Program-made: the position numbers and the translations under genes
Notes under the pieces: model-generated
What the model was told of the DNA's origin: nothing
What the model saw: the letters and a program-made list of their open reading frames with translations, nothing else
Databases searched by the model: none
Assembly: GCA_029258795.1 (NCBI GenBank)
Contig: JAPDKB010000009.1
Span: 32,001-96,000, forward strand
DNA: 64,000 nucleotides
Direction: 5' to 3'
From: an archaeon
GTDB lineage: Archaea; EX4484-52; WAPT01
Shown: positions 1 to 64,000 of the stretch, in pieces
How positions within the stretch are numbered: position 1 is the first letter of the stretch
How the letters are laid out: each line of letters begins with the position of its first letter

Positions 1-1387
1 CGAAAACAAGCACACCTCTCTTTCTCAGCTCATCTCTTATCCTATCTGCTTCCTCAAACCTCCTTTCCTTTCTCAGCTTTTCCCTTTCTTCAATCATCTT
101 CATTTCTTCCACGTCCAGCCCTTCACTCCTCTCAAAATCCTCAAAAATGCCGAGCACGCTTGCAAGCTTCAGGAACTGGTCAAGCATGTGCTCCATAGCT
201 CTTCTACTTTTTCTTTCTTCAGAATTAACGTACTTGTTGATAAAGCTGGCGAATTCAACCAGCACTCTTGTTGCTCTTGAGGCATCAAAATCATCATCCA
301 TAGCTTCCTCAAACTCCTTAACAAATCTGTCAACTTCCCTTATTGCATCTTCATCAACCCATCCATCATCTTCTGTTGCGTTAATTTCAGCATCGAGCAT
401 TTCCAAAGCGTTCTCAAGTTTTCTGTAAAGCTTCTCAGAGTCCTTTATTGCCTTTTCATCGAAATCCACAGGGTCTCTGTAATGCACGCTTGCCAAGAAG
501 AATCTCAGCACACGAGCATCATATTTCTGTAGGAGCTCCCTCATCGTCACTATGTTTCCCAAGCTCTTGCTCATTTTCTCTCCTTTTATTGTGACGAACT
601 CGTTGTGCATCCAGTAACGCACAAAGGTCTTGCCCGTTGCTGCCTCGCTCTGAGCTATCTCATTTTCGTGATGCGGGAAGATGAGGTCCTTTCCCCCGCC
701 ATGAATGTCCAGCGTCTCTCCTAGATACTTCATGCTCATGGCTGAACATTCTATATGCCATCCGGGCCTTCCCTTCCCCCAGGGCGAATCAAACACACTG
801 CCAACTTTATAATCTTCATCCTTAGCGGCCTTCCACAAAGCAAAGTCCCTCACATCTCTTTTGCGCGAGTCTGGCTCTATTCTGTGGCGCTTCAGCTCTT
901 CAAGATTCTGTTTGCTCAGCTTGCCATAGTCCTTGAAGGAAGGCACATGGAAATACACGGTGCCATCATCAAGCACGTAAGCGTGACCTCTCTCAATTAT
1001 CTTTTCAATCAACTCAACGATCTCCTTTATGTGCTCCGTGACCTTCGGATAGTGATGCGCTTTCTTTATGTTCAGGGGCTCCACTATATCCTCAAAGAAC
1101 GCCTTAATGAAGAATTCCGAAACTTCCTTGAAGCTTTTCCCCTCTTTCAGAGCACGATTTATTATTTTATCATCCACATCAGTGAAGTTCTGCACAAAAA
1201 CAACTTCGTATCCTCTGTATTCCAGCCATCTCCTTATAACATCGAATGCAACACAACTTCTAGCATGCCCTATGTGACTGTAGTCGTAAGGAGTTATACC
1301 ACACACATACATCCTTACCTTTCCTCCCTCAAGCGGAACGAATTCTTCCTTCTTTCTCGTCATGGTGTTATATATCTTAATGGGCAT
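1..1387 (-). CDS. cysS: Cysteinyl-tRNA synthetase (3' end runs off the window)
   Basis: Translated by hand, not in the ORF track: MPIKIYNTMTRKKEEF...MYVCGITPYDYSHIGHAR, GRPGWHIECSAMS, DIHGGGKDLIFPHHENE, KMSKS motifs. Confidence 0.97.
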   Translation of the reverse strand, partial: MPIKIYNTMTRKKEEFVPLEGGKVRMYVCGITPYDYSHIGHARSCVAFDVIRRWLEYRGYEVVFVQNFTDVDDKIINRALKEGKSFKEVSEFFIKAFFEDIVEPLNIKKAHHYPKVTEHIKEIVELIEKIIERGHAYVLDDGTVYFHVPSFKDYGKLSKQNLEELKRHRIEPDSRKRDVRDFALWKAAKDEDYKVGSVFDSPWGKGRPGWHIECSAMSMKYLGETLDIHGGGKDLIFPHHENEIAQSEAATGKTFVRYWMHNEFVTIKGEKMSKSLGNIVTMRELLQKYDARVLRFFLASVHYRDPVDFDEKAIKDSEKLYRKLENALEMLDAEINATEDDGWVDEDAIREVDRFVKEFEEAMDDDFDASRATRVLVEFASFINKYVNSEERKSRRAMEHMLDQFLKLASVLGIFEDFERSEGLDVEEMKMIEEREKLRKERRFEEADRIRDELRKRGVLVF

Positions 1388-1441
1388 AAAAGCTGATTTT
1401 GAAAGGAAATTATAAAAGAATTGTTCTTCTCCACCTTCTCC

Positions 1442-1951
1442 ATGGAGTTCTTCTCCCACATCTATGAAAGCTGGCGCGAAATGCAATATGAAAAGTACGA
1501 AGCAATTTTTCGCGAGCTTGAGAGTGCTAACGCGAGTGTGCGGGGAAAAACCGTTGTGGATGTTGGATCTGCACAGGGCTTCCTAATCGATTTTATGAGG
1601 GGGCAGGGAATACAAACCAAGCTGTATGTGGGAGTGGATGTTGATAAAAGCGCGATACGAAAGCTGAATTCCCAGCTCAAAATTTTGGCGAGCGCGGAAG
1701 CATTGCCGTTTAAAGAAGAGGTGTTTGATGTGATGTTCTGTATAGATGTGATTCACCTTTTGAAGGATAAGCTTGATCTTTCTCCGGTGAAGGAGGATGG
1801 GGTGGTTGTGGTTGCTCTACCATCCAGACATGAGAGCAAGTTGCAGAGGTTTGTGGAAGATATGAGCGCTGAAGGAATGGAAATGTTGAGCTCTTTTTCA
1901 ATAGAAGGAAAAGAAAGGGAGTGTGTGGTGGTGCTGAGGAAGAAGCACTAG
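1442..1951 (+). CDS. Class I SAM-dependent methyltransferase
   Basis: VVDVGSAQG motif I, VGVDVD, AEALPFKEEVFDVMFC. Confidence 0.85.
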   Translation: MEFFSHIYESWREMQYEKYEAIFRELESANASVRGKTVVDVGSAQGFLIDFMRGQGIQTKLYVGVDVDKSAIRKLNSQLKILASAEALPFKEEVFDVMFCIDVIHLLKDKLDLSPVKEDGVVVVALPSRHESKLQRFVEDMSAEGMEMLSSFSIEGKERECVVVLRKKH

Positions 1952-2259
1952 CATTGTTGCTGGAGTTTTGTTGCGATTTCTCTTAGCTCTGCAGGGCTGT
2001 AGCTCTCATTCCTGTCCAGAAGCCTGGAGTAAACCTCCTCCAGCCTGCTGACCACGCTGTGCTCGCCCCTGTAGAACGAGTTCCAGAGCTTACCCGCTTC
2101 CCTGTAGTTCTCCAGTGTGCGCTTCAGCTTTTCCACATCCACACCAACCCTCTCCAGAACATGTCCATCGTTTTCAAGCAGGGTTTCGATGCTGTTTAAC
2201 AAGTCCGCGTACGAGAAAAAGCTATACTTCTTGGCTCTTTCCGAGGATAAATCCATCAC
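1948..2259 (-). CDS. Hypothetical protein
   Basis: 103-aa ORF with protein-like composition and a GGGTGA RBS; no family recognised. Confidence 0.6.
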   Translation of the reverse strand: MMDLSSERAKKYSFFSYADLLNSIETLLENDGHVLERVGVDVEKLKRTLENYREAGKLWNSFYRGEHSVVSRLEEVYSRLLDRNESYSPAELREIATKLQQQC

Positions 2260-2331
2260 CCTTCATCCCACTCACCCCCTCCAGATTTTCTCGACAGGTT
2301 GAGATGTTAGGAAAAAGAAGTTTATAAAGTT

Positions 2332-2757
2332 TTATCCACGCGCAAAAGGCAGATTCTTCATGATGCATACGCATCTGTACAGCTGCTCCAGCAGGACTAT
2401 TCTTGCAAGTTGATGTGAGAATGTTAATCTAGAGAGTGAAAGTGTGGAAGAGGCAAGCTCCTTTATACTTTCATCCACGCCGTGTTTACCACCTATGATG
2501 AATGTTATATCACTGTTCAGCTTTTCTTTCAAAAACTCGCAGAAGTCGTGAGAGTTGAACTCCTCACCCCTCTCATCCAGCAAAACAACATAACCTTTAA
2601 GGTATTTCTTTATTTTTTCCGCTTCCTCCTCCACACTCCTGCCTTCCTTGAGCTCAACGATTTCAATCTTGAGGTGGGGCTGGAGAAGCGCCAGATAATG
2701 TCCCTGAGCATCCCGAAAATGGGATTTTAACTTACCCACACAAACAATTCTGGTCAT
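2332..2757 (-). CDS. rlmH: 23S rRNA m3-pseudouridine-1915 methyltransferase (SPOUT)
   Basis: CVGKLK N-terminus, LLDERG, FIIGGKHG, LSLSRLTFSHQLARIVLLEQLYR. Confidence 0.93.
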   Translation of the reverse strand: MTRIVCVGKLKSHFRDAQGHYLALLQPHLKIEIVELKEGRSVEEEAEKIKKYLKGYVVLLDERGEEFNSHDFCEFLKEKLNSDITFIIGGKHGVDESIKELASSTLSLSRLTFSHQLARIVLLEQLYRCVCIMKNLPFARG

Positions 2758-2780
2758 TCAGAAACACCACAAAAACTGTT

Positions 2781-2899
2781 TGGTGCCCCCGCCGGGATTT
2801 TCAGCCGCTTATTCTCTCTCGAAGTAGAGCATGACGGCATTTGAACCCGGGTCATCGGCTCGAGAGGCCGATATCCTTGCCTGGCTAGACTACGGGGGC
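2781..2899 (-). tRNA. tRNA-Glu(CTC) with a 42-nt T-loop intron, CCA encoded
   Basis: Acceptor GCCCCCG/CGGGGGC, anticodon arm TCGGC-CTCTCGA-GCCGA, T-stem CCGGG/CCCGG interrupted. Confidence 0.95.
2798..2839 (-). other. tRNA intron at 59/60 (BHB)
   Basis: CCGGG-TTCA-[AAT]-GCCG...CGGC-TGAA-[AAT]-CCCGG bulge-helix-bulge; removal restores the loop TTCAAAT. Confidence 0.9.
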
Positions 2900-2946
2900 A
2901 CAATAACTTGTATTAAAAAAGCAGGAGAATTTTAAATGTTTCGTCT

Positions 2947-3174
2947 TCACTTCTTACCTCTGCTCTCCGCCGGAAGCAAGAATCTGCGGTACAACGCTAT
3001 CTCATCAATGAAGTCCTTATGGGTTATCATCAAACTTCTGCAGCAATACCTTGTTATTCCGAGTTCGTCCAGCACTTTAGAAGGATGCTTTCCCTTCTTG
3101 ACTTCCTGCTGAAACTTTTCCCATTTGTCAGCAAGCACCTTCCCACAGGAGATGCATCTTATGGGTATGATCAC
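2947..3174 (-). CDS. rpoN: RNA polymerase subunit N (Rpo10)
   Basis: IPIRCISCGK...LGITRYCCR. Confidence 0.97.
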   Translation of the reverse strand: MIIPIRCISCGKVLADKWEKFQQEVKKGKHPSKVLDELGITRYCCRSLMITHKDFIDEIALYRRFLLPAESRGKK

Positions 3175-3227
3175 GATATCTCACCTCACAGATTAAAGGT
3201 GTAAATAGGGGGATGGAAATATCCCCA

Positions 3228-3635
3228 TCATCTGTAGCTGGTCTGTTTGATTCTTCTCGGACCCTTCTTTGACCTTGATGGTTTGTGGGGCTCTGTTCTT
3301 CTCGGATCGTAAACAAGCATACCCCTGTCATATTCGAGGAACTTCTTCTTCAAGCTCTCGCTTTTGGTCAGTCTGACCAAAGCCCTCGCTATCGCCATCC
3401 TTATCGCTTCAGCTTGAGCATTAATCCCACCGCCTTTCACCACAATATCCATGTCCACCTTCTTTATCTTATCCTCTCCAGCTATTATTATGGGCTCCAT
3501 GATCTTCAGCTTCAGCATTTCGGGCTTGTAAATATCAAGCAACATCTTGTTTATTCTTATGGTTCCACTCCCCTCCCTAACATACGCTCTTGCTACAGCC
3601 GTCTTTCTCTTACCTGTTGTAACAAAAGGTTTCAT
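3228..3635 (-). CDS. rps9: 30S ribosomal protein S9
   Basis: GKRKTAVARA, GGGINAQAEAIR, C-terminal SYR. Confidence 0.97.
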   Translation of the reverse strand: MKPFVTTGKRKTAVARAYVREGSGTIRINKMLLDIYKPEMLKLKIMEPIIIAGEDKIKKVDMDIVVKGGGINAQAEAIRMAIARALVRLTKSESLKKKFLEYDRGMLVYDPRRTEPHKPSRSKKGPRRIKQTSYR

Positions 3636-3639
3636 AGTA

Positions 3640-4056
3640 TCACCACCTTGCACCCAACCATCTTGCAATGTCCTCAATTCTCACGAACTTCCTATCTCTG
3701 AGCTTGTCTGCGGTCCATTCGAGCTTGATCTTCTCAGCATCCTTATACTCGTCAGGTACGCCGATAAAGACCTTCACCCTTTTATATGCCTCTTTGCCGC
3801 GTGTTGTTTTGTATGGAAGCATCCCGCGTATTGCTCTTCTCACAATCCTATCGGGCATTCTGGGGAAAAACGGACCCTTGTATCTGTCTCCCACATCCCT
3901 TCTGGTTTTGTACTTATCTTTTATGTTCTCTTCATTCCCGCTTATTATGGCTTTTTCAGCATTAACTATAACGATTGTCTCTCCCTCCAGAGCTTTCTTC
4001 GCCACAAATGATGCCATCCTTCCCAAAATGGTGTCTGTAGCGTCTATAACCATCAT
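3640..4056 (-). CDS. rpl13: 50S ribosomal protein L13
   Basis: IDATDTILGRMAS, RRAIRGMLP. Confidence 0.97.
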   Translation of the reverse strand: MMVIDATDTILGRMASFVAKKALEGETIVIVNAEKAIISGNEENIKDKYKTRRDVGDRYKGPFFPRMPDRIVRRAIRGMLPYKTTRGKEAYKRVKVFIGVPDEYKDAEKIKLEWTADKLRDRKFVRIEDIARWLGARW

Positions 4057-4063
4057 TTTTCAT

Positions 4064-4432
4064 TCACCCTTTCATCAACCTTACTCCGCTTCCATTAGGG
4101 TTCTGTTCCAACAGGTCTCTTATAGGGAGCCACTTTCCTCCCGCTTCCTCAACTTTTTTTATGGCCGAAGGTGAAGCATCAAGTGATGCAACCACAAGTT
4201 TTTTGGTGAGATTCCCACCACCAAGCAGCTTGCCTGCCACAACAACAATCTCTCCTTCATTGCAGTACCTTTCCAGCTTTCCAACGTTTACGGGCTTCTT
4301 AATCCTTCTTGGCCTCTCAAGCTCATCTGCAAGCGCTCTCCACACCGGAGCTTTATTCTTCACGCTTGCTTTCCTCAATACCCTTATCAGCTCCCTCAAC
4401 ACAGGGTTGGTAGGGCCGGTCGGTTTCATCAT
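4064..4432 (-). CDS. rpl18e: 50S ribosomal protein L18e
   Basis: TNPVLRELI, APVWRALA, VNVGKL, GKLLGGG. Confidence 0.95.
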   Translation of the reverse strand: MMKPTGPTNPVLRELIRVLRKASVKNKAPVWRALADELERPRRIKKPVNVGKLERYCNEGEIVVVAGKLLGGGNLTKKLVVASLDASPSAIKKVEEAGGKWLPIRDLLEQNPNGSGVRLMKG

Positions 4433-4450
4433 GCCACCTCCATAGCTGTA

Positions 4451-4570
4451 TGGTGCAGGGGGTGGGATTTCCACGCTTCCGTGCAATTATCGGAAGCGGT
4501 TCGAACCCACGACGGGCCTGCGCCCACCGGATCTTAAGTCCGGCGCCTTTGACCTCTCGGCCACCCCTGC
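4451..4570 (-). tRNA. tRNA-Leu(TAA) with a 32-nt T-loop intron, CCA encoded
   Basis: GCAGGGG/CCCCTGC acceptor, CCGGA-CTTAAGA-TCCGG, long variable arm; usual position between rpoD and rpl18e. Confidence 0.95.
4468..4499 (-). other. tRNA intron at 59/60 (BHB)
   Basis: GTGGG-TTCG-[AAC]-CGCTTCCG...CGGAAGCG-TGGA-[AAT]-CCCAC. Confidence 0.9.
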
Positions 4571-4611
4571 ACAGCCCAGCAATCTTCACTTTTTGTGTAT
4601 GATTTTTAAAT

Positions 4612-5421
4612 TCATTTAAGCTGAGCTTTAACCTTCTCCTCAAACTCGTTTATTCTTTCAATCACACCTTGCACAGCATTCATCACTATCTGTGCAGGGG
4701 TCAGGCCGGAAACGCTTTCAACGTTGAATATGATGTGTGAAGAGTCTCCACGCACCTTTATCTTGCCTTCCGATCTCTCCTCACACAGTCCGCAGAGATC
4801 ACAGAGATAAGGATCTTTCAACACAGCTTTTCCGTCCTTGATTTCCAGAGCTCCTCTCGGGCAGAGCTTTTTAGCATCCACCTTTCCATCGAGCTTTTCG
4901 CTCTCCACAACAGGGAAGTACTGATAACCAACGACAGCGCTCTGCCATCTCGCATGTCTCGTTGCCTTGTCGAGTATTGCAACGGCTTCCAGCTCAATCT
5001 CCTGTCCTTCAAGCAGCTTGACTATTATCTCATCTCCATAGACGGGAGCAACATCCGGATTGTTCGACACAAGGTCTTTAGCATAGACCACACAGGGCCC
5101 CTTTTTCTTGAGCAGGAGCTTTGCGGTACATTTCATACAACCTTCTTCCTTGTTGCAATCACACTTCTCTCTCGGCACGTAGCGAAGCGGATCGAATTTT
5201 AGAGGGATAAGTCCTATTCTGTGTGCAAGAAGCTCGTTGTAAAGAGCGGAAGTGTTCTTGATAATGTCCACAAACTCCACTGCCATCACATAAACCTCGC
5301 TGTACATGGCTCTCCTTATAGCGTTCGCTATTGCAGGATTTATTCCCTTAACCTCAAACCTGATCTTCTCACCATCATCCTCAAGAATTTTAACATCAAA
5401 TCCGCTCTTGGCTTTTACCAT
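4612..5421 (-). CDS. rpoD: RNA polymerase subunit D (Rpo3)
   Basis: ANAIRRAM, NTSALYNELLAHRIGLIP, ferredoxin-like CDLCGLC. Confidence 0.97.
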   Translation of the reverse strand: MVKAKSGFDVKILEDDGEKIRFEVKGINPAIANAIRRAMYSEVYVMAVEFVDIIKNTSALYNELLAHRIGLIPLKFDPLRYVPREKCDCNKEEGCMKCTAKLLLKKKGPCVVYAKDLVSNNPDVAPVYGDEIIVKLLEGQEIELEAVAILDKATRHARWQSAVVGYQYFPVVESEKLDGKVDAKKLCPRGALEIKDGKAVLKDPYLCDLCGLCEERSEGKIKVRGDSSHIIFNVESVSGLTPAQIVMNAVQGVIERINEFEEKVKAQLK

Positions 5422-5426
5422 TCACA

Positions 5427-5840
5427 TCACACTCTCCTTCCTCTTCTTCCGCCGGGCTTTCTGGTTCTGTCGTGCGGAATGGGAGTCACATCCTCAATCT
5501 TACCGATCTTCAATCCTGCCTGAATAAGGGCTCTTATTGCTGGCTGAGCTCCCGGACCGGGTATTTTGGAGAGATGGCCTCCCGGAGCCCTGACGCGCAC
5601 GTGCACAGCAGTTATTCCCTTTTCAAGCGCTTCTTCAGCAGCCCTCTTGGCAGCGAGCATGGCCTGGTATGGTGCACCCTTCAACCTGCCCTTATCGGTA
5701 ACAAATCCACCCGAAACACGGGAAATCGTGTATGCTCCAGTAATGTCGGTTATGTGAACTATGGTGTTGTTAAAGCTGCTGTAGATGTGAGCTATTCCCC
5801 ACCTTTCCTGCTTTTCTTTTGTTGTCTTAGCTTTAGCCAT
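5427..5840 (-). CDS. rps11: 30S ribosomal protein S11
   Basis: [32 protein letters not shown]. Confidence 0.98.
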
Positions 5841-5860
5841 CCACCATCACCACTTTTTCA

Positions 5861-6412
5861 TCAGCTGCCTTCTCCACCGGCTTGTTCACCACCGCTTTTC
5901 TGCTCCGCAAAAAGACCGAAACCCTTCTCATACATCTCCTTAACAGAGGAATTCGGATGGAAATCTATCGAGTTTTCCTTATCTATGTTCACGATGTATC
6001 CCGGAGAGACAACACGCTGTCCATCCACAACTATGTGTCCATGAACTATGAACTGCCTTGCCTGCTTTATGGTTCTGGCAAGACCCTTTCTGTAAACAAG
6101 TGTCTGCAACCTTCTTTCAAGCAGGTCCTTGACGGTTATATCCAGAATGTCGTCAAGTGTTGCATCCTCTTTTACAAGACCCATCTCATAAGCTTTCCTT
6201 ATAAGAATCTTCTCTGCTTCCTCGTCAGGATTTGCGATGAGCTGCCTTGCTCTCCTTCTGAGCTTTCTCACTAGCTCTTCGGCTCTCCTTATCTCCTTCT
6301 TCCTTCTGAGCCCGTATATCCTCATCAACTTCCTTTCTTCTCTAATCCTTTCAGCATCCCATCTTTTGCGCGGGGATTTCCACTTTCTCTTCAGCTTGCG
6401 CGGATCACCCAT
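5861..6412 (-). CDS. rps4: 30S ribosomal protein S4
   Basis: [24 protein letters not shown]. Confidence 0.98.
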
Positions 6413-6426
6413 ATATCAACACCACA

Positions 6427-6885
6427 TCACTTCTTCTTTCTCTGCACACCAACAGTCATACCCTTCCTGAATCCGGTTCTCGTGCGCTGCCCTCTTACAG
6501 GCAGACCCATCTGGTGTCTCACTCCTCTGTAGCACTTAATTCTCATGAGTCGTGTTATGTCTTCCTTAACCCTCAGGTCGAGGTCAACTCCAACCAGATG
6601 CTCGTCCTTTCCTGTCTCTCTATCCTTCCTCCTGTTGAGCATCCATACGGGCATGCCATACTTGAGAGGGTCTTTAAGAGCATCCTCGATCTTCTTTATT
6701 TCCTCCTCGCTAAGCTCCTTCAGTTTCTTCTTCTCATCTATACCCAGAAGCCTGACCAACGCTCTTGCGAAATTGTAGCCAACACCCTTTATTCCCTGCA
6801 GAGCCATGTAAACATACCTATTTCCATCCAGATCCGTACCAGCAATACGTACGACCTCTTCAGCTCTTATTTCCTTTGCAGCCAT
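6427..6885 (-). CDS. rps13: 30S ribosomal protein S13
   Basis: IKGVG, NRRKDRETG, YRGVRHQMGLPVRGQRTR. Confidence 0.98.
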   Translation of the reverse strand: MAAKEIRAEEVVRIAGTDLDGNRYVYMALQGIKGVGYNFARALVRLLGIDEKKKLKELSEEEIKKIEDALKDPLKYGMPVWMLNRRKDRETGKDEHLVGVDLDLRVKEDITRLMRIKCYRGVRHQMGLPVRGQRTRTGFRKGMTVGVQRKKK

Positions 6886-7124
6886 CTTCACACCTCGCGA
6901 AACCCAACGAGTTCTTCCCGCCAGAAACGACCCGGATTTATGCCCCCGCAGCTTTTTCCCGGAGGCAACCGGGCCACGAAAATAACTTCCTCAATTTTAA
7001 TTCAAAAACGTGACAATTTATACTCACATAAAATTTAAAAAGGTTTTCAAATGTTCAAGCTGAAATTCCGGACAGAGGATGTTTTTCTTTATTAATGCCT
7101 TATTAATGATAAAAGTTTAAAAAT

Positions 7125-7730
7125 ATGCCAATACAAATGTGCCGCATGAAACTTGCGCCTAAAAATTTTGATGATGTTGAAATTGTCAAGGAATGCTTGA
7201 TCACGAGTTATAATCTTCACCATACCATCGAGATTGAGGGGAAAGCAGTAGGGGTTGCCGATTATTGGCCCAATATCAGAGAAAACATAGAGAGATTTTC
7301 CAAGTTTCTTTTTGAAACGGATAGGGGCGAGGGAACTATAATTTCGTGTAGCGAGTTGTATGATGGTGTGCGTGAGATAGTTATGCTCACAGAAATCAGG
7401 GAGATAACGGGTTTGACACCAAACTCAACCATTTATTTCGGAGGAAAAGCGGAGTTCCACCCAACGTTGGAGAAAATTTCTGCATCCTATAATCCTTACC
7501 CTCCCACCGTGCCAAGATACTCGTGGTGCGTGCTGGAATACATAATCCCTCCGGCAGATTCAACCTTCATCCTTACATCATCGAAAAAATTGGACGAAAT
7601 TTCGGAGAAAGAGTTGGAAGGGTTTGAGCGACAGCTGGAAATAAAGGATGAATTGTTGAAAAAACTCCAGGAAACATACATAAAAAAGAAGGAGCGCGTT
7701 AACTTTGAAATCAACAAACTTTATGTATAG
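7125..7730 (+). CDS. Hypothetical protein
   Basis: 201-aa ORF preceded by a TTTAAA box; no family recognised. Confidence 0.6.
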   Translation: MPIQMCRMKLAPKNFDDVEIVKECLITSYNLHHTIEIEGKAVGVADYWPNIRENIERFSKFLFETDRGEGTIISCSELYDGVREIVMLTEIREITGLTPNSTIYFGGKAEFHPTLEKISASYNPYPPTVPRYSWCVLEYIIPPADSTFILTSSKKLDEISEKELEGFERQLEIKDELLKKLQETYIKKKERVNFEINKLYV

Positions 7731-7738
7731 ATAAAAGT

Positions 7739-7753
7739 TTGGCACCGCGGGCA
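7739..7753. repeat. Degenerate direct repeat of the tRNA-Ser 3' end (att-like)
   Basis: ttggcaccgcgggca vs ttggcgccgcgggca at 9522-9536 (14/15 identical). Confidence 0.7.
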
Positions 7754-7852
7754 AACCCAAGGAACCGCCAGCAGGGCCCCTCTCCCCATACGAGGTTTGC
7801 AATTTACTCTTTAGGTTCTAGGGCTGAAGAACTTTATAAAGTTTGTTCTGAG

Positions 7853-8410
7853 TCATAAATCTCCGAATCTAAAAACTTCCAACTTCCGTTCCTTCAGATC
7901 CATTAGAAAAAACTTGAAATCATCGGATATGGTGATTTCAAAGAGGGATTTGTTTCTGCGCATCCAATCAACAAATTTCCTATCCGTTGTAAGAAACCCA
8001 TCAAGCCGGTTAGATACTGCTGTCAGCAGATGAAGAAGATCGTAGGTTTTCACGTTCTTTGTTAGCATTCCGAGAATCTTTTTATTCGCGAAAAGAAACA
8101 TCACATCACTCTCAACACCAACCCTTTCAAACCTGCTGAGGAAACTGGCAAATTCCTTTCCGAATTTTCTGAAGAAGGCTTCCGCTCTTTTCTTGGGATC
8201 TTCTATTACATCTCCGCAGAATTTCTTTATTATTTCCTTCTCCTTTTTCTTATAAAGAATCGTGAAGAAGAACTCTTCAAGCGTGAAGGGAGAGATACAG
8301 AAGGCCACATCTGCTTCCTTACCGAGCTCTTTTTCGATAATCTTCCATCCTTCTTGGGAGAAGAGAGCCATAAAGCCAGAAGTATCCAGATAAACTCTCA
8401 CACCGCTCAC
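7853..8410 (-). CDS. PIN-domain (VapC-like) ribonuclease
   Basis: VYLDTS, SPFTLEEF, YDLLHLLTA, FLTTDRKF acidic tetrad. Confidence 0.88.
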   Translation of the reverse strand: MSGVRVYLDTSGFMALFSQEGWKIIEKELGKEADVAFCISPFTLEEFFFTILYKKKEKEIIKKFCGDVIEDPKKRAEAFFRKFGKEFASFLSRFERVGVESDVMFLFANKKILGMLTKNVKTYDLLHLLTAVSNRLDGFLTTDRKFVDWMRRNKSLFEITISDDFKFFLMDLKERKLEVFRFGDL

Positions 8411-9099
8411 CGTCCTACCATGACGGGGATCCTCTCAGCATATTCCTTAAGTTCAACTACACCTCCCCTTCCGGGAGAGAACAGGTGAATGAATGTATGG
8501 AATATTCCTGTCAGCCGAGAAAGCTGCATGAGATTCATTCTCCTGTAACCACGGAAAGCAAGGTATAAAGCTATTATCGGCGCTTCGAAGATTATTATCT
8601 TTTCAGGGAACTTCTCAAATCCTTCTTCTGCCAGGGACAGATATTTCTCCTTCTTCATTTTTCTCAGTAGTTCGTAATCCATTCTTATCATTTTCGGATA
8701 CTCCTCGAGAACAGAGGCGAGATAGTATGATAGCGGATATATATCATCGGTTCTTCTGATCATTCCCTCAATTTTCTTCAGCTTTTCCTCAAAATCCCTG
8801 AACTCCCTCTCAGAAATTTCAACTGCTTTTATTGCTGTGTAATTCTTCCTCATTTTTTCCATGGTTTCCTCAGCATACTCTCTGAGCATCCCCCTATAAT
8901 CGGGAGAGTTCAGAATTTCGAATATTCTGGAGAGGTGAACCTCTATCTTATTCAGAGCCATTTCAGTTTCCTTAGATCTTCTTGCAGATTTCATATACCC
9001 AAGTCTGAATATCTCTGTGGGATACTCTCCCATTTTCTCTTTTAGCAAAGGCCTGTAAGCAAGAATCGAAGCAATTGCAACTTCTTGAACTTTCATCAT
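8407..9099 (-). CDS. Hypothetical protein coupled to the PIN gene (possible antitoxin)
   Basis: 4-nt start/stop overlap with the PIN gene; helical composition; start uncertain (ORF is open to 9237). Confidence 0.6.
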   Translation of the reverse strand: MMKVQEVAIASILAYRPLLKEKMGEYPTEIFRLGYMKSARRSKETEMALNKIEVHLSRIFEILNSPDYRGMLREYAEETMEKMRKNYTAIKAVEISEREFRDFEEKLKKIEGMIRRTDDIYPLSYYLASVLEEYPKMIRMDYELLRKMKKEKYLSLAEEGFEKFPEKIIIFEAPIIALYLAFRGYRRMNLMQLSRLTGIFHTFIHLFSPGRGGVVELKEYAERIPVMVGR

Positions 9100-9304
9100 G
9101 AATATTGTTAGGAACAAAAGTAATATATATGTATTTGGCAAATCCAAATTCTTGCTCTCATCGAAGAAGTTTATAATGTTTGGCATTTCTCGGTGGGAGG
9201 TCGAGCTACCATCATATAACTTCTTAATACCCTTCAATTTATCCTGAGTACGGTGTGTTCATACCACCAAATCCAAAAACCTTTCCAAATAAATTATTAT
9301 ATTG

Positions 9305-9469
9305 TTAGAACTCTCTATCATGAAAAAAGCGTTCTTTTGAGCAAGGAAGAAATTTTATCTCCAGAATTTCTCCTATGAGCTGTTTGTTTCTTTCAGAAAT
9401 GTTCGAACCCCTCAGAAGCTTGAGAGCATGTTCGTATCTTCTCCCGTATCCGTGAATGTCCTCGTTCAT
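9305..9469 (-). pseudogene. Truncated tyrosine integrase N-terminus
   Basis: MNEDIHGYGRRYEHALKLLRGSNISERNKQLI resembles the DIH.Y.RR.E...IS..NK.LI start of archaeal tRNA-associated integrases; no catalytic domain follows; lies just after the tRNA 3' end. Confidence 0.55.
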
Positions 9470-9522
9470 ACATAATGGAGTTTCCCTGGTCATAGATTGG
9501 GGGAGGCTCCGCTGGTTGCAAT

Positions 9523-9643
9523 TGGCGCCGCGGGCAGGATTTTCAGATGCGGGAAAATCAAAGTCCCACAACCTTCGAACCTGCGCGCCCTTACGGGCAC
9601 CGGCTCTCAAGGCCGGCGCACTACCAGGCTATGCGACCGCGGC
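9523..9643 (-). tRNA. tRNA-Ser(TGA) with a 34-nt T-loop intron, CCA encoded
   Basis: GCCGCGG/CCGCGGC acceptor, G73, CCGGC-CTTGAGA-GCCGG, variable arm GCCC-GTAA-GGGC. Confidence 0.95.
9540..9573 (-). other. tRNA intron at 59/60 (BHB)
   Basis: GCAGG-TTCG-[AAG]-GTTGTGGGA...TCCCGCATC-TGAA-[AAT]-CCTGC. Confidence 0.9.
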
Positions 9644-9697
9644 GCGGAAAAGACATGCTTGGCAGAGTTAAAAATAGCGCGAGAGCTTTTAAATTTT

Positions 9698-10303
9698 TTA
9701 GCCGAAGGGAGAATGCCTTAAATCCTTCTCTTTATATCCTAACCGTTTACCCACCTCGTTGGCTATAATCTCACCGCAAATGGTGGCTTTGAATTCGAAA
9801 GATGATCCCATGGACTTGTAGATTGGCGATTCTCCACTGTTGTTGTATTTATCGGAATGAGCTTTAAGCAAGAGATAAATGTCGGATAGCTCAGCCACAG
9901 GCGAATCAGGATTGCCCACTATGGAAGAGACGTAAATGTCGTGTTCTTTTGCTATGCGAATATCTTCCACAACCTTCCTCGTTTTCCCGCTTCCTGAAAC
10001 AGCCAGCATCACATCATTATCGCTCACTGGCGGATGGGTGTAAGTGTTATCCGATGTGACAACAACTCTCTTACCCATCTGAGCTAAGCGCATACCACTA
10101 TACTTACTACTTTCCAAACTTCTTCCCGTGGCGTTGAGCCAGATTGTATTTGCTTCATACATTTTATCCACAATCCTTCCAAAAACATCTGCCTGCCCTT
10201 CCAGTTCATGCTGCAGTTCATCTAGAATTTTTTTGTAAAAATTAATAGGTCCTGCTATGTCAATTTTACAAGAAATCAGCGACTCTCTATTTAATAAGGG
10301 CAT
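9698..10303 (-). CDS. SIS-domain sugar isomerase (6-phospho-3-hexuloisomerase-like)
   Basis: GRS...MRLAQMG, AVSGSGKT, SPVAELSD, MGSSFE. Confidence 0.8.
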   Translation of the reverse strand: MPLLNRESLISCKIDIAGPINFYKKILDELQHELEGQADVFGRIVDKMYEANTIWLNATGRSLESSKYSGMRLAQMGKRVVVTSDNTYTHPPVSDNDVMLAVSGSGKTRKVVEDIRIAKEHDIYVSSIVGNPDSPVAELSDIYLLLKAHSDKYNNSGESPIYKSMGSSFEFKATICGEIIANEVGKRLGYKEKDLRHSPFG

Positions 10304-10354
10304 GATGCCCTACCACCCTCTAAAAAAAATTAGTACTCAAAATTTAAATTTCCT

Positions 10355-10570
10355 TCAAAGCTTGAGATTATGTTTAAAGTTGGCTTTTTCGGCTTTTTCC
10401 AGCTCCCATGCATCCTCAAGCAGCATATCAGGAACATCACCATCAAGCACCGGAAATGCAAGCCTGCAGTTCTCGCAAACTATGAACATGCCCTTCTCAA
10501 CAACATCTCCCTTGCATTTGGGGCAAGCCAAAATTTCCAGCAGCTTTTTATCCACACCCATGTGCCGCAC
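10355..10570 (-). CDS. Trm112-family methyltransferase activator
   Basis: [12 protein letters not shown]...CENC...[12 protein letters not shown]. Confidence 0.9.
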
Positions 10571-10597
10571 CTCAAACTTTCATTCTTTCAAGGATTT

Positions 10598-11560
10598 TTA
10601 TTTCTTTTTCTTCCAGAGCTTCGGATAAACGCCCTTTTCCATGACCACTCTGTTTATCGTGCATGCAACACCGCTCCTTCTTCCAGCCATCTCTTCAGCA
10701 TTCATTTCTGCCCTGCCCAAGGCAACGAGCTCGCCCTTCAAGCTCAGGATTGCCACAACGTCACCTTTCTTTACACTCTTTTCCACCTTGGAAATCCCGC
10801 CCACATGAAGCTGCGCACCATAACAAATTGCTGAGATAGCACTGTCTTTCACCAAAACCTTCTTCACATCTTTGAGCAGGTATTCCACAGGCAGCACAAC
10901 CTCCCTGAGCTTCGCATCTTTCCCTTCCTCTTTCCATATTGCATAAGCGTCAACAACATCTTGAAGGTAGCATGCTTTATCCTCAGTTATGCTGCCCACA
11001 GCGGTCCTCCTCAGCTCCTGAAGATGGGCATTCACACCCATGGCTCTACCCATATCCACACACAGCTTTCTTATGTAGGTGCCTGCTTCACATCTAACGC
11101 GGAAGAGCACATATCTCCCCTCAATCTCCAACACCTCGATGGAATAAATCTTCCTTTTTCTCGGCTTTCTCGCAACAGCACTCCTCAAGGGTGGAACCTG
11201 CGTTATCGTGCCCTCAAAATTCTTCATCACTTCCCTTATCCTGCTTTCCTCAACATCCCCATGCAACTTCATTAACGCAACATATTCCTTATCGCTTCTC
11301 GCAAGAAGCTGGGTAAGCTTGGTGGCGTGGTTCAATAGGATGACAAGCACACCGGTGGCATTCGGGTCAAGCGTTCCGGTCTGACCCGCTTTCCTCACTT
11401 CCAGAATATCTTTAAGCCATGCCACCACCTGGTGACTTGTTGGGCCGCGCGGCTTATCAACGATAACAGCGCCATACTTCAAAAGCTCTTCCACGGGTCT
11501 TTCGTGAGGATAATACCCATGTTCTGGAGAAGTTTCTGCCTCCTCTCTCACAATCCACAT
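10598..11560 (-). CDS. cbf5: H/ACA pseudouridine synthase Cbf5 (TruB)
   Basis: DKPRGPTSHQV, GTLDP, GTYIRKLC, PUA domain. Confidence 0.97.
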   Translation of the reverse strand: MWIVREEAETSPEHGYYPHERPVEELLKYGAVIVDKPRGPTSHQVVAWLKDILEVRKAGQTGTLDPNATGVLVILLNHATKLTQLLARSDKEYVALMKLHGDVEESRIREVMKNFEGTITQVPPLRSAVARKPRKRKIYSIEVLEIEGRYVLFRVRCEAGTYIRKLCVDMGRAMGVNAHLQELRRTAVGSITEDKACYLQDVVDAYAIWKEEGKDAKLREVVLPVEYLLKDVKKVLVKDSAISAICYGAQLHVGGISKVEKSVKKGDVVAILSLKGELVALGRAEMNAEEMAGRRSGVACTINRVVMEKGVYPKLWKKKK

Positions 11561-11596
11561 GGAAGAAAAAGTATGGGGGAGCTTTTAATAATCTTT

Positions 11597-11881
11597 TTAC
11601 AGCTGAATTCCTACCCTCTTGCTCATAACCTCTTCAAGCTTGGCTTCCTTAATCGCATTGAGAACTTCCTCATCGCTGGCATTCTTCTTTATCTTCACCT
11701 TGTGAGGTGTTGGCTCCAGGTGCTTAATGTTGCATTTTTTCCTCCTTGCTCCTGTCAAAGATTTTGGCCCGGTGACCATCACGAAATTGTCATCCAGCAC
11801 ATCTATCACAACACAAAAGCATCCTGCATCTCTTCCAGCATTTTTCACGCAGACCCTACCAACTTCAAGCATCACGCTCAC
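11597..11881 (-). CDS. rpl14e: 50S ribosomal protein L14e
   Basis: EVGRVCVKNAGRDAG, NIKHLEPT. Confidence 0.95.
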   Translation of the reverse strand: MSVMLEVGRVCVKNAGRDAGCFCVVIDVLDDNFVMVTGPKSLTGARRKKCNIKHLEPTPHKVKIKKNASDEEVLNAIKEAKLEEVMSKRVGIQL

Positions 11882-11891
11882 CCCTTTACCA

Positions 11892-12179
11892 TCACTGCTT
11901 CATTTTCACCACAGCTTCTGCTATCTTTTTCCTCAAACATGAAGGGCAGAGCACACCACCATACATCCTTTCAGGCCTTTTCTTTGTCTTCGCCATACTT
12001 TTAAGCTTGTAAGCTTTAACTCTGGGAACTCCAGCCAGTGGGGTTCCACACACTCCACACTTTGCAAAGTTGACTTTCTTCTCAACTTTATGGATAACAA
12101 GTTTGCCTCCCGGCGTTCTGACGCGCTTCCACTTCTTACCTCGCAACGATGGTCTCATACTCGTCACCTCAATCAACAC
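11892..12179 (-). CDS. rpl34e: 50S ribosomal protein L34e
   Basis: RTPGG, CGVCG, RPERMYGGVLCPSC; the true start is probably the internal Met (MRPSLR). Confidence 0.95.
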   Translation of the reverse strand: MLIEVTSMRPSLRGKKWKRVRTPGGKLVIHKVEKKVNFAKCGVCGTPLAGVPRVKAYKLKSMAKTKKRPERMYGGVLCPSCLRKKIAEAVVKMKQ

Positions 12180-12624
12180 GAAGCAGCTTCCTGAAAAAGA
12201 TGGAAGCCGGAATGGAAATTATTATGTACAGGCCTATTATGCCAACGGTATCGCCAACAAAAGGCAATGGGAAGGGCAGCTTGAAAGTTGCGCCGTTGTA
12301 AAGCTTTTTGAGCAGCGGGAACATGATAAGGATTATGAGCATGGTGTAGATGAGCTGCTTCTGGGTTAGGGTCATCTGCTCCTTCAGCAGGTGCATATTC
12401 TTTTCCCATAAATCTTTTAATTCTTTCTCATCCCCTCGCTTTCTCGCATCGTCCATCCTTTTCTTGTATTCCTTCGCTTTTCTCCTGAGATGCTTGGCTT
12501 TCTCCACATCTATGGTGATGAGGTAAACCAGCGGGAAAAGGAATGCCATGAGGATTGAAAAAAGGGTCACACCTATCAGCGGATCAAGATTTGCGAGCAT
12601 TTCAACAACCATGACTCCCACCAT
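12169..12624 (-). CDS. DUF106 / EMC3-TMCO1 (Oxa1-superfamily) membrane protein
   Basis: TM, coiled coil, TM, TM layout; conserved position after secY. Confidence 0.85.
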   Translation of the reverse strand: MVGVMVVEMLANLDPLIGVTLFSILMAFLFPLVYLITIDVEKAKHLRRKAKEYKKRMDDARKRGDEKELKDLWEKNMHLLKEQMTLTQKQLIYTMLIILIMFPLLKKLYNGATFKLPFPLPFVGDTVGIIGLYIIISIPASIFFRKLLRVD

Positions 12625-12625
12625 A

Positions 12626-14008
12626 TCATCCTTTCATCTTACCCATGAGCTTCCTTACCATCGGATGCGCGTCCTCCAGCTGCTGTACTGCCAGCATCTC
12701 GTACATATTATATATGATCATCACCGCCAGAAGTATGGCTGTACCTCTAACCAACGCTCCCAGCAAATCGGCAAGAGCCGCAAGCAATCCTACAAAAGCC
12801 CCACCCATAATTGCAAGAGGAGTTATGTACCTCTCCAGTACCTTCTCAATGACACGCGGGTCCTTTCTGAATCCCGGAATTTGCAGGCTTGCTGACTGAA
12901 TCTGTCTTGCAACGCTCTTGGCATCCATGCCTGCAGTTGTTACCCAGAAGAGGGAGAATATGGCTGTGCCCACAACCATCACTATCAGATAAGTTATGGC
13001 TCTCACCACCTCCCTTCCTGTGAGTCCTCCATAGAGCAAATAGTAGATGAAAGATCTTGGCGGGGTCATGTAGTAAACCAACCCGCTTTTGGGTCTGCCA
13101 TCCGCGTCAAAACAACCAAGCACTCCACATTTAAGGTTGGTATCCACATCATGAGCTACCATCCTTCCTGCCATTTCTATGTTTATGATGAGGGCCGTCA
13201 CCAAAATCACGGGGATGACGTTTGTGTAGATAAAGCGGAGAGGCCATTTTCTGCCGAAGCCGCGCAACGTTCCAAAAGCAAGAGGTATCTCAACACGCAT
13301 CGATTGAGCATAAACAGCTATCACAAATATCACAATTGTGGTGATGATTGGTACGAGCATTTTCACATCTGGAGTGCCGTCCAAAACCGTTTGAATGAAA
13401 GCCAGCAACCTGCCAGCATAGTATTCTCCCGCTGTCTGGAAGTTGAAAAGCTGGATGAATATCTGCCTTGAGATTCCAGCAACTATGAACAGCGAGATGC
13501 CGCTACCAAAACCCCACTTGCTCACAACTTCATCCATGAAGATGACAAGCCACCCTCCAATACAGAGCTGAAGCACCACGATGGCAACGTTGAAAAAAGA
13601 ATAGGTAGCGGGCTGTATCGGACCAAAAAGAACCCATGCAACTGCCTGCACAAAAGTTATAACAAACGCAAGGAATTTTTGAGCGCCCTGAAACATTATT
13701 CTGCCGTGCCTCGTGTTAAGATCCCAGTTTATTATTCTTGCACCCACAAGCATCTGCAGGATGATGGATGCGGTGACTATCGGACCTATACCCAGCGTCA
13801 TCAAGCTGCCGGTTTTTGCTCCCAGAAGCATTTCCCATTCAGCAAATCTGGCCGCAACCTCCTCCTTTATCCCGTAAACCCGTATCTCGGTCAAAATGTA
13901 ATATAGAATCAGAATTATTCCCGTCCACTTCAACCTCTCATTTAGTGTTAGCCTTCTCTTTGGAGCTTCCACACCCGGCAGAAGCTCGAAAAACTTTTCC
14001 AGGTTCAT
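12626..14008 (-). CDS. secY: Preprotein translocase SecY
   Basis: LKWTG, LGIGPIVTASIILQ, KWGFGSGISLFI, IPGFRKD. Confidence 0.98.
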   Translation of the reverse strand: MNLEKFFELLPGVEAPKRRLTLNERLKWTGIILILYYILTEIRVYGIKEEVAARFAEWEMLLGAKTGSLMTLGIGPIVTASIILQMLVGARIINWDLNTRHGRIMFQGAQKFLAFVITFVQAVAWVLFGPIQPATYSFFNVAIVVLQLCIGGWLVIFMDEVVSKWGFGSGISLFIVAGISRQIFIQLFNFQTAGEYYAGRLLAFIQTVLDGTPDVKMLVPIITTIVIFVIAVYAQSMRVEIPLAFGTLRGFGRKWPLRFIYTNVIPVILVTALIINIEMAGRMVAHDVDTNLKCGVLGCFDADGRPKSGLVYYMTPPRSFIYYLLYGGLTGREVVRAITYLIVMVVGTAIFSLFWVTTAGMDAKSVARQIQSASLQIPGFRKDPRVIEKVLERYITPLAIMGGAFVGLLAALADLLGALVRGTAILLAVMIIYNMYEMLAVQQLEDAHPMVRKLMGKMKG

Positions 14009-14009
14009 T

Positions 14010-14492
14010 TTAACTGCCCTCCTCCGCTGCTGCAGCAGCCAAAACAACCTTTCCGCCAGCACTCTCTATCTTTTCAATTGCCTTTTGGGTGGCTTCAGCA
14101 ACTCTAACCTCCACAGGCAGGTTTATTTTTCCGGCACCGAGCAGCTTATCGTAGCCGGCCTTCTCAAGATCAACAACGTAAGGCTTATCTTTCTTTTCCG
14201 CCACCCCCATCGCAACCCATCTTTCAATATAACGCTCAATATCTCCAACATTTATGCAATTTTTCTCTCTCACTATTGATTTGTGTCTTTTGAAACCCTT
14301 CCTTCCCCTTCCAAGAGGAAGTTTGCCTTCAGCATAAAGCATCGTTAGCTTCTGCTGTCCTCTCTTACCCATTCCTGCTTTACCCTTTCCACCTTTCGAA
14401 CCCTTACCTCTGTGCTTCTTCTTAGAACCCCATCCGTAGGTTTTCGAACCCCTGAGCTTGTTGACTTTCCTCTTCCTCTTTCTTACGACCAT
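14010..14492 (-). CDS. rpl15: 50S ribosomal protein L15
   Basis: RGSKTYGWG, KLLGAG, KIESAGG. Confidence 0.96.
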   Translation of the reverse strand: MVVRKRKRKVNKLRGSKTYGWGSKKKHRGKGSKGGKGKAGMGKRGQQKLTMLYAEGKLPLGRGRKGFKRHKSIVREKNCINVGDIERYIERWVAMGVAEKKDKPYVVDLEKAGYDKLLGAGKINLPVEVRVAEATQKAIEKIESAGGKVVLAAAAAEEGS

Positions 14493-14503
14493 GACCTACA
14501 CCT

Positions 14504-14938
14504 TCATATCATTCTTTTTATGAGGTCGTTGATCTTCTCTCCCCTGTAACCGAGTGCTCCTCCAACCGTGAAGTGCTTCTTTATACCTTTTCTCTCATAA
14601 CCCTTTCTCGGAGGAGCAAGCCGAAACACGGGCTTCAATCCGGCTTTTTTAAGCCCCACTTCCTTGATTTTCTTCACATACTCATCGACTTTCTCTGCTG
14701 GTATTTTTCCACCACCTTCAAGCTCCCCTCTTTTTTCCACAAGAAGCTTGAGGACTTCATCACTAACCTCTCCCCACGTAACATAATCCTTGACCTTGAA
14801 AATCATACCCTTGTATGAGTCATTTTCAGGCACAACCGTGCAGTGGTGTGGCTTGTTCAGATTCAGAAGTTTAAGTGTTCTTTCAACTTCCTCCCTTACA
14901 CCAACAGTACCTCTTACTCTCACCACCGCGTACATCAC
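14504..14938 (-). CDS. rpl30: 50S ribosomal protein L30
   Basis: AVVRVRG, KDYVTWGE, FRLAPPRKG, LGYRG. Confidence 0.96.
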   Translation of the reverse strand: MMYAVVRVRGTVGVREEVERTLKLLNLNKPHHCTVVPENDSYKGMIFKVKDYVTWGEVSDEVLKLLVEKRGELEGGGKIPAEKVDEYVKKIKEVGLKKAGLKPVFRLAPPRKGYERKGIKKHFTVGGALGYRGEKINDLIKRMI

Positions 14939-15645
14939 ACAGCACCCTGAACCATACCAGTTCTCTTGATTTCTTCCTCGCCAACCTTCATTTTGTTGAG
15001 GTTTCTGAAAGCATCAATGGCCGCTCCCACAAAATTAAGTCGGGTTCTCGTGTCTCCAAAGGACTGAGACCACACATCCTTAATACCAGCCAGCCTCATA
15101 ACTTTCTTTAGTTCCTCTCCAACCACGAGTCCCACTCCTTTCGGAGCGGGCATCAGCACAACTCTGACGCTACCCATCTTACCCATGACTCTGAAAGGTA
15201 TGGAGTGATGACCCCTGCATCCACACTCCCAGGATCCACACCCTCTCCTTATGGGGAATATGTTCAGTTTGGCTTTTCTTATTGCTTTCTCTATAACCTC
15301 TCTGGCACTCTTACCTCTTGCCACACCAAATCCTATCAGCCCGTTCTCGTTTCCAACGATAGCAGCAGCATGAAGGGTCCTTCTCCTTCCTGACTTGTGC
15401 ATCCTCACGGTGGATCTTATGGGTACTCTTCTCTTACCACCACCCTTACCGCTCACACCACCTATGTTTATGAGCTCTTCCTTCAAATCGGGCACGAGAT
15501 AATCAACTATTTCCGGCTCTTTTATAACATAACCTCTAGCAAAAATCTCCTCTATTGACTTTATCTCTCCTTCTTTAACCATCCTTCCGAGTTCCGTCCT
15601 CGGTACCCAATCCTCCAGTGAGGTTTTCACGGCCATGTTAATCAC
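14935..15645 (-). CDS. rps5: 30S ribosomal protein S5
   Basis: WVPRTELGRMV, RGCGSWEC, PAPKGVGLV. Confidence 0.97.
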   Translation of the reverse strand: MINMAVKTSLEDWVPRTELGRMVKEGEIKSIEEIFARGYVIKEPEIVDYLVPDLKEELINIGGVSGKGGGKRRVPIRSTVRMHKSGRRRTLHAAAIVGNENGLIGFGVARGKSAREVIEKAIRKAKLNIFPIRRGCGSWECGCRGHHSIPFRVMGKMGSVRVVLMPAPKGVGLVVGEELKKVMRLAGIKDVWSQSFGDTRTRLNFVGAAIDAFRNLNKMKVGEEEIKRTGMVQGAV

Positions 15646-16202
15646 TCATCATGGGATTTCTTCTTTTTACCGGATTTTTTGGATTCGCCACTTTTAGCAG
15701 AGAACACCTTATCAATATTTTCCTTAACCTTTTTGAAGGTTTCCACAACCTTCCTGCTTATGTGCTCACCCATTATCCTACTCTCATCCGGAACCTTGTC
15801 TGGAGAGTGAGGGATGTTCAATCCAGCATCCACCGCTCCTTTGAGCACAGCGAATATTCTGGCTCCTTTGGTTGAAGTGTGTCTCCCTATGTCGAGTATG
15901 GCTTCATTTATACCTTCTTTCAAGGCCATCTTGCCGATGAGGTATCCGGTTAGGTAAGCTGCGGGCGTGTTTTTGAAGGATGTGATATCCCATCCATACT
16001 CCGCAAGCTTTTTGGAAGTAACCATGACTTTAGTAACATCTCCCTTAGGGTTGAACTCTCTTATGTGGGCTATTATCTGCGTGTTCGTCCTTCTGACAGT
16101 AAGTATTGGCTTGCCGCTCTTAACAAGAGCCAGCCTTTTCTTGTAATCAGTTTTTCCTTCCCTTCTCCTCCTGAATTTCATTAAGTAACCGCGTTTCCCC
16201 AT
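15642..16202 (-). CDS. rpl18: 50S ribosomal protein L18
   Basis: RRRREGKTDY, NTPAAYLTG, KGAVDAGL. Confidence 0.97.
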   Translation of the reverse strand: MGKRGYLMKFRRRREGKTDYKKRLALVKSGKPILTVRRTNTQIIAHIREFNPKGDVTKVMVTSKKLAEYGWDITSFKNTPAAYLTGYLIGKMALKEGINEAILDIGRHTSTKGARIFAVLKGAVDAGLNIPHSPDKVPDESRIMGEHISRKVVETFKKVKENIDKVFSAKSGESKKSGKKKKSHDE

Positions 16203-16208
16203 AATTCA

Positions 16209-16673
16209 TCACGTTTCTGCCTGTTTTTCTCTCATTTCCTTTAGCTTTTCAACCCTCTGAAGGAGGTGGGCTTTCGTTCTGAACATACCTCCTTTTGCAT
16301 GAGCATAAAGCATTCTGTATTCTGTTTGAGTAATCTCTCCCTTATCACGCAGCTCTCTGAGCAGCTTTCGCAGAGCCCTTATCCTTATCATCCATGCAAG
16401 TTTCCTTGGCATCCTTGCCGTCTTTTTACCCTTCCTTGAGCCGTGGCCCTTTCTCCTTCCCTTCTTCTTCTGCATCTTTATGTGCTTGGCTCTCGCGGTG
16501 CTCACCCCAACCTTCGGGAGTACCGCTATCTTACCCTCCCTAATCAGCCTCCTTATATCCTCCCTGGTTATGGCTTGAGCTACCTCATCAACATGAGCAG
16601 GATCTATCCACACTCTGTGAACTCCGCATTTCAGTATCTGTGCGGCCATCCTTTTCTGGGTTCTTAAATTCAT
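16209..16673 (-). CDS. rpl19e: 50S ribosomal protein L19e
   Basis: QKRMAAQILKCG, GHGSRKG, WMIRIR. Confidence 0.97.
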   Translation of the reverse strand: MNLRTQKRMAAQILKCGVHRVWIDPAHVDEVAQAITREDIRRLIREGKIAVLPKVGVSTARAKHIKMQKKKGRRKGHGSRKGKKTARMPRKLAWMIRIRALRKLLRELRDKGEITQTEYRMLYAHAKGGMFRTKAHLLQRVEKLKEMREKQAET

Positions 16674-16685
16674 ATCCCATCACCG

Positions 16686-16868
16686 TTAATTGTTTGCAGG
16701 CAGTATCTCTTTTTGATGAGCTACGACCACAACCTCTCTGGTGTATTTCATTCCACACCTTTTACAGGAATAAACTTTTATGCCCTGCACCTTCATGGTT
16801 TCGGCGCGAGCCCCGCACGCAGGGCATATTTCCTCATGAAAGTGAACAAATGGAACATCGATGAACAT
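16686..16868 (-). CDS. Small zinc-ribbon protein inside the spc operon
   Basis: CPACG-x15-CKRCG; fills the gap between rpl32e and rpl19e in the same orientation. Confidence 0.75.
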   Translation of the reverse strand: MFIDVPFVHFHEEICPACGARAETMKVQGIKVYSCKRCGMKYTREVVVVAHQKEILPANN

Positions 16869-16880
16869 AACTCATCCACC

Positions 16881-17573
16881 TTACTTTTTGCTTTTGGTGG
16901 TTGATTTTTTGGTGGTCTTGGAAGAGCTCTTACTTTTTGCTTTTGAACTGCCTGTGGCTTTTTTGGTTTTACCTTCCACTTTTTCCTTTTTCTTAACCTC
17001 TTTCTTCCTCTCATCACCCTTCTTCTCAGCCGTCTTCTTTTCCGCTTTTTTGGCTTTCTCCTTTACAGCTTTCTTCTCCTCAGCTTCCTCCTCTTCCTTT
17101 GTTTCCTCAACCTTCTTCTCTTCCTTCGCCTTTTCCTCCTTCTCTTTCTTTTTCTTCTCCTCTCTTGCCTTCAATTCAAGATATGAACGCCTCTTTATCC
17201 TTGGATTGAGCACTTTGATGCCAAGTTCTTCAGCTTTCTTCAGGATTTCAAGCTTCTTCTTTGTGCCCACACATGAAGCAACTCTAACAGCTTCCTCTTC
17301 CCTGTTAACCCTTTCAAGATCGGTAGGGTTGTAAACAATCACCTCCCTATAACCAGAAGGATGAAGGTGTCTCGCTTCTTTAGGACCGCCATATCCGGAG
17401 CAAGGCATTTTTGGCTTTCCGAATATTCTTTTCCTCATTTTGTTGTGAATTCCCTTCGGTTTTCTGTAGCCACTCCTGCTTATCTTCTTTATTCTATCTC
17501 CTAAATACCTCCTGAATTTGGGCTTCCTCTTCTTTACTTCCTCTCTGAGCTTTACAAGCTCCTTCATTGCCAT
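16881..17573 (-). CDS. rpl32e: 50S ribosomal protein L32e with a ~100-aa Lys/Glu tail
   Basis: KPKFRR, RKPKG, GYG.P, HPSGYREV, VLNP followed by a low-complexity tail. Confidence 0.95.
   Translation of the reverse strand: MAMKELVKLREEVKKRKPKFRRYLGDRIKKISRSGYRKPKGIHNKMRKRIFGKPKMPCSGYGGPKEARHLHPSGYREVIVYNPTDLERVNREEEAVRVASCVGTKKKLEILKKAEELGIKVLNPRIKRRSYLELKAREEKKKKEKEEKAKEEKKVEETKEEEEAEEKKAVKEKAKKAEKKTAEKKGDERKKEVKKKEKVEGKTKKATGSSKAKSKSSSKTTKKSTTKSKK
16983..17078. repeat. Copy 1 of the 96-bp repeat shared by the rpl32e and rps3 tails
   Basis: 92/96 identical to 22257-22352 by hand alignment. Confidence 0.9.
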
Positions 17574-18139
17574 AGATCCTCACTCCTCTTCGGCTTCTTG
17601 TAAATATAAATACCATCGAAGAATATTCGCGGATCTCTTCCTGCACGATATTTGCATGCTTGCTCCATGTTGGCTGCCGTTTGCCCCACATCTTCGATGT
17701 TTATGCCTTCCACCACAATCTCTTCCTTATCTATCTTGACCTTGACATCTCCCACTATCTTTGCCTTTCTAGCACCCTTCTCTCCCATGAAATTGCTTAT
17801 GACTATGTAATCTCCTTCCTGCTTCACAGTCATCGGGAAGTGGGTGTAAACTATCTTTAACCGGGCTTCAAAGCCCCTGGCAACACCATACATCATGTTT
17901 TTGATGTGAGACACCCATGTACCGACTATGGCTTTATCCTTTCTCTTTTTGGACTCGGTCCTGACTTTAACAACACCATCATCAACCATAACCTTCACGC
18001 GGGGGTGGGAGAACATTCTTCTTAACTCTCCCTTCTCTCCTTTAACAATGAGAGTATCGCCTTCCAAGCTTACCTCTATTCCTTCCGGAATCTTTACTTC
18101 CCTTTCAATCACCGTTTGCATCTGCTCTTGCTGGCTCAT
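17564..18139 (-). CDS. rpl6: 50S ribosomal protein L6
   Basis: IPEGI, HFP, NFMGE, DPRIFFDGIY. Confidence 0.97.
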   Translation of the reverse strand: MSQQEQMQTVIEREVKIPEGIEVSLEGDTLIVKGEKGELRRMFSHPRVKVMVDDGVVKVRTESKKRKDKAIVGTWVSHIKNMMYGVARGFEARLKIVYTHFPMTVKQEGDYIVISNFMGEKGARKAKIVGDVKVKIDKEEIVVEGINIEDVGQTAANMEQACKYRAGRDPRIFFDGIYIYKKPKRSEDLWQ

Positions 18140-18167
18140 CTCATCTCACCATCAAAAATCACGCAGT

Positions 18168-18551
18168 TCAGTAAACATAAGCAAGCAAAGCCCCACCCTT
18201 TCTTCCCTTAACTTTCGTGTGTGCGACCACACCTTCGTCGGTGGTGATTATGAGCAATCCGACTCCTGCTGCAGGCAAATACTGCTTCTCCCACTCATCA
18301 AACTCATCCTTTTTAACATAAAATCTTGGCCTTATGGCGTTGCAGTTATTGATTCTGCCTTTAAGTTCTATTCTGAATTTTCCGCCCTTACCATCATCGA
18401 TGTACTCGAAGTTTCCTATGTATCCGTACTCCTGCATAACCTTGAGCACATCCCTGACTAACCTTGAGGCGGGAACAACACACTCCTTCTTTCCAACCTT
18501 CTCAGCGTTCTTGATGATTGACATGACATCTGACAGCAAATCGTGCCTCAT
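18168..18551 (-). CDS. rps8: 30S ribosomal protein S8
   Basis: NAEKVGK, GYIGNFEYIDDG, GGALLAYVY. Confidence 0.97.
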   Translation of the reverse strand: MRHDLLSDVMSIIKNAEKVGKKECVVPASRLVRDVLKVMQEYGYIGNFEYIDDGKGGKFRIELKGRINNCNAIRPRFYVKKDEFDEWEKQYLPAAGVGLLIITTDEGVVAHTKVKGRKGGALLAYVY

Positions 18552-18562
18552 GATTCACACCT

Positions 18563-18799
18563 TTATTCCAGCTTTTTCCACCCCATCTCTTTGGCTACCT
18601 CCCTGAAGCATCTTCTGCAGATGTTGAGATCATATTTCCTTATCAAGCTCCTGCCCATGTTGCCGCATCTTATGCATCTAACCTTTCCATATCCGGTCGT
18701 TCTCTCCTTCCTTGTATTGTGTTTTAACACCTTCTTCATCTTTCCCGGCTTGTTCTGGTATATTTTCAGGGATTTTCTGAAGTCACCCATAACCATCAC
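18563..18799 (-). CDS. rps14: 30S ribosomal protein S14 (zinc type)
   Basis: CIRCG...IRKYDLNICRRCFRE. Confidence 0.95.
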   Translation of the reverse strand: MMVMGDFRKSLKIYQNKPGKMKKVLKHNTRKERTTGYGKVRCIRCGNMGRSLIRKYDLNICRRCFREVAKEMGWKKLE

Positions 18800-19359
18800 C
18801 CTTCCACAACCTCAACACCAAATTTCTCTTTCATGAATTGGATTGCCTCTTCTCTTTTTATTCTGTGGCTCCTGCCCACCTTCGTTTTTCTTAGCTTCCT
18901 TCTTTTGACCCTAAAACCGGGTCTTTCCAGTTGAATTGCCACATCCATACCAAAAATACCAATGCTGGGATCATATTTTATGCCGGGAATGTCCAGATAT
19001 TCCTTTATTCCAAAATTGACGTTACCTTCATTATCAAAACAGCTCATTCTTAACTTCTTATCCACTGCCTGCAACAGCTTCTCGGCAAGCTCTTCAGCAT
19101 CCTTGCCACGCAGAGTAACTTTAACACCGATCGGCAATCCTCGCCTTATACCAAAAGTTCTGGCCTTTCGTGTGGCTTTCGTCTTCACCGGCTTTTTACC
19201 TGTGAGCTTTTCAAGCAATCTGTATGCTTTTTCCACTTCAGCAACAGGATCCTTCGTGCCTATATTCAGGACTAGCTTACCTATTCTTATTTCCCTCATG
19301 GGATTTGTCTTCGCTTCCTTACCTTTCTGAGCTTGAGTTGTGTTCTCGGCCATCCACAC
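18796..19359 (-). CDS. rpl5: 50S ribosomal protein L5
   Basis: NPMREI, FGIRRG, KVTLRG, YDPSIGIFGMD. Confidence 0.97.
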   Translation of the reverse strand: MWMAENTTQAQKGKEAKTNPMREIRIGKLVLNIGTKDPVAEVEKAYRLLEKLTGKKPVKTKATRKARTFGIRRGLPIGVKVTLRGKDAEELAEKLLQAVDKKLRMSCFDNEGNVNFGIKEYLDIPGIKYDPSIGIFGMDVAIQLERPGFRVKRRKLRKTKVGRSHRIKREEAIQFMKEKFGVEVVEG

Positions 19360-19378
19360 TCACCATCAAAAAGCATGA

Positions 19379-20101
19379 CTAATGTACGGTTATTTCGGGC
19401 GCGTCATCGCCCACCACAAAAACATAATCAGCAAGCGTAGTAACTTTCTTATCACCTACCTTCAGAGTTATTCTGTTGGGGTCAAAACCCTTTATTATCT
19501 CAATCTGCTCCACCTTACCGAGTTCGCCAGCCAACTTACCTCTGTAAATCTGTGCAACCTTTCCAACTTCCATCTTTATGTGCTTGAGGATCTTCTGATC
19601 AGGCAAGCTTATGAGCAGGGAGTCCATGGTTTTGTAAACATCCTCCTTCGGATTGCAGGGATCCTTAACCTTGATAAGTATGTTCCTGCCATCGTGAAGG
19701 TTGAGCTGGATGTGACCGCCCTTAACCACGGTCTTGTTCATTATCCTGCAGAGCTTCATGTTCGCTTCCTTTTCCGGGATTTCGACCAGCACAAACCTCT
19801 CCTTCTTTGGAACGACTCTGTAGTGCTTGCCAGCATCAGGTAGGGATATGACATCCATCACTCCGACTCCAAAGCGGTCATCCTTGCGCACAACACCATC
19901 CACAACAACCTTTCCGGCAGCCACAATTTTCTTGGCTTCTCTTGCGTTTCTTGCGTAACCGAGCATGTCTCGCAACACTATTCTTAAAGGTATTGCTCTA
20001 TCATGCGGATGTCCGCCCCCCTTCACAACAGGAGCAAATTTGCTAACCTTGACTGGTATGCTGTAAACCTTTGGTGCAGCATATCTTTTTAGATGTGCCA
20101 T
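19379..20101 (-). CDS. rps4e: 30S ribosomal protein S4e
   Basis: HLKRYAAP, VDGVVRKD, QLNLHDGRN. Confidence 0.97.
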   Translation of the reverse strand: MAHLKRYAAPKVYSIPVKVSKFAPVVKGGGHPHDRAIPLRIVLRDMLGYARNAREAKKIVAAGKVVVDGVVRKDDRFGVGVMDVISLPDAGKHYRVVPKKERFVLVEIPEKEANMKLCRIMNKTVVKGGHIQLNLHDGRNILIKVKDPCNPKEDVYKTMDSLLISLPDQKILKHIKMEVGKVAQIYRGKLAGELGKVEQIEIIKGFDPNRITLKVGDKKVTTLADYVFVVGDDAPEITVH

Positions 20102-20520
20102 CAGCTGCTCACCTCTTCTTTAGCAGATTCACCACTTTTTCTTGCAATCTTTTTAATTCTTTTCTCATCTTCCGTGTTCAACTCCACGATCTGAAGGTTG
20201 GATGGGTGGAGGGGTACAAGCACCTCACTACCATCCGTCTTCTTCCTCTTGACATTTTCAACATAAACGCGTCCTTTCTTTAGATTAACTCTTGTAACCT
20301 TACCCTCAACACCCTTAAATGAACCCCTCAACACCCGTACGACATCTCCTGTTCTTACAACAACATTTCTCCTTCCGTATTTCTTTCGTAGCTCTTTTGA
20401 GAGGTTGACTGAGAGGAATTTCCTCCTTATGTGGAGAGGAGCATTAGCTATGTATTTCCTCTGTTTTCTCGGGCTTTTGCTGCGCACCCAGTTCCTTGAA
20501 AACTTGACCTTCATAACCAT
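20101..20520 (-). CDS. rpl24: 50S ribosomal protein L24
   Basis: [26 protein letters not shown]. Confidence 0.97.
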
Positions 20521-20528
20521 TCACCCCT

Positions 20529-20936
20529 TCACATCACTATGCTTGCTATTTTACCCACAGCCGGAAACCTTTCCACCGCCTCTTTTGCTACAACACCCTT
20601 TATTTCCCTTCCTCTTGGCTCCATCCTTTCATTTATGAGCACCGCAGCATTATCCTCAAAACAGACAAACATACCGTTTCTTCTCCTGTATTTTCTTCTC
20701 TGCCTGACCACCACCGCATGCACAACTTCATTCCTTATCTTTTCATTACCCTTTATAACGGTGCAGATCACAACATCTCCCACTCCTGCTCTTGCAATCC
20801 TCCTTCTCGTGCCTTTGTAACCCTTGACACCTATCACTTTGAGTAGCTTAGCTCCAGTATTATCTATACATTTCAGTACTGTACCTATCTGCACGGCTTT
20901 TATCGGTTTGACGCTTATGGCTTTCATATGCGGCAC
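20529..20936 (-). CDS. rpl14: 50S ribosomal protein L14
   Basis: DNTGAK, AVVVRQR, FEDNAAV. Confidence 0.97.
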   Translation of the reverse strand: MPHMKAISVKPIKAVQIGTVLKCIDNTGAKLLKVIGVKGYKGTRRRIARAGVGDVVICTVIKGNEKIRNEVVHAVVVRQRRKYRRRNGMFVCFEDNAAVLINERMEPRGREIKGVVAKEAVERFPAVGKIASIVM

Positions 20937-20939
20937 CCG

Positions 20940-21356
20940 TTACGCTTCTTTCACCACTTCTATCACAACAAAGCTCTTGGTTTTGCTTAGCGGCTTACAC
21001 TCCGCAATTCTAACGATATCTCCTTCTTTAGCGTTTATGCATGGCGGGTTGTGTGCAGCCACTTTCGTTCTGCAGCGCATGTATCTCTTCAGCTTTTTGA
21101 TTTTTCTCAAGTATTCCCAACCAACAACAACTGTCTTATCCATTTTGGCTGAAAGCACCACACCCTGAAAAATCTTACCCCTTATCTTGAGGTGACCATG
21201 ATAAGGACATTTTTCATCATTACAAACCTTCTTTGGCGGGTTTTTAACCTCAATACCTATATCCCTTATTTTTATTTTCACTTCTTTTTTCTTCTCAGCA
21301 GTCTTCTTACCACTACTTTCGCTCTTCTTTCCTTTTTGGGCTGTTTTCTCAGCCAT
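20940..21356 (-). CDS. rps17: 30S ribosomal protein S17 with a charged N-terminal extension
   Basis: CPYHG, KMDKTVVV, ECKPLSKTKSF. Confidence 0.97.
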   Translation of the reverse strand: MAEKTAQKGKKSESSGKKTAEKKKEVKIKIRDIGIEVKNPPKKVCNDEKCPYHGHLKIRGKIFQGVVLSAKMDKTVVVGWEYLRKIKKLKRYMRCRTKVAAHNPPCINAKEGDIVRIAECKPLSKTKSFVVIEVVKEA

Positions 21357-21654
21357 TCAATCCACCCCATATTTTTCGTGGAAACCTTTTCTTTATCCTA
21401 TCTTCGGGCCTGCCCTGAATCACCTTACCATCCACTTCCACCACGCTCCCATCCGGAAGCGTGAAGTGGAACACACAGTTCTTCTTTTCAACCCTGATCT
21501 CCCTGCCATCTCGCTTTCTTATCACAAGCGTGTTTTTCGTTTCATTTATGACTTGCCCTTCAACCCCCACAAGCGTGGGGTCACTGCTTTTTACTATTTT
21601 AACATCGAGGCCTATGAGCTCATGCCTGACGAGGTTCTCTGGCTTTATTGGCAT
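21349..21654 (-). CDS. rnp1: RNase P protein subunit Rpp29
   Basis: HELIGL, G.V..ETKNTL, RPEDRIK. Confidence 0.95.
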   Translation of the reverse strand: MPIKPENLVRHELIGLDVKIVKSSDPTLVGVEGQVINETKNTLVIRKRDGREIRVEKKNCVFHFTLPDGSVVEVDGKVIQGRPEDRIKKRFPRKIWGGLNG

Positions 21655-21658
21655 CGGC

Positions 21659-21964
21659 TCACTCCACTATCGAGCTTTCCGGAAAGCCCTCCTCGATGAG
21701 CATCTTTTTGACCTTCAGGCGATGATCTCCCTGCAGTTCTATCTTACCGTCCTTGTAGGTACCACCACATGCAAGTTTTTTCTTGAACTTCTTGAGCAGT
21801 GATTTGATGTCTATGCTCTTTTCATCAAGCCCTTCTATAATCGTTATGGTTTTGCCGAATTTCCTCTTTTCCACATAAATTTTAATTTTCTGCTTTTCCC
21901 TCGCTATGGTTTCGCAGATGCACAGGTCTTTTGGAAGACCACAAACATTACATATCTCCGTCAT
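21659..21964 (-). CDS. Translation initiation factor SUI1 / aIF1
   Basis: [25 protein letters not shown]. Confidence 0.96.
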
Positions 21965-22179
21965 TTCTTACTAAGCACCTCTTTTTCCCTTTTTATGGTC
22001 AATATCCTTGCTATAGTTCTTTTTATCTCTCTGACCTTACCTGGATTGTCCGGCACGCCTCCCACCTTTGCCTTTGCTCTTTCTTTCATCAGCTCCATTC
22101 TCAAATCTGCGAGTTTCTTCTCAAGTTCTTCGTCACTCATGTCTCTTATCTGTGTTGCCTTGAGTATTGCCATGATCAT
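21961..22179 (-). CDS. rpl29: 50S ribosomal protein L29
   Basis: [26 protein letters not shown]. Confidence 0.96.
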
Positions 22180-23066
22180 TCACCACTTTTCTTTTCCTCA
22201 TTTTTCTTCACAGAGCCCGAAGCATCAGCATCGGATTTCTTTCCCTTATCCATACCTTCCTTTTTCTTGACCTCTTTCTTCCTCTCATCACCCTTCTTCT
22301 CAGCCGTCTTCTTTTCCGCTTTTTTTGCCTTCTCCTTTACAGCGTTCTTCTCATCACTCCCTTCCTTTGTTTCCTCAACCTTTTCCTCCTCCTTCTCAGC
22401 TTCCTCCTCTTCCTTATCCTCTTCTTTCTTTACCGCGAACTTCTTAATGATGTCCTCACTTATTTCTACTTCTCCCCGCGCAACTCTCTTTTCAAGTTCC
22501 ATCTCAGGAGGCATAAAAGGCATTATTTCGACCTTTACTCCGATAACTCCCGGCTTGAGCACGGCTTGTTCCTTCGCAACATCCACGTATTCCTGAGCTG
22601 GATGTCCGCATTTCATGACATAACCAGCAACATACTTTTCTGTTCTGTGTCTCTCTCCCGTGAGCTTCCCGCTTACATCTATTTCAACACCAACCGCTCC
22701 AGCTTCCATGATCCTGTTGAGATACATGGTGACTACGCGCTTATAGTGCAAGCCCCTTTCAAGAGCGAATTTTATGCGTTTGGCAACCACCTTTGCATCA
22801 AGATAAGGATTATCAACACCTTTAACCTCTATCTGCGGGTTCTCTATGCCAAACTCCTCCTTCATTTTTTCCTGAATCTTGGCTATTCTTTCTCCACCCC
22901 TACCTATGACAAGTGCGGGTCTTCCAGCATATATAACTATTCTGGTTGCCAGAGGAGTCCTCTTAATCTCACACCGGCTGTACTCCGCTCTATCCAGCTC
23001 TTTATCCAAAAATTCAGCTATCTTCATGTTCACTATTCCTTCCTGAACGAACTTTCTCTCTATCAT
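22176..23066 (-). CDS. rps3: 30S ribosomal protein S3 with a long Lys/Glu tail
   Basis: KH domain VIGRGG, GAVGVE, GVIGVKV. Confidence 0.97.
22257..22352. repeat. Copy 2 of the 96-bp repeat shared by the rpl32e and rps3 tails
   Basis: 92/96 identical to 16983-17078. Confidence 0.9.
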
Positions 23067-23073
23067 CCTTCCT

Positions 23074-23505
23074 TCACCTTTGCTCCAAAACTACTGAGAT
23101 GTGCACGCTCTTTCTTTTCTGCCCTCTGAGGGGTGAGCGCCTTGGCCTGTAAAATGTGGGGGCTTTCATCACCAAAAATGATTTGATGAAGAGCTTTGAA
23201 ACATCAAGTCCCTGATTCTCAGCGTTTTTCACAGCACTGTTGATGAGATCAAGTATTTCCTTTGCAGCGTTAACTGGATACCTTCCAGCCCCGATACCTG
23301 GCTTGTGAGCCACATCTCTGTTGAACCTGCCGAATGGCACAGCTCTCTTCATCTCAATGACATCCTGAAGGAAGCGCCTTGCTTTCTCAACGTTCATTCC
23401 CTTTATAGCTTTTCCTATTTCCACAGAGGCTTTCCATGAAATCCTTACATACCTTTTGCATGCTCTTGCCATTCTTGAAGGATCGTAATCCTGCACGTTA
23501 TACAT
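23074..23505 (-). CDS. rpl22: 50S ribosomal protein L22
   Basis: ISWKASVEI, GRYPVNAA, NAENQGL. Confidence 0.96.
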   Translation of the reverse strand: MYNVQDYDPSRMARACKRYVRISWKASVEIGKAIKGMNVEKARRFLQDVIEMKRAVPFGRFNRDVAHKPGIGAGRYPVNAAKEILDLINSAVKNAENQGLDVSKLFIKSFLVMKAPTFYRPRRSPLRGQKRKSVHISVVLEQR

Positions 23506-23517
23506 CTCGGCTCACCT

Positions 23518-23907
23518 TCACTTCCTACCTACGTGCTTTGTTGATTTGGATGCACCTATACCTGGACCGCTGTGCTGCACGGGCTTTCTGGTTAGAGCAA
23601 ATTCTCCCAACCTGTGCCCTATCATTTCAGCGGTTATGGTGACGGGCACAAACTCTTTACCATTGTGGACGCCTATAGTGCGCCCCACCATTTCGGGCAG
23701 GATGATCATGTCTCTGCAGTGAGTTTTTATGAACTTGTCCTTGGAGGTTTTCCTTATTTTTTGAAGCAGCTTCTTCTCAGCTTCAGTGAGCCCTCTCTTC
23801 AAGTGTCTCCTAGCCCTTGCTGTCAGTAATTCAGCTAACTCTTCCAAGCTCATCTTCTGCAATTCTTCAAGCGTGTAACCTCTGAACCTGAACTCCTTTC
23901 GAGCCAT
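23518..23907 (-). CDS. rps19: 30S ribosomal protein S19
   Basis: [23 protein letters not shown]. Confidence 0.97.
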
Positions 23908-23914
23908 TTACCAT

Positions 23915-24628
23915 TCACCTCTTCCTTCTACCGGTTCTTCTCGCGGCTATGCTACCCACCTTTCTGCCGGGCGGTGCACGCCTGCTAACAGTTTTGGGCA
24001 CACCAAAGCTCTTACCACCGAACTTGTGATCACATGCGTTCATGGCTTTAGCCCTCGTTCTCGGGTACTTCTTACCTCTCGCATGCATCGCGTGCCACTT
24101 ATTGCCAGCTTTCACAAATGGCTTTTTCGGCCTCTCTCCACCTGCAACTATACCTATTGTGGCTCTGCAGTTCGGATTGAGCCCCTTGGTTTTTCTTGAT
24201 GGGAATTGCACTGTGACTTTATCAACATCTCTTGAAAGGACTATGGCATAACCACCGCTTGCCCTCACGAGCTTTCCACCATCGCCAGGAACAACCTCTA
24301 TGTTAAACACGGGTGTACCTTCAGGTATGTCTTTAAGGGGCAGCACATTCCCTATCTTTAGCTGTGCTCCCTCTCCAACTTCCACAACGTCTCCCGTCTT
24401 CACACCTTCACTTGCAATGAAATACCATTTCTCACTCGTGCCATCGAATTTAACGAGTGCAAGAGGAGCTGTTCTGCCTGGATCATCCACTATATCTATT
24501 ATCTTACCTTTAAGGTTGCCCTTCTGAAGGGGAGGATATTTAACATCAGCAACGTAGTTGAAGCTTGGCACTAAGTAGGTTTTGGATACGCCCCTTCCAC
24601 GGCGCTGAGCGATTATTCTTGTACCCAT
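23915..24628 (-). CDS. rpl2: 50S ribosomal protein L2
   Basis: QRRGRG, DPGRTAP, AMNACDHKFGG, PPGRKVG. Confidence 0.98.
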   Translation of the reverse strand: MGTRIIAQRRGRGVSKTYLVPSFNYVADVKYPPLQKGNLKGKIIDIVDDPGRTAPLALVKFDGTSEKWYFIASEGVKTGDVVEVGEGAQLKIGNVLPLKDIPEGTPVFNIEVVPGDGGKLVRASGGYAIVLSRDVDKVTVQFPSRKTKGLNPNCRATIGIVAGGERPKKPFVKAGNKWHAMHARGKKYPRTRAKAMNACDHKFGGKSFGVPKTVSRRAPPGRKVGSIAARRTGRRKR

Positions 24629-24643
24629 ACATCACCACCATCA

Positions 24644-24922
24644 TCAGATTATGCCTAATTTAGCAGCTATGTCTGTAGCATTGTAATCCTTGCTTACGGC
24701 TATGTATGCCTTCTTCCTGCCCTTCGCATCTATCAACGTTCTAACCTTTCTGACCTTAACCTTAAACATGTTTTCAAAAGCTTTCTTTATCTTTTCCTTG
24801 TTAGCTCTTCTATCCACTATAAATGTTATGGTGTTCTCCCTCTCTATGAGAGAGATTGCCTTTTCTGTAAGCACGGGATAAAGCAACACTTCAAATGGGT
24901 CGTTAACCTTAACTTCAGCCAT
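24644..24922 (-). CDS. rpl23: 50S ribosomal protein L23
   Basis: PVLTEKA, NTITFIVD, KKAYI. Confidence 0.97.
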   Translation of the reverse strand: MAEVKVNDPFEVLLYPVLTEKAISLIERENTITFIVDRRANKEKIKKAFENMFKVKVRKVRTLIDAKGRKKAYIAVSKDYNATDIAAKLGII

Positions 24923-24923
24923 T

Positions 24924-25751
24924 TCAGCTCACCGCGAAAAGCTTTTTCTCCTCCAGCTCTTTTATGGCATTCTCACTCCAGATGCTCAACCTTCCTGCAT
25001 GACCACCCGGAGCCAGCATCTCCACGTTGAGATCCTTCACAAGGCAGACATCAACACCGGGTATGTTTCTTGCTGCCTTGAATATTCCATCATCCTTACT
25101 CACCACTATGAGGGGGCCTTTCCTCTTCTTGTATCTCCTTCCTCTCATCTTACCCTTTCCGGCCCTGTATCTTTTCTCGCGCACCCTTTCCAGCTCTTCC
25201 TCCAGACCCAGCTTTTTGAGCAGGTTTTCAAGCTCTTTTGTCTTCTTCACACTTTCAAGCTCGCTAACAACGACTATTGGTAGCTTTTCAACTTTATCCG
25301 CTCTGTGTCCTCTCTTAAGCACGAGGGTTTTCCTTGCAAGAGCGGCTATGGCAGCAAGTATAGCTTTCCTCCTCTCCTTCTTGTTTATCTTCTGCTCCCA
25401 CTTCTTCTCAGCTTTTGGTGGATGAGCTTTCCTACCCTTGACAGCATGTGGCACAAACCTCACAACTCCGGTCATGTGGCCTGAACCAACTCTTATGCGT
25501 GGCAGCCTCGCTATACCTCTGTTTATCCAGGCCCCGTAAGCGCCTCTTCTTCCTCTGTAATCAGCACTAGTTCTCTTTCCTGCCAGAGGATCAGCTCCAT
25601 AGGGCTGCCTCCTGTGGCTCATGATGGCAAGGAAAGCTCTGATTATGAGATCATGCCTTACCTCCTCGCTGAAGTGCTCGGGGAGAGTGATCTCGCCCTT
25701 CTTGCTTCCGTCCAGACCATAAACAGGAACTTTCAACTCAGCCATAGCCAT
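24924..25751 (-). CDS. rpl4: 50S ribosomal protein L4
   Basis: AGKRTSA, RAGKGKMRGRRY, LAPGGHAGRL. Confidence 0.97.
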   Translation of the reverse strand: MAMAELKVPVYGLDGSKKGEITLPEHFSEEVRHDLIIRAFLAIMSHRRQPYGADPLAGKRTSADYRGRRGAYGAWINRGIARLPRIRVGSGHMTGVVRFVPHAVKGRKAHPPKAEKKWEQKINKKERRKAILAAIAALARKTLVLKRGHRADKVEKLPIVVVSELESVKKTKELENLLKKLGLEEELERVREKRYRAGKGKMRGRRYKKRKGPLIVVSKDDGIFKAARNIPGVDVCLVKDLNVEMLAPGGHAGRLSIWSENAIKELEEKKLFAVS

Positions 25752-25752
25752 T

Positions 25753-26766
25753 TCACCATATCAGCTGCTTGATCTCGGGAGGTTCTGTTGGGGGCTCATG
25801 AGACCTTATAGCATATCTTATCCTCACCAATCTCTTTGATGGCCCAGGAACAGAACCATGGATAATTATATAATCTGATTTCACAACACCATAGTGTTTC
25901 CAGCCACCGGGTCTTGCAACACGGGAAGCGTCATTTCCAACCTCCATAATCCACTTGTTGTACTCGGTCCTTGTGTGATACCCCATCTGACCCATCTGAG
26001 GAACGGTCCACATAGTTCTTGCAGGGTGCCATGGACCGAGAGTTCCAGCTTTTCTCCTTACCTTCCTTGCCTTGTGGTGCAGAAGCTTCACACCAAATCT
26101 CTTTACGGAGCCCTGGAATCCCTTACCCTTGGTAACGGCCGTGACATCAACAAAAACACCGGGAGAAAAGACATCGGAAATGCGAAGTTCCTTGCCGAGA
26201 AGGGAGGAAACCTCATCGAGAACAGCAGAAAGGGAATCAGAAGCAGAATCGGAAGAAGCGTCGTTTACCCAGTTTGTGGGGAAATAGTGAATCTCAAAGA
26301 TCTCAGGTGTCTTCTTTCCTATTCCTGCAAGCTTCGGCTGCGTTGCAACAATCAGCTTAACCTTATCAAAACCATTTTTGACCTTATCAAGCACAGCATT
26401 TTTATCCTTGTTCGGCTTTATTCCGGTTATTTTTCGTGCAACCTCCTTGTCTATCTTCTCACTCCACAGTTCTGTTATTGCTTCGTATCCATATGGTGTC
26501 TTTTTATAGAAGCGAGCAGCAAGAACCTTGAGAGGTGGTGTTTCTATCAGGGTTGCGGGCTCCACAATTTCCTTGTTCTTGAACATACCCTCCCTTTTTT
26601 CTATGTAATCAACCTGAAGCATCCCTACTTTGTATCCGGCAAATTCCACCACATTCTTGCCATCAACAGCAGGAACATGCCTGACTCTAGCATAAATGCG
26701 CTTAGCCCTAACTCTGGGGGAAAACTGCAATGATCCTCTCCTCGGGTGGTAATAGCTCATTTCCAC
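25753..26766 (-). CDS. rpl3: 50S ribosomal protein L3
   Basis: PRRGSL, AGYKVGM, TKGKGFQG, GQMGYHTRTEYNK. Confidence 0.98.
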   Translation of the reverse strand: MEMSYYHPRRGSLQFSPRVRAKRIYARVRHVPAVDGKNVVEFAGYKVGMLQVDYIEKREGMFKNKEIVEPATLIETPPLKVLAARFYKKTPYGYEAITELWSEKIDKEVARKITGIKPNKDKNAVLDKVKNGFDKVKLIVATQPKLAGIGKKTPEIFEIHYFPTNWVNDASSDSASDSLSAVLDEVSSLLGKELRISDVFSPGVFVDVTAVTKGKGFQGSVKRFGVKLLHHKARKVRRKAGTLGPWHPARTMWTVPQMGQMGYHTRTEYNKWIMEVGNDASRVARPGGWKHYGVVKSDYIIIHGSVPGPSKRLVRIRYAIRSHEPPTEPPEIKQLIW

Positions 26767-27003
26767 ACACCACGCAGCATATTCATGGCTCGTAGCTTGT
26801 GTTCACAAGATTTGTAATCATGAAAATGATAACATTTAAATATTTTGGTGATATCTGGCTGGAGGCAACAACCTATACATACCCTCATACAAAAAAAGCG
26901 ACAGCTTTTAATCAAACACCAAAATTTTTAAACGTTGTTATTCTCGCCTTCACGACTTTAAAGAAAAAATATTTTTAAAGTAGCGTCGGCAATAAAATAC
27001 CCA

Positions 27004-27603
27004 ATGACTGAAAAACTCAGCGAAAAGGTGAAGAAATTCCTTGTAGTGAAAAAGAAAGTAAAACTGGAGGAAATATCCAGCTATAAAACTCAGATTCTCA
27101 TAATAGGGTCAACGATTTCCTTCCTTCTCGGAGGTTTTGACCTCTTACTTCCTTTTCTTCTTGCATGGTTTTCATACTTTATATTTGAGAGTTACGCATG
27201 GGAATTTGGTTTGGATAATCTTGGGGTGGAGCTCATAACACTGGCATGTGTGCTCGTGGGGATGAAATTCGAACCAGCATTTTCCTTCATTTACGCGTAT
27301 GTTACAATAGGCACAATGTCATCCATAGCAAAGTTTGTTGATCCCGACTCCGATGAGATATCAAATCCATTCGGAAGCTATGCTTTTGGGTATGGTGTTG
27401 CTGCGCTTTCAGCATCTTATCTAGCAGGCAACCTACCTTTCCCAGAACTTCTGGTTGCTTCTGCCATACTTGCCAATCTCGCGAGATTTGCTTTTGACCT
27501 CTTGGTTTACAGAAGTATTGATGATATTATATGGAGGGTGGGTAATATTTTCTTTAACTGCATTATTGCAATGTTCTTTTCATTTCTCAGCATGGTTATC
27601 TAG
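27004..27603 (+). CDS. Hypothetical multi-pass membrane protein
   Basis: About 6 hydrophobic segments. Confidence 0.7.
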   Translation: MTEKLSEKVKKFLVVKKKVKLEEISSYKTQILIIGSTISFLLGGFDLLLPFLLAWFSYFIFESYAWEFGLDNLGVELITLACVLVGMKFEPAFSFIYAYVTIGTMSSIAKFVDPDSDEISNPFGSYAFGYGVAALSASYLAGNLPFPELLVASAILANLARFAFDLLVYRSIDDIIWRVGNIFFNCIIAMFFSFLSMVI

Positions 27604-28080
27604 GGTTTTTCGCAATCTTGTGTAGATGGGCGTGTATTTTCGTTTCTCGTAAAATCTGATCGAGTTGTGATTTCCAACGTAAGCGTCAAGCTCAACAATT
27701 TTGATGTCCATCTCATGCGCTTTCTTCTCGGCTGCTGAAAGCAATGCACTCCCCACCCCTTTGGAACGCCACTCTTCAACCACATAGATATTATCTACAT
27801 ACAACACCTTTTCCCGCCTATAGATTCCAGCATAAGTTATGACTCTCCCGCTCACCACACCGATAATCTTCCCATCCTCACTCTCAGCCACGAGCAACAA
27901 TTTCGTACCCTTTTTCATACCTCTAATACAAGAGTTAACGTAGTTCTTCAGGCTACCCTCACAATCATCTCCACTTTTGAGAAGGGGATCGTAATACCTC
28001 TCCTCTTCCTGCATCAGCTTGAAAAGTCGCAGTATATGGTCCGAGTCATCATCTTCGGCTTCCCTTATTTCCGCATGCAT
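27580..28080 (-). CDS. GNAT-family N-acetyltransferase
   Basis: IYVVEEWRSKGVGSALL motif A, N..SIRFYEK. Confidence 0.92.
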   Translation of the reverse strand: MHAEIREAEDDDSDHILRLFKLMQEEERYYDPLLKSGDDCEGSLKNYVNSCIRGMKKGTKLLLVAESEDGKIIGVVSGRVITYAGIYRREKVLYVDNIYVVEEWRSKGVGSALLSAAEKKAHEMDIKIVELDAYVGNHNSIRFYEKRKYTPIYTRLRKTLDNHAEK

Positions 28081-28110
28081 GAAGGGATCACACCATCAAA
28101 CAAAAATCTA

Positions 28111-28228
28111 TGGGCCGGCCAGGATTTTCAGCTGCGGAGTTCCAGCATATTCAGCTTTGCTCCGCAGCAATCGAACCTGGGACCTCTCCCGCGTCAGGGG
28201 AGCGTCATAACCCCTAGACCACCGGCCC
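28111..28228 (-). tRNA. tRNA-Val(GAC) with a 45-nt T-loop intron, CCA not encoded
   Basis: GGGCCGG/CCGGCCC acceptor, CTCCC-CTGACGC-GGGAG. Confidence 0.95.
28125..28169 (-). other. tRNA intron at 59/60 (BHB)
   Basis: CCAGG-TTCG-[ATT]-GCTGCGGAG...CTCCGCAGC-TGAA-[AAT]-CCTGG. Confidence 0.9.
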
Positions 28229-28398
28229 GTGAAATGCAAAAATGATTGGTGGAATAATTTTTTAACTTTTTGGAGCTGCACGGAATTGAAAGAAATATGT
28301 GAAAATAATAAGGTTGTATTTCGAAATTTCATTACTTCGATCTAATTAATCATCATGTGATGATAAAATTTAAAAAATTAAAGTATAAATATAATTGC

Positions 28399-29061
28399 AT
28401 GACATATTATTCTTGGATCGGATATAATCGAAAGTTTGAAAAGGTATCGAAAAGCATAAATAGAACGTTAGAAATTTGGAATTTTATAGAAAAATTGGAA
28501 AAATCTGGTGTTTCATCTGAAGAAATTAGAGAAATTAAGGAGTTAGCCAAACTATATGAAGAAATTGAAACTGAAGCCGAGGAACTTAGAACTAAATTTT
28601 ATGAGACTGTGGAGGAGTGGGGCTTATATTTGGGAGGTATCCGCTATATTCCTTCATATGATTCCTTGTGGTTTGAGATTTGGTCAGAACAAAACGCACA
28701 CAACCCCAGTACGTTGGTTCCTCTGTATGACGTTTTAAGGCAAAAGGAATTATACCATGATGAGGAAACAGGTGTCAGGAAAGGTTTGGGTCATGTGAAT
28801 CCCATTAGCGATGGTTATCTAGGATGGTGGAAATTCATACACGAAGTGATAAGGAATGGATACGATGGTAACAAAAAGGACATAGAAATTGTGAGAGAAT
28901 TTTTCCAAAAAAATCCAGATTTCAATGAAAAATTCAAAACACAAAGATATGGGAGCGGGTGGAGCCCACATACTTCGTTCATATTTGACTTACCTTTGGA
29001 GTTAGAGGAACCTGTGAAGAATCATTTTGAGAGTGTAGATAAGTATCTCGAGAAATCTTAA
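28399..29061 (+). CDS. Hypothetical protein (AT-rich gene)
   Basis: Long ORF, no family recognised; start uncertain. Confidence 0.65.
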   Translation: MTYYSWIGYNRKFEKVSKSINRTLEIWNFIEKLEKSGVSSEEIREIKELAKLYEEIETEAEELRTKFYETVEEWGLYLGGIRYIPSYDSLWFEIWSEQNAHNPSTLVPLYDVLRQKELYHDEETGVRKGLGHVNPISDGYLGWWKFIHEVIRNGYDGNKKDIEIVREFFQKNPDFNEKFKTQRYGSGWSPHTSFIFDLPLELEEPVKNHFESVDKYLEKS

Positions 29062-29095
29062 ACACAATTTAAATTTTTGAAAAATTTCCTTTCTA

Positions 29096-30718
29096 TCAGA
29101 ACAGCTCAACCTTCTCAATCTTTCTTAGAAGGATCTCAGGTCTCTTTATTTCATGTCCCTCCTCCAGCTTTCTTCCACACAGTTTCCAGCTAATCTCGTT
29201 TATGTTCATGATGTCAAGCGCTTTTCCACATGTGTGGGGTATAACTGGGTAGAGCATCAGGCATATGTCCTTAGCGAGGTTTAGAGAGTGAGATAGCACC
29301 TTATGTGCCATCTTTTTATCTTCCTTCACGAGCTTCCACGGCTCGTGCTGCTGGAAGTAGGAGTTACCTATTGAAGCCAGCTTATCTATGGTCTCTACAG
29401 CACCTTTAATGTTCCACTTTTCATAACTTTCCCTCGCTTTTTCAATAAGTCCCATTACTTCCCTGAACTCCTCCTGTTCGTACGTCTCCACTCCTATCGT
29501 TTTACCCTCAAAATTCTTGTGAAGGAAGCTCAACACACGATAAACGAAGTTAATCATGTTACCCACAAGCACGTTGTTTATGGCAGCCATGAAAGCTTCC
29601 CTGCTCAGATCTATGTCCGTTATGTTATTTGATGTGTGGTAAGCAAAATAAAACCTCAGATATTCCGGATTCCCAACCTTTTCCAGATAATCCTTGGCGG
29701 TTATGAAGGTGCCCCTGCTTTTACTCATCTTTTCTCCTTCAACCGTAAGGAAACCGTGAGTGTGAAGGTAATCTGGCAGTCTAAAGCCAGATGCCATCAG
29801 CATGGCAGGCCAGAAGAGGTAATGGAAATAGATTATATCCTTTCCTATCACATGCACAATTGAATGGCTTTCACCTTTCCATATTTTTTTCCAATCACAC
29901 CCAGCTTTTTTGCAGTAGTTTGCGGTTGAGGCAATGTATCCTATTGGCGCGTCCCACCACACGTAAAAATACTTGTTTTCCTCCTCCGGAATCTTGAATC
30001 CGAAGTAAGGTCCATCTCTCGATATGCACCAGTCCTCAAGCCCCTTTTCCAACCATTCCTTGATGTAGTTCTTGACCTCTTCTTGGAGGGGGGCTTCCTC
30101 CATCCAGTGCTTTAGCTTCTCCTCAAACGCGCTGAGCTTGAAGAAATAATGCTTGCTTTTTTTCACCACAGGCATGCTTCCACATATTGCGCATCTCGGG
30201 TTTTTGAGGTTGAAGGGCGTGTATGTTGCACCACACTTTTCACACACATCCCCGTACTGGTCTTCTGCTCCACACTTAGGACATGTGCCCTTAACATACC
30301 TGTCCGGCAGAAATCTCTCGCATTTCTCACAGTAAAGAAGCTCTACTTCCTTCGTGTAAATGTATCCCTTTTCCCTTGCATTTTCAAACATCTCTACCGC
30401 TATCTTTTCATTCTCATCGCTGTGTGTGATGTGGTAGTTGTCAACGCTTATCATGAACTCGTCCAGCACCTTTTTGAACTTCTCATGGTTTTCCATCACG
30501 AAGCTCAGCGGGTCTTTTCCCGCTTTTCTCGCGTTGATTTCTATGGGGGTGCCGTGCGCATCTGTAGCACAAACATAAATGACGCGCTTCCCAACCATTC
30601 TGTAGAACCTAGCTATTATGTCTGTTATTATGAACTCGTACAAGTGACCGAAGTGCGGTTCGCCATTTCCGTAGGGAAGAGCCGATGTCATGAGCAAGTT
30701 TTCTTTGAGTTTCATCAC
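29096..30718 (-). CDS. metG: Methionyl-tRNA synthetase (no C-terminal tRNA-binding domain)
   Basis: SALPYGNGEPHFGH, zinc knuckles, IGKDI, KMSKS. Confidence 0.98.
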   Translation of the reverse strand: MMKLKENLLMTSALPYGNGEPHFGHLYEFIITDIIARFYRMVGKRVIYVCATDAHGTPIEINARKAGKDPLSFVMENHEKFKKVLDEFMISVDNYHITHSDENEKIAVEMFENAREKGYIYTKEVELLYCEKCERFLPDRYVKGTCPKCGAEDQYGDVCEKCGATYTPFNLKNPRCAICGSMPVVKKSKHYFFKLSAFEEKLKHWMEEAPLQEEVKNYIKEWLEKGLEDWCISRDGPYFGFKIPEEENKYFYVWWDAPIGYIASTANYCKKAGCDWKKIWKGESHSIVHVIGKDIIYFHYLFWPAMLMASGFRLPDYLHTHGFLTVEGEKMSKSRGTFITAKDYLEKVGNPEYLRFYFAYHTSNNITDIDLSREAFMAAINNVLVGNMINFVYRVLSFLHKNFEGKTIGVETYEQEEFREVMGLIEKARESYEKWNIKGAVETIDKLASIGNSYFQQHEPWKLVKEDKKMAHKVLSHSLNLAKDICLMLYPVIPHTCGKALDIMNINEISWKLCGRKLEEGHEIKRPEILLRKIEKVELF

Positions 30719-31880
30719 CCTTCACCAGAGTTTTTCTTGTGGTTGTGGCAACATCTTTTATGAATGATTCGGCACTTTTTAATATGTTTTCTACCTTGTT
30801 CAGGGAGCGCACACCCTTTGGCAGGAAAGATGGTTTGTTTATCTCCCCGTTTTCCATCAACATCTTCACCACTTCAAAATATTGGTGCGTGACTCTTCCG
30901 GCATAAAGCACGTGTAATGATTTCCCTTTCTTTGCAACTTTTTGAATCTCCATGAAACCCTTGAGGTAAAGGTAATCTTTGGTGAATCCGCCCCCTCTGA
31001 AGCTCCTGAAGGTTAGAGTCCATGCCATCTCATCATCAAACCCCCATTCCTTCATTTTATGAAAAACTTCGGAAAAACTCAGCCCTTCAAGCATGTAATG
31101 GATGCTCAGAACACGACCGGCATAATCTCTCAGCTTGTCGCTCTCTAACATACCCGTGAGCTTTTCCATGTACACAGCCAGACCCTCTTCCGTTTCTGTG
31201 TTGCGCGGAAATCCGGAAAGAAATATATCAAGTGGTTGGGTATGGCCATTCTGCGCTCTTAAGACATGCACACCTATTTCATGCACAACAAGCCGTTTCA
31301 TTTCATTCCTGCTAAATGTTCTGTTGGCAGGAACCAGAATTTTCCTTTCGATGGGCATGACTGTGGTCAGAGTTTTGGTGGAATATTCAACCACCCATCC
31401 CTTTATACCATAGCTTTCCAGCGCCTTTTCAAACACGGCTTTTGCTTCACGCTCCGTCATTCCCGCAACTTGTGTTTTTCTTTTGCTTCCCTTATAGCGT
31501 TTGAGGATTCTTTCCGCTTCACCGATCAAGCTTGAGGATGGTCTTCCATAAACTTTCAAACTGTACTCGATCACCTCATCTTTTCCTCTGTTGGCTATTA
31601 TGTGCGCAATGTTTGCAAGCTCTTCAACCTTCTGGTGGTAGAGATCATAAAGCTCGCCTTCAGGAATTTGGAGGGATGCAAGACTTTTCGCAATCTCCTT
31701 TGGGCTGAAAAAAACCACAGGGTAACGAAATTTCGGTTCCTTACCTTCACGAAAGAACCTTTCCTTCTCTTCTTTTAAATTGACAGGTTCTATTGCTCGA
31801 AGCACACCCACACTCAATTTTCTGTGTTCCTTCAATGCCAAATCAACCGCCCTGTACTTCTCAACCACACTGCCCTTCAT
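30609..31880 (-). CDS. DUF1704 / MATCAP-like gluzincin carboxypeptidase
   Basis: HEIGVHVLR (HExxxH), TEEGLA, FTKDYLYLKG. Confidence 0.85.
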   Translation of the reverse strand: MKGSVVEKYRAVDLALKEHRKLSVGVLRAIEPVNLKEEKERFFREGKEPKFRYPVVFFSPKEIAKSLASLQIPEGELYDLYHQKVEELANIAHIIANRGKDEVIEYSLKVYGRPSSSLIGEAERILKRYKGSKRKTQVAGMTEREAKAVFEKALESYGIKGWVVEYSTKTLTTVMPIERKILVPANRTFSRNEMKRLVVHEIGVHVLRAQNGHTQPLDIFLSGFPRNTETEEGLAVYMEKLTGMLESDKLRDYAGRVLSIHYMLEGLSFSEVFHKMKEWGFDDEMAWTLTFRSFRGGGFTKDYLYLKGFMEIQKVAKKGKSLHVLYAGRVTHQYFEVVKMLMENGEINKPSFLPKGVRSLNKVENILKSAESFIKDVATTTRKTLVKGDETQRKLAHDIGSSLRKWRTALRSLVRVHNNRHNS

Positions 31881-31881
31881 T

Positions 31882-32616
31882 CTACTCCCTCACAATTTTC
31901 ATGAACCTTAGCGCGTCATCATACATCTCGTAGTTGTTGAACATAACGTACGCGCTTTTATCCCCCTTAATTTTCTCCATAACCTTTTCTTTTAGAATTG
32001 CCAGCTCATCATCACTGAACTTGTAGTCGTACATTCTTTTACCAAGCCCGTGAAGCCGGTAATAAATTAGGGCAGTATTGTGATAGCTCTCCTGACGGAA
32101 AGGGTCTACCGCGTGCTCAACTTTAATATTGGAGAACAAATTTTTTACCACATCTTCTGTCCACACGTTCTGCCATCTCACCTCCCACACAAAAATAAAA
32201 TCATTTCTTTCCACCTCCTCAAAAAACTCCACAACCCTCCTTAGATTTTCCTCCGTCGGTTTGAAGCTTGCAGGCGTCTGAAACACAATGACCTTTGCTT
32301 CAAGAGCTTCCGCCACCTCTTTCACCCTCTCAAAAACATCCAAGCTTTCCCTTCCGAATTTGAGCTTGTGCGTTATGTCCTGATGTGTTTTGACCGTGAA
32401 CTCAAAATCTTCATTGACCTCTCTCGCCTCTTCCTTCCATTTTTCAGCCGTGCTCACCTTTGGTATGCGATAAAAGGTGGAGTTGACCTCCACAACATCA
32501 AAAAGCGAAGCATACGCCTGCAGCGTGCTCTTATATCTCTCCTTCCAGTTCTCATCAACAAACCTCTTGGGGTTAAAGAATCCCCAGCCACAACATCCTA
32601 CTTTAATTTTCCCCAT
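31882..32616 (-). CDS. DUF72-family TIM-barrel protein
   Basis: VGCCGW, VEVNSTFY, FTVK, FQTPASF, YYRLHG, FNN. Confidence 0.93.
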   Translation of the reverse strand: MGKIKVGCCGWGFFNPKRFVDENWKERYKSTLQAYASLFDVVEVNSTFYRIPKVSTAEKWKEEAREVNEDFEFTVKTHQDITHKLKFGRESLDVFERVKEVAEALEAKVIVFQTPASFKPTEENLRRVVEFFEEVERNDFIFVWEVRWQNVWTEDVVKNLFSNIKVEHAVDPFRQESYHNTALIYYRLHGLGKRMYDYKFSDDELAILKEKVMEKIKGDKSAYVMFNNYEMYDDALRFMKIVRE

Positions 32617-32658
32617 AAGAATTGGAAGAGAATCCGAGGTTAAAATAATTTTCCCGAG

Positions 32659-33540
32659 TTAATTTTTGATTTCCCGTTCAACAAATTCAGCAAGCATTTT
32701 GGCTATGTTTTTGTCTGTGGCTTTCATCAAACCTCTTATACCTGGGTTTACATTCACCTCGATGACGTAAGGTGTGCCTTCATCATCCACTATGATGTCA
32801 ACGGCCAGAATTCTTGCCTCAAGCGCTTCCGCAGTTTTTATGGCAAGCTCCTTCACATCCTCACTTGGATCATGCGCTACAGCTCTTCCTCCACTCGAAA
32901 CGTTTGCCCTTTTTTCCCCTTCCGCTGCCAGCCTTTTCATTGCCGCAGCAACCTCGTAGCCGAGGAGAAGAACTCTCATGTCCTCTCCTTTGTTTGGTAT
33001 GAATTCCTGCACCACTATCTCCTGTTTCAACGATTCCATCGAGCTGACCATGGCTTTGAGCTCCTCCTCAGTATTGGCGAACATCACACCCTTGCCTCCC
33101 GAGCCGGATACCAGCTTCACCACCACAGGAAACTCGAGCTTGTTTGTGAGCTTCTCTATGTTTTTGGAGGATTTGAGAGCGTAAGTGGTGGGCACATTTA
33201 TGCCATTAGAGCCGAGAACTGTGGTTGTGAGGAATTTATCATGCGCTATTTTAAGCGTCTCAGCGGGGTATGGGTGTTTTATGCCTAGCACATCAAAAGC
33301 TTTAACCACATTATAACCGTGGAGCATGCGCTTTCCATCTATTCTGGGTAGAAAGTAATCAAAGTCGTGCAATAGCTCTCCGTTTGTTCTGACCTCAACG
33401 CCATCAGAGGATGCACACACGATTATGTCATCAAGAGGTACATTCACAACATCGAAAATCTTGTTCATTTCTTCCAAAATCAACTCAGTGGTTCTGGATT
33501 TAGCTCTGGGATGTGTTATCAGAACCTTTCTCTTGCTCAT
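32659..33540 (-). CDS. RimK/LysX-family ATP-grasp amino-acid ligase
   Basis: DKFLT, FPVVVK..SGSGGKGV, QEFI, DMRV, RANVSSGG, VIEVNVNPG. Confidence 0.93.
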   Translation of the reverse strand: MSKRKVLITHPRAKSRTTELILEEMNKIFDVVNVPLDDIIVCASSDGVEVRTNGELLHDFDYFLPRIDGKRMLHGYNVVKAFDVLGIKHPYPAETLKIAHDKFLTTTVLGSNGINVPTTYALKSSKNIEKLTNKLEFPVVVKLVSGSGGKGVMFANTEEELKAMVSSMESLKQEIVVQEFIPNKGEDMRVLLLGYEVAAAMKRLAAEGEKRANVSSGGRAVAHDPSEDVKELAIKTAEALEARILAVDIIVDDEGTPYVIEVNVNPGIRGLMKATDKNIAKMLAEFVEREIKN

Positions 33541-34459
33541 ATTTCCTCTTACCCCCGAGAGTGTATGCTTTAGCCACGCTCTTAAACGTGTCCACCATTC
33601 TATCTATTAAATTAAGCAGCGTATACCTCCTGTAATGCTCACTGCAACCTTTGTGCAGATAATTTATTAACTCTTGGGTTATATCCTTGCCGAAATGTTC
33701 CTCAAACTTATCAACACGCAGCGATGTCTTTAATTTCTTTATAAGGATGGTGCTGTTTTCAACACTGAGCGATGCCTGGAAAACACTTGTGTGGAGAGCA
33801 CTGGAAATTTTTGTCACAACCTCTTTAACTTTATTGGGAGTTTTTCTAAGTGGCTTTCCATTTTTGATGGAGTGAATGCGCGTGCCTATGACAAGAACAT
33901 CAATGTCTTCCACATTTTTTCCTATTTCTTCAATCATTATTGGCTGAGAGAACAGTTCCATCGTGTCCAGAAATGTTTTGAGTGAGCTCTCAGATTCAAA
34001 TATTGCGCTCCCTCCCTTTTTCATTTCAGGCATGTAAACCCTGACCGGATACCGAAGCTTCGGAAGCACAGCGTTTAACGCATCCCTTGATGTTGAAAGA
34101 TAAATTCCAGAAGGGCTTTCAATTTCCATAATTTCAGCATTCAGCAAAAACGTCATGAACGGGTTTGAAGCATAACTTAAATACAAGCTGCTAACGGGCG
34201 TGAAAATCCTGTATTTTTCCAGAATGGTGCTGATTGTGTAACCGAAGTTGAGAAGCCTTGGCGGAACCATCAAAAACACCACATCAAAATCGAGGAGAGA
34301 TGCAGATTTATAGTAGGGTAGGAAGTCATCACCATTCTTTTCTATCCTCACCCCTGAAAGTGGGGCATAGAGTACTTTACCAAACTTGTACTTAGATATC
34401 TCGATAAGACGTAGATGGAAATCCTTTTTCTTTTCTGGGCCAAGAATGCAAAGCTTCAT
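33500..34459 (-). CDS. Degenerate RimK-like ATP-grasp paralog
   Basis: Collinear with the neighbouring ligase (DFD.., LRYPV, IMIEE, DIDVLVIG) but lacks the G-loop and ExN residues. Confidence 0.7.
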   Translation of the reverse strand: MKLCILGPEKKKDFHLRLIEISKYKFGKVLYAPLSGVRIEKNGDDFLPYYKSASLLDFDVVFLMVPPRLLNFGYTISTILEKYRIFTPVSSLYLSYASNPFMTFLLNAEIMEIESPSGIYLSTSRDALNAVLPKLRYPVRVYMPEMKKGGSAIFESESSLKTFLDTMELFSQPIMIEEIGKNVEDIDVLVIGTRIHSIKNGKPLRKTPNKVKEVVTKISSALHTSVFQASLSVENSTILIKKLKTSLRVDKFEEHFGKDITQELINYLHKGCSEHYRRYTLLNLIDRMVDTFKSVAKAYTLGGKRKYEQEKGSDNTSQS

Positions 34460-34471
34460 ACAACCTCCTCT

Positions 34472-34876
34472 TTACTTTTTCATATCCTTCAGTTTGTTGG
34501 AGAAATGTGTTTTGGTGGTATCTATTATAAAGTTTCCGTGAATTATATCTCTTCCTATCAGCACAGGACACATCATGTTGGAACGATCAGCAACGTTGGC
34601 ATCAACATTGAACTTCCTTCCGTTAATCTCTATTTCAGCAGAATAAATTCCTCGCCTCACATAACCCTGTTCAGTGGTTTTTGATTTAACCTTAACTTTT
34701 TTGTTCTTTTTCTCAAGTCCAAGTTCCTTTGCAATGTTTTTATCTATAGATGTTCTTGTAGCTCCCGTATCGAACAGTGCAAGAACTTCTTTCTCCCCTT
34801 CCCTACCCCTGACCTTGACCTTCGCAACCAGCCCAACTACCTCTTTTTTATGATGTGTATCTTCTTCTTCCATCAC
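34472..34876 (-). CDS. RimK-associated retropepsin-like protease (PF05618-type)
   Basis: ALFDTGATRTSID and DRS.M..PVLIGRD. Confidence 0.88.
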   Translation of the reverse strand: MMEEEDTHHKKEVVGLVAKVKVRGREGEKEVLALFDTGATRTSIDKNIAKELGLEKKNKKVKVKSKTTEQGYVRRGIYSAEIEINGRKFNVDANVADRSNMMCPVLIGRDIIHGNFIIDTTKTHFSNKLKDMKK

Positions 34877-34935
34877 CCGTGATATTGTGACATGGAGATA
34901 TTAATTTTTTTCTTTTGTGTGGCATAAATTTCAGC

Positions 34936-35832
34936 ATGGAGGTGTTGGGGTATTATCTTGCTGTTCGGGATGGGAAAAAGAAAGCGCGGTTTTTGAGCGC
35001 GAATCTGGATGAGAAGGTGGAGGAAGCGTTCAGGTTGTTTGAGAAGTGCGAGTTGTGTGAGCATAAATGCAGAGTTGACAGGATTAAAGGTCAGCTTGGG
35101 GTATGCAGAGCCCCTCCTTACATTTTACTGAGCAGCGAATTTTTACATTACGGGGAGGAGAGCTTTCTCGTGCCATCCCACACCATTTTCTTCATGGGAT
35201 GCAACTTTGCATGCGTTTACTGCCAGAACTACACCATCTCCAACTGGCTGGAGCTTGGAGTCAAGCTGAGCGAGGAGGAGCTTGCAGATATGATCGTGGC
35301 GCGGAAGAAGCAGGGTGCAAAAAACGTTAACTTTGTGGGGGGAGAGCCCACACCTTATTTGCCATTCATTCTGAAGGTGCTCCGGATTCTTAAGGAAAGG
35401 GAAGTTAGCGTTCCCGTTGTCTGGAACTCCAACTTTTATATGAGCAGGAAAGCAATGAATTTGCTTAAGGGTGTGGTTGATCTCTACCTTCCTGATTTTA
35501 AGTATGGAAATGATGAATGTGCCCTGCGCTTATCGAAAGTGAGGAATTATTTTGCAACCGTCACAAGAAACTTGAAGGAAGCGGCAGGAGATGCTGACGT
35601 CTGCATAAGACACCTTGTCCTGCCGAATCATTTTGAATGCTGCACAAAGCCGATACTGGAATGGATTGCAAGCAACATAAACGGGAAGAATGTTGTGGTG
35701 AACATCATGCCGCAATACAGGCCGGAGTGGAAAGCGCAGGAATATGAGGAGATAAGCCGTCCGTTAAAGGTGGAGGAGTGGGAAAAAGCGGTGAGGTATG
35801 CTGAGGAGCTTGGATTGAATGTTATGGACTAG
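34936..35832 (+). CDS. Radical SAM protein, PflX-like
   Basis: CELCEHKC, CNFACVYCQN, NFVGGEPT, DFKYG, RHLVLP. Confidence 0.92.
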   Translation: MEVLGYYLAVRDGKKKARFLSANLDEKVEEAFRLFEKCELCEHKCRVDRIKGQLGVCRAPPYILLSSEFLHYGEESFLVPSHTIFFMGCNFACVYCQNYTISNWLELGVKLSEEELADMIVARKKQGAKNVNFVGGEPTPYLPFILKVLRILKEREVSVPVVWNSNFYMSRKAMNLLKGVVDLYLPDFKYGNDECALRLSKVRNYFATVTRNLKEAAGDADVCIRHLVLPNHFECCTKPILEWIASNINGKNVVVNIMPQYRPEWKAQEYEEISRPLKVEEWEKAVRYAEELGLNVMD

Positions 35833-36230
35833 GTTCCAGTAGGAGGCGTCGGAGGGAGTTCAGAACCCAGATAAAACAGATGGCTTTTGCATTTGCAGTC
35901 CGAGCACCCAAATTTAGGAATTGATTCAAACCTTTCCGCAAGCTTTCCAGCTATTTCACACTCCTCCTTTTTGTTGCTTTCCTTGATCAGCACATCCACG
36001 ACTTCAGCATACTCGCTTGCCAGCAGATAATCTATGTGCCAGAAAAGTTTCTTGCCAGTTTTGCGGAGGTGTCTGCGTACCCTTGCTTCTATTGAGTTCA
36101 TGGCCGAGCCGACATAGGCATAGTAGCCGGGTTTGAATTCAAGCGTGCCGAGTTTGCCGACTTTTATTTTTGTGGGAGTGGTGAGTCTGATAATGAGGAT
36201 GTAAGAACCTTTCATATCGGATTCCTCCAA
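35829..36230 (-). CDS. DUF123 GIY-YIG (Uri) endonuclease
   Basis: GSY, YAYVGSA, WHIDYL, FGCSDCKC.SHL. Confidence 0.92.
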   Translation of the reverse strand: MEESDMKGSYILIIRLTTPTKIKVGKLGTLEFKPGYYAYVGSAMNSIEARVRRHLRKTGKKLFWHIDYLLASEYAEVVDVLIKESNKKEECEIAGKLAERFESIPKFGCSDCKCKSHLFYLGSELPPTPPTGT

Positions 36231-36279
36231 TAATATCCAAATATTGAATTCGTTTTATAAAGATAGTTTTTAAAACTCA

Positions 36280-37530
36280 TCATCGGTTTGATCGAGGAAA
36301 GTCATTCCATTCCCACAGCGCAGTGCAACTTCTACACTCCATTAAGAACGCACACTTCTTACATTTTTCAGGTAACGTCTTAAAATTTCTGTGTTTTTGA
36401 AGATACGGGTGTTCCTTCCAGATTTTCTCTATGCTATCGTAGAAGATATTTCCAAGGACAACGCGTGAGGAATCACATAATCTTATACTGCCGTCTGGGC
36501 CGATCATACACCAGTTTATGCCACCATCACACTTACCTCCATATTTTTTGACAATATCCCTCAAGCTTGTCATACAGAAAAACACGGGGGAAGCAAAACC
36601 AAAATTTAGACCGTATTCGTTTACTTTCTCGTCAATAATGTTAAGTAGCCAGTCTATTTCTTTTGATGAGAGGGAGAGGTGTTCTAGATTTTTGAAACCC
36701 TCCCCTACTGGCATAAATATTGTAGGGGCGCAATTATCCACACCCCGCTTGGCAGCAAATTCTAAGATTTCAGGATAGTCACGATAATTAAGTTTGGTAA
36801 GTGTTGTGTTTATCCCAACTTTAATGTCACAATCTATGGCATACTTGACATTCTTCAAAACCTTTTCAAGCGCATTACTTCCTGTCATAATCTTGTATTT
36901 TTCTCTATTCAAGGTGTGGATGGAAAACTGTATTCTCCCGATTCCGTATGATGCCAATTTCTCAACTTTTTCTCCGTTAAGAAGTGTGCCATTTGTCACC
37001 ATCCCTGCCCATAGACCTTTCTCCACAAGGATGTAATGTGCTATTTTCATGAAATCATCTCTGAGCGTCGGCTCACCCCCGGTTAGATTTACATTGTATA
37101 TTTCCTCCTCTACAAGCCTATCCACGAGCTCTTTCACTTTGCTAAAAGAAAGTTCAGTAAGGTGTTGAGAACCAGGACCTTTCCACACATTATAGCAGAA
37201 TATACACCTGTGATTGCAGCGGGATGTAAGCTCAATTCCAACAACATACGGTTTTCTTGGAATTACCTCTCTTTTATCTTTCACACCAGTTTTTGATGAA
37301 ATTTCCAAAATCTCCTCAATCGGCTCTAAGCCTTCTATTTCAACTATTCCCGCAAGAGCTAAAAAACGGAAAACTGGTTTGAAAGTTTTTTCCATTTCTT
37401 CTTTAGACATACCTTTTCTCTTAAAGTACTTGAACGTCTCTTTTAGATTTTCTGTCTCGACAAGCTTTTTCCAGAACTCGGCATTCAAACCAAAGAGAGA
37501 TATCCTTTTTCCTCTGAAAAAAAACAACAC
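36280..37530 (-). CDS. Radical SAM/SPASM peptide maturase; natural start probably 37576 via a frameshift
   Basis: CNHRCIFC, LTGGEP, TNGT, SPASM CDGG...C...CKKC...CRSC. Confidence 0.9.
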   Translation of the reverse strand: MLFFFRGKRISLFGLNAEFWKKLVETENLKETFKYFKRKGMSKEEMEKTFKPVFRFLALAGIVEIEGLEPIEEILEISSKTGVKDKREVIPRKPYVVGIELTSRCNHRCIFCYNVWKGPGSQHLTELSFSKVKELVDRLVEEEIYNVNLTGGEPTLRDDFMKIAHYILVEKGLWAGMVTNGTLLNGEKVEKLASYGIGRIQFSIHTLNREKYKIMTGSNALEKVLKNVKYAIDCDIKVGINTTLTKLNYRDYPEILEFAAKRGVDNCAPTIFMPVGEGFKNLEHLSLSSKEIDWLLNIIDEKVNEYGLNFGFASPVFFCMTSLRDIVKKYGGKCDGGINWCMIGPDGSIRLCDSSRVVLGNIFYDSIEKIWKEHPYLQKHRNFKTLPEKCKKCAFLMECRSCTALWEWNDFPRSNR

Positions 37531-37611
37531 ACCCGAATTCTTCTTCTCTCCACCTAACTTTGGGATTAATTTTCATAACCAACACTTTCACTGTCTTCTA
37601 GACACCCAAAT

Positions 37612-37872
37612 CTAATCCTCCAATCCTTCAGAGAAATAATCATCTATTCTACGGTACTTTTTCTCAATTTTTTTAAGCACTTTTTGTACATCTTCCTTTC
37701 CAAAATCAAGATTTATTCCATAAGGGGGAGTGATACAAGCAAGTTTGCAGGAAACTTCATTCTCATGAGTCACACAAGCAAGTTTGCAAGAGGGTTCAGT
37801 AGTATCTATATAAATCGGAGAAAAAATTGAATCGTTCTCTTTATTTTTATTTGGGCTGTCTTTTTCACCCAT
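37612..37872 (-). CDS. Putative RiPP precursor peptide
   Basis: 86 aa with duplicated SCKLACVT/SCKLACIT, directly upstream of the rSAM/SPASM gene. Confidence 0.65.
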   Translation of the reverse strand: MGEKDSPNKNKENDSIFSPIYIDTTEPSCKLACVTHENEVSCKLACITPPYGINLDFGKEDVQKVLKKIEKKYRRIDDYFSEGLED

Positions 37873-37958
37873 ATAAACTCGTAATTATTGACGAAAATAT
37901 TTAAAGTTAACTTGCAGTATTTTCACCTCCACGAAATTACACCGATGAGTAGTTTCTA

Positions 37959-38372
37959 TTACATCCTTTCAAACAGATCCAGCATTGCCGGCTCGAGATT
38001 TCCATGCTCTTTCATTTCAGACAGGCTGAGAAAGATCAGGTTGTTGATTTCGTTTTTCGCTCTTACTTTTAGCTCGTCTTTGTTCTTAACCTCACACTCA
38101 AAATAAAGAATTACACGCGATACCTCAATACCGCTATCTTTGAATTTTATAGTGTCCTGTCCGAAACCAAGGAACCTTACAATATTAATGTTCAGATTGA
38201 GCTCTTCCTTAATTTCTCTTTTCAGCGCATCCTCGACTCTCTCACCGAATCTCAACTTCCCGCCCGGAACGCGGTAGAATCCGAAGCGAGGATCTTTCAC
38301 AAGCAAGTATTTATCACCAAATCTGAGAAATGCGGAAACCACAACGACCGGCAACTGTTGGTATTTTCTCAT
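37959..38372 (-). CDS. NUDIX hydrolase
   Basis: PGGKLRFGERVEDALKREIKEELNL Nudix box. Confidence 0.92.
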   Translation of the reverse strand: MRKYQQLPVVVVSAFLRFGDKYLLVKDPRFGFYRVPGGKLRFGERVEDALKREIKEELNLNINIVRFLGFGQDTIKFKDSGIEVSRVILYFECEVKNKDELKVRAKNEINNLIFLSLSEMKEHGNLEPAMLDLFERM

Positions 38373-38427
38373 AAATTCAATAGTGCTTCTTTAATTTATA
38401 AAAGCTTCACCCATAAAAATCACAATA

Positions 38428-38715
38428 ATGCTGAAATATCACCGAGAAATTCTAAAGGAATTTGAGCCGATAAAAAGACGCGCGAAAGTGATACTGTTTG
38501 GTTCAGTTGCCCGGGGTGACTACACAACGGATTCAGATATAGATCTTGCGATCATTACGGATGACGAAAAAATAAAGCGGATGGCCAGAGAGATAGCGGA
38601 CAAAGTGATGGTTGAGTACGGAAAGGTCGTATCCCTGAAGTTCGTATCTCCTCAGGATTTTGAAAAGAAACAGGACCCGTTCCTTAAGGAGATAAAAAGG
38701 GGTGTTGAGATATGA
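38428..38715 (+). CDS. Minimal nucleotidyltransferase (MNT)
   Basis: LFGSVARG....SDIDL. Confidence 0.93.
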   Translation: MLKYHREILKEFEPIKRRAKVILFGSVARGDYTTDSDIDLAIITDDEKIKRMAREIADKVMVEYGKVVSLKFVSPQDFEKKQDPFLKEIKRGVEI

Positions 38716-39107
38716 GTGAAAACTTGAAAGATGTTGTTAGAGAGGAGATCGAATTTGCAAGAAACAGGTTAAAGGCAGCTAAACTACTCCTGGAGCAAAA
38801 TTTACTAGCTGATGCCGTAAACAGGGCTTATTATGCAGCATTTTATGCTGCCCGTGCGATGCTGCATGTATCGGGCCATGATGCGAGAACCCATGCAGGC
38901 GTGCTTTCTGAGTTTGGTTTGAAAATTGTTAGGCAAAATCTTGCTCCAGAAAAGTACGCGAAAGTGCTTAGGCGTGCATTTGAATTAAGGGAAACAAGCG
39001 ATTACGTGCTGGGTGCGGTTTTTGGGAAGGAAGAAGTCGAGACCTTGATTAGGGAGGTTGAAGATTTTCTGAACTTTGCCGAAAAATTTGTGCAGGAAAG
39101 GTTATAA
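38712..39107 (+). CDS. HEPN-domain protein (MNT-HEPN pair)
   Basis: RAYYAAFYAA, RTHAGV, LRETSDY; overlaps the MNT stop. Confidence 0.92.
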   Translation: MSENLKDVVREEIEFARNRLKAAKLLLEQNLLADAVNRAYYAAFYAARAMLHVSGHDARTHAGVLSEFGLKIVRQNLAPEKYAKVLRRAFELRETSDYVLGAVFGKEEVETLIREVEDFLNFAEKFVQERL

Positions 39108-39905
39108 GATGATTTTGAAACCCTCGTGATGTGTTACGATTCCAGCAATGTTAACATGGCTTTTCGCCAGCACTGTCTTTACATGGTTCACCTGCTTGCG
39201 CAGCTCATCACGATTCATCATCTTCTCGTAACATTCAGGAAAGTTATTTTTCAACCATTCAACAAATTTCCGCCCCGCAGCCCTCAAATTCAGAAATTCG
39301 ACAAAATAATGGTGTACAAAGCTCTTCGTTTCTTTTACGATAGCTTCCGGATCCACAAGTTCAGGGATGAGGGGCGAGATGAAAGCGTAGTTTCTAATGC
39401 CGCTTTCGTGCAACATCTCGAGAGCATCAATCCGCTTCTCATGTTTCGGAGCCCTCGGTTCTAAAACTTTTCTTATTCTTTCATCAAGTCCATTCACGGT
39501 CAATCCAACTTCAATACATTCAAATCTCTCGAAAATGTCAATATCTCTCGTGACAAGGTCGGATTTGGTGAGGATTGAGAGATCTGTTCTTTTATCCATG
39601 TTTTCCAGCACTCTCCTCGTGAGCATGAGCTTTTTCTCGACTGGCTGGTAAGCATCGCTTACACTTGACATGCAGACTTTACTCCTCACATGTTTCCCTT
39701 TCACGAGCTCCGGAGCGTTTTCCTTAACCTCAACCCAGCTCCCCCACCTACCATGATTTTTCCATTTGCACAAGAACTTCGCATAACAATAGAGGCAGGC
39801 ATGCTCGCATCCAACGTAGGGGTTGAGAACAAAGCTGCAAGAAGGAATCTTGGTTTTCGTGAATATGGATTTCGCTTTGGTGAATATCACACGCACCTTA
39901 ACCAC
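39102..39905 (-). CDS. SplB-like radical SAM DNA repair protein
   Basis: NPYVGCEHACLYCYA, SSVSDAYQP.E, ILTKS. Confidence 0.9.
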   Translation of the reverse strand: MVKVRVIFTKAKSIFTKTKIPSCSFVLNPYVGCEHACLYCYAKFLCKWKNHGRWGSWVEVKENAPELVKGKHVRSKVCMSSVSDAYQPVEKKLMLTRRVLENMDKRTDLSILTKSDLVTRDIDIFERFECIEVGLTVNGLDERIRKVLEPRAPKHEKRIDALEMLHESGIRNYAFISPLIPELVDPEAIVKETKSFVHHYFVEFLNLRAAGRKFVEWLKNNFPECYEKMMNRDELRKQVNHVKTVLAKSHVNIAGIVTHHEGFKIIL

Positions 39906-39964
39906 TTCTTACATGTTTTTGCAAGTTATTTCATATAACTTGCAATATCTTTAAATGCGAAAAA

Positions 39965-40804
39965 TCACAGTCCCTCGTAAGTTTCCTTCATTAACAAAGC
40001 ATCCCCTTCTATGTTCGGGCTTTCGGAGATGACCACGCCCTTAACATTAAACTCCTTCAGGACGCGCAGCAGCTCCACATAATCCAGATCGCTTTCCTCC
40101 AGATTTAGATGGTTTCTCTCCCCTTTCTCGCCGTAGTTTATTCCGGAAATGTGGATGTGCATGTTGTCCAATGCTTCCCTACCAAGCCCTTCCTCAATCT
40201 TTTCCAGCAGCTCCACCCACTCTTGCCTAGTGTTGTAAGCTCCGTTGTATCTGGCATGGAGATGAGCAAAGTCAATGCATGGCAGAACCATCTCAACCTC
40301 CTGCGCAAGCTTGATGAGCTCATCAACATCTCCAAATTGCGTTGGCTTTCCTGTCAGCTCAGGCCTGATCCATATCTCAATCCCATCATTTTGCAGAATT
40401 TGCACAATATCTTCAATAGCTTCTTTCACCCTGCTGTAAACCGTCTTTTTTTCCATCCCCATGTAGTAAGCTGCATGAAAAACAACGCTCCACGCTCCAC
40501 AAAGATGTGCTATTCTCGCAGAGTTTATTATGCGAACTTTACTTGCTTCAACCTTTTCTTTCTCCTTCGCATTCAGGTTTATGAAGTAGGGCGCATGGCA
40601 GGTAAGCACAACCGCGTTTCTTTCCGCAACCTCCTTCACGATTGGAGCTTTGTCCTTGCTTACATTTATACTTCTTACAAATTCGAGCTCCATCGCATCT
40701 AAGTTGAGCTCTCTAACGCGCTCTATACCTCTCTCGGTGGTTGGCTTTTCAGTGCTTAAAGGTATTCCAGCCGTACCAAAAAGCAGCTTTCCAATTCGCT
40801 TCAT
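39965..40804 (-). CDS. nfo: Endonuclease IV (AP endonuclease family 2)
   Basis: HAPYFINLN, PELTGK..QFG, DFAHLHAR, HIHISG, ISESP. Confidence 0.92.
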   Translation of the reverse strand: MKRIGKLLFGTAGIPLSTEKPTTERGIERVRELNLDAMELEFVRSINVSKDKAPIVKEVAERNAVVLTCHAPYFINLNAKEKEKVEASKVRIINSARIAHLCGAWSVVFHAAYYMGMEKKTVYSRVKEAIEDIVQILQNDGIEIWIRPELTGKPTQFGDVDELIKLAQEVEMVLPCIDFAHLHARYNGAYNTRQEWVELLEKIEEGLGREALDNMHIHISGINYGEKGERNHLNLEESDLDYVELLRVLKEFNVKGVVISESPNIEGDALLMKETYEGL

Positions 40805-40859
40805 AACTATAAACTTGTCCTGAAAACTTTTTATCTTCCACCATCCACAAAATGAAAAG

Positions 40860-41705
40860 ATGGGGAGAAAAATTCAGGCGTATGTGGAGATAATCCGGCT
40901 GAGTGTTTGCGGGCTTACCTTACTTGCATTTCTTGCAGGAGCAGCAATATCCACAATCTACGAACTAGTTAGCATGGAAAAGATCATTCTCGGCTTGATA
41001 GCAGCGTTTTTAATTTGCGCATCAGGCAATGTGATAAACGATTATTTTGACGTGGAGATGGATAAGATCAACCGTCCCACCAGACCGATTCCCTCGGGAA
41101 GAATAAAACCAAATGAAGCAATGATATTCTATGTTCTTCTGATCATTGTTGGTAACCTTCTTGCCTATTATGCAGGGACTTATTTCTTCATTCTCGCGGT
41201 TTTTAACACTTTCGTAGCATTTATCTATGCTTGGAAGTTGAAAAAGACCGCGCTTGTGGGCAATATGATGGATTCATATCTCGCGGCATCGGTCTTCATA
41301 GCCCCGCTTTTCCTTCTCGAAAACTTCAGCATTCGTATGCTTGTTGAAAGCCCCGCCTTCATACTTGGCGTCATAGCGTTTTTTGGCAACATGGGTCGTG
41401 AAATCTTAAAGGATGTGGAGGATATGGAAGGTGATAAAAGAGCGGGGGCCAGAACTCTGCCAGTGGTGGCTGGCACAAGAAAATCGAAGGCATTTGCTTA
41501 CATTTTCATTACCACAGGAATTGTAATGGCGTGGTTGCCAGCATTGAGCGGAGTGCTTACCACCCTTTACCTGCCGTTTTTATTGATTTCCTCACTGCTG
41601 GTTGTTGTGAGTTTTATAAAACACAAAAACGTATCTTTAGCTCAAAGAATTCTGAAAATTGTCATGTATTTGGTCATTGCGGGTTTCATAGCGGGTAGCG
41701 TTTAA
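40860..41705 (+). CDS. UbiA-family prenyltransferase (DGGGP synthase-like)
   Basis: INDYFDVEMDKINRPTRPIPSG, REILKDVEDMEGD. Confidence 0.9.
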   Translation: MGRKIQAYVEIIRLSVCGLTLLAFLAGAAISTIYELVSMEKIILGLIAAFLICASGNVINDYFDVEMDKINRPTRPIPSGRIKPNEAMIFYVLLIIVGNLLAYYAGTYFFILAVFNTFVAFIYAWKLKKTALVGNMMDSYLAASVFIAPLFLLENFSIRMLVESPAFILGVIAFFGNMGREILKDVEDMEGDKRAGARTLPVVAGTRKSKAFAYIFITTGIVMAWLPALSGVLTTLYLPFLLISSLLVVVSFIKHKNVSLAQRILKIVMYLVIAGFIAGSV

Positions 41706-41755
41706 ACGACAAATAACGAGTTAAATGTTCTGTTTTTAACGAAAAGTTTATATAG

Positions 41756-42607
41756 GTGAACCACCAATATTTCAGGTTCATGCAGGGTGAAGAGGAACAA
41801 TATTTGAATTGTTTGAAAAGAAGTTTCGCAAAAGAAATGAAGAGAAAGGTCAAGGAGATAGTAGATATCAACGATAGCTATTTACAACTTCTAAAGGCGT
41901 GCGGTCAAAAAATAGGAAGCGTCAGTTCAAAAGCGTTTTCTCATGGATTGAGCCACGGAGTCAACACAGCTTACAATTTGATTGAGCTGGATGAAAAGTA
42001 CGATTTGAATATAAGCAACAATGGTTATGATATCATTGCAGCGGCAATTCTGCACGATATAAACAGGCCTTACGAGGTGCATGAGAACAACGGCATAGTT
42101 CCTAACGGGGAGCTTAGTGCTGAAGAAGCTTATCTTTTACTTTCATCCATTTATGGAGAGGAGAAAGCGAAAAATGTTGCTGAAGTGATAAAGTACCATG
42201 ATGATCCTTCCTTGGCATCCCATGATGGAGGTCTGATGGAAGCCACCACTATTCTTAGGGCTGCGGATGTCCTTGATGCTGATATAACCAGAGTTTTGGC
42301 ATGCGCTTACGAGTACTCGCAGCTGAAAGGCACTATGCTTTCACCCCGAGAAATAGCGAGAAGATGGAAGAGGAAAGTGGATTACGATTTGGACGCGTTA
42401 AGGGATCTGGATGAGAGAATAATGAAGGAAGTGGAGGAACACTATCGACACACAACAAATCAGCTGGAGCAGATAATCGCTCTGGAGGGTTTGGAGGATT
42501 TAAGGAATGGAGAGGGATTAAGCCCGTTGGAAATTGCTCTTAAAGATTCGGCTCTTGTAGAAAGAGCAAAAGAAGAGGCATGCAGAGAAGTTGTTTCACG
42601 ACTGTAA
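41756..42607 (+). CDS. HD-domain phosphohydrolase
   Basis: HGLSH, AAILHDI, YHD, ADVLD. Confidence 0.8.
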   Translation: MNHQYFRFMQGEEEQYLNCLKRSFAKEMKRKVKEIVDINDSYLQLLKACGQKIGSVSSKAFSHGLSHGVNTAYNLIELDEKYDLNISNNGYDIIAAAILHDINRPYEVHENNGIVPNGELSAEEAYLLLSSIYGEEKAKNVAEVIKYHDDPSLASHDGGLMEATTILRAADVLDADITRVLACAYEYSQLKGTMLSPREIARRWKRKVDYDLDALRDLDERIMKEVEEHYRHTTNQLEQIIALEGLEDLRNGEGLSPLEIALKDSALVERAKEEACREVVSRL

Positions 42608-42678
42608 AAAATTATGCGGTTATTTTCGTCTTTACACAACAGTTATATTTAAATTCTGGTTAAACCACAACAATTCTT

Positions 42679-43971
42679 ATGCATCAGCTCAGCTCATCAC
42701 CACAGGGAGGGATTGCGGATAGGTATGAGAAACAGATAAAATTCAAGCATATCGGCAAGGAGGAGCAGGAAGAACTAGCAAGAAAGAAAGTTGCCGTCGT
42801 TGGGCTTGGCGGACTCGGAAGCATGGAAGCCCAGCTTCTTGCAAGAGCTGGGGTTGGCACGCTTGTGCTCGTTGATCCCGATTATGTGGAGATTACCAAT
42901 CTTCACAGACAGCTTCTTTATGATGAGGGCGATGTTGACAAGCTCAAAGCTGTTGTGGCTAGAGAAAAGCTGAGCAGAATAAACTCCTCATGCAAGTATG
43001 TGGCACATATAACGCCCATAACTTCAGATAATGTGGATGAGATATTGCACGATGTGGATGTGGTGGTGGATGGTCTGGATGACATGCATGCCAGATACAT
43101 TCTGAATGATTATTGTGTGAAAGCTGGAAAACCCCTCGTTCATGCGGCCGTGGCTGGAAGCATAGGAGTGGTGTTCAACATATTGCCCAGAAGAACGCCT
43201 TGCCTGCAGTGCCTCTATCCAAAAGAGCTGGTGGAGAAAGAGCTCCAGACCTATGATATTGATACTGCAGGAGCGCTCAACATGGCCATAGCCACTGTAG
43301 GGGCTATAGCTGCATGCGAAGCTCTGAAAATCCTGCTGAATAAAAACATTTCGGAAGAGTTGATTTATGTTGATTTGTGGAAGCAGGAGTTCCAGAAGGT
43401 GAAGATTGAAAAGGATGCTTCATGCCCTGCATGCAGAGGCAGGTATGTTTTCCTTGAGGAAGGGAGGGGAAGGAGAGTTGTGAAGCTCAGCAAAAACAAG
43501 TTTTTCGTGTTCCATGAGAGGAGCTTTGATTTTGAGAAAGCTATTGACTCGCTCAAAAGCATGGGCTATGCCGTGAGACACGATAACTTTGTTGCGCACG
43601 TTGCGGAGAGCGGAGCCATAGTGTCATTCTTGAGGAATGGAGATGCACTTGTCAAGAATGTTTCGAGTGAGGGGGAAGCCCTTAGAATATACGAGACCTT
43701 GATTGAAAGAGCGAGCTCAAGTGTAATGCATACCCAACCCACTCAACTCCATGATGAGGAAGAAAATAAAGATAAGCATGAGGATATTCAACTGGAGTTT
43801 TTCAGAGATGTTTCTGAAGGAAACGAAACAGAAAGTGATGAAAAGGAATTTGAAAGGCATGAACGTGATGACGCGGGAAACGAGGAAACAACGTTTTTAC
43901 CCTCTAAAAATGAGAGTGAAGAAAAGAAGGAAGAAGATGATGACCTATTCTTCCCCAATCCGTTTCAGTAA
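42679..43971 (+). CDS. ThiF/MoeB E1-like enzyme with an acidic C-terminal tail
   Basis: VVGLGGLGS, D.VE.TNLHRQ, CLQC, CPAC. Confidence 0.93.
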   Translation: MHQLSSSPQGGIADRYEKQIKFKHIGKEEQEELARKKVAVVGLGGLGSMEAQLLARAGVGTLVLVDPDYVEITNLHRQLLYDEGDVDKLKAVVAREKLSRINSSCKYVAHITPITSDNVDEILHDVDVVVDGLDDMHARYILNDYCVKAGKPLVHAAVAGSIGVVFNILPRRTPCLQCLYPKELVEKELQTYDIDTAGALNMAIATVGAIAACEALKILLNKNISEELIYVDLWKQEFQKVKIEKDASCPACRGRYVFLEEGRGRRVVKLSKNKFFVFHERSFDFEKAIDSLKSMGYAVRHDNFVAHVAESGAIVSFLRNGDALVKNVSSEGEALRIYETLIERASSSVMHTQPTQLHDEEENKDKHEDIQLEFFRDVSEGNETESDEKEFERHERDDAGNEETTFLPSKNESEEKKEEDDDLFFPNPFQ

Positions 43972-44886
43972 TATACAAGCTTTACATGTTCTCTGAGAGG
44001 TGGGCTCACCACACCTACTGCAACGTCTTATCCTGTCCATCTCCACCAAGCTTCTCAGCGCTGGTTGAATTCTGTCGAATGTTCTCACTATGCTGTACTT
44101 TATGCCAGGATACTTGTCCTCAAGCATGTTTATGATATCTCTCACATCCCCCCTAAACGCATCCGTAACATAGGGACATTCTGCCAGCGAAAAAGGGAGC
44201 TCAAGCAGCATGGCAGCCAGCGTGGTCTCCTTTTCCGGAATGTCCCTCAATGGCTTGATGCGCACCACGAACTTTTCATCCTCCACAAAATACGGCACGT
44301 ATCCTATTCTCACCGCTCTGAGCAAATCACCTCTTAGATAGTTAGCAAGGATGGCCTGTGCTTCATCATCCAGATTGTGGGCTATTGCAAGCTTATCGGC
44401 TCTTAGCTCTCTTGCGCCCTTGTTGAGAAGGTACCTCCTGAAAGTTCCACAATAAGTGCAGGCATGCACCTCGTATCCGTACTTTTCCTTTTCAAGTTTC
44501 ACCATTTCATCCAGAGTTTTGCCAAAGCTCTTCTTGAAGCTGTACTCATAATAAGGAACGTCCAACCGCTCGCACAGCTCTTTTGCATACTTTTTCGTTT
44601 TGTCCCTGTAACCCGCTATCCCCTCATCAATCAGCAATGCTTCCAGCTCGAAATGCCCCTGCTTTTTCTGCTTGTCTCTCAAAAGTTTGAGGAGGAGAGC
44701 AGAGTCCTTTCCCCCGGAAATGCCGACAACAACCCTGTCATTGCGCTTTATCATTCCGTATTTTCGGATGGTTCTGTTAACTTTAAAACGCACATCCCGT
44801 ATGAAGTGATGCTTGCAAAGAGCTTTTCCCTCAAATTTCCTGTAAATAACCGCGGGATTACCACATTTGCTGCACTTCAGTACCAT
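43945..44886 (-). CDS. tRNA 2-thiolation protein NcsA/TtuA
   Basis: PP-loop SGGKDS, CTYCG, AHNLDD, CPY, terminal zinc fingers. Confidence 0.93.
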   Translation of the reverse strand: MVLKCSKCGNPAVIYRKFEGKALCKHHFIRDVRFKVNRTIRKYGMIKRNDRVVVGISGGKDSALLLKLLRDKQKKQGHFELEALLIDEGIAGYRDKTKKYAKELCERLDVPYYEYSFKKSFGKTLDEMVKLEKEKYGYEVHACTYCGTFRRYLLNKGARELRADKLAIAHNLDDEAQAILANYLRGDLLRAVRIGYVPYFVEDEKFVVRIKPLRDIPEKETTLAAMLLELPFSLAECPYVTDAFRGDVRDIINMLEDKYPGIKYSIVRTFDRIQPALRSLVEMDRIRRCSRCGEPTSQRTCKACILLKRIGEE

Positions 44887-44997
44887 GAAGCCAGTTTTAT
44901 GAGGGAGAGTTAAATTTCTTTCACTGGCTTACAAACCGCGCCCTGTTATCCGTGATAGCCATAGATTATTTATATCTCAATATACCAAAATTGAATC

Positions 44998-47900
44998 ATG
45001 CAAAAAGCGCAAAATGCAATTTCAAACATACTCATCATTATATTCTTCTTACTCTTCATTCCAGCCATCGCTCAAGCCATGGAAATCATGAATGTGACCG
45101 ATTATCCTGACCCGCTTAAAGCCAATTCCACTTACATAACCATAAAATTCAACGTAACCACAGATATGAATCAAACGATAGATAAAGCGCTGATATTTCT
45201 CACCGGACCGAATCTGGCTTTCGAGGATGTGCTTGAGCCGGTGTCGAACAAAACGTACACGGTTGTGGTGCAGACCAATCAAAGCGGAAATCTGACCAAC
45301 ACAACCACCAACATAACCGAATTCACCTTCACCTACTGGCCGGAGATTGAGGGCACATACTGGTACAGGGCTTTTGTTAACGACACGAACGGAAACTCAA
45401 CTTACTCATCCTATTACAGCTTTTCAGCATTGCGTTATCCTTTAATTCACGCTGTCCATATAACCACTCCTGTAAACTACACTGATGACGTGCTCATCAA
45501 CATCACCGCCTATATCCTTCCTTGGGACGGTGAAACGATAACAAATGTAACGGCTGAAATAATAAGTCCCAACGGCACAGCTTTCAATTTGACCATGAAC
45601 TTTTCACACTTTGATGGTACCTATTACGTTTACAACGCTTCGTTCCATCCAGATGTCTATGCTATCTATGTTATCGACCACTGGGAAAGGGAATACAGAA
45701 TAAGGGTGTTCGCCACTGATAACACATCAAGCACATCCGTATCTGATTTCTACACGGCAAGAGCGGAGGACTACGTGCCAGAGGTGGTGGATGTTGCGGC
45801 ATATCCACCGGCACAGGAATTCTTGGGTGTGGCGTTTTACATACCGACTAACAATACCCTCGTGATAAATATAACAACACACGATGTAACGTCAGCCACA
45901 AATTTAACGAGCAATATTAACAAATCACAACTCATACTCACAAGCAGTTACCTTGGCTTATATGAGGTGTATAACCTAACCCTGATCGACTCCAACGAAA
46001 GTTACAAGGTCTATAATTGGAGTTTTAATTACACAACCCCCCACATCCTGTATGAGTTCAGGATCTACTTGGAAGATACTCACGGAAACAAATATCTTTC
46101 ACAACCTTACTTCTTCTCAGATGACATCATGACGTACAGGATAGTACCTCTAGAGTTAAATGTCAGTGAAGCTTGCTGTTTGCTGCCGGTGGTTATAGTC
46201 TCCCCGAAGGTCATGTACGAGGGGCAAACGTTCACCATATATACCTATGTGGAGAACTGTGGCAGTGTGCCAGTAAATGTGAGCGGAGGTGTGGACATAT
46301 ACAAGATAAGGGGTAAGGATTGGATACATTATGAAACCGTGGCAGAGCAGGATGAATATGCTTTTTACAATCTAAAACCGGGGGAAATAGCCGGCACATA
46401 TTATGTCAGGAGCAGCGCTGACTATGATGAAGGAAACTACAGCGCTGTGCTGGATGTGAACTACTATGCTGATGTGTGCTTCAACAGAACAAACGGCACG
46501 GATTTCTTTGAAATCAAGAAGTTTGGCGGACATGGACCGATGGACTTGATAGTGATAAGGGAAATGCCATCAAGCATCACCCAGCCGAAGGAATGCGAAA
46601 CAAATCCAGACGCGTGTAACACCTTACAGATAAGACTTTTCCTTTACAACAGAGGTGCCCAAAACATAACCAACGTTACTTTCACAGACACCATCCAGCT
46701 GAACATATCATTAGCGCATCCGAATCCAGAGGTGGGCGCTCCTGTAAAGGTGGTGTGTAATTCTACATATGCTTACAACTGCAGCGTGAAGATGAAAAAG
46801 TACACCCCCTATGATCCAACTGTGGCTATAATTCATGTTAACCTTACCCAACCCATTCTTCCCAGAAACTACGTTATGGTAAGTTATAACTTAACACCCG
46901 CATCCAACCTTACAGTATATAACGAGACCTATGAAACAAAATACACATTCATAGTCCAAGGTACATTTACCGATTCTAAGGGTCAGACACAGATATTTTT
47001 GGAGAGGATGCCTTATTTCAATCCACCGGAATCCTATACTTTAGAGCTGGTGGATGAGAAATCATTCGACTACAACATTTTCGTTAACAACAATTCGCAG
47101 ACCAACTTAACGCACCTTCGTTCCTTCTATGCTCTCAAGCCGGCTACACTCGAAATAGTGGCAAAATCAATATCCGGAGATCACGAAATGAACGGAAATT
47201 ATTTTGTTAATGTTTCGATTCCGCCCATTTGGAAGATAAATGGTGTGGTGGATTATGGGGATTGCGATGCCATAACCTATCAGAATTATGATTTAACGCA
47301 TGCACAACCATACATATTGTGTAACTCATCCAAACCCCTGAAAAACAACGATGCCATCACATTTTCCGTTAACGTGACCAGCTTCATAGATGAAATGTTT
47401 TTGCTTCCTGCTGAGGGTACAAATTTCTTTGACCTGAAATCTCCATACATACCCGGTTTCTTCCTTGTAGCAATGCGCCCCCAGAATGAAACTCCCACAC
47501 CGAAGCCAGTGCCTCAACCAGTTCCTAAGCCAGTGCCTCAACCAGTACCCCAACCCGTACCTCAACCAACCCCAAAGCCGAAAATAGAAATAGTGTTAAC
47601 GCCAATAAAGGACGAGTATACTGCGTATCAAGATCAGTTAATTCCAACATATTTCTCAGTTGAGAACATAGGTAATGCCACAGCATACAACATATCCATC
47701 GAGCCTGAACTCCCCTCTCCTGAGTGGAGATTCTCACCAACCTACGTGGATGTTCTGAGACCGGGAGAGAAGGTCAACAGAACGCTGATGATCGCGCCAG
47801 GCATAGATACTCCTCCTGGGCTTTACGTCATACCTGTAAAAGCAGTAGTCGATGGGGAGGTGGCTGATCTCGCCTACATAAAGGTTCACGTGCTCTTCGG

Positions 47901-48447
47901 GAAGCATCTTGCCAAAATAGAAATAGTGGAGGCTCCAACGGAGGTTGAAATAGACGAGTTCTCAAACCTAACAATCCCTGTACTCCTAAAAAACATTGGC
48001 AGGAAAAAGCTGCACAACGTAACCATGAGGTTGGAAAACGTGGAGGAGTGTATTTCCTTCCAGAATTCAAGCATGCATGAACTGGATGTTAATGAAACGG
48101 TGAGTGCAACCCTTTTCATCACGGCAAAAGATGCTCCCAAGAAGTGCAGGGCTGTGCTTATAGTCTCTTCAAAGGAGGAAGCGTATGCCTTTGCACCGGT
48201 GCTGATAAAGGTTAATCCCAGACCACCACTCATGCCACTGCAGTGGAAGTGGGCACCCTATCTTGCTTTGGGATGGACTGCTATTTTTGTAACATATGGT
48301 GTGATAAGAAAAAGAAAGGCGAGAAGGGGTGAAAGACCAAGAACGATATGGCCACGAGTTTTCATTTATACACTTTTAATGGGAGAGATTTTGATAATTA
48401 TTTACGTGATGCTCTGGATTTTCGGTTATATCGCTTCGATGATTTAA
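44998..48447 (+). CDS. Large membrane-anchored Ig-like surface glycoprotein
   Basis: Signal peptide, many N-x-S/T sequons, EN.G motifs, Pro-rich hinge, two C-terminal TM helices. Confidence 0.85.
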   Translation: MQKAQNAISNILIIIFFLLFIPAIAQAMEIMNVTDYPDPLKANSTYITIKFNVTTDMNQTIDKALIFLTGPNLAFEDVLEPVSNKTYTVVVQTNQSGNLTNTTTNITEFTFTYWPEIEGTYWYRAFVNDTNGNSTYSSYYSFSALRYPLIHAVHITTPVNYTDDVLINITAYILPWDGETITNVTAEIISPNGTAFNLTMNFSHFDGTYYVYNASFHPDVYAIYVIDHWEREYRIRVFATDNTSSTSVSDFYTARAEDYVPEVVDVAAYPPAQEFLGVAFYIPTNNTLVINITTHDVTSATNLTSNINKSQLILTSSYLGLYEVYNLTLIDSNESYKVYNWSFNYTTPHILYEFRIYLEDTHGNKYLSQPYFFSDDIMTYRIVPLELNVSEACCLLPVVIVSPKVMYEGQTFTIYTYVENCGSVPVNVSGGVDIYKIRGKDWIHYETVAEQDEYAFYNLKPGEIAGTYYVRSSADYDEGNYSAVLDVNYYADVCFNRTNGTDFFEIKKFGGHGPMDLIVIREMPSSITQPKECETNPDACNTLQIRLFLYNRGAQNITNVTFTDTIQLNISLAHPNPEVGAPVKVVCNSTYAYNCSVKMKKYTPYDPTVAIIHVNLTQPILPRNYVMVSYNLTPASNLTVYNETYETKYTFIVQGTFTDSKGQTQIFLERMPYFNPPESYTLELVDEKSFDYNIFVNNNSQTNLTHLRSFYALKPATLEIVAKSISGDHEMNGNYFVNVSIPPIWKINGVVDYGDCDAITYQNYDLTHAQPYILCNSSKPLKNNDAITFSVNVTSFIDEMFLLPAEGTNFFDLKSPYIPGFFLVAMRPQNETPTPKPVPQPVPKPVPQPVPQPVPQPTPKPKIEIVLTPIKDEYTAYQDQLIPTYFSVENIGNATAYNISIEPELPSPEWRFSPTYVDVLRPGEKVNRTLMIAPGIDTPPGLYVIPVKAVVDGEVADLAYIKVHVLFGKHLAKIEIVEAPTEVEIDEFSNLTIPVLLKNIGRKKLHNVTMRLENVEECISFQNSSMHELDVNETVSATLFITAKDAPKKCRAVLIVSSKEEAYAFAPVLIKVNPRPPLMPLQWKWAPYLALGWTAIFVTYGVIRKRKARRGERPRTIWPRVFIYTLLMGEILIIIYVMLWIFGYIASMI
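47494..47580 (+). repeat. Imperfect 12-bp tandem repeat coding a P(K/Q)P(V/T) linker
   Basis: ccgaagccagtg cctcaaccagtt cctaagccagtg cctcaaccagta... Confidence 0.9.
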
Positions 48448-49093
48448 ACACAATGTTCTTTATTTTTTCAACATTTTTTATTAACCATACTGTAAGTTTC
48501 TCTTCGGTTTCATGTTCTTCGTACCACTCATCTTTATTTTCTTCCCATTCCAGAATGAAGAGATGCAGATCATGATAAAGGCTAATGCCAAGTATTAAGA
48601 GCATGAACCCTAGTATGCTTAGACCAGTGAGCTTTACCACCGGCATGAAATTCTGGTCCAACCCTACTGCTTGTAAGGCATACATGATATCTCCATTATT
48701 TTGAAAGAAGTACACAGAAGTATTGAGAAAAAACGACATGGCTAGAGCAACGGAGAGAAGCGCCGCATTAACCCTTCTTTTTCTCGTCAGCACGATATCA
48801 ATCACCATCAAGATGAAACCCAATACAAATGTAAGAATCACACCACCAAGATATACTGAAAGTTGCTGAACCTTCGTAAGTTCACAGACCTCATAAATTT
48901 TTCCATAAAAGCTTTTGAGTATTACGATATCCAGATGAGCAACATATTTACAGCCATAATATTTTAACATAAGGATGTGTCCCATTTCATGAATCACCGG
49001 TGCAATGATGTAAAATCCAAAAAGGAAAAGTAGGGCACCCACTACAATGATGCCGTACTCCTTCGGGTGAGAATTCAGAGTGTCATCCGTCAT
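48398..49093 (-). CDS. Membrane metallopeptidase-like protein (M50-type HExxH)
   Basis: IHEMGH within a TM segment, GG, NGD; several TM helices. Confidence 0.65.
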   Translation of the reverse strand: MTDDTLNSHPKEYGIIVVGALLFLFGFYIIAPVIHEMGHILMLKYYGCKYVAHLDIVILKSFYGKIYEVCELTKVQQLSVYLGGVILTFVLGFILMVIDIVLTRKRRVNAALLSVALAMSFFLNTSVYFFQNNGDIMYALQAVGLDQNFMPVVKLTGLSILGFMLLILGISLYHDLHLFILEWEENKDEWYEEHETEEKLTVWLIKNVEKIKNIVFKSSKRYNRKSRASRK

Positions 49094-49096
49094 TCA

Positions 49097-50881
49097 TCAC
49101 ACACCGAAAAATTCGTTTATTTTCTGGAAGAGACTCTTTTTATCTCGTTCTTTTCGTTCAACATTTTCACTCTTTTTTGACACATTATCTATCGTATTTT
49201 TCCCCTCCTTTACCTCCTCATTAGGTGGCTCTTCACTTGCGGTTTTTTGCTCTTCACTTCGAATCTCGCTATACTCATCTTCACTTTTTTCTTCAACCTT
49301 TTTCTCTTCTTTTTTTCCTTCTTCTTTAGCTACGCTTTTCTTGAGATCAGTGAAAATGAGATGTAATGTATCCTTACATCCTTCATACACTTCATGCACA
49401 TCATCATCACTTATCTTTCCCTGATATTCCTTCGCCATCATCTTCTCAAAGAAAGTGGCGAGCTTCATTTTAGTTTCAGAATCTATTCTTTCATCACTCT
49501 TTATTTTTTCTACAACCTGCGCGTGTGTGAGCTCCTCATTTATACCAAGGATATTCTCTACCTCTCTCTTTACTAACAGCACCATCTTAGGGATAGCATC
49601 CCTGCCTTCATTTTTAGCGTAAATCTCCTCAAGCTCTTTTATAGCTTGCCTGTATCTGTCATCTTTAACGCTCTTCTTTTTGGAGAATAATTTTTTGAGT
49701 ATGGATTCTTTCTCTTCAGTTTTCTCTTTCTTTCTATTGGCAATCTTTTCCTCGTGTTTGGAGAGTTTTTCGAGTTCATTTTCAGCGTCTTCAATCTCCT
49801 TCTTTATGCGATTAAGAAATGAGTTAAGCACAAGCTCTATCTCATCCACCACGAGATCATAGGTGGCAAGTTTATCTTCAATAATCTTTCTTTTTTTATT
49901 GTAAAGTTCCTCGTTAACCACGCCCTGATCATAAAGTTTCTGAAGAGCTTGCAGGTAAAGTTTAAGCTTTTCTTTTTCCTTTTTTACACCCTCTTCCTCC
50001 ATGAATTCATCAATGAGTTTACTCATACGTTCTTTAAGTTTGATTATGGTGAGTTTTTGAGCTTCTTTATGTAAGAGTAAATCTGCAAGTTCCAGCTTCT
50101 TTACCAGAAGCTCTCTGCTTTTCTTATAATCTTCATCCTCTATAAAACCAGCTTCCTTCAATTTTTCAAGCGCTTTTATTCCATCTTCTATTTCCTTTTT
50201 CAAAGCCACGTACTTTTTAGTATTATCTCCCGAGATGATAACTGCCTCCCTAAGTTTTTTCTCTTCGCTTTTTTGAGATTCGGATGTTTCGGGTTCACTG
50301 GTATCCGCATCAGCCTCATGGGTCTCCACATTTTCCCTGAATTCTTTTTTATCTTTCTCCTTTTCTTTGCTCTTTTCCAGTCCTTTTTTGATGGTGTTTT
50401 TGAGCTCTTTAATAGCTTTCAATTTCTCCTTCAGAGTATCAGAACTCTCTTCATCTTCTTTTTCTGACACCTCTTTCTTTCTTTGAGAGGGTGGTGCCGG
50501 CGCTACAGTTTTCTCGGCCTCATCGCTCTTTTCGGAAGGAGATTCGTTAAAGAAATGTGAATATTCTTTTCCAACGCTCGTCGATGTTCCCTGAATCTTT
50601 GGCTGGGCGCTTTTCACTTCCTCTGGCTCTGAATTGCGGTAGACGTCCCCTTTTTCTTCCTGAGATTCTTCTTGAGGTTTTGATGAGGGGGGAGAAGTAT
50701 TTTTACTTCCACCAAGTATGGATTTGAGCTGGGATATCATTTCCTGTGCTTGCTGGAGGGAATCATTTTCTTCAGTATCCTTTTGCGGTAGAATAGCGTT
50801 AATATTGTCGTCTGGCTGTTTTTTTTCACTAACTTTTACATTCTCTTGGATCACTTTCTCGGTAATGACACTGTTTCCCAT
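49097..50881 (-). CDS. Highly charged coiled-coil protein with two SHOCT-like motifs
   Basis: LEKLKEAGFIEDEDY and LQKLYDQGVVNEELY; disordered ends. Confidence 0.7.
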   Translation of the reverse strand: MGNSVITEKVIQENVKVSEKKQPDDNINAILPQKDTEENDSLQQAQEMISQLKSILGGSKNTSPPSSKPQEESQEEKGDVYRNSEPEEVKSAQPKIQGTSTSVGKEYSHFFNESPSEKSDEAEKTVAPAPPSQRKKEVSEKEDEESSDTLKEKLKAIKELKNTIKKGLEKSKEKEKDKKEFRENVETHEADADTSEPETSESQKSEEKKLREAVIISGDNTKKYVALKKEIEDGIKALEKLKEAGFIEDEDYKKSRELLVKKLELADLLLHKEAQKLTIIKLKERMSKLIDEFMEEEGVKKEKEKLKLYLQALQKLYDQGVVNEELYNKKRKIIEDKLATYDLVVDEIELVLNSFLNRIKKEIEDAENELEKLSKHEEKIANRKKEKTEEKESILKKLFSKKKSVKDDRYRQAIKELEEIYAKNEGRDAIPKMVLLVKREVENILGINEELTHAQVVEKIKSDERIDSETKMKLATFFEKMMAKEYQGKISDDDVHEVYEGCKDTLHLIFTDLKKSVAKEEGKKEEKKVEEKSEDEYSEIRSEEQKTASEEPPNEEVKEGKNTIDNVSKKSENVERKERDKKSLFQKINEFFGV

Positions 50882-50986
50882 GGTGGTGCACCACCCATCC
50901 GTCTAAACATTTATTAGGAGATTAAACCTATATATAGATATTTCGGTGTATTCGTTACGATAACACCCCGTTCAGGGTAGAAAAAT

Positions 50987-51991
50987 ATGCCCGTAGGTTC
51001 AGAAAAAAAGGAACTGGAACTCAGAATAGAGATGTGGAAGGAGAAGATAGAACAGTTCAAAGATGAGGTTAGAAAAACCTTTATAGGACAGGATGAAGTT
51101 TTGAAAACAGCGATTCTTGGGATACTGTCGAGAGGACATGTGTTGCTGGAAGGTGCGCCCGGACTGGCAAAAACATTGCTTGTGATGACTATAGCTAAAA
51201 CGGTTCGAAACGCCAAGTTCCAGCGTATTCAGTTCACTCCTGATCTGCTACCTAGCGATCTAACTGGCGTGACTGCTTACGACCCAAAGAGGAGTGAGTT
51301 TTATGTAATTAAGGGGCCTGTCTTTGCAAATTTCATTCTGGGAGATGAAATCAACAGAGCCCCGCCAAAAGTTCAGAGTGCTATGCTCTCGGTCATGCAG
51401 GAGAGACAGGTGGTTATAGGTAAGGAGATATATGATCTGGAGGAGCCATTTTTTGTTATGGCAACCCAGAATCCTATAGAACAGCAGGGTACTTACCCCT
51501 TACCGGAAGCACAGGTGGACAGATTTCTGTTTAAAGTGCTGGTGGACTATCCTAAAAAAGATGAGGAGTTAGCGATACTGGATAGGAACACGATGATAAG
51601 AGAGTTTGAGGAAGCAGGTGTGCAGGCTGTGCTCGATAAACAAGAGATTTTGGAGATGCAGGCTGACGTCAAGAGAGTTTATTCTTCCGAAGAGATCAAA
51701 AATTATATAGTGGATATAGTCCTGGCAACCAGAGACCCGGAAGCTTATGAGATAAAGAGTGGAAAGTATATTGCATGGGGAGCATCACCAAGAGCATCCA
51801 TAGCGCTTTACATAGCGTCAAAAGCTCACGCCTTTATAGAAGGAAGAACTTTTGTCATTCCGGAAGATGTCAGAGCTGTCGCACATGATGTGCTGAGGCA
51901 CAGGATTATATTGAATTATGAAGGTAAAGCGCTGGAAATAACTACTGATGAGATTATAGACGAAATTTTAAAAAAGGTGCCCGTACCCTGA
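50987..51991 (+). CDS. moxR: MoxR-family AAA+ ATPase
   Basis: EGAPGLAKT, RIQFTPDLLPSD, DEINRAPPKVQSA, ATQNPIEQ.GTYPLPEAQ.DRF. Confidence 0.96.
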   Translation: MPVGSEKKELELRIEMWKEKIEQFKDEVRKTFIGQDEVLKTAILGILSRGHVLLEGAPGLAKTLLVMTIAKTVRNAKFQRIQFTPDLLPSDLTGVTAYDPKRSEFYVIKGPVFANFILGDEINRAPPKVQSAMLSVMQERQVVIGKEIYDLEEPFFVMATQNPIEQQGTYPLPEAQVDRFLFKVLVDYPKKDEELAILDRNTMIREFEEAGVQAVLDKQEILEMQADVKRVYSSEEIKNYIVDIVLATRDPEAYEIKSGKYIAWGASPRASIALYIASKAHAFIEGRTFVIPEDVRAVAHDVLRHRIILNYEGKALEITTDEIIDEILKKVPVP

Positions 51992-54439
51992 TCAAAACCT
52001 TCTCTTTCCAAATGGAAGAACTCTGCTTCTCAGCTTCAATTTCTTCCTTTTCTTTACTGATGCTGCCAGAAAGATCATGAACACGAAGAAGATGGATAAG
52101 TAGAAATTCGTTTTTTCCGCACCTTCCAAAGCAAAGTACCCAGAAATACTATCTATTTCTGGAAGATCAAAGCTCCAACCTTCGTCAGCACTTTCTGCCT
52201 GTTGCTGCGCACTGCTATTGGTCTCTTCAACCTCCTCCTCCAGCTTCAGAGTGAATGAAACGGTATCCTTTGCTTCTTTACCGCTGAATGTGATCTTCGG
52301 GAAATAATATTTCTCACAACGGTCATTTATACAATCTTCTGCAGGTATGTTTATGTACATTTTAATAACTTTACTCTCTCCGGCTTTGATAACGTTTATG
52401 GATTTCGGAACAATTGCAAACCAGTCATAGTTCAGGTTTGTAACATCAACCACAATGTTCGTTACATCAACCTGCCCTGTGTTTTGGAGCGTTATCTCCA
52501 CTACCTTACTCTGTCCCGGGACAACACTTACAACATCTGGAGCAATGGATTTCAATTCGATTTTTCTCTCAACATGAATAACGAATGTCTTCTCAATAGA
52601 AATGTACGGGTTTTTTTCGGCTTTGGTCACAATTTCGTAACTGCCGTCTTCTTGAGGCGCGCTTATAACTGCAGAGAACTTCCCACCCAAATCGGTGGTT
52701 GTGGTTGTTGTCGCTTCCATCCCCTTTATGCTCACTGTAATTCGAACATCTTTGACGGGGTCTCCTTTGCTGTTTTTGACCACTCCGCTCACTTCCACAT
52801 TCTCTCCAGCATAATAATCTTTCTGTACCTCATCAAGCTCTATTATGAGGGGCTCGCGTTCTCCAACCACGAAAGCCCCGAGCTTGGTCGTATTTACCTT
52901 CACCACATTAGACACTATATTGACTTCCGAGGAAACAGCTTCCCACTCACCCACACACTCCCTCCTCCCAAAATTCCAGTCAGTACATCTATAAACCTCC
53001 AATCCTTTTTCGTTCCTAACGGAAGCATCGTTGTAAGGTATTGTGAGATATGCTGTTTTGAAGAGGGGTGCGAACTCCAGAACCACGAGTTTTACAGCTT
53101 TGAACCCCTCTATCTGTATGTTTTTTATGAATCTATCATACCTTATTCCATTTACCACGGGTTCGTTAATCTCAACCTGTTTTATAACTGCGGTTACTTC
53201 CGGAAACCGTATCTCGAAATCGTATGTGCCCGAAGGTAATGAGGTTTGGTATCTTCCCAGATTATCGGTTCGCATCAAAATTTCCTCCGTGTTTTCACCT
53301 CTTATCTTTATGATTCCATTCACAACATTACCTGCAGGATCTATCAGCTGACCCGACACAGGTATGACGAAATAAACCGGAACCTTGGATGAGACTGCAG
53401 GGGTGTAACCATCATATACGACTTTGATATAGAGTTCGTAGGGTTCGTTGGAAGATTCTAATTTGGGTATCTGCACAAGCAACTTGTATCTCTGTGTGTT
53501 GGCATCATACCAAACATTTAGGATTGGAATTCTCTTATCAATTCCATTACCCTCAATATAAGCTTCGAAATTATCCACAGTAAGATCATTTGCGGGCACG
53601 CCCTTTTCCAGAACTTGAATGGTTATGTTTTTGTTGGTGGTGTCTGCCAGCCTTATCTCGGTGGATGGGTTGGGATCTATCAGCACAGCGACCAGAGCAT
53701 CATTTATTCTGACAGCATCATAAGCAACATCAATTGCAGTTCTTTTCGACCCGTCCATGGTCAGTGATCCTCTCACCTCCAGGTCATAAATGCCCGGTGG
53801 CGTGTTCTGGTTGAAAGAAACTACTTGAATGCTCCAGATTTTTGTTCCGGGGTCAAATATGATGCTATCTACATTCAATGGGATTTTGGTATTACCTTCC
53901 TTAATGGACACGGAAAACTCCGGAGCGAGACCCGTGTCTACATACTGGTTATTGATTTTAAATTTCAATTTTACGGTGAACGATGATCCTGCATATACAT
54001 CATATAGGCTACCGGTTGCGGGTTCAACTATCTCAATCGTTGGCTTTTTTACAACAAAAGATAGAGTTTCAGTATCTTTTCCAGAGGAATCCTCGCAAGT
54101 TACGGTTGCCTCATAATTTCCGTAGAAAGTTGCAGTGTAATGCGCTTCATACATCCCACTCTCATCCTCTCCAAAATTCAGCGGTGCTTCCTTACCATCT
54201 GGAAGTGTAACAACTCCAAAGATGGAAGATGAGTTACTACTCTCATTCAAACTGCAATTGAGATGAAACGCGATTTCAACAGCATTTTGGTCGTAATTCA
54301 TCCATATGGGGGATGAGGGTTCCATGTAAAGCTCTACTATCTTAGCAGCATTAGTGCAGGAAGGCACTATAACAATGCCCATCACCAACAGGTACAGAAT
54401 TAATATTCTATTTACTGCTTGCATTCGCGAAACACCCAC
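51992..54439 (-). CDS. Secreted multi-Ig-domain protein with a C-terminal TM anchor
   Basis: Signal peptide, beta-rich repeats, QNTG motif, TM followed by a basic tail. Confidence 0.8.
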   Translation of the reverse strand: MGVSRMQAVNRILILYLLVMGIVIVPSCTNAAKIVELYMEPSSPIWMNYDQNAVEIAFHLNCSLNESSNSSSIFGVVTLPDGKEAPLNFGEDESGMYEAHYTATFYGNYEATVTCEDSSGKDTETLSFVVKKPTIEIVEPATGSLYDVYAGSSFTVKLKFKINNQYVDTGLAPEFSVSIKEGNTKIPLNVDSIIFDPGTKIWSIQVVSFNQNTPPGIYDLEVRGSLTMDGSKRTAIDVAYDAVRINDALVAVLIDPNPSTEIRLADTTNKNITIQVLEKGVPANDLTVDNFEAYIEGNGIDKRIPILNVWYDANTQRYKLLVQIPKLESSNEPYELYIKVVYDGYTPAVSSKVPVYFVIPVSGQLIDPAGNVVNGIIKIRGENTEEILMRTDNLGRYQTSLPSGTYDFEIRFPEVTAVIKQVEINEPVVNGIRYDRFIKNIQIEGFKAVKLVVLEFAPLFKTAYLTIPYNDASVRNEKGLEVYRCTDWNFGRRECVGEWEAVSSEVNIVSNVVKVNTTKLGAFVVGEREPLIIELDEVQKDYYAGENVEVSGVVKNSKGDPVKDVRITVSIKGMEATTTTTTDLGGKFSAVISAPQEDGSYEIVTKAEKNPYISIEKTFVIHVERKIELKSIAPDVVSVVPGQSKVVEITLQNTGQVDVTNIVVDVTNLNYDWFAIVPKSINVIKAGESKVIKMYINIPAEDCINDRCEKYYFPKITFSGKEAKDTVSFTLKLEEEVEETNSSAQQQAESADEGWSFDLPEIDSISGYFALEGAEKTNFYLSIFFVFMIFLAASVKKRKKLKLRSRVLPFGKRRF

Positions 54440-54445
54440 CTTCTC

Positions 54446-55195
54446 TCAAATCAAGCCCAGCAATTTTCTTATTCCCAAAAATCTGGGCGGTTCATAAACC
54501 TTTCCTATCAGCTTGGCTGCAAGCTTTTTCATGGCTATGGATGAAGAGGTGTAAGGATCCATCGCAATCACAGGAGTGCGCTGAAAGACACTCTTTCTGA
54601 CCTTTTCATCTTCGGGGATGACCTCTATGATGGGAGCTTCACAAATCACCTCAATCTCTTCCGGCTTTAGTTCGTGTTCATATCCGCTGTATCTGTTAAC
54701 AACAACACCCAAAATCCTCTTTTTTTGCTCTTCAGCCATCTTTATTACCTTTGCAGCGTTAGCCACAGCCGGAATTTCAGGAGTGGTCACGGCAAGCACC
54801 TCATCACACGCATTGAGCACCTCTCTACCAACAGTGTCCAATCCAGGTGGAGCGTCCACAATCACAATGTTGTAGGGTAGGGACTTCAATGTTTGCCTTA
54901 AATTCTTTGGTTTGACCGTCACGTCGTTTAGGGCTATGGAGCTGGGTATGAAGTTTATTCCTGTGGGATGTGTATGGATCGCGTGCTCAACCTCACTATC
55001 CCCTCTGATTATGCTTTGAAGGGTGTTGGGGAAAGAATAGTGCCCCAAATATATTCCCAAATTGGACGCGGTCATATCTGCATCCACAACCACAACCTTC
55101 TCCCCAAACTGATGGAGAGCAAGAGCAAGGTTAGCAGCGCAAACGGTTTTACCAACTCCTCCTTTTCCAGAAGCAACACATATTACTCGAGGCAA
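54446..55195 (-). CDS. minD: MinD/ParA-family ATPase
   Basis: SGKGGVGKT, DAD, DAPPG, C-terminal amphipathic FLGIRKLLGL. Confidence 0.92.
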   Translation of the reverse strand: MPRVICVASGKGGVGKTVCAANLALALHQFGEKVVVVDADMTASNLGIYLGHYSFPNTLQSIIRGDSEVEHAIHTHPTGINFIPSSIALNDVTVKPKNLRQTLKSLPYNIVIVDAPPGLDTVGREVLNACDEVLAVTTPEIPAVANAAKVIKMAEEQKKRILGVVVNRYSGYEHELKPEEIEVICEAPIIEVIPEDEKVRKSVFQRTPVIAMDPYTSSSIAMKKLAAKLIGKVYEPPRFLGIRKLLGLI

Positions 55196-55258
55196 GTGCT
55201 CACCCCACAGGTATGCATTTTTAAACTATTTTTGGTGAAATAACATATATAAATATAT

Positions 55259-56155
55259 CTACATCTCACACTTTTTTGATTTGGGTTGAGTTCTTTTCTT
55301 TGATTTTGGGATGTTTTTGTAATCAGAGCCAAGATGCTTCGATAATATGAAGCCAAACACCATACCCACAACCATCCCGATCAAGAGCACGATTGGTAAA
55401 CTCGGACGTTTCTCTTCCTCCCTGATTTGAGGTAAAACGTCGAACCTGTAAACCTTACCGCCTGAGCTGTCTATTAACACCATAGGAATCTTTTTGGTGG
55501 TTAAAACTCCGTAGTCCCAATTAATCTGAAGTTTCAAGACACCATCTTCCAACTCCAGCTCCCGATAACGAGCAGCATAAACCTTGTCTCCCGGAGGTAT
55601 GGTGAGCGGTAGCACCAGAACATCCTTCAGATTGCTACTGGTTGTGTTCACCAGTGTAATCTCAACGTTTATTGTTGAAGGGTCATTTTCATAAATCCAC
55701 GAATTCGAAGCCACACGTATTACTGACATATTGGTGTAGTTGGAGCCATTGATTTGAAGGGTTGTTTTATTCAACCTTTTTATTTCATCGCAAAAGTATA
55801 GCGTGGGGATGAGCGTGAAATTTCCAGACAGATTACCGAAAAACCAGTAATTTCTGAAGGTGGCTATTCCTCCCGGGGCAACGCGCTCCACATTGCTCCA
55901 CGAGGTGTAAATTATTGACCCATTTGCATCTTCAACATCAATTCTCATGTACGTTTTGCATCCCGCAGAGCCCGTATTTTCCCATACAGACACAACCTCA
56001 ACCACGCTCATATTCTCCAGAATTGAAACATTGCTGTAGGCAAGGGTACCATCAACATCTCCTGCTATGTTAACAAATATGGGAACTGATGATGCAAAAT
56101 TGATGCAGAATGCTATACTGAAACAAACCAGCAAGATCGGAAGCAATCTTTTCAT
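55259..56155 (-). CDS. Secreted Ig-like protein with a C-terminal TM
   Basis: Signal peptide, WENTGS, sequons, TM plus basic tail. Confidence 0.75.
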   Translation of the reverse strand: MKRLLPILLVCFSIAFCINFASSVPIFVNIAGDVDGTLAYSNVSILENMSVVEVVSVWENTGSAGCKTYMRIDVEDANGSIIYTSWSNVERVAPGGIATFRNYWFFGNLSGNFTLIPTLYFCDEIKRLNKTTLQINGSNYTNMSVIRVASNSWIYENDPSTINVEITLVNTTSSNLKDVLVLPLTIPPGDKVYAARYRELELEDGVLKLQINWDYGVLTTKKIPMVLIDSSGGKVYRFDVLPQIREEEKRPSLPIVLLIGMVVGMVFGFILSKHLGSDYKNIPKSKKRTQPKSKKCEM

Positions 56156-56179
56156 ATTGTTTAGAAGGTCAGGAAATCT

Positions 56180-56737
56180 TTATATGTCCTTTCTCCAAGC
56201 TTCAAACTTATACTCACACAATTCGTTCAGGAATTTTTCCGAGACGCTATAGCGAGGAATACAAATCAGAACATGAGCCATCCCCGTATAATTCCCCACT
56301 TCATTTCCAACAAACTTTATTTTAACATTCATGGCTTCTCCCGGAGAAAGGACGATGTTGTTTCGCTCTATTTCAACTTTTTCACTTACGTTCCCTTCTA
56401 CCACTATCTGAATTTTGGTCTTCATTAGATTTGACGGAGCTTTTAGCTCTATTTCTCGGGTAACGTTTCCCCCCAACGGAACGATACCGAACGCAAGCTC
56501 ATCGGGATCAACGCTCACACCCAGCTTGGTAATGTTTGTCTGACTCATGTTGATTACAAAAGCGCTCGCATTAAAACTCACATAGCGAATCATGACTCCG
56601 TGTTTGAAAAGGAAAACGATGAACACAAAAAATATGGAGAATGCTACAACAACACTCCAGCTGAATATTCTGGTTATCAAACCATAATTTATTTCCTTTC
56701 TGAGTTTTGTCCTTTTTCTCTTCATGAGAACGCTCAC
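56180..56737 (-). CDS. N-terminally anchored Ig-like protein
   Basis: TM followed by VDPDELAFGIVPLG and GNYTG. Confidence 0.7.
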   Translation of the reverse strand: MSVLMKRKRTKLRKEINYGLITRIFSWSVVVAFSIFFVFIVFLFKHGVMIRYVSFNASAFVINMSQTNITKLGVSVDPDELAFGIVPLGGNVTREIELKAPSNLMKTKIQIVVEGNVSEKVEIERNNIVLSPGEAMNVKIKFVGNEVGNYTGMAHVLICIPRYSVSEKFLNELCEYKFEAWRKDI

Positions 56738-56738
56738 C

Positions 56739-57722
56739 TTACATTTTCCAGTAGACGTAAAGGCCTATCAGCGCGAGGATGATCATCAGGAACCACCATG
56801 GTATTTTTCTTTTTGGACTGGCCCGTTCCTGCACTTTTGCGACTATCTCTGCCGGAATCTTTATCACATCCTCTTTTGTGACTTGACCTGTGATGTAATC
56901 CACCTTCGCTTCCACCCTCACCTTTTCGGAAGGTATCTCTTCAGAGCTGGTCCAGAAACCGTGAAGAACCACAGTATCTCCCGGAGCTATACGGGTAGCA
57001 GAACCGGCCAGAAGATCGATAACATTGCCTTCATTGTCCTTTATCTGCAGCTCCGAGAGTCTGGCGGTTATGGTGGTTGTTCCGGTGTTTTTGAAGAGCA
57101 CATCTATTCTCACGCGGTTTTTGGCTTCCCTTTCAGCTTCAAAATCAATTATGGTTCCTTTTCTTTCAGCCACACCCGGAACTCTAAAAACGAAAATCAA
57201 CCTTGTGATTCCCACAGTAGCTACCCCCGCCCCACCACTTGTCTCTACCCTGAGCTTCGGGATGATGTTGATCGCTCCAGCATGATATCCGGGCTCAGCG
57301 TCCTTCGGAACTTTTAGAATAAATGTGGCCTTTCTATTGTACTTTATAGAAGTGCCGTCAGGGAGCGTTATCACCTTCACATTGTTTGGATCGAGGATGT
57401 AGGGGTTTTGGGGAAATTCGATCCAGCTTGAGATGTCTTCTTCAGAGACTTCTGCAGGAATCATAACATATGGATCTCTCTTTTCTTTAAACAAAACATC
57501 TCGGTGCACTGGAACGTAAGATAAGGTTACGGGAAGCGGCTCTCGGGTGTTGGAAATTATGTAAAAACTAACCGCCACCTCCTTTCCTCGGGGAACATCT
57601 CCGAGGTCTATCACTCCGGGAGACACACCTATACCTAAGGAATATGAGGTTGTGCTCAATAAAATCATCATTGACAGTGAAATGAACCAAAAACTTACTG
57701 GTTTTTTATCAATATTCATCAT
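56739..57722 (-). CDS. Two-domain secreted PapD/DUF916-like protein with a C-terminal TM
   Basis: GIGVSPGVIDLG, VPKDAEPGYHAG.I, FKNTGTT, TM; the fold assignment is pattern-based. Confidence 0.65.
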   Translation of the reverse strand: MMNIDKKPVSFWFISLSMMILLSTTSYSLGIGVSPGVIDLGDVPRGKEVAVSFYIISNTREPLPVTLSYVPVHRDVLFKEKRDPYVMIPAEVSEEDISSWIEFPQNPYILDPNNVKVITLPDGTSIKYNRKATFILKVPKDAEPGYHAGAINIIPKLRVETSGGAGVATVGITRLIFVFRVPGVAERKGTIIDFEAEREAKNRVRIDVLFKNTGTTTITARLSELQIKDNEGNVIDLLAGSATRIAPGDTVVLHGFWTSSEEIPSEKVRVEAKVDYITGQVTKEDVIKIPAEIVAKVQERASPKRKIPWWFLMIILALIGLYVYWKM

Positions 57723-57819
57723 GTTAAAACATCACCCACTTTCACCTTTAAATTAATATCGACATCCCCACATCTCAAATTATTTTTTCTCTCGTTATAT
57801 CGAACTATACACTCAATAA

Positions 57820-57836
57820 GAGAAAAATTTATATAC
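57820..57836 (+). promoter_or_regulatory. BRE/TATA promoter for subunit pair 1
   Basis: gagaaaaa-tttatata. Confidence 0.6.
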
Positions 57837-57882
57837 TCCCTCGTATCGGTATTATCTTCACACAGTATCTGAGGGGCTATTT

Positions 57883-57904
57883 TGCTCCTCAGGAAGACGG
57901 GGGA
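57883..57904 (+). repeat. Left arm of a perfect 22-bp inverted repeat
   Basis: tgctcctcaggaagacggggga is the reverse complement of 62542-62563. Confidence 0.95.
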
Positions 57905-57909
57905 TTAGG

Positions 57910-58860
57910 ATGTTGCCCAGTAAGGGGGATAAAACACAGAGTTATTTAGAGCCAGCGACTTTGGGATTTGTAGTGTTACTTCTATTGCTATCTATAATGA
58001 AATTGCCCTCTTTATCGTTTGGTTATGAAGCCAACGATACCATAACCATAAACGTCACCGTGGCTCAGGTGGCGATGGTCACCATCGATCCGAGCTCTCT
58101 GAGCTGGAGCAATGTTGAACCCGGCAGTGTGGGCGACGAGGATTATGAGGATCATGGTTATGATGGTATATGGATAGAGAACATAGGTAGTGTAAACATA
58201 ACTTATGTATGGTTCAACGCTTCTTACCCTCCATCCTCACCTTTTGGAACTGGTGATCCTCAAGCATATGATGCTGGAAACTTCGTGGTGCTCACGCCAA
58301 ATGAATCAACAACACCATATCATTTCGTTAACAGGGTGGAGTACAACGATCTTTACAGGACAGGCACCATGTATGTATTTCCAGCAGGAACACCATCCTT
58401 CTTCGGAAGGTTCAGAAACGCAAGTTACGAATACTTTATTGAGCTTGATGCCACAAATTATGGAAACTGCAGCAGTGGTAGTCTGTACATTTCAGATACT
58501 CCGAAAACAAAGGAAAATAGCGGAGATATATACCTCTCAGATAACACCCCAGTCACCGTCAATCCGGTGAGTTATAATGGAAAGACATGGGGTGTTGCAG
58601 AGGTTGATATAGACACCCAAAAGTACTGTGTGATTTTTGATTCGGGGTGTAATTACGCTATTTTCAACAGATGGAACGCTGATTTGCCGGGAGTCAACTC
58701 CACCTATTGTCCAAATGTAAGTGGTTATATGAAAGACGATTCCACACAACCCATCGTTCCCGGAGATGTGTTCAAGGTGAATATAAGGGTGTATGTCCCT
58801 TATGGTGTCCCTTACGGTACTGTTAAGACTGGTACACTCACGGTCTTTGTTAAAGCGTGA
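57910..58860 (+). CDS. Secreted putative filament subunit, type A1
   Basis: Signal peptide; NDTITINV, IWIENIGSVNIT, PFGTG, NRVEY, VPYGVP; no TM anchor. Confidence 0.8.
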   Translation: MLPSKGDKTQSYLEPATLGFVVLLLLLSIMKLPSLSFGYEANDTITINVTVAQVAMVTIDPSSLSWSNVEPGSVGDEDYEDHGYDGIWIENIGSVNITYVWFNASYPPSSPFGTGDPQAYDAGNFVVLTPNESTTPYHFVNRVEYNDLYRTGTMYVFPAGTPSFFGRFRNASYEYFIELDATNYGNCSSGSLYISDTPKTKENSGDIYLSDNTPVTVNPVSYNGKTWGVAEVDIDTQKYCVIFDSGCNYAIFNRWNADLPGVNSTYCPNVSGYMKDDSTQPIVPGDVFKVNIRVYVPYGVPYGTVKTGTLTVFVKA

Positions 58861-58925
58861 TGAGTGGGTAACGTGTGTATGATGTTCATCCCAATCAATC
58901 ATATTCAAGACGGAGGTGATACACC

Positions 58926-59957
58926 ATGAAAGGTGAAATAAAGTTTGGTATTGGCGTTGTGATGGCAGCGATTGCACTAATTGCGGCGCTTTTTGTAAGC
59001 TTTAATCCAAATGTTGAAGCAGCATACAATGCTGAGAACAGCAGCTGGGACAACTCAACGGTGACTGTAAAGATTGGACCGATAACTATGATTGATGTCA
59101 CACCAGAGAAGATGGACTTCGGAACAGCGATTCCGGGAGAAATAATCTCGGTGTATAACGTTACGGATACCACCAATGATCTGGTGAATCTCACAGCATT
59201 CCAGATAGAGAACATAGGCTCCACCAACATCAGCAAGATATGGCTCAACGTCACTAAGCCACGTGAGAATCCATTCGGTACTGGTAATGCCAGCAAGTAC
59301 AACCCGGGAAACTGGCTGGCAGTTAGCATACGATTCTATCCGGAGGGTTTGACAGTGCCCACTCAGGACATGAGCTACATTCACAGAGTGGAGTTCAACA
59401 CATCACAGGAGATAGTGTATCTGAAGAAGCCTCAGAATACCGTTTCATACGGAAGGTTCAGGGTCGGAAGCAATGAGTACTTCTGGGCGCTGACATCATC
59501 GGATGGCTCGTGCCCAACAACCACAGGTTCAACTCTGACATTCATCATAGGAAACTACAGCGAGCCGCACACACAGAATGACACCGGTGACATAGATTTA
59601 ACAGATGGAGATGAGAGAATAATAACCCTAACGTTGAACACCGATGGATGGTTTGTTCCTGCAACAGGGAGCAGCGCGTTAGATTTCAATGGTGCCAATG
59701 AAAACTATATGGTCATAGTAAACGGAAGCTGTAATGAAGTGCACTTCGTTGCATGGGACAGGGACTTTGCGGAATCCGTTGCGAAGGCAGACGTGTCCAA
59801 ACTACCAAACAACGCATCAGTGTTTGATGAAACAATAGCAGGTCAGCCTCTCTATCCAGGTCAGAGCATAGCAATGAACGTACAGCTCAGAATTCCATAT
59901 GGAGTCCCAACGGCAAATTACATGGGCTACATGACGGTTGTGGCGTCAAGAGTTTAA
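58926..59957 (+). CDS. Secreted putative filament subunit, type B1
   Basis: VTVKIGPIT, TP..MDFGTA.PG, QIENIGST, PFGTG, RVEFN, IPYGVP. Confidence 0.8.
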   Translation: MKGEIKFGIGVVMAAIALIAALFVSFNPNVEAAYNAENSSWDNSTVTVKIGPITMIDVTPEKMDFGTAIPGEIISVYNVTDTTNDLVNLTAFQIENIGSTNISKIWLNVTKPRENPFGTGNASKYNPGNWLAVSIRFYPEGLTVPTQDMSYIHRVEFNTSQEIVYLKKPQNTVSYGRFRVGSNEYFWALTSSDGSCPTTTGSTLTFIIGNYSEPHTQNDTGDIDLTDGDERIITLTLNTDGWFVPATGSSALDFNGANENYMVIVNGSCNEVHFVAWDRDFAESVAKADVSKLPNNASVFDETIAGQPLYPGQSIAMNVQLRIPYGVPTANYMGYMTVVASRV

Positions 59958-59967
59958 GCTCGACATG

Positions 59968-60010
59968 AACGCCCTTTAATTTTTTAGGGCGTTTTACACC
60001 TTTTCTTATT
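59968..60010 (+). terminator. Hairpin plus T-rich terminator after pair 1
   Basis: aacgccct-N10-agggcgtt followed by T tracts. Confidence 0.65.
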
Positions 60011-60083
60011 CCTAACTCTTTTTCTTGTTCTTAACAAATATACAAATCCGGTCATCTCACGATTACTCATTCTTAAGTAATCA

Positions 60084-60099
60084 CAAAATCTTTATATAC
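60084..60099 (+). promoter_or_regulatory. BRE/TATA promoter for subunit pair 2
   Basis: caaaatc-tttatata, preceded by the palindrome GATTACT-N8-AGTAATC (60061-60082). Confidence 0.55.
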
Positions 60100-60208
60100 A
60101 CCTTTTGCGTTTAAACATCATTAAATCGCAATATCTCGATATAGTGGTGTGTGTACATTTAAAAGTATCTCAGTATCGAGCTCAAAAGTTATCGAGAGGA
60201 GGAGGTTT

Positions 60209-61264
60209 ATGGAAAAGGGGTTGGCTTTCGGGAGCATTTTGATTTTAATTGTGGTATTGGGGGTCGTTTCCGTTTTGCTGATTGCCCCACCTATCCATTC
60301 TTTATCTTATTCCGCTAACGATACCATAACCATCAACGTAAGTGTAAGGCAGGTAACGCTGGTTGACATAAATCCATCGAATCTAACTTGGACTGATGTA
60401 CCTCCAGGCGGTGTGGGAGATAGCAGCAAAGAAGCCCACAACTACAGTGGCATCTGGATTGAGAATATAGGCAGTGTGAATATAACAAAAGCTTGGCTTG
60501 CAAACACTTATTGGAATGATCCAACAAATAAGGGTCCTTTCGGAACCGGTAATGCTTCCCTTTACGACCCCGCAAACATGGTTGTCGTATCTTTGAATGA
60601 GACGGATCCAAATCAACCCTTCCAGTTTATTAACAGGGTTGAATACCCCGATAGCAACAGGTACAGTGGAGACTTTTACATAAGGTTTGATTCAGGTGCT
60701 AAGTGGGGAAGATTCAGAAACACATCTTACGAGTACTTCTGGGAGGTGGTTCCCGGAGCTTCTGGAAACTGTTCGAATGGAACTCTTGTCATCTCAACGG
60801 TACCGCACACTCAGCAACAAACAGGCACAGTCGATCTTACAACCTCTAATCCAGATTGTGTGAATCAACCAACCGGTTCAACCACTGCACCATGTAGGAA
60901 GGTAACATTAACCACTCTCAGCAGTTACAACGGAGACAATTCCACACTACCCTCCGGTGTTTATGGTGTTGCCGAAATTTCTATAGGTCAGGGAGATCTC
61001 CCCAGATACTGCTTTGCAATAAAGGATGATTGCAACCTAGCAGTATTTGTTAAATGGAACGCCGATTTCGTCGAAGCTGCTAGAAAGGCGGGTGCGTGCA
61101 CACTCAATCCATACCTTTTCGATGGCTCTTCCAATCCGGATCAGGTGCTGGTTCCGGGAGAAATATTCCATGCTTTCGTGCGCGTTTACGTACCATACGG
61201 TGTACCATACGGCACGATAGGCAGCGCAACTCCTAGACAGGTTAGAGTGTACGTGAGCGCGTAA
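60209..61264 (+). CDS. Secreted putative filament subunit, type A2
   Basis: Closest to A1: ANDTITINV, GIWIENIGSVNIT, GRFRN.SYEY, WNAD, VYVPYGVPYGT; GGAGG RBS. Confidence 0.8.
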   Translation: MEKGLAFGSILILIVVLGVVSVLLIAPPIHSLSYSANDTITINVSVRQVTLVDINPSNLTWTDVPPGGVGDSSKEAHNYSGIWIENIGSVNITKAWLANTYWNDPTNKGPFGTGNASLYDPANMVVVSLNETDPNQPFQFINRVEYPDSNRYSGDFYIRFDSGAKWGRFRNTSYEYFWEVVPGASGNCSNGTLVISTVPHTQQQTGTVDLTTSNPDCVNQPTGSTTAPCRKVTLTTLSSYNGDNSTLPSGVYGVAEISIGQGDLPRYCFAIKDDCNLAVFVKWNADFVEAARKAGACTLNPYLFDGSSNPDQVLVPGEIFHAFVRVYVPYGVPYGTIGSATPRQVRVYVSA

Positions 61265-61277
61265 TTAAGGTGAGGAG

Positions 61278-61505
61278 ATGACGAGCGGAACAAAAACGGT
61301 TGAAGAAGCTGTTATGGAAGTGCTTCGGAAAGCGAAAATGCCCATGACCACTTATCAAATTGCGAAGAAGGTTGGAGCGTCTTGGGGGTCTGTTAATACT
61401 GCGTGTTATAAGCTAAAGGATGCGGGACTGGTGGAGAAGGATGTTATAACTCCCCGTGTGGGAAGCGGGAAAAAAGTTGTGTGGTGGGCGAAGAAAAAAT
61501 CATGA
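61278..61505 (+). CDS. Small winged-helix DNA-binding protein
   Basis: PMTTYQIAKKVGASWGSV...LKDAGLV, wing ending VWW. Confidence 0.85.
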   Translation: MTSGTKTVEEAVMEVLRKAKMPMTTYQIAKKVGASWGSVNTACYKLKDAGLVEKDVITPRVGSGKKVVWWAKKKS

Positions 61506-61527
61506 TCATCTCAAAAGGTGAGGATGT

Positions 61528-62454
61528 ATGAGTAGGAAGGGATTTAAGCTGGTGAGTGCCGCAACCTTGATGATTGCGGTGATTGCTGCGGCGTTCCTGT
61601 TGACGGGCACCAACAACCCTGCCGAAGCAGCGACAGTCAGCAATGCAAGTGTTACAGTAAACATAGGAGCCATAACGATAGTAGATATAACTCCACAGGC
61701 AATGAATTTTGGAACAGCAAATCCGGGAAGCAGGTTGTACCAGTACACAGACCCCGACAACGGAATAACTCTGAGCCAGATCCAGATAGAGAATCTGGGT
61801 TCAACAACAATAAGTTCAATACACTTCAATGTAACGCAGCCATCAAGCGACCCGTTTGGTAGCGGGGCTGCATCTAACTACAACACCGGAAACTGGCTGT
61901 TACTGAAGCACACTACAGACACATACTACGCATATGTGGACAGGGTGGAGTGGAACTCTTCATATCCTATAGTTTACCTTGAACCAGGACTGCCAACTAA
62001 CTCCAAAACCTACGGAAAGATCAGGATGGGTAACAGAGAGTACTTCTGGACCATAAACGGAAGCTCAGACTACTGTAACACAACAGGAAACACACTGGTA
62101 ATAGGACAGACACCTCACAACGAGAGCCAGACCGGTACGATAAACCTCGAGAGCGGTGACATAGTGGTCGGAAGCATTCAGGGAGTTGATGCGAACTGGG
62201 GTATCGTTGACGGCATAACAATTGAAGGTGTCAGCTACTGTGTTGCAGTATCTGCAGATTGTAGCACTCTGAGGATTTACAAGTGGAACAAGGACGCTCC
62301 CGGAGCAGGATCGTGTTCCAGTTACAACGATTTCGCAACCAGCATAGCCCCGGGTGCTTCAGTGGTGGCCGACGTAGCATTATATGTGCCATACGGAGTT
62401 CCACAGGGTACTCCAACCACAGGTTACCTAACCGTGATAGCAGAAGCTGCGTAA
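61528..62454 (+). CDS. Secreted putative filament subunit, type B2
   Basis: Closest to B1: VTVNIGAIT, TP.AMNFGTANPG, QIENLGST, YN.GNWL, VPYGVP. Confidence 0.8.
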   Translation: MSRKGFKLVSAATLMIAVIAAAFLLTGTNNPAEAATVSNASVTVNIGAITIVDITPQAMNFGTANPGSRLYQYTDPDNGITLSQIQIENLGSTTISSIHFNVTQPSSDPFGSGAASNYNTGNWLLLKHTTDTYYAYVDRVEWNSSYPIVYLEPGLPTNSKTYGKIRMGNREYFWTINGSSDYCNTTGNTLVIGQTPHNESQTGTINLESGDIVVGSIQGVDANWGIVDGITIEGVSYCVAVSADCSTLRIYKWNKDAPGAGSCSSYNDFATSIAPGASVVADVALYVPYGVPQGTPTTGYLTVIAEAA

Positions 62455-62487
62455 ATGACTTAAAGATTTAGGCACAGGACAAGATTG

Positions 62488-62520
62488 AGGCCATTTTATT
62501 TTTTGGCCTTCCTTTCCTTT
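62488..62520 (+). terminator. Hairpin plus pyrimidine tract after pair 2
   Basis: aggcca-N10-tggcct followed by tcctttccttt. Confidence 0.55.
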
Positions 62521-62541
62521 AACTTTCACCACACATCATGG

Positions 62542-62563
62542 TCCCCCGTCTTCCTGAGGAGCA
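62542..62563 (-). repeat. Right arm of the perfect 22-bp inverted repeat
   Basis: tcccccgtcttcctgaggagca. Confidence 0.95.
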
Positions 62564-62705
62564 GGGCAGCTTTTCAAAGCTGCTCTGCTTCTCTTTAATT
62601 TTTCTGATTCTGATATAATGAGAGGTTAAGATGGCGTTATAATAATATTTAAATATTTTAACTCGACTCATTCTTAATCAAGACAGCCTCTGTGGTCGTT
62701 GCGAA

Positions 62706-64000
62706 ATGGTTAGTGCCAGCAGGAAAGCAGTATCCGGTATCTTTTTTATTTTTTTGATATCCTTCTTAGGGTTTCTTCTCTGCTCTCAAAATTCCAGCTC
62801 TTATGCGGATAGCAATAAACTGCACATTCAGTCGATCGAGGAGGGAAACACATATTACAACATCACGGTTAAGGGGCAAGTAGGAGAGACGTTTAATCTG
62901 GTGATTACTTCTAAGAGCGACGGGAATACTGTATTTTCAAAGAAATCAATTATACCGGAATCCGGAAGCTATTCTTTCATAATTTCCAAAACACTTCTTA
63001 ATGGTGGCGTTGATCAATACAATATGATTGTAACCCCCCTCCAGAAGAACCCTTTGGCTATCCAAACTTCAATTAATGAAGAGAGCAAGAAAACCTTTAC
63101 TAAAAAACCGAGAATAAGGATGGCTGATGCTTACTTAAGAAGTCTTGTTTCAGGTAAAGCTGCCAGAAGGGTAGATATTCCTTCTTTAGTCCTTGAAAAT
63201 CCTGATTTTGCTGAGATATATGTGCTGGAAGCGGAAGTGGGAAAACCTGTTAAGGTTGCTGCTATTAGAAAATATGTTCCAAGTCGGAGTAAGAGTAACT
63301 CTGACCTATACACACTTGGAACAACCTCCGACTCAATGGAGGTTTTTGAGCTCCCTGCTCCTCAAAAGAAAGAATTTCCAATAAAGAGAAGCAGAAGAGG
63401 TGCAAAACAAGTGGTGATTTCTTATCCAGCACATCTCACCAATGTCAAAGCAAGCACAAGCGTTCCGGAAACACTCATAGAGCCACGACTTTATCATGTG
63501 ATCAACGGAAAATGGGTGGATGTTACTGAAAAGGAGAATGTCACGTTCATGGATACGGACAATGATGGCAGGTACGATTACGTGGAATGGATTGTGCCCC
63601 ACACTTCAGAACAGATTTATGTGGTGGGGGAAGGATCAGGAACTGGGAAAGAAAGCGTGAATGTAAGGAGGGATGTACCTTCAGCTGTAGGGACGGGCAA
63701 AAACTTCACTGTCACGCTTGTGGTTTACAATGACGGAGACAAACCAGCTTACAATTTAACGATAAATGAAACATTAAGTAGCGCTGAAGTATGGATTGTG
63801 GCTGATTCTGGAGATGGAAGTGTGAGTGGAAACGTCATTAGCTTTTTCCTTGATGTGCTATACCCCGATGAAAGCCACACGTTCCGTTATGTGATCACAG
63901 CTCCACAAACAGAATCCACACTGCAAATACACTATAACCTCACCTACAATAACGAGAGTGGGGCATTCTTCTCTCTCAGCGACCCAACACCGTCATCCAT
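62706..64000 (+). CDS. Large secreted surface protein (partial, runs off the window)
   Basis: Translated by hand with no stop: MVSASRKAVSGIFFIFLISFLGFLL signal peptide, DTDNDGRYDYVEWIVPHTSEQ, DUF11-like FTVTLVVYNDG. Confidence 0.85.
   Translation, partial: MVSASRKAVSGIFFIFLISFLGFLLCSQNSSSYADSNKLHIQSIEEGNTYYNITVKGQVGETFNLVITSKSDGNTVFSKKSIIPESGSYSFIISKTLLNGGVDQYNMIVTPLQKNPLAIQTSINEESKKTFTKKPRIRMADAYLRSLVSGKAARRVDIPSLVLENPDFAEIYVLEAEVGKPVKVAAIRKYVPSRSKSNSDLYTLGTTSDSMEVFELPAPQKKEFPIKRSRRGAKQVVISYPAHLTNVKASTSVPETLIEPRLYHVINGKWVDVTEKENVTFMDTDNDGRYDYVEWIVPHTSEQIYVVGEGSGTGKESVNVRRDVPSAVGTGKNFTVTLVVYNDGDKPAYNLTINETLSSAEVWIVADSGDGSVSGNVISFFLDVLYPDESHTFRYVITAPQTESTLQIHYNLTYNNESGAFFSLSDPTPSS

Follow-up and report, generated by a model that had tools for sequence, protein, structure and literature searches.

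The window analysed here, a 64,000-nucleotide stretch of an archaeal contig, raises the question of why each of its tRNA genes carries an insertion inside the T-loop, and how far through the genome this arrangement extends.

T-loop introns in the window and across the genome

A sequence-only reading had claimed that all four tRNA genes of the window hold a bulge-helix-bulge (BHB) intron at position 59/60, and direct reading of the sequence bore this out, with a 3-4-3 motif in four of four and the T-stem serving as the outer helix. All four genes lie on the minus strand and were assigned by sequence reading together with ARAGORN, run on the spliced forms. The tRNA-Glu(CUC) gene (2781-2899, CCA encoded) contains a 42-nt intron at 2798-2839 with the motif CCGGG/TTCA/AAT ... 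TGAA/AAT/CCCGG. The tRNA-Leu(UAA) gene (4451-4570, CCA encoded), located between rpoD and the L18e gene, contains a 32-nt intron at 4468-4499 (GTGGG/TTCG/AAC ... TGGA/AAT/CCCAC), and the tRNA-Ser(UGA) gene (9523-9643, CCA encoded) a 34-nt intron at 9540-9573 (GCAGG/TTCG/AAG ... TGAA/AAT/CCTGC). The tRNA-Val(GAC) gene (28111-28228), which has no encoded CCA, contains a 45-nt intron at 28125-28169 that belongs to an 11-member intron family. Excised in silico, the introns left Glu, Leu, Ser and Val forms of 77, 88, 87 and 73 nt that ARAGORN accepted as tRNAs. The genes share one layout, T-stem / TTCR / 3-nt bulge / intron-internal helix ... / YGRA / 3-nt bulge / T-stem, with the central helix fully paired (4/4) in each. 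As claimed, none has a canonical 37/38 intron, all four anticodon loops being intact, and three of the introns share an end (Glu GCGGCTGAAAA, Ser GCATCTGAAAA, Val GCAGCTGAAAA), while the Leu intron differs. ARAGORN, the Rfam tRNA model at E<=1 and our own scans yielded no further tRNA gene in the window.

The expectation that standard finders may miss such genes was confirmed: ARAGORN reported one of the four with a wrong 3' end, tRNA-Leu(UAA) at 4487-4571, the call terminating within the intron, and the Rfam model at its gathering score reported none. At E<=1 the latter gave Leu 27.4, Glu 25.6 and Ser 18.5 bits, below the 29-bit cut-off, and missed Val.

We then considered the whole assembly, a metagenome bin of 23 contigs, 96% complete, from a hydrothermal vent metagenome. 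By curated count, 30 of its 46 archaeal-type tRNA genes are interrupted at 59/60. The T-loop is intact in the remaining 16, nine of which are intron-free; the others carry 37/38 or D-loop introns, and one has an unplaced insert in the anticodon arm. Disrupted genes total 37 of 46, and 30 of the 44 introns counted lie at 59/60. Tabulated genome-wide, the position is dominant and most tRNA genes have it, so the proposal of a genome-wide sweep of one intron position holds as to the site; as to extent, the sweep is incomplete, with 16 T-loops untouched.

The pattern exceeds chance expectation. A motif-free scan for T-loop-interrupted tRNAs accepted 31 in the real genome versus 3 in the reversed genome (27 versus 1 when a fully paired central helix was also demanded), retrieving 29 of the 30 curated genes; the remaining one, Arg-TCG, was spotted by eye. 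Across the 30 genes the central helix is paired at 4/4 in 27 and at 3/4 in three, the outer helix (T-stem) is 100% paired, and pairing reaches 90.9% over the first three positions of the inner helix. Ser-CGA, Ser-GGA, His, Asp and Ser-UGA have a weak inner helix beside the bulge, with 0 or 1 contiguous pair; in the last, the helix spans 9 bp with a U-U mismatch at the second pair, so that 8/9 pairs form. In the 30-gene alignment, standard pairs occupied 97.0% of pair cells versus 81.3% in shuffles (0 of 500 shuffles as high) and fell to 28-62% when the 3' partners were shifted by 1-3 columns; 7 of the 12 pairs had changed on both sides. When the T-arm segments of the window genes were folded for minimum free energy, the outer and inner helices formed in all four, and in three the central 4-bp helix stayed open. 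Fold z values were -3.0 for tRNA-Glu (T-stem and inner helix formed) and -5.1 for tRNA-Val; support for the predicted central helix rests on comparison, not on folding energy.

Predicted splicing of the interrupted genes

The explanation that we consider very probably correct, reading from sequence, is that these are ordinary archaeal protein-spliced introns at 59/60, a site that would have been colonised repeatedly and recently in this species. In the precursor, the T-stem would form the outer helix of the BHB motif, T-loop residues 54-57 (UUCR) would pair with the final four intron-internal residues, YGRR, to give the 4-bp central helix, and an intron-internal hairpin would supply the inner helix. 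The first 3-nt bulge would comprise residues 58 and 59 plus the first intron base, and the second the last two intron bases plus residue 60. Because residues 54-57 would be paired with the intron, T-arm folding would await splicing, and the T-loop/D-loop elbow could form only afterwards. Since every part of the motif comes from the intron or from universal tRNA sequence, a 59/60 intron could work in any tRNA, whereas a 37/38 intron is tied to a single tRNA, whose anticodon loop it has to pair with.

The candidate enzymes are both encoded. EndA is a single gene (C6:35295-35885) for a 197-aa alpha-type protein without tandem repeat, with PF02778 at residues 19-86 and PF01974 at 96-189. A second homologue or beta paralogue was found neither by Pfam at E<=0.1, nor by protein search, nor by running a profile built from 15 EndAs on 8993 open frames (next E 0.42), although an assembly of 96% completeness may lack a divergent beta subunit. 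The encoded enzyme is of neither the crenarchaeal (alpha-beta)2 type nor the ARMAN epsilon2 type. In the C-terminal domain, an insertion, NPYKKGEKSPRE, aligns ungapped to the loop of the Nanoarchaeum equitans alpha protein (3iey_A), and Methanocaldococcus jannaschii 1a79 has a 7-residue gap at this site. The insertion is kept in the clade, in 10 of 14 aligned relatives; Methanolobus, Methanoperedens and two other MAGs have a shorter form. Judged by its position, it is probably the "L3" loop of PMC5829648, as far as the available part of that paper describes it, which would make the enzyme a single alpha-type EndA of the DPANN L3 architecture. Such an enzyme, presumably a homotetramer, would cleave at both bulges, and RtcB, for which there is one gene (C3:134423-135718, 582 bits), would then ligate the exons and restore a 7-nt T-loop. 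The suggestion that a relaxed-specificity endonuclease is required goes too far: the window motifs are strict or nearly strict 3-4-3, and among the other 26 only some are relaxed, the relaxed features being a 3/4 central helix (three genes) and an inner helix that is weak beside the bulge (five genes).

Intron relatives and the origin of the T-loop introns

A covariance model of the motif (R1) was searched across the order. Because it was trained on the present genome (G000), R1 is biased towards it; it found 28 sites there, 6 and 7 in two genomes of the same genus (G001 and G002), and 0-9 per genome in 39 further genomes of the order. Since R1 missed 2 of its 30 own training sequences and one 38-nt T-loop intron in G014, the counts in relatives are lower bounds. 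Gene-by-gene inspection covered the best 30 tRNA loci of each congener. ARAGORN called the T-loop of 7 of the 11 family hosts intact in G001 and that of 6 in G002; the other hosts lie outside the loci inspected. The tRNA-Val(GAC) orthologues of both congeners are intron-free, with the T-loop TTCGATT read base by base, as are both tRNA-Ser(UGA) orthologues. In G001 the tRNA-Glu orthologue is intron-free, and in G002 it carries a 48-nt intron of unrelated sequence at this site; tRNA-Leu(UAA) has in both a 31-nt intron, again at 59/60 and of a different sequence. Farther out, the order includes at least five more genomes whose Val-GAC is intron-free and one whose Ser-UGA is. Exons are 95-100% conserved relative to the congeners; the intron-free orthologues differ from the genes studied here by exactly the predicted intron, and the spliced T-loops are identical to theirs. 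As to the junction, the Val comparison permits only 59/60 or 60/61, and the Ser comparison disfavours 60/61.

Within the genome, 35 of 435 intron pairs exceeded the 99.9th percentile of shuffled identity (0.67), giving clusters of 11, 3 and 2. Hosts in the cluster of 11 have six different T-stem sequences, and the introns of Ala-CGC, Val-GAC, Leu-CAA and Leu-CAG are 85-97% identical although their hosts are unrelated and differ in T-stem, which argues for recent copying. The tRNA-Val(GAC) intron shares 97% identity in its core with that of tRNA-Ala(CGC), which lies on a different contig (blastn, 92.9% over 42 nt). No relatives of the Glu, Leu and Ser introns of the window were detectable elsewhere in the genome, so that family copying accounts for only part of the intron set. 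We read this as a probable lineage-specific burst of 59/60 intron gains in this species, in which recent and repeated events, some of them copying within one family, would have filled the site in 30 of 46 genes. The case for gain over loss is one of parsimony, drawn from a few genes rather than from a tree.

A more specific version, to which we give slightly less than an even chance, is that a mobile, T-loop-specific intron cassette is or was very recently active in this DPANN species, having colonised at least 11 different tRNAs while leaving two congeners nearly free. The cassette would consist of its own inner hairpin plus a YGRRAA tail, and the tail would pair with the universal UUCR of any T-loop, making the cassette spliceable from any tRNA.

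Neutral or selfish spread competes with the idea that the introns were spread by selection because they disrupt the tRNA attachment sites of integrating viruses and plasmids (Randau and Soll); the sequence-only reading, too, had the introns breaking such sites. The hydrothermal vent origin of the organism is in keeping with selection, which we nevertheless regard as unlikely: there is no integrase between the two tRNA-Pro(UGG) copies that flank hypE, hypF and hypD, congeners with few 59/60 introns evidently persist, and a self-sufficient motif would account for the site preference without selection.

Less probable again is an ancestral origin of the 59/60 introns, in the genus or the order, followed by loss of most of them in the two congeners, either through recombination with spliced tRNA that had been reverse-transcribed or through precise deletion, with no burst of gains here. 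Such introns do occur in several families of the order, Arg-GCG, Ser-GCU and Leu-UAA have one in all three genomes of the genus, and the congener assemblies are smaller (about 0.9 Mb versus 1.17 Mb). Leu-UAA has a 37/38 intron in the congeners that is absent here, which indicates intron turnover in both directions. Against ancestry, neither the congeners nor the outgroup genomes seen have an intron in Val-GAC or Ser-UGA, the high identity among introns of the four unrelated tRNAs named above points to recent copying, and more than 20 precise losses would be required in each of two independent congeners.

That the interrupted genes are pseudogenes or assembly artefacts with working tRNAs elsewhere is extremely improbable, for although the assembly is a fragmented and not quite complete bin with at least one foreign-looking contig (C11), the insert structure is constrained and shows compensatory changes, the same architecture recurs in independent assemblies of relatives, the exons are conserved as stated, and no intact copy was found in the assembly for eight amino acids. 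Indeed, among the genes found, every one for His, Cys, Asp, Trp, Pro, Ser and Leu and for the two Glu anticodons is interrupted, and these genes must therefore yield working tRNAs.

Comparison with known systems and implications

Introns at 59/60, intron transposition and the association of L3-bearing alpha4 enzymes with disrupted tRNA genes have all been published already; this genome is an extreme case. Fujishima, Sugahara, Tomita and Kanai (2010, Mol Biol Evol) reportedly described transposed tRNA introns in Thermoproteales, which likewise involve near-identical introns across tRNA specificities that are absent in close relatives, implying recent copying. Those organisms, however, are Crenarchaeota having an (alpha-beta)2 enzyme with a CSL loop and introns at many positions, including the canonical one, whereas here the host is a DPANN archaeon and the family is confined to 59/60.

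In Candidatus Micrarchaeum acidiphilum ARMAN-2, a 59/60 intron was cleaved in vitro by the organism's own enzyme (Fujishima et al. 2011, PMC3239211). According to the available part of that paper, the two organisms share DPANN membership, a genome of about 1 Mb, 59/60 introns, some two-intron genes, a tRNA-Ile(UAU) with a 37/38 intron, and disruption of over half of the tRNA genes (56% in ARMAN-2 versus 37/46 here). The same portion describes a three-unit epsilon2 enzyme with an ASL/L2 loop and introns at various positions, often relaxed, in contrast to the single 197-aa alpha with only an L3-type insertion, the 30 of 44 introns at one position and the mostly strict motifs found here. Kaneta et al. 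2018 (PMC5829648), in the sections available, associated L3-bearing alpha4 EndAs with DPANN lineages that have more disrupted tRNA genes, and also noted them in Hadesarchaea; the present genome resembles these cases in its single alpha with a C-terminal insertion in common with the Nanoarchaeum equitans alpha and in its many disrupted tRNA genes. That survey, in the same sections, covers four DPANN genomes, the present lineage not among them, and reports no assay of an L3 alpha4 enzyme. In Asgard archaea, many tRNA introns were missed by annotation software (bioRxiv 10.64898/2026.10.13.758758), and the accessible text of this preprint describes T-arm insertions with mostly canonical motifs and repeated, recent gains at reused positions, albeit in another superphylum with another enzyme and at many positions versus the one dominant site here. 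A 2014 review (PMC4090602) called it unknown how archaeal tRNA introns move.

For annotation, the consequence is that two thirds of this organism's tRNA genes are unseen or mis-called by standard finders; eight amino acids would seem to have no tRNA in the genome, and DPANN bins of this sort could be wrongly judged for completeness or auxotrophy. For tRNA maturation, the T-loop, which is the elbow partner and the target of modification at 54, 55 and 58, would be absent before splicing, so that in most tRNAs here splicing would have to precede both these modifications and elbow formation. All translation in this organism would then depend on one small EndA cutting the T-arm, and the genome is a strong case on which to test the published proposal that the L3 alpha4 endonuclease handles non-canonical introns. 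For evolution, 30 sites versus 6 or 7 within one genus, together with near-identical copies in unrelated tRNAs, provide clean data on how fast and by what mechanism tRNA introns are gained, and, if the mobile cassette is real, the genus would be a natural before-and-after system for the movement of archaeal tRNA introns.

The T-arm motif and splice junctions of the window genes

Direct reading of the sequence reproduced the four minus-strand tRNA genes of the sequence-only reading, namely tRNA-Glu(CUC) (2781-2899), tRNA-Leu(UAA) (4451-4570), tRNA-Ser(UGA) (9523-9643) and tRNA-Val(GAC) (28111-28228), and re-reading gave the same intron lengths of 42, 32, 34 and 45 nt, respectively. Two further statements of that reading also held: the anticodon loops are unbroken in all four genes, which leaves no intron at position 37/38, and GCRNCTGAAAA forms the 3' end of three of the four introns. 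Every one of these genes has the T-stem 5' strand followed by TTCA or TTCG, three unpaired bases and an intron-internal hairpin, and then by TGAA or TGGA, three unpaired bases with a final T, and the T-stem 3' strand. This layout is the counterpart of the classic 37/38 motif, to which it runs parallel in its 5-bp stem, in the pairing of loop bases 1-4 with the intron and in the junction after loop base 6. Thermodynamic folds of the four segments contained the T-stem and the inner helix (z-scores -3.0 to -5.1), and in three of them the A/U-rich central helix did not form at minimum free energy, so that this helix rests on comparison rather than on energy. When 30 curated T-arm segments of the genome were aligned, standard pairs occupied 97.0% of pair cells compared to 81.3% in shuffles, pairing dropped to 28-62% once the 3' partners were slid, and 7 of the 12 pairs displayed changes on both sides.

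Splicing endonuclease cleaves after the second base of each bulge, and this placement of the cut is supported by intron-free orthologues in the two congeners, G001 (90% complete) and G002 (94% complete). Both lack any insert in tRNA-Val(GAC) and tRNA-Ser(UGA), the exons of which differ from those of the genome under study (G000) by 0-2 bases within the gene, and the presence or absence of the intron is precise. The congener Val T-loop reads TTCGATT, which the G000 gene yields only with a cut at 59/60 or 60/61, and in the Ser and Leu comparisons a T at position 60, matching the relatives, is obtained only if the cut falls at 59/60.

We also compared contigs of four DNA runs with positions 2600-10000 of the window. 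One contig each from runs X2 and X3 joined 9542 to 9577, omitting 34 nt, the length of the Ser intron (shorter side 20 letters, 85% likeness); this joint probably derives from the intron-free tRNA-Ser of related organisms, of the kind present in both congeners. The depth peaks over the tRNA genes of this region reflect tRNAs of other organisms. Separately, a contig of X2 weakly joined 7047 to 9523 (shorter side 29 letters, 85% likeness), omitting 2475 nt (7048-9522) that end exactly at the tRNA-Ser 3' end and may be a strain-variable stretch abutting this gene; the segment contains open frames of 185 and 276 aa, and a search with the 276-aa frame gave no Pfam match.

All four tRNA genes share the minus-strand orientation of their neighbours, with tRNA-Leu flanked by rpoD and the L18e-L13-S9-rpoN genes, tRNA-Glu coming after rpoN, and a methionyl-tRNA synthetase gene at 29096-30715. 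At the 3' end of tRNA-Val(GAC) (28108-28111), TAG replaces the CCA encoded in both congeners; CCA is encoded in 27 of the 30 T-loop-interrupted genes of G000, the exceptions being Val-GAC, Ile-UAU and His.

Genome-wide extent of 59/60 introns

Standard tRNA finders miss or mis-call such genes, as the sequence-only reading had anticipated: ARAGORN found one of the four in the window and placed its end inside the intron, and Rfam at its gathering score found none. At E ≤ 1, the Rfam tRNA model scored Leu at 27.4, Glu at 25.6 and Ser at 18.5 bits (cut-off 29 bits) and missed Val. With its intron option, ARAGORN listed 27 genes over the whole genome, several of them wrong. Even on spliced forms its anticodon calls were wrong for several genes (Ala-GGC as Thr, Leu-GAG as Ser, and false 9-12-nt introns in class II tRNAs), and these were corrected by reading the sequences.

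Both strands of the assembly, which comprises 1.17 Mb in 23 contigs, is scored 96% complete and includes the window as C5:32001-96000, were scanned with our own procedures, one using a strict motif and one motif-free. The strict scan (three outer, four central and two inner pairs; introns of 11-200 nt) produced 86,333 candidates, from each of which the intron was excised in silico and the product tested by ARAGORN. By itself it recovers 22 of the 30 genes, and it missed the window Ser-UGA because of a U-U mismatch, so the motif-free scan was added, in which every G+C-rich 5-nt stem with a T-loop-like start was joined to each complementary 5-mer within the following 300 nt. This accepted 31 interrupted T-loops (2 of them spurious alternative registers) in the real genome compared to 3 in the reversed genome, or 27 compared to 1 when a fully paired central helix was required.

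After doubtful cases had been read by eye, the tally came to 46 archaeal-type tRNA genes, 30 of which carry a 59/60 intron of 24-52 nt: Pro-CGG, Pro-GGG, two Pro-UGG, all five Leu, all four Ser, both Glu, Gly-UCC, Gly-CCC, Ala-GGC, Ala-CGC, Arg-GCG, Arg-UCG, Thr-GGU, Ile-UAU, one Met, Cys, Asp, Trp, His, Val-GAC and Gln-UUG. A second intron is present in seven of these, at 37/38 in Trp, Ala-GGC, Ile-UAU, Met and Leu-CAA, in the D-loop in Arg-UCG and 3' of the anticodon loop in Leu-GAG. The T-loop is intact in the other 16, comprising intron-free genes (Gly-GCC, Gln-CUG, one Met, Ile-GAU, Val-UAC, Ala-UGC, Asn, Phe and a Gly(UCC)-like gene at C3:58039-58111 in which A takes the place of U before the anticodon), genes with a 37/38 intron only (Tyr, Lys-CUU, Thr-UGU), genes with a D-loop intron (Arg-UCU, Arg-CCU, Val-CAC) and an odd tRNA-like gene at C3:58968-59096, in which the acceptor and T arms are Glu-like, the anticodon stem is extended to 8 bp and ~57 nt are inserted. 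Overall, 37 of the 46 genes contain an interruption, and site 59/60 accounts for 30 of the 44 counted introns. No gene was found in this tally for Lys-UUU, Thr-CGU, Arg-CCG or a third CAU. For eight amino acids only interrupted genes were found, so the interrupted genes cannot be dead. The genome-wide sweep of one intron position proposed from the window thus stands for most tRNA genes when positions are tabulated over the whole genome, but it does not extend to the 16 with intact T-loops.

The D-loop introns (~36-50 nt) lie in Arg-UCU (C5:23285-23410), Arg-CCU (C3:79312-79436), Arg-UCG (C1:64103-64263) and Val-CAC (C2:52503-52625), those of Arg-UCU and Arg-CCU being clearly related in sequence. 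TGATGAG and CTGA motifs occur inside the 37/38 introns of tRNA-Met (74 nt; C2:176574-176773) and tRNA-Leu(CAA) (55 nt; C3:113040-113230); in other archaea, box C/D guide RNAs with motifs like these sit in tRNA introns. tRNA-Ile(UAU) (C2:124013-124172) combines a 47-nt 37/38 intron with a 39-nt 59/60 intron, and the available text on ARMAN-2 (PMC3239211) likewise describes an intron-containing tRNA-Ile(UAU). Four intron-free tRNA genes (Thr, Gly, Tyr, Thr) lie within 330 bp at a contig end outside the window (C11:165-495) and were left out of the tally. This tRNA-Tyr has a long variable arm, which we take to be the bacterial type, so the 9-kb contig looks foreign and probably does not belong to the archaeal bin.

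Intron families and turnover within the order

Intron cores were compared without their constrained parts (first base and last six), and 35 of 435 pairs exceeded the 99.9th percentile (0.67) of shuffled identity. Eleven introns form one cluster (Ala-CGC, Cys, Glu-UUC, Gly-CCC, Gly-UCC, Leu-CAA, Leu-CAG, Met, Pro-CGG, one Pro-UGG and Val-GAC of the window), with six different T-stem sequences among the hosts; the Val-GAC and Ala-CGC introns have a core identity of 97% (92.9% over 42 nt by blastn). Ala-GGC, Thr-GGU and Asp form a second cluster. Once the constrained ends are set aside, nothing in the genome is related to the Glu, Leu and Ser introns of the window, except that Glu-CUC and Trp reach a borderline 0.71. 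The two tRNA-Pro(UGG) genes (C3:46240-52214) are nearly identical in their exons and share 25 nt of downstream sequence, and they differ in their 59/60 introns, of 48 and 42 nt; an integrated element between them was ruled out, as the stretch separating the copies carries hypE, hypF and hypD but lacks an integrase.

A MITE-like repeat was ruled out as well: no copy of any of the four window introns occurs in G000 other than in tRNA genes, and R1, a covariance model of the T-arm plus intron motif, matched 28 of its 30 training sites there and nothing else, all of them tRNA T-arms. Self-splicing introns were ruled out by the small size of 24-52 nt.

For the cross-genome comparison, a pattern-based count was rejected at an estimated ~1 chance match per genome, and R1 was used instead. 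Across 42 genomes of the order, it matched 6 sites in G001 and 7 in G002, with 0-9 in each of the remaining 39 (maximum 9 in G007, zero in 12), counts that are lower bounds because the model was trained on G000, the scan filters were stricter and G014, which has a 38-nt T-loop intron, gave zero matches. When the 30 best tRNA loci per congener were examined one gene at a time, four T-loop introns were identified in each, and the T-loop is intact in 7 (G001) and 6 (G002) of the 11 hosts of the large family. tRNA-Glu(CUC) has no intron in G001 and an unrelated 48-nt intron at the same site in G002. In both congeners, tRNA-Leu(UAA) has a 31-nt 59/60 intron of different sequence from that of G000, together with a 22-nt 37/38 intron that G000 lacks, which indicates intron turnover in both directions within the genus. 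Inserts at 59/60, from 33 to 161 nt long, also interrupt Glu genes in several further families of the order, which makes the site a hot spot for the whole order, and the species under study is its extreme case.

Splicing enzymes and the proposed fate of the T-loop

The genome encodes the ligase RtcB and one splicing endonuclease (EndA) gene of 197 aa, with N-terminal and catalytic domains, adjoining tRNA-Phe (C6:35295-35885); no second EndA homologue was detected by Pfam, by protein search or by a 15-EndA profile against 8993 open frames of the assembly. Among solved structures, it is closest to the fusion enzyme of Methanopyrus kandleri (5x89), the homotetramer of Methanocaldococcus jannaschii (1a79) and the alpha subunit of Nanoarchaeum equitans (3iey_A). 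EndA architecture, marked for classification in the sequence-only reading, proved to be a single alpha-type gene with a lysine-rich insertion, NPYKKGEKSPRE, which aligns with the N. equitans loop and falls in a gap of 1a79. This insertion is shortened in Methanolobus and Methanoperedens and kept in relatives recorded as Nanobdellati, Nanohaloarchaea or Aenigmatarchaeota, one of them 90% identical, so that a change of enzyme does not account for the proposed intron burst in this species. The available text of Kaneta et al. 2018 (PMC5829648) names the insertion the L3 loop and describes alpha4 EndAs with this loop from several DPANN lineages, where they go along with a larger number of disrupted tRNA genes.

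As far as the available texts go, 59/60 introns cleaved in vitro are described for ARMAN-2 (PMC3239211), intron copying between tRNA genes for Thermoproteales (cited in PMC3239211 and PMC4090602), where the review PMC4090602 calls the way introns move unknown, and repeated recent gains, with T-arm insertions overlooked by annotation, in an Asgard preprint (10.64898/2026.10.13.758758). A keyword search found no literature on T-loop introns of Nanohaloarchaeota or Aenigmarchaeota, the label '59/60' not being usable as a term. Judged against this published text, 59/60 introns, intron copying, L3 alpha4 enzymes and repeated recent gains are each already in print, and the tRNA introns of G000 are an extreme instance of a published phenomenon.

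In the proposed mechanism, EndA would cut both bulges and RtcB would join the exons. The tRNA's own T-stem would serve as the outer helix and the near-universal UUCR as the exon half of the central helix, the remainder being intron-borne, and site 59/60 may be favoured because no part of the motif depends on the identity of the tRNA. Residues 54-57 would be locked in the central helix of the precursor, so that the T-loop and elbow would form only after splicing. The window also encodes a pseudouridine synthase of the Cbf5/TruB type (10598-11557, minus strand), at a distance of 1 kb from tRNA-Ser, and enzymes of this family form pseudouridine 55 in the T-loop. Collectively, the 59/60 introns of this archaeon are real and well supported in sequence, their splicing is predicted, and for most of its tRNAs the T-loop, as the target of pseudouridine 55, would exist only once the intron had been removed.

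Follow-up and report, generated by a model that had tools for sequence, protein, structure and literature searches.

A unique 22-nt inverted repeat around four secreted-protein paralogues of a DPANN archaeon may act through RNA pairing between an operon 3' end and a ribosome-binding region

The window analysed here (the whole stretch of 64,000 nt) belongs to a DPANN archaeon that resembles thermophiles and was recovered from a hydrothermal-vent metagenome. Its plus strand carries four paralogous genes for secreted beta-rich proteins, A1 to A4, with separate promoters for A1-A2 and for A3-wHTH-A4. In the first unit, a TATA box at 57828-57835, preceded by a purine-rich BRE-like run, stands ahead of A1 (57910-58860, 316 aa) and A2 (58926-59957, 343 aa, canonical Shine-Dalgarno (SD) sequence), and a hairpin with a T run at 59970-59995 is the likely terminator of the unit. 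The second unit has its TATA box at 60091-60098 and comprises A3 (60209-61264, 351 aa counted from the ATG behind a strong SD), a winged-helix protein of 75 aa (61278-61505) and A4 (61528-62454, 308 aa); both TATA boxes, as well as the hairpin after A2, were read directly. The winged-helix protein gave weak TrmB, Lrs14 and Sta1 matches, all below the curated cut-offs, and its gene is kept between A3 and A4 in relatives, most of which carry the two units at separate loci. Comparison of A1-A4 with Pfam and NCBIfam yielded no family and sequence comparison with the PDB no match, and the AlphaFold model of A4 (pLDDT 69.9) had no fold match in the PDB by Foldseek at E<=0.001. The Atlas provided weak leads only (scores of 0.75-0.77 to DUF1102, WxL and Peptidase_M73 clusters). 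Of 41 genomes of the order, 32 encode the family, whose members are probably cell-surface components.

A previous, sequence-only reading of this DNA had noted that a perfect 22-nt inverted repeat brackets the four genes. This is confirmed here: the left arm lies at 57883-57904 on the plus strand and its exact reverse complement at 62542-62563. Searches of the window found these two matches without mismatch and none further with up to three mismatches, while none of 100 dinucleotide shuffles contained two matches. Rather than being a dispersed repeat, the 22-mer occurs once in forward and once in reverse orientation in the whole assembly (1,168,407 bases in 23 contigs; genome completeness 96.3%), where the reversed-pattern control gave no match. 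Among the 19 exact inverted pairs of at least 16 nt lying 100-10,000 nt apart in the genome, the repeat ranks third in length, the two longer ones (29 nt each) being in repeated DNA of a single contig (C13). Towards the inside the repeat lengthens to 31 nt at 90% complementarity (57883-57913 and 62533-62563), with 6 of the 9 further positions matching, the ATG of A1 included; its outer edge is abrupt, none of the first four outer positions being matched. Two of the three DNA mismatches in this extension become G.U pairs when both arms are read as plus-strand RNA, and 30 of the 31 positions can then pair (28 Watson-Crick pairs, 2 G.U and 1 mismatch). An assembly artefact, which had been considered as a trivial explanation, is ruled out for both junctions: at the left one a contig from an independent run (X2) spans 57807-58206 with the arrangement unchanged, and at the right one an independent metagenome contig (L036) reaches from A3 past the right arm and includes its hairpin.

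The left arm is part of the A1 leader and, as had been described, ends 5 nt upstream of the ATG at 57910 and downstream of the TATA box. Archaeal promoters have their TATA box centred about 26 nt upstream of the transcription start, and by this distance the A1-A2 transcript would begin near 57859-57862. In the fold of the 78-nt leader (z -2.5), a hairpin in the 5' UTR extends from 57868 to 57893 with 10 pairs, including two G.U, and its 3' strand is formed by nucleotides 1-11 of the left arm; the hairpin already reported for this arm is thus present. The arm holds an SD-like G run, and the SD-like part of the leader is unpaired in the local fold. The six differences of the X2 contig all lie outside the left arm, and the only one in the leader hairpin, a G-to-A change at 57875, replaces a G.U by an A-U pair and improves the hairpin.

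The right arm sits between two terminator-like elements downstream of A4. The first (62487-62510) is a short hairpin with T4 and T6 runs in its loop, the T6 run having a counterpart at the matching place in L036. The extended right arm follows at 62533-62563, and then a 17-bp hairpin at 62556-62593 with two G.U pairs, whose 5' strand shares 8 nt with the end of the arm; the 14 C/U-rich nucleotides directly 5' of it (62542-62555) are unpaired in the local fold. The sequence-only reading was correct in that a hairpin exists here, but not in assigning it to the minus strand: the plus-strand RNA forms 17 uninterrupted pairs (-34.6 kcal/mol, z -6.7), whereas its minus-strand equivalent has two A.C mismatches (-28.7, z -3.0). 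In X2, a 1-nt deletion at 62577 falls at the top of the stem. Behind the hairpin there is a U-rich tract (62594-62603), read directly and kept in L036, that is likely a second terminator of the A3-wHTH-A4 unit, and no minus-strand gene is in need of a terminator at this place. Two other reported elements were found as described, a six-codon mini-ORF on the minus strand past the right arm and an AT-rich stretch outside it, at about 62641-62665; by its position, the latter would most simply be the promoter of the plus-strand gene starting at 62706.

We looked for the repeat in other genomes. The exact 22-mer had no match in a public collection with one genome per species and a single one in the JGI metagenomes, contig L036. 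There the 22-mer is identical at 22 of 22 positions and the right-hairpin region at 39 of 42, with the stems invariant and changes at the loop only. The A4 coding sequence, in contrast, is identical at 696 of 930 positions (about 75%), its third codon positions at 173 of 308 (56%) and the spacer after the A4 stop codon at 39 of 78 (50%), so that the right module is nearly invariant in a relative with an A4 of only 75% identity. L036 is the only diverged copy and its left arm falls beyond the contig, so that this identity of the right arm fits pairing and sequence-specific recognition equally well. None of the 22 positions of the right arm carries a C-to-U change, though pairing alone should tolerate some. 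In the other 41 genomes of the order, the 22-mer was absent with up to three mismatches, except for one three-mismatch match (in G025) that we judged to be due to chance, as it lies inside a lipoprotein coding sequence taken as an ABC-transporter substrate-binding protein. The two genomes of the same genus (G001 and G002) contained no A1 homologue and did not match the DNA of 52000-64000 over more than 39 nt. Among exact inverted repeats of at least 13 nt in 20 loci of relatives, none joined a leader to a 3' end, the only pairs being low-complexity purine/pyrimidine ones around the second gene in two loci (17 nt in L015 and 15 nt in L019). When the cognate starts and tails of eight relatives were compared, the ranks were modest (4 to 90 of 597), which could be explained by purine-rich starts facing pyrimidine-rich terminators; moreover, in six genus-level representatives the cognate leader/tail pairs did not surpass the non-cognate pairs when this genome was omitted (24 of 120 permutations as good), and no cognate specificity was seen in relatives from other families. 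We consequently dropped the idea that pairing is conserved throughout the order.

The observed complementarity and uniqueness of the arms, the folds with their strand asymmetry and the conservation of the right module point to plus-strand RNA pairing that tunes translation, rather than to a DNA flip switch, as the most likely function of the repeat, a tentative preference to which we would give somewhat less than an even chance. Under this RNA-pairing reading, the right arm would be an anti-leader at the 3' end of the plus-strand RNA from the A3-wHTH-A4 unit, carried by a long mRNA isoform that runs past the first oligo-T terminator or by a fragment of that isoform; such transcription is suggested by the hairpin and U tract that are conserved on the plus strand beyond the arm. 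The exposed 62542-62555 would contact the SD-like stretch that lies exposed in the A1 leader, and the duplex would then spread into both local hairpins, yielding 22 perfect pairs and, across the A1 AUG, pairing at as many as 30 of 31 positions. Since such a duplex covers the A1 ribosome-binding site, the output of A1-A2 would be tied to the level of the A3-wHTH-A4 unit, the expected outcome being less A1 translation, with altered mRNA stability also possible. Both the meeting of the two RNAs and the direction of the effect are what we infer from this arrangement.

The energetics are consistent with A1 being the target. Against the 597 SD-bearing starts of the genome, the extended right arm paired best with A1 (-53.2 kcal/mol; next, -33.9), and so did the exposed 14 nt (-29.2; next, -22.4); among seven starts in the window, A1 scored -76.0 and the others -34.8 or weaker. 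The gain from cofolding was about -32 kcal/mol at 37 C; folds at 75 and 90 C still contained the duplex. The GC content of the 16S rRNA (0.62, compared with 0.44 for the genome) fits a thermophile in need of a long duplex. The sequence-only reading had listed, as one of three options, a read-through 3' RNA that blocks the A1 ribosome-binding site. The blocking is favoured here by the G.U asymmetry of the right hairpin, the exposed 14 nt, their conservation and the ranking of A1 first of 597, but the read-through of one cassette mRNA is not: as a likely terminator follows A2 and a separate TATA box precedes A3, the pairing would join two transcription units, with either a second mRNA or a 3'-derived RNA as the partner of the A1-A2 mRNA.

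Other RNA elements were also considered. The bulge-helix-bulge processing stem of archaea, as found around rRNA, consists of two 3-nt bulges with a 4-bp helix between them; we rejected it, as the long-range helix has 22 uninterrupted pairs and no bulges. In a permissive scan of 57000-63500, Rfam covariance models gave three matches, all far below gathering scores and none at the arms. For a second motif, at 57917-57935, no complement was found even with G.U pairs allowed, except for the opposite strands of its four sites.

The first alternative is an invertible DNA cassette, in which recombination between the arms would flip the 4.6-kb segment so that A1 loses its promoter or gains a promoter and leader from the right side. 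The repeat would lend itself to this, being perfect, unique and placed around surface-protein genes, with an ATG inward of both arms and an AT-rich stretch outside the right one, and both its strict identity over 22 positions and its invariance in L036 suit a sequence-specific DNA site. Invertons such as those of fimS and hin likewise have inverted repeats around DNA adjoining surface-structure genes, and 12 putative ones have been reported in 42 archaeal genomes (PMC10028968). However, known invertons have a dedicated invertase and both orientations in reads, neither of which was found here (in assembled contigs), and what usually inverts is a promoter segment a few hundred bases long, not a four-gene block of 4.6 kb with the promoter outside. 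The earlier statement that the window encodes no recombinase holds for the tyrosine and serine types (PF00589 and PF00239). In the genome, which at 96.3% completeness may lack a gene, serine recombinases had no match and tyrosine recombinases a single one, a 290-codon frame outside the window (contig C7) that, judged by its size, we take as a chromosome-dimer Xer type. Furthermore, the longest internal dyad of the arm is 4+1+4, unlike recombinase core sites. None of the 10 listed joints showed a strand change, in assembled Logan contigs of four runs, which would drop rare variants and for some runs left parts of the stretch uncovered; contigs of runs X1 and X2 cross the left arm and L036 the right arm, all in the reference orientation; and the first A gene is divergent from U1 in relatives, as in the window. 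Inversion would also leave the plus-strand G.U pattern and the conserved hairpin with its U tract unexplained. Recombinases, dyad symmetry and orientation (from contigs) are thus all against the option of an invertible cassette, and we believe it to be unlikely; a phase-variable inverton without dedicated invertase, working through the lone Xer-type recombinase or short-homology recombination and with the RNA features as secondary, seems improbable as well.

The arms could instead be two DNA operator copies for a regulator such as the 75-aa winged-helix protein, perhaps with a loop between them, and we consider the chances of this to be slim. It is in keeping with the conservation of the winged-helix gene within the cassette of relatives, with that of all 22 positions, and with the left arm lying immediately past the A1 promoter, a place from which a repressor would shut off transcription. 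On the other hand, there is no copy at the second promoter (60091-60098) or elsewhere in the genome, dyad symmetry within the arm is slight, it is hard to see what a site past the last gene would do, and the RNA-type features are left unexplained.

A minus-strand small RNA, starting outside the right arm and carrying a copy of the A1 leader, might be a decoy for a leader-binding factor or an antisense to the A4 3' end. This inward leader mimic, also among the options listed earlier, has in its favour that the minus strand reads the identical 22 nt and then an ATG, that AT-rich sequence lies upstream of them on that strand, and that the strict conservation would suit recognition by a protein. 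It is disfavoured by the poorer minus-strand hairpin already described, by the TATA-like letters next to the hairpin, which are not at the matching place in L036, and by the mini-ORF, whose six codons in the window face an unrelated longer frame in L036, and we regard it as very unlikely. Finally, a functionless relic, left by an inverted duplication of the A1 5' end (with which the similarity continuing inward into the ATG would agree) or by the terminal repeats of a dead mobile element, is highly improbable in view of the conservation of the 22-mer in L036 amid diverged third codon positions and spacer, and transposon or MITE ends were rejected on the single pair in the genome and the lack of target-site duplications (lengths 2-10) and of a transposase (the mobile-element genes searched being tyrosine and serine recombinases).

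The small RNA sRNA162 of Methanosarcina mazei reportedly acts by masking a ribosome-binding site. It provides an archaeal example of a regulatory RNA acting on an mRNA (PMC3510493) and is a free-standing small RNA gene, while the element studied here is at an operon 3' end beside a terminator hairpin. A few bacteria provide documented cases of a 3' UTR that pairs with a ribosome-binding region (PMC3868564, PMC8722363). In Staphylococcus aureus, the 3' UTR of the icaR mRNA base-pairs with that transcript's own SD region (PMC3868564), and in Listeria monocytogenes the hly 3' UTR pairs with the prsA2 5' UTR in an mRNA-mRNA contact (PMC8722363). The icaR case resembles ours in that a C-rich 3' UTR motif pairs with a G-rich ribosome-binding region, there blocking the initiation complex; it differs in involving one mRNA of one gene instead of two transcription units, and in a far shorter duplex than the 22 perfect pairs found here, which are known from sequence alone. 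The icaR duplex is reportedly cleaved by RNase III, whereas the host here is an archaeon. RNase III is not expected in most archaea. The hly-prsA2 pair is similar in that a full-length mRNA contacts, through its 3' UTR, the 5' end of a second mRNA, which encodes a functionally linked secreted-protein factor, and the expression of the two is thereby coupled. The effect there is positive, as the pairing shields its target from a 5' exonuclease; the duplex proposed here would cover SD and AUG, and therefore repression is expected. Our literature search found no archaeal or DPANN case of pairing between a 3' UTR and a ribosome-binding region.

If the RNA-pairing reading is true, an archaeal operon would use its 3' end to govern the ribosome-binding site of its partner operon, by way of a duplex long enough to be stable at high temperature. 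The A1-A4 proteins belong to a widespread and uncharacterised secreted family of DPANN archaea, and as probable surface components they would matter for a symbiotic lifestyle; the repeat element offers a testable handle on how the stoichiometry of the A proteins is set.

The sequence-only reading had reported a perfect 22-bp inverted repeat around the cassette of four paralogous secreted-protein genes (A1 to A4). This is confirmed here: the 22-mer at 57883-57904 (plus strand; the left arm, in the A1 5' UTR) has its exact reverse complement at 62542-62563 (the right arm, after A4). Even with 3 mismatches allowed, the window contains no third copy. Two matches arose in none of 100 shuffles, and the whole assembly (1,168,407 bases in 23 contigs, 96.3% complete), in which the window is C5:32001-96000, has one forward and one reverse copy. 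Among the 19 exact inverted pairs of at least 16 nt and 100-10,000 nt spacing in this genome, the 22-nt pair is the third longest, and the only two longer ones both lie in repeated DNA on contig C13. The repeat ends abruptly on its outer side and, with its inward continuation, covers 31 nt at 90%, the ATG included on both sides. The suspicion of an assembly artefact is excluded, since both junctions were recovered in independent assemblies. A contig from X2, an independent sequencing run, spans 57807-58206 with six differences, none of them inside the left arm, and L036, a metagenome contig of a diverged relative, extends from A3 to past the right hairpin and includes the right junction. The repeat is thus real.

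Two further inverted pairs of 20 and 17 nt with about 3.9 kb spacing (C3:43392-43411 / 47208-47227 and C4:86004-86020 / 89958-89974) are copies of one near-palindromic motif between A-rich and T-rich runs, and look like bidirectional terminators at operon borders. Many contig ends carry exact 127-nt overlaps with other contigs (for example C1:187911 / C5:1, C3:141881 / C9:1 and C1:310059 / C3:1), which look like assembly-graph overlaps and could join contigs.

It is improbable that the arms are recombination sites at which the cassette flips. At 96.3% completeness the genome has no serine recombinase; its one tyrosine recombinase is encoded on contig C7, in a frame of 290 codons. The internal dyad of the arm is only 4+1+4, and no target-site duplication was found at the arms. 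The assembled contigs of X1 (a further run), X2 and L036 are all in the reference orientation. The contigs of four runs list 10 joints, all of them skips, with a strand change in 0/10; as contigs drop minor variants, rare inversion could escape them. Relatives in which U1, the first of the divergent neighbours, lies beside an A gene have the two arranged divergently, as in this genome. Recombinases, dyad and contig orientations thus all speak against the invertible cassette that had been proposed, and we found no support for it. Archaeal invertons are minimally studied, with 12 putative ones reported in 42 genomes (PMC10028968).

The repeat does bracket the four genes, but the signals between them argue for two transcription units rather than one cassette mRNA, because a hairpin and T run follow A2 (59970-59995, plus strand), and a separate TATA box (60091-60098, plus strand) and a strong Shine-Dalgarno sequence (SD) precede A3, all located by sequence inspection. 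Gene order is conserved in two blocks: the divergent trio U3-U2-U1 adjoins A1-A2, and the second block, at a separate locus in most relatives, consists of A3, A4 and, between them, a gene for a 75-aa winged-helix protein.

The TATA box of A1 (57828-57835, plus strand) would place the transcription start near 57860. In the predicted fold of the A1 leader, a hairpin of 10 pairs (57868-57893, plus strand) uses the first 11 nt of the left arm, and the SD-like G run and the AUG are unpaired. Downstream of A4, the right arm comes after a terminator-like element (62487-62510, plus strand), the first of two, that contains T4 and T6 runs. The first 14 nt of this arm (62542-62555, plus strand) are unpaired in the RNA fold, and the remaining 8 nt make up the base of a hairpin of 17 pairs (62556-62593, plus strand), after which comes a U-rich tract. 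As plus-strand RNA this hairpin has no interruption and includes two G.U pairs (-34.6 kcal/mol, z -6.7), whereas these two positions are mismatched (A.C) on the minus strand (-28.7 kcal/mol, z -3.0). Since the window gene calls include no minus-strand gene upstream that would need a terminator there, the right hairpin and U tract look like a second terminator for transcripts from A4.

In L036, the A4 coding sequence is identical to ours at 696/930 positions (173/308 at third codon positions) and the spacer after the stop codon at 39/78, while the right arm is identical at 22/22, the hairpin region at 39/42 with the changes at the loop, and the whole module (62533-62605) at 66/73. In X2, the left arm is unchanged, the sole change in the leader hairpin converts a G.U pair to A-U, and the right hairpin has a 1-nt deletion at its top. 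These comparisons indicate constraint on the right arm and on both hairpins. They showed no compensatory double change, the left arm of the L036 organism lying outside the contig. Neither the six-codon mini-ORF (MMCGES-stop) described after the right arm nor the run of TATA-like letters beside the hairpin on the minus strand is conserved in L036.

With both arms read as plus-strand RNA, two of the three DNA mismatches in the 9-nt inward extension become G.U, so that pairing is possible at 30/31 positions, across the A1 AUG. Among 597 SD-bearing starts of this genome, A1 is the best partner: its start gives -53.2 kcal/mol with the extended right arm (next best, -33.9) and -29.2 kcal/mol with the exposed 14 nt (next best, -22.4); the module reaches -76.0 with A1 vs -34.8 or weaker for six other starts in the window. 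When leader and module are cofolded at 37 C, about -32 kcal/mol is gained, and the duplex is still predicted at 75 and 90 C, temperatures at which the separate folds are nearly melted. It counts against the RNA reading that all 22 positions match exactly, in this genome as in L036, a closer match than base pairing by itself would demand.

Conservation of the pairing across the order was considered and rejected. A4-orthologue tails in other families carry a C/U-rich tract and a GC-rich hairpin that are locus-specific and not dispersed, their fit to the cognate A1 start is modest (ranks 4 to 90 of 597), and, with this genome left out, cognate pairs did no better than non-cognate ones (24/120 permutations as good). 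The long pairing is a trait of this lineage, not of the order. In G025, a genome of the order, tandem copies of a unit of about 53 nt follow the A4 orthologue (3.8 copies, L047:2964-3168), with 2 or more copies in others of its genus (tails also in L015, L022, L024 and L026); each unit combines a C/U-rich tract with a GC-rich hairpin whose loop is C-rich, and is essentially restricted to the A4 locus in those genomes.

In relatives (L034 and L017), a purine-rich module corresponding to 57905-57936 lies immediately upstream of the A1 start codon. In this genome the module is translated as codons, from a new start further upstream that has the 22-mer leader. The 5' end of A1 seems to have been remodelled in this lineage. 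Within the module, 57917-57936 (A1 codons 3-9) is identical over 20 nt to the leader at C1:100023-100042 (minus strand), which adjoins the start codon of a gene for a paralogue of the 75-aa winged-helix protein. Near-copies with 1-2 changes, intergenic and behind hairpins, lie at C4:81465-81483 (minus) and C7:26665-26683 (plus). We found no complementary partner of this stretch, which could be a common leader or SD module, or a sign of co-regulation.

The proteins of A1 to A4 are paralogues, 308-351 aa long, each with a hydrophobic segment at the N terminus. They gave no family in Pfam or NCBIfam, no match to PDB sequences and, with a beta-rich model of moderate confidence (pLDDT 69.9), no Foldseek match at E<=0.001; the Atlas offered only weak leads (scores 0.75-0.77) to DUF1102, WxL and Peptidase_M73 clusters. 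The family is present in 32/41 genomes of the order, this one counted, and in 0/2 of the same genus. The latter (G001 and G002, 90 and 94% complete) have no A1 homologue and no DNA match to 52000-64000 beyond 39 nt, and the locus as a whole may vary within the genus or have failed to assemble in these two. In the flanks (51992-57722 and 62706-63998) are genes for a MinD/ParA-type ATPase, for three secreted or membrane proteins, of which one has an Ig-like ASH-type domain, for an 815-aa protein with Ig-like domains and for a further large secreted protein. Distant DPANN lineages have these neighbours too, a recurrence that suggests one cell-surface apparatus. The run that best represents the stretch is a hydrothermal-vent metagenome. 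A high 16S rRNA GC relative to the genome, here 0.62 vs 0.44, points to growth at high temperature.

The conserved hairpin and U tract imply that some transcripts reach the second terminator after A4, and these would carry the complement of the A1 leader. Among known systems, pairing of the icaR 5' and 3' UTRs (PMC3868564) comes closest in mechanism within one mRNA, and pairing of the hly 3' UTR with the prsA2 5' UTR (PMC8722363) comes closest between two mRNAs; in archaea, sRNA162 of Methanosarcina mazei is a regulatory RNA with an mRNA target (PMC3510493). We regard the element as a candidate variant of known UTR-pairing control.

Follow-up and report, generated by a model that had tools for sequence, protein, structure and literature searches.

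The subunit genes and their relatives

The window, that is, the whole stretch of DNA analysed here, comprises 64,000 nt from the small genome (1.17 Mb) of a tiny DPANN-type vent archaeon. It contains two pairs of genes for related secreted proteins, subsequently referred to as subunits, with a further small gene inside the second pair:

57910..58860, + strand: A1, clade A subunit, 316 aa with 9 sequons; Sec signal peptide, mature part starting near residue 39
58926..59957, + strand: B1, clade B subunit of the plain-pair type, 343 aa; signal peptide ending in VEA, cut before A; 12 sequons
60209..61264, + strand: A2, clade A subunit, 351 aa if started at the ATG at 60209; upstream, the frame is open back to a GTG at 60149
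61278..61505, + strand: 75-aa winged-helix (wHTH) protein between A2 and B2
61528..62454, + strand: B2, clade B subunit of the wHTH-pair type, 308 aa

The A2 start at 60209 is preceded by GAGGAGGAGG and agrees with the homologues. An earlier note on this DNA had described four paralogous secreted proteins with shared, ordered motifs. This description holds: all ORFs are present, and the four paralogues (308–351 aa) can be aligned end to end. The alignment has 48 invariant columns, which cover every motif listed in the note (P61..L64.W66..P71G72, I89E90N91.G93S94, P111F112G113.G115..Y120..N124, R142V143E144, G166..R169..E174Y175F176, C187/C247 and P297YGVP301). A1 and A2 are 46% identical, against 31–33% between A and B proteins. 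Judged by these alignments, the relatedness of the four is far beyond chance. The genome holds these four copies of the family and no more.

A family search across archaea, as the note had suggested, found a real family, with 295 matches and 342 clusters at 50% identity (306 of them at E<=1e-10). The names given are all those of hypothetical proteins of Aenigmarchaeota, Nanohaloarchaeota, Micrarchaeota, Altiarchaeota or 'archaeon'. Going by these names, the family is compact and archaeal, and every source name seen is of DPANN type. It is present in 33 of the 42 genomes of the phylum that we examined. The subunits gave no Pfam, NCBI-style or PDB sequence match, and the WxL and TasA models matched none of 121 family members.

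In the tree, clade A (15 rows, SH-aLRT 95) and clade B (16 rows, SH-aLRT 96) correspond to the two subtypes recognized before, and their order, A then B, is indeed fixed: it is seen in all 13 pairs of other genomes and in the 2 pairs here (15/15). The small ORF in the A2-B2 gap has weak wHTH matches only (TrmB, E 4e-4, under the Pfam cut-off). It is retained between A and B in 8/8 type-2 pairs of other genomes. The B1-type and B2-type sequences form separate old clades, and in other genomes each pair type is linked to its own accessory gene set. The two pairs are therefore not simply alternative versions, as had been thought; from tree and gene order, they are two conserved modules, the second with an internal wHTH regulator.

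The following signals flank the genes:

57828..57835, + strand: TATA-box-like TTTATATA, 75 nt 5' of the A1 start
60091..60098, + strand: TATA-box-like TTTATATA, 111 nt 5' of the A2 start
57883..57913, no strand: left arm of a 31-nt inverted repeat, spanning the A1 5' UTR, ribosome-binding site and ATG
62533..62563, no strand: right arm of the repeat, 3' of B2, overlapping the foot of a 17-pair hairpin (62556–62593)

TTTATATA occurs 5 times in the 64 kb (1.9 expected), a count reached in 4 of 100 shuffles. Each pair had been credited with its own TATA box and terminator. The boxes are in place 5' of A1 and A2. As for the terminators, G+C hairpins with T-runs can be seen by eye 3' of B1 (59968–59995) and of B2 (62488–62520), but both are absent from the output of our terminator scan, which allowed loops of 3–8 nt only. 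The scan did report the 17-pair hairpin with its T-run.

Export and glycosylation

Each of the four subunits has a single hydrophobic stretch, located at the N-terminus, and a C-terminal hydrophobic 19-mer was found in 0 of 121 family members; the proteins thus lack an anchor, as the note had stated. The homologues begin with classical n-h-c signals with small-residue ends (e.g. VGFA, AFA, GSA), and no twin arginine occurs in their N-termini. These signals argue for export through Sec with cleavage by signal peptidase I, and against the type IV pilin route. The subunits are also rich in sequons (3.28 per 100 aa, compared with 1.37 in shuffles) and the genome has an AglB/STT3 gene, both in line with the glycosylation proposed earlier.

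The predicted structure of A1

The model of A1 (pLDDT 91.3, pTM 0.83) is all-beta from residue 41. It consists of an Ig-like core with an inserted beta domain, and an amphipathic N-terminal segment lies ahead of the core. The conserved alternation that the note had seen in this segment is borne out by the family: among 121 members, positions 45/47/49/51 are hydrophobic in 96–100%, positions 44/46/48/50 in 2–16%. In the monomer model, residues 30–56 show no strand pairing by DSSP. The segment has a pLDDT of 90–97 in this model, and it may therefore be packed in cis. Its conservation equals that of the rest of the protein (2.41 vs 2.39 bits; rank 133 of 262 windows). A sequon lies within it in 113/121 members, and a glycan at this site could hinder strand insertion. 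The inserted domain carries an invariant Cys pair (C187 in 121/121, C247 in 120/121 members). A P[YF]G motif occurs in 233 of 250 members (median distance to the C-terminus 21 residues), and the last strand runs right up to that end.

Foldseek returned nothing at E<=1e-3 for the A1 model. The best fold matches had Z scores of 6.4–6.7, which is under the tool's own noise guide of 7–8. In a second look, the top match was 8k2g, the N-terminal domain of a beta-N-acetylgalactosaminidase (Z 6.7, 118 residues), while by our own count about 13 of the top 20 were donor-strand fibre or pilus subunits. The matches included TasA (Z 5.6), CanA (5.2/5.1), FimA (5.0), AbpA (4.8), Caf1 (3.9–4.1, four entries) and the Saci_0406 thread (4.1), along with TLP-1a/b (5.4–5.5) and CS20 (4.1), but these scores lie in the range that the tool calls common. 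The alignments with fibre subunits begin at A1 residues 53–56 and at residues 42, 19 and 15 of TasA, CanA and Caf1, directly after the N-terminal segment of each target, which we take to be the donor strand. The Ig-like core of A1 also superposes on complete ASH/MSP domains (88 residues, rmsd 2.0), and an open groove is therefore not established by the model. Polymerization of A and B, A-B copolymerization and donor-strand insertion are treated here as proposals.

A WxLIP-like membrane protein and its operon

The note had overlooked p327 and its operon, which are the most informative part of the locus:

56739..57722, - strand: p327; two Ig-like domains between a signal peptide and a C-terminal TM helix; WxLIP-like fold
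56180..56737, - strand: p185; N-terminal TM anchor and one ASH/PapD-like Ig domain (Cep192_D4, E 7e-6, under the cut-off)
55259..56155, - strand: p298; signal peptide, beta-strand-like mature N-terminus (IFVNIA), C-terminal TM helix, basic tail; fast evolving
54446..55195, - strand: MinD/ParA-type P-loop ATPase, syntenic with the module
51992..54439, - strand: p815; large, with signal peptide, CarboxypepD_reg/Big/NEW3 domains and C-terminal TM helix
44998..51991: p1149 (+), p231 (-; HEMGH in a TM helix), p594 (-; K/E-rich) and a MoxR AAA+ ATPase (+)

p327 is the divergently oriented neighbour of A1. The top Foldseek match of its model (pLDDT 91.3) was WxLIP of E. faecium (E 3e-9, prob 1.00, TM 0.43–0.53), which was also the top VIA match (Z 12.8 over 228 of 267 residues). 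The chaperone-usher chaperones YadV, CsuC, CupB2 and CfaA came next in Foldseek (E ~1e-6). Language-model neighbours of p327 include PF06030+PF11797 clusters (0.93; 211–214 of 256 features common). The WxLIP Pfam models each matched 2/64 family members, below threshold (best E 0.037 and 0.13); p327 gave no PDB sequence match, and PapD_N was not among the Pfam matches listed. All 64 family members have the C-terminal TM helix, and the family carries 0.43 sequons per 100 aa, compared with 3.28 in the subunits. Where its two domains meet, 63/64 members have an Arg (R186) that recalls, as a lead only, the cleft Arg/Lys of chaperone-usher chaperones. By its predicted fold, p327 is a candidate membrane-anchored chaperone or anchor. 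According to the available text of a preprint, WxLIP belongs to the DUF916/DUF3324 family, as does the enterococcal membrane-anchored pilus chaperone ElrE (preprint 10.64898/2026.10.17.759780). However, the first report on WxLIP (PMC10599100), in the part available, described it simply as binding WxL proteins, and a WxLIP-like fold is therefore no proof of chaperone action.

The genes for p327, p185, p298, the MinD-like ATPase and p815 adjoin A-B in L028 and L031, and do so in part in L043 and L027. In the single-copy lineage L038, a single strand carries the genes for p327, p185, a p298-like protein, p815 and the subunit within ~10 kb, with parts of this arrangement in L037, L032 and L034; p815 is syntenic even in single-copy lineages. 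The p1149/p231/p594/MoxR set adjoins the A-wHTH-B pair in other genomes. Among 41 genomes, 28 have subunits and p327, 5 have neither, 4 have subunits only and 4 have p327 only, so that 8/41 are discordant. The genomes with neither include the two from the same genus (completeness 90% and 94%); G007 (91%) also lacks subunits and p327. By gene order and distribution, the five neighbours are syntenic and co-occurring with the subunits. Proteins of the neighbourhood carry NEW3/CARDB/DUF11 domains, which are common in archaeal envelope proteins. A far larger envelope candidate of the same genome, a protein of >3323 aa, is encoded from 62706.

A possible fibre and its known counterparts

A1, B1, A2 and B2 are probably structural subunits of a new kind of archaeal surface fibre that is not of the type IV class. 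We give about an even chance to this proposal, in which a Sec-dependent, N-glycosylated, strand-complemented fibre would be assembled by a membrane-anchored chaperone or anchor, with polymerization and binding as its inferred steps. To judge from their N-termini, the subunits would leave the cytoplasm through Sec, with signal peptidase I removing the signal peptide; the sequon excess and the AglB gene suggest heavy N-glycosylation by AglB. Each would fold, as predicted with high confidence, with a disulfide-bearing beta domain inserted into an Ig-like core. Donor-strand complementation or beta-sheet augmentation would then join the mature N-terminal amphipathic strand to the following subunit, so that a linear polymer results. 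The site of assembly may be p327, tethered to the cytoplasmic membrane by its C-terminal helix, which would hold or prime subunits like ElrE in the enterococcal WxL pilus or as proposed for PamC/PamD in the Pam pilus. The membrane-anchored Ig proteins p298 and p185, and p815, might form the base or the anchor of the fibre or be minor parts of it. Given their fixed gene order and their old, separate clades, A and B probably occur together in one fibre. The fibre would likely serve attachment to a host cell or surface.

A close parallel in organization is the Elr/WxL pilus of Enterococcus and other Bacillota, with the pilin ElrD and the DUF916/DUF3324 protein ElrE; in the available text, members of that family act as membrane-anchored pilus chaperones and the system is reported as confined to Bacillota (preprint 10.64898/2026.10.17.759780). 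With the Elr system as described there, our locus shares Sec-secreted subunits whose N-terminal strand is amphipathic and whose extreme C-terminus is a beta-sandwich strand, an adjoining two-Ig-domain protein with a C-terminal TM tether (p327 having WxLIP as best structural match), neither usher nor outer membrane, more than one subunit type per locus and several loci per genome. Unlike WxL proteins, the archaeal subunits are ~300 aa long with an inserted second beta domain, and 0/121 match WxL (PF13731); p327 meets the WxLIP models below threshold only. The host here is an archaeon without peptidoglycan or LPxTG protein and with heavy N-glycosylation, and the locus is linked to MinD, MoxR and wHTH genes.

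The Pam pilus of CPR bacteria has pilins PamA/PamB, membrane-anchored PapD-like chaperones PamC/PamD and the anchor PamR (PMC13278184, in the part available). As with our locus, its organism is ultrasmall, depends on a host and lacks an outer membrane, one operon encodes two paralogous major pilins, and the chaperone-like proteins have C-terminal TM helices; a membrane-anchored N-terminal-strand protein, comparable to p298, has the proposed role of terminator and anchor. Its host is bacterial, however, and its pilins join a nine-strand sandwich to a truncated Ig domain via a linker strand, a layout that differs from A1; the likeness is by description, not by sequence.

TasA (B. subtilis), AbpA of bundling pili (Pyrobaculum), CanA of cannulae (Pyrodictium), Saci_0406 of threads (Sulfolobus) and TLP-1 of fibrils are likewise secreted, with a beta-sandwich fold and a donor strand at the N-terminus, and weak fold matches of A1 are most often of this kind (Z 4.1–5.6 over 113–143 residues). 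Several of these chaperone-free fibres are archaeal and glycosylated. The known subunits are single-domain proteins of 150–240 aa without sequence match to A/B. According to the available text of a preprint (10.64898/2026.10.17.759780), TasA/AbpA/CanA-type fibres use no dedicated fold-completing chaperone in their assembly, whereas the A/B locus conserves a chaperone-like gene. Chaperone-usher pili (FimA/FimC, Caf1/Caf1M, Csu) also have Ig-like subunits with an N-terminal extension, and p327 matches their two-domain chaperones (YadV, CsuC, CupB2, CfaA); the archaeal system has neither usher nor periplasm, and its chaperone-like protein is membrane-tethered.

Other readings of the locus

It is unlikely that A and B are non-polymerizing glycan- or host-binding proteins, held non-covalently on the cell by p327. 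WxL proteins were once viewed in this way, before the pilus was discovered, and p327 resembles WxLIP, which is reported to bind WxL proteins (PMC10599100, in the part available). The inserted domain with its Cys pair could be a binding module, and lectins, CBMs and glycosidase N-terminal domains are among the weak fold matches. Such a role would leave the conserved A/B pairing, the strict N-terminal alternation and the excess of fibre subunits among the fold matches unexplained; moreover, an enterococcal locus of the same type was found to build a pilus (preprint 10.64898/2026.10.17.759780, available text).

We consider it rather improbable that A and B are the two components of a glycosylated 2-D layer or sheath on the cell surface, anchored by p327, p298, p185 and p815. 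The model for such an anchored layer is found in Sulfolobales, where the stalk protein SlaB holds SlaA. Secreted, unanchored, sequon-rich Ig-like subunits with an apparently complete core would suit a layer, as would strong TATA and ribosome-binding signals and the adjoining genes for several membrane-anchored Ig proteins, some neighbours having the envelope-type NEW3/CARDB/DUF11 domains. However, the lack of subunits and p327 in the two same-genus genomes and G007 is unexpected for a main wall protein, and the genome also encodes far larger candidates for the envelope, the >3323-aa protein among them. The unpaired amphipathic strand and the WxLIP/chaperone-like partner fit the linear polymer of the proposed fibre better.

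Finally, secreted enzymes, such as glycoside hydrolases or lyases, are very improbable: 8k2g is the top second-look match and alginate lyases appear in Foldseek's weak rows, but sequence searches against Pfam, NCBI-style and PDB entries gave no match, the structural matches are to non-catalytic beta-sandwich domains in the noise range, and the residues invariant in the subunits, mostly Gly, Pro, aromatic and Cys, look structural.

Organization of the four-gene cassette

The earlier note had described four secreted paralogues arranged as a duplicated A-B pair, and our analysis confirmed this observation. According to the ORF list, the genes form a plain pair (module 1) and a second pair that encloses a small winged-helix gene (wHTH, module 2):

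57910-58860, forward strand: subunit A1, 316 aa
58926-59957, forward strand: subunit B1, 343 aa
from ATG 60209, forward strand: subunit A2, 351 aa; the frame is open from GTG 60149
61278-61505, between A2 and B2: wHTH, 75 aa
61528-62454, forward strand: subunit B2, 308 aa

The ATG at 60209 is the likely start of A2, since a GAGGAGGAGG ribosome-binding site lies in front of it. The four proteins could be aligned from end to end (A1 and A2 are 46% identical, A and B 31-33%), and every motif that had been proposed as shared is found among the 48 invariant columns. Each subunit has one N-terminal hydrophobic stretch and no second one, in agreement with a signal peptide without membrane anchor, and a C-terminal hydrophobic segment is present in none of 121 family members. 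The genome (1.17 Mb, 23 contigs, 96% complete) carries these four copies and no others. A TATA-box-like word for each pair was located as described (TTTATATA, 75 nt 5' of A1 and 111 nt 5' of A2); this word occurs 5 times in the window versus 1.9 expected. As for the proposed terminators, hairpins with T-runs can be seen by eye after B1 and B2; the terminator scan listed neither, owing to its loop limit, and reported only one further strong hairpin at 62556-62593. An Rfam search of the window gave no match.

A compact family of archaeal proteins

Pfam has no match for the four subunits, and none was accepted among the 121 family members; the sub-threshold matches (MYCBPAP in 8, CBM64 in 6, NEW3 in 3) were scattered and were not used. 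A PDB sequence search with the subunit profile returned nothing at E ≤ 10. In a profile search, 295 matches were obtained from 5.8 billion proteins. When 1.84 billion representatives were searched exhaustively with an HMM, 342 clusters came up at E ≤ 1e-3, with 306 at E ≤ 1e-10. Nearly all matches measure 290-390 aa, which indicates a compact subunit family without a tail into known families. The source names are all 'hypothetical protein', from Aenigmarchaeota, Nanohaloarchaeota, Micrarchaeota, Altiarchaeota or simply 'archaeon', and a cluster look-up gave only 'hypothetical protein [archaeon]'. In a language-model atlas, the family falls within a 539-member cluster that is 99% archaeal. It is present in 33 of the 42 genomes of the phylum, all belonging to one order. 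We found no description of it in the literature that we searched. The locus is a real, conserved and unannotated surface system.

Export, glycosylation and fold of the subunits

A KG or RKG near the N-termini suggested a class III (type IV pilin) signal, that is, a short basic leader with G/A at -1 and a retained hydrophobic helix of ~20 residues packing on the globular domain. The 130 homologue N-termini that we read ruled this out. They are ordinary n-h-c Sec/signal-peptidase-I signals with small residues at -3/-1, so that KG is part of the basic n-region, and the conserved strand begins ~5-10 residues after the signal. The A1 model likewise places the subunits outside the type IV pilins and archaellins, as its helix 16-29 has a pLDDT of only ~50-60 and the linker between this helix and the fold is of low confidence. 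The genome does encode a prepilin peptidase and three T2SSE ATPases, none of them at the subunit locus. N-glycosylation sequons are 2.4-fold enriched in the family (3.28 vs 1.37 per 100 aa), and the genome contains an STT3/AglB gene.

A1 was modelled with AlphaFold2 from a 121-row alignment (pLDDT 91.3, pTM 0.83). Behind the weak signal-peptide helix and its linker, the fold is all-beta from residue 41. Alignment to solved structures identified residues ~53-160 and 287-316 as an Ig-like (ASH/MSP/PapD-like) sandwich (best core alignment 88 residues, rmsd 2.0, Z 6.4), interrupted by an inserted beta domain (~160-255) with the invariant C187 and C247. The Ig-like core may already be complete on its own. 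At the mature N-terminus lies a perfectly amphipathic strand, with hydrophobic residues at positions 45/47/49/51 in 96-100% of the 121 sequences, versus 2-16% for positions 44/46/48/50. According to DSSP, residues 30-56 are unpaired in the monomer model, yet the pLDDT there is 90-97; an N-terminal segment held in cis and one pointing away would both be compatible with this model.

Foldseek found no match to the A1 model at E ≤ 1e-3, and with Z 6.7 the best fold match overall does not reach significance as the tool's guide defines it. By our own count, donor-strand fibre subunits make up about 13 of the top 20 rows in a second look, all of them weak matches: TasA, TLP-1a/b, CanA, FimA, AbpA, Caf1, CS20 and the Saci_0406 thread. 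The alignments with TasA, CanA, AbpA and the thread have Z 4.1-5.6 at rmsd 3.4-4.3 over 113-143 residues, which is below the tool's guide for a meaningful match. The TasA/camelysin profile (Peptidase_M73) hit none of the 121 subunit members at E ≤ 1. TLP-1 fibrils are described as donor-strand tubules of unknown origin.

A membrane-anchored neighbour with a WxLIP-like fold

Upstream of A1, at a distance of 187 nt, begins a set of genes on the opposite strand:

56739-57722, reverse strand: p327, signal peptide and C-terminal TM helix
56180-56737, reverse strand: p185, N-terminal TM anchor and one ASH/PapD-like domain (Cep192_D4, E 7e-6, below cut-off)
55259-56155, reverse strand: p298, signal peptide and C-terminal TM helix
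54446-55195, reverse strand: MinD/ParA-type ATPase, cytoplasmic
51992-54439, reverse strand: p815, signal peptide, CarboxypepD_reg/Big/NEW3 domains and C-terminal TM helix

The p327 family comprises 66 matches, all hypothetical and all archaeal. The p327 model (pLDDT 91.3) consists of two Ig-like domains and a helix at 308-325, and both structure searches ranked WxLIP of Enterococcus faecium first (9i25/9i1y; Foldseek E 3e-9, probability 1.00; VIA Z 12.8 over 228 residues), ahead of RbmA and the chaperone-usher chaperones YadV, CsuC, CupB2 and CfaA. Among its language-model neighbours at 0.93 are clusters with PF06030 and PF11797 in 98% of the members. These two Pfam families (WxLIP_PGBD/DUF916 and WxLIP_HBD/DUF3324) do not match the p327 of the window; each hits 2 of 64 family members below threshold, with best E values of 0.037 and 0.13 that fall far short of the cut-offs. 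We therefore speak of a WxLIP-like fold and not of a detectable family member. The PDB sequence matches of the p327 profile were spurious (short, ETV6 fusion constructs only). The family is poor in sequons (0.43 per 100 aa, none in 21 of 64 members), and 63 of 64 members have an Arg at the domain junction. A homologue search with p298 gave 2 matches only, and its family was traced by synteny; the strand-like mature N-terminus of p298 may be nothing more than the start of an Ig domain, as its strand one.

In a single complex prediction, A1 was scored as partner of the p327 ectodomain and B1. The runs reached 0.64, 0.68 and 0.55. Controls in which the partner was replaced gave 0.24 and 0.02, and replacement of B1 gave 0.68. 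The tool's verdict spoke neither for nor against binding, and the prediction carries no weight in our reading.

Among known systems, the enterococcal elr/WxL locus is the closest by the fold of p327. A preprint of October 2026 (10.64898/2026.10.17.759780) describes it as building a pilus by donor-strand exchange, with ElrE, a DUF916/DUF3324 protein, acting as membrane-anchored chaperone; the system is reported there as confined to Bacillota, 96.7% of WxL chaperones as tethered by a C-terminal TM helix, and archaeal strand-donation pili as chaperone-free. The p327 family shares the C-terminal tether (a hydrophobic 19-mer within the last 45 residues in 64 of 64 members), and in the window and several relatives p327 and subunit genes lie within 10 kb of each other. 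The locus differs in that p327 is without paired PF06030/PF11797 modules above cut-off and in that the WxL domain (PF13731) is found in none of the 121 subunit members at E ≤ 1. The sole link of the subunits to WxL is a language-model neighbour at 0.78, rated by the tool as a lead only. For CPR bacteria, a June 2026 preprint (PMC13278184) presents the Pam pilus, which has two pilins; its PapD-like chaperones and its terminator are both anchored in the membrane. The chaperones of chaperone-usher systems resemble p327 at the fold level only; p327 is membrane-tethered and has no PapD_N match; an usher is not expected since there is no outer membrane.

Two modules with separate accessory genes

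Twenty loci of related genomes (L numbers below; G numbers denote the genomes) contained 13 tandem subunit pairs; the wHTH lies inside 8 of them, and the other 5 are plain. In an unrooted tree of 41 members (IQ-TREE quick, SH-aLRT), clade A (15 rows, support 95) holds first genes throughout and clade B (16 rows, support 96, one on a cut contig) second genes throughout. A third clade (7 rows, support 100) comes from families in which the subunit is present as one undifferentiated copy or as a recent tandem duplicate; two G005 rows and the long branch G006 are placed outside the resolved groups. The B proteins of plain pairs and of wHTH pairs form separate, old and starred clades, whereas A genes that share a genome tend to pair as nearest relatives (support 81 in the window, 97 in L042). 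This suggests gene conversion or repeated duplication affecting A only.

The plain pair adjoins the divergent p327-p185-p298-MinD-p815 genes in L028, L031 and the window, and partly in L043 and L027. The wHTH pair is found near MoxR, p594, p231 and p1149 in L029, L030, L039 and L041, with L040 being cut. The window has the two gene sets fused into one island, 44998-62454. Lineages with a single copy have p327, p185, a p298-like gene, p815, 2-3 more signal-peptide proteins and the subunit on one strand within ~10 kb; this layout is complete in L038, and parts of it occur in L037, L032 and L034. The p327 gene adjoins a subunit gene in L028, L031 and L043 and lies within ~10 kb of one in G004, G014, G016 and G032; in G003, the two are 44 kb apart or on a separate contig.

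Subunit and p327 occur together in 28 of 41 genomes; 5 lack both, 4 have the subunit only and 4 p327 only. These counts come from related genomes that are not independent, and most of them are incomplete. With near-full-length p327 matches only, the numbers become 26, 5, 6 and 4, and in the 10 best genomes 6, 3, 1 and 0.

Possible mode of action

By sequence, the locus belongs to none of the WxL/WxLIP, TasA, chaperone-usher or type IV systems, and our hypothesis for the mode of action therefore draws on fold, architecture and linkage. Best supported, at about even chances, is a Sec-dependent, N-glycosylated, non-type-IV fibre in which A and B subunits would be joined through N-terminal strand complementation, the WxLIP-like p327 would assemble or anchor the fibre at the membrane, and p298, p185 and p815 would supply its base or its minor components. 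That the subunits polymerise and insert strands, that A copolymerises with B, that p327 acts as a chaperone and that the fibre serves attachment is all inferred here.

A different proposal has A and B as non-polymerising surface binders held by p327; we judge it unlikely. A two-dimensional lattice of A and B appears improbable, being weakened by the absence of the locus from both same-genus genomes (90% and 94% complete). That A and B are enzymes can hardly be credited.

The system is best filed under the theme of donor-strand pili with membrane chaperones, to which it would add another domain of life and a new family of subunits. Should the proposed mechanism prove right, strand exchange guided by a chaperone at the cytoplasmic membrane, reported in 2026 from enterococci and proposed for CPR bacteria, would reach the Archaea. 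Somewhat doubtful, though worth stating, is the more specific idea that this is the first chaperone-assisted donor-strand pilus of Archaea, with the membrane-anchored WxLIP-like p327 polymerising a new family of two-domain glycoprotein pilins into A/B heteropolymers. If true, a pathway with a membrane-tethered chaperone and no usher would be common to Bacillota, CPR bacteria and DPANN archaea, and the fibre would be a main attachment organelle of ultrasmall symbionts. DPANN archaea live attached to host cells, and to our knowledge the proteins that make this contact are largely unknown. The locus offers a concrete and widely conserved candidate, with a new subunit family of 342 clusters and conserved membrane partners.

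An inverted repeat around the cassette

A 31-nt inverted repeat (57883-57913/62533-62563; 90% complementary, with a perfect core of 21 nt) flanks the whole four-gene cassette. Its left arm spans the 5' UTR of A1 together with the ribosome-binding site and the ATG. The right arm follows the stop codon of B2 by ~80 nt, where it forms the foot of a hairpin of 17 pairs with a T-run. There is no other copy of the core in the genome. The predicted RNA pairing of both arm regions amounts to -70.3 kcal/mol vs -28.4 ± 4.5 in shuffles. As to its nature, a remnant of the joining of the two modules, an inversion site and a 3'-end anti-RBS by which module 2 would silence module 1 are all conceivable. Contigs from 4 runs (3 studies, one of them possibly the source), which drop rare forms, contained no strand-changing joint between the repeats, only skips between paralogous parts in other strains. 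We found no comparable repeat in L031 or L042.

In L028, the ribosome-binding region of the B gene and the stretch directly behind the stop codon of that gene form a 21-nt inverted repeat (9038-9058/10057-10077, 95%); the latter arm also lies within a terminator-like hairpin, and the duplex has an energy of -31.0 vs -18.8 ± 3.4 in shuffles. Complementarity between 3' end and ribosome-binding site may recur there. The two modules may cross-regulate each other through the embedded wHTH and the 3'-end sequence complementary to the A1 ribosome-binding site.

Further genes of the region

The MinD/ParA-type ATPase is kept amid otherwise extracytoplasmic operon products in L027, L028, L031 and L043, and recalls the ParA-like placement factors that serve other surface organelles. 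The protein p231 (48398-49093, reverse strand) is a small polytopic membrane protein without Pfam match. Its first hydrophobic segment contains HEMGH, and the protein is a putative membrane-embedded zinc protease. In L029, L030 and L040, it keeps synteny with MoxR, the K/E-rich p594 and p1149 beside the wHTH pair. Directly upstream of the wHTH pair of L029 (7380-8357, genome G035), a 325-aa protein with signal peptide and C-terminal TM helix is preceded by a 2441-aa protein. It has a p327-like layout, goes undetected by the p327 profile and may be a second, diverged partner for module 2.

On the 3' side of B2, an ORF starting at 62706 is open for at least 3323 codons and runs past 64000 to the end of contig C5. 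It encodes a signal peptide, many Ig-like repeats with DUF11/CARDB matches, an internal duplication of ~300 aa and a very large number of sequons; giant surface proteins of this kind are common in DPANN genomes. A related strain in run X2 diverges from ~62600 on. At 42679-44886, a gene for a ThiF-family E1-like protein (430 aa) is convergent with one for a TtuA-like 2-thiouridine synthetase (PP-loop, LIM and zinc-ribbon domains); the two are an ordinary tRNA-thiolation pair, unrelated to the subunit locus.
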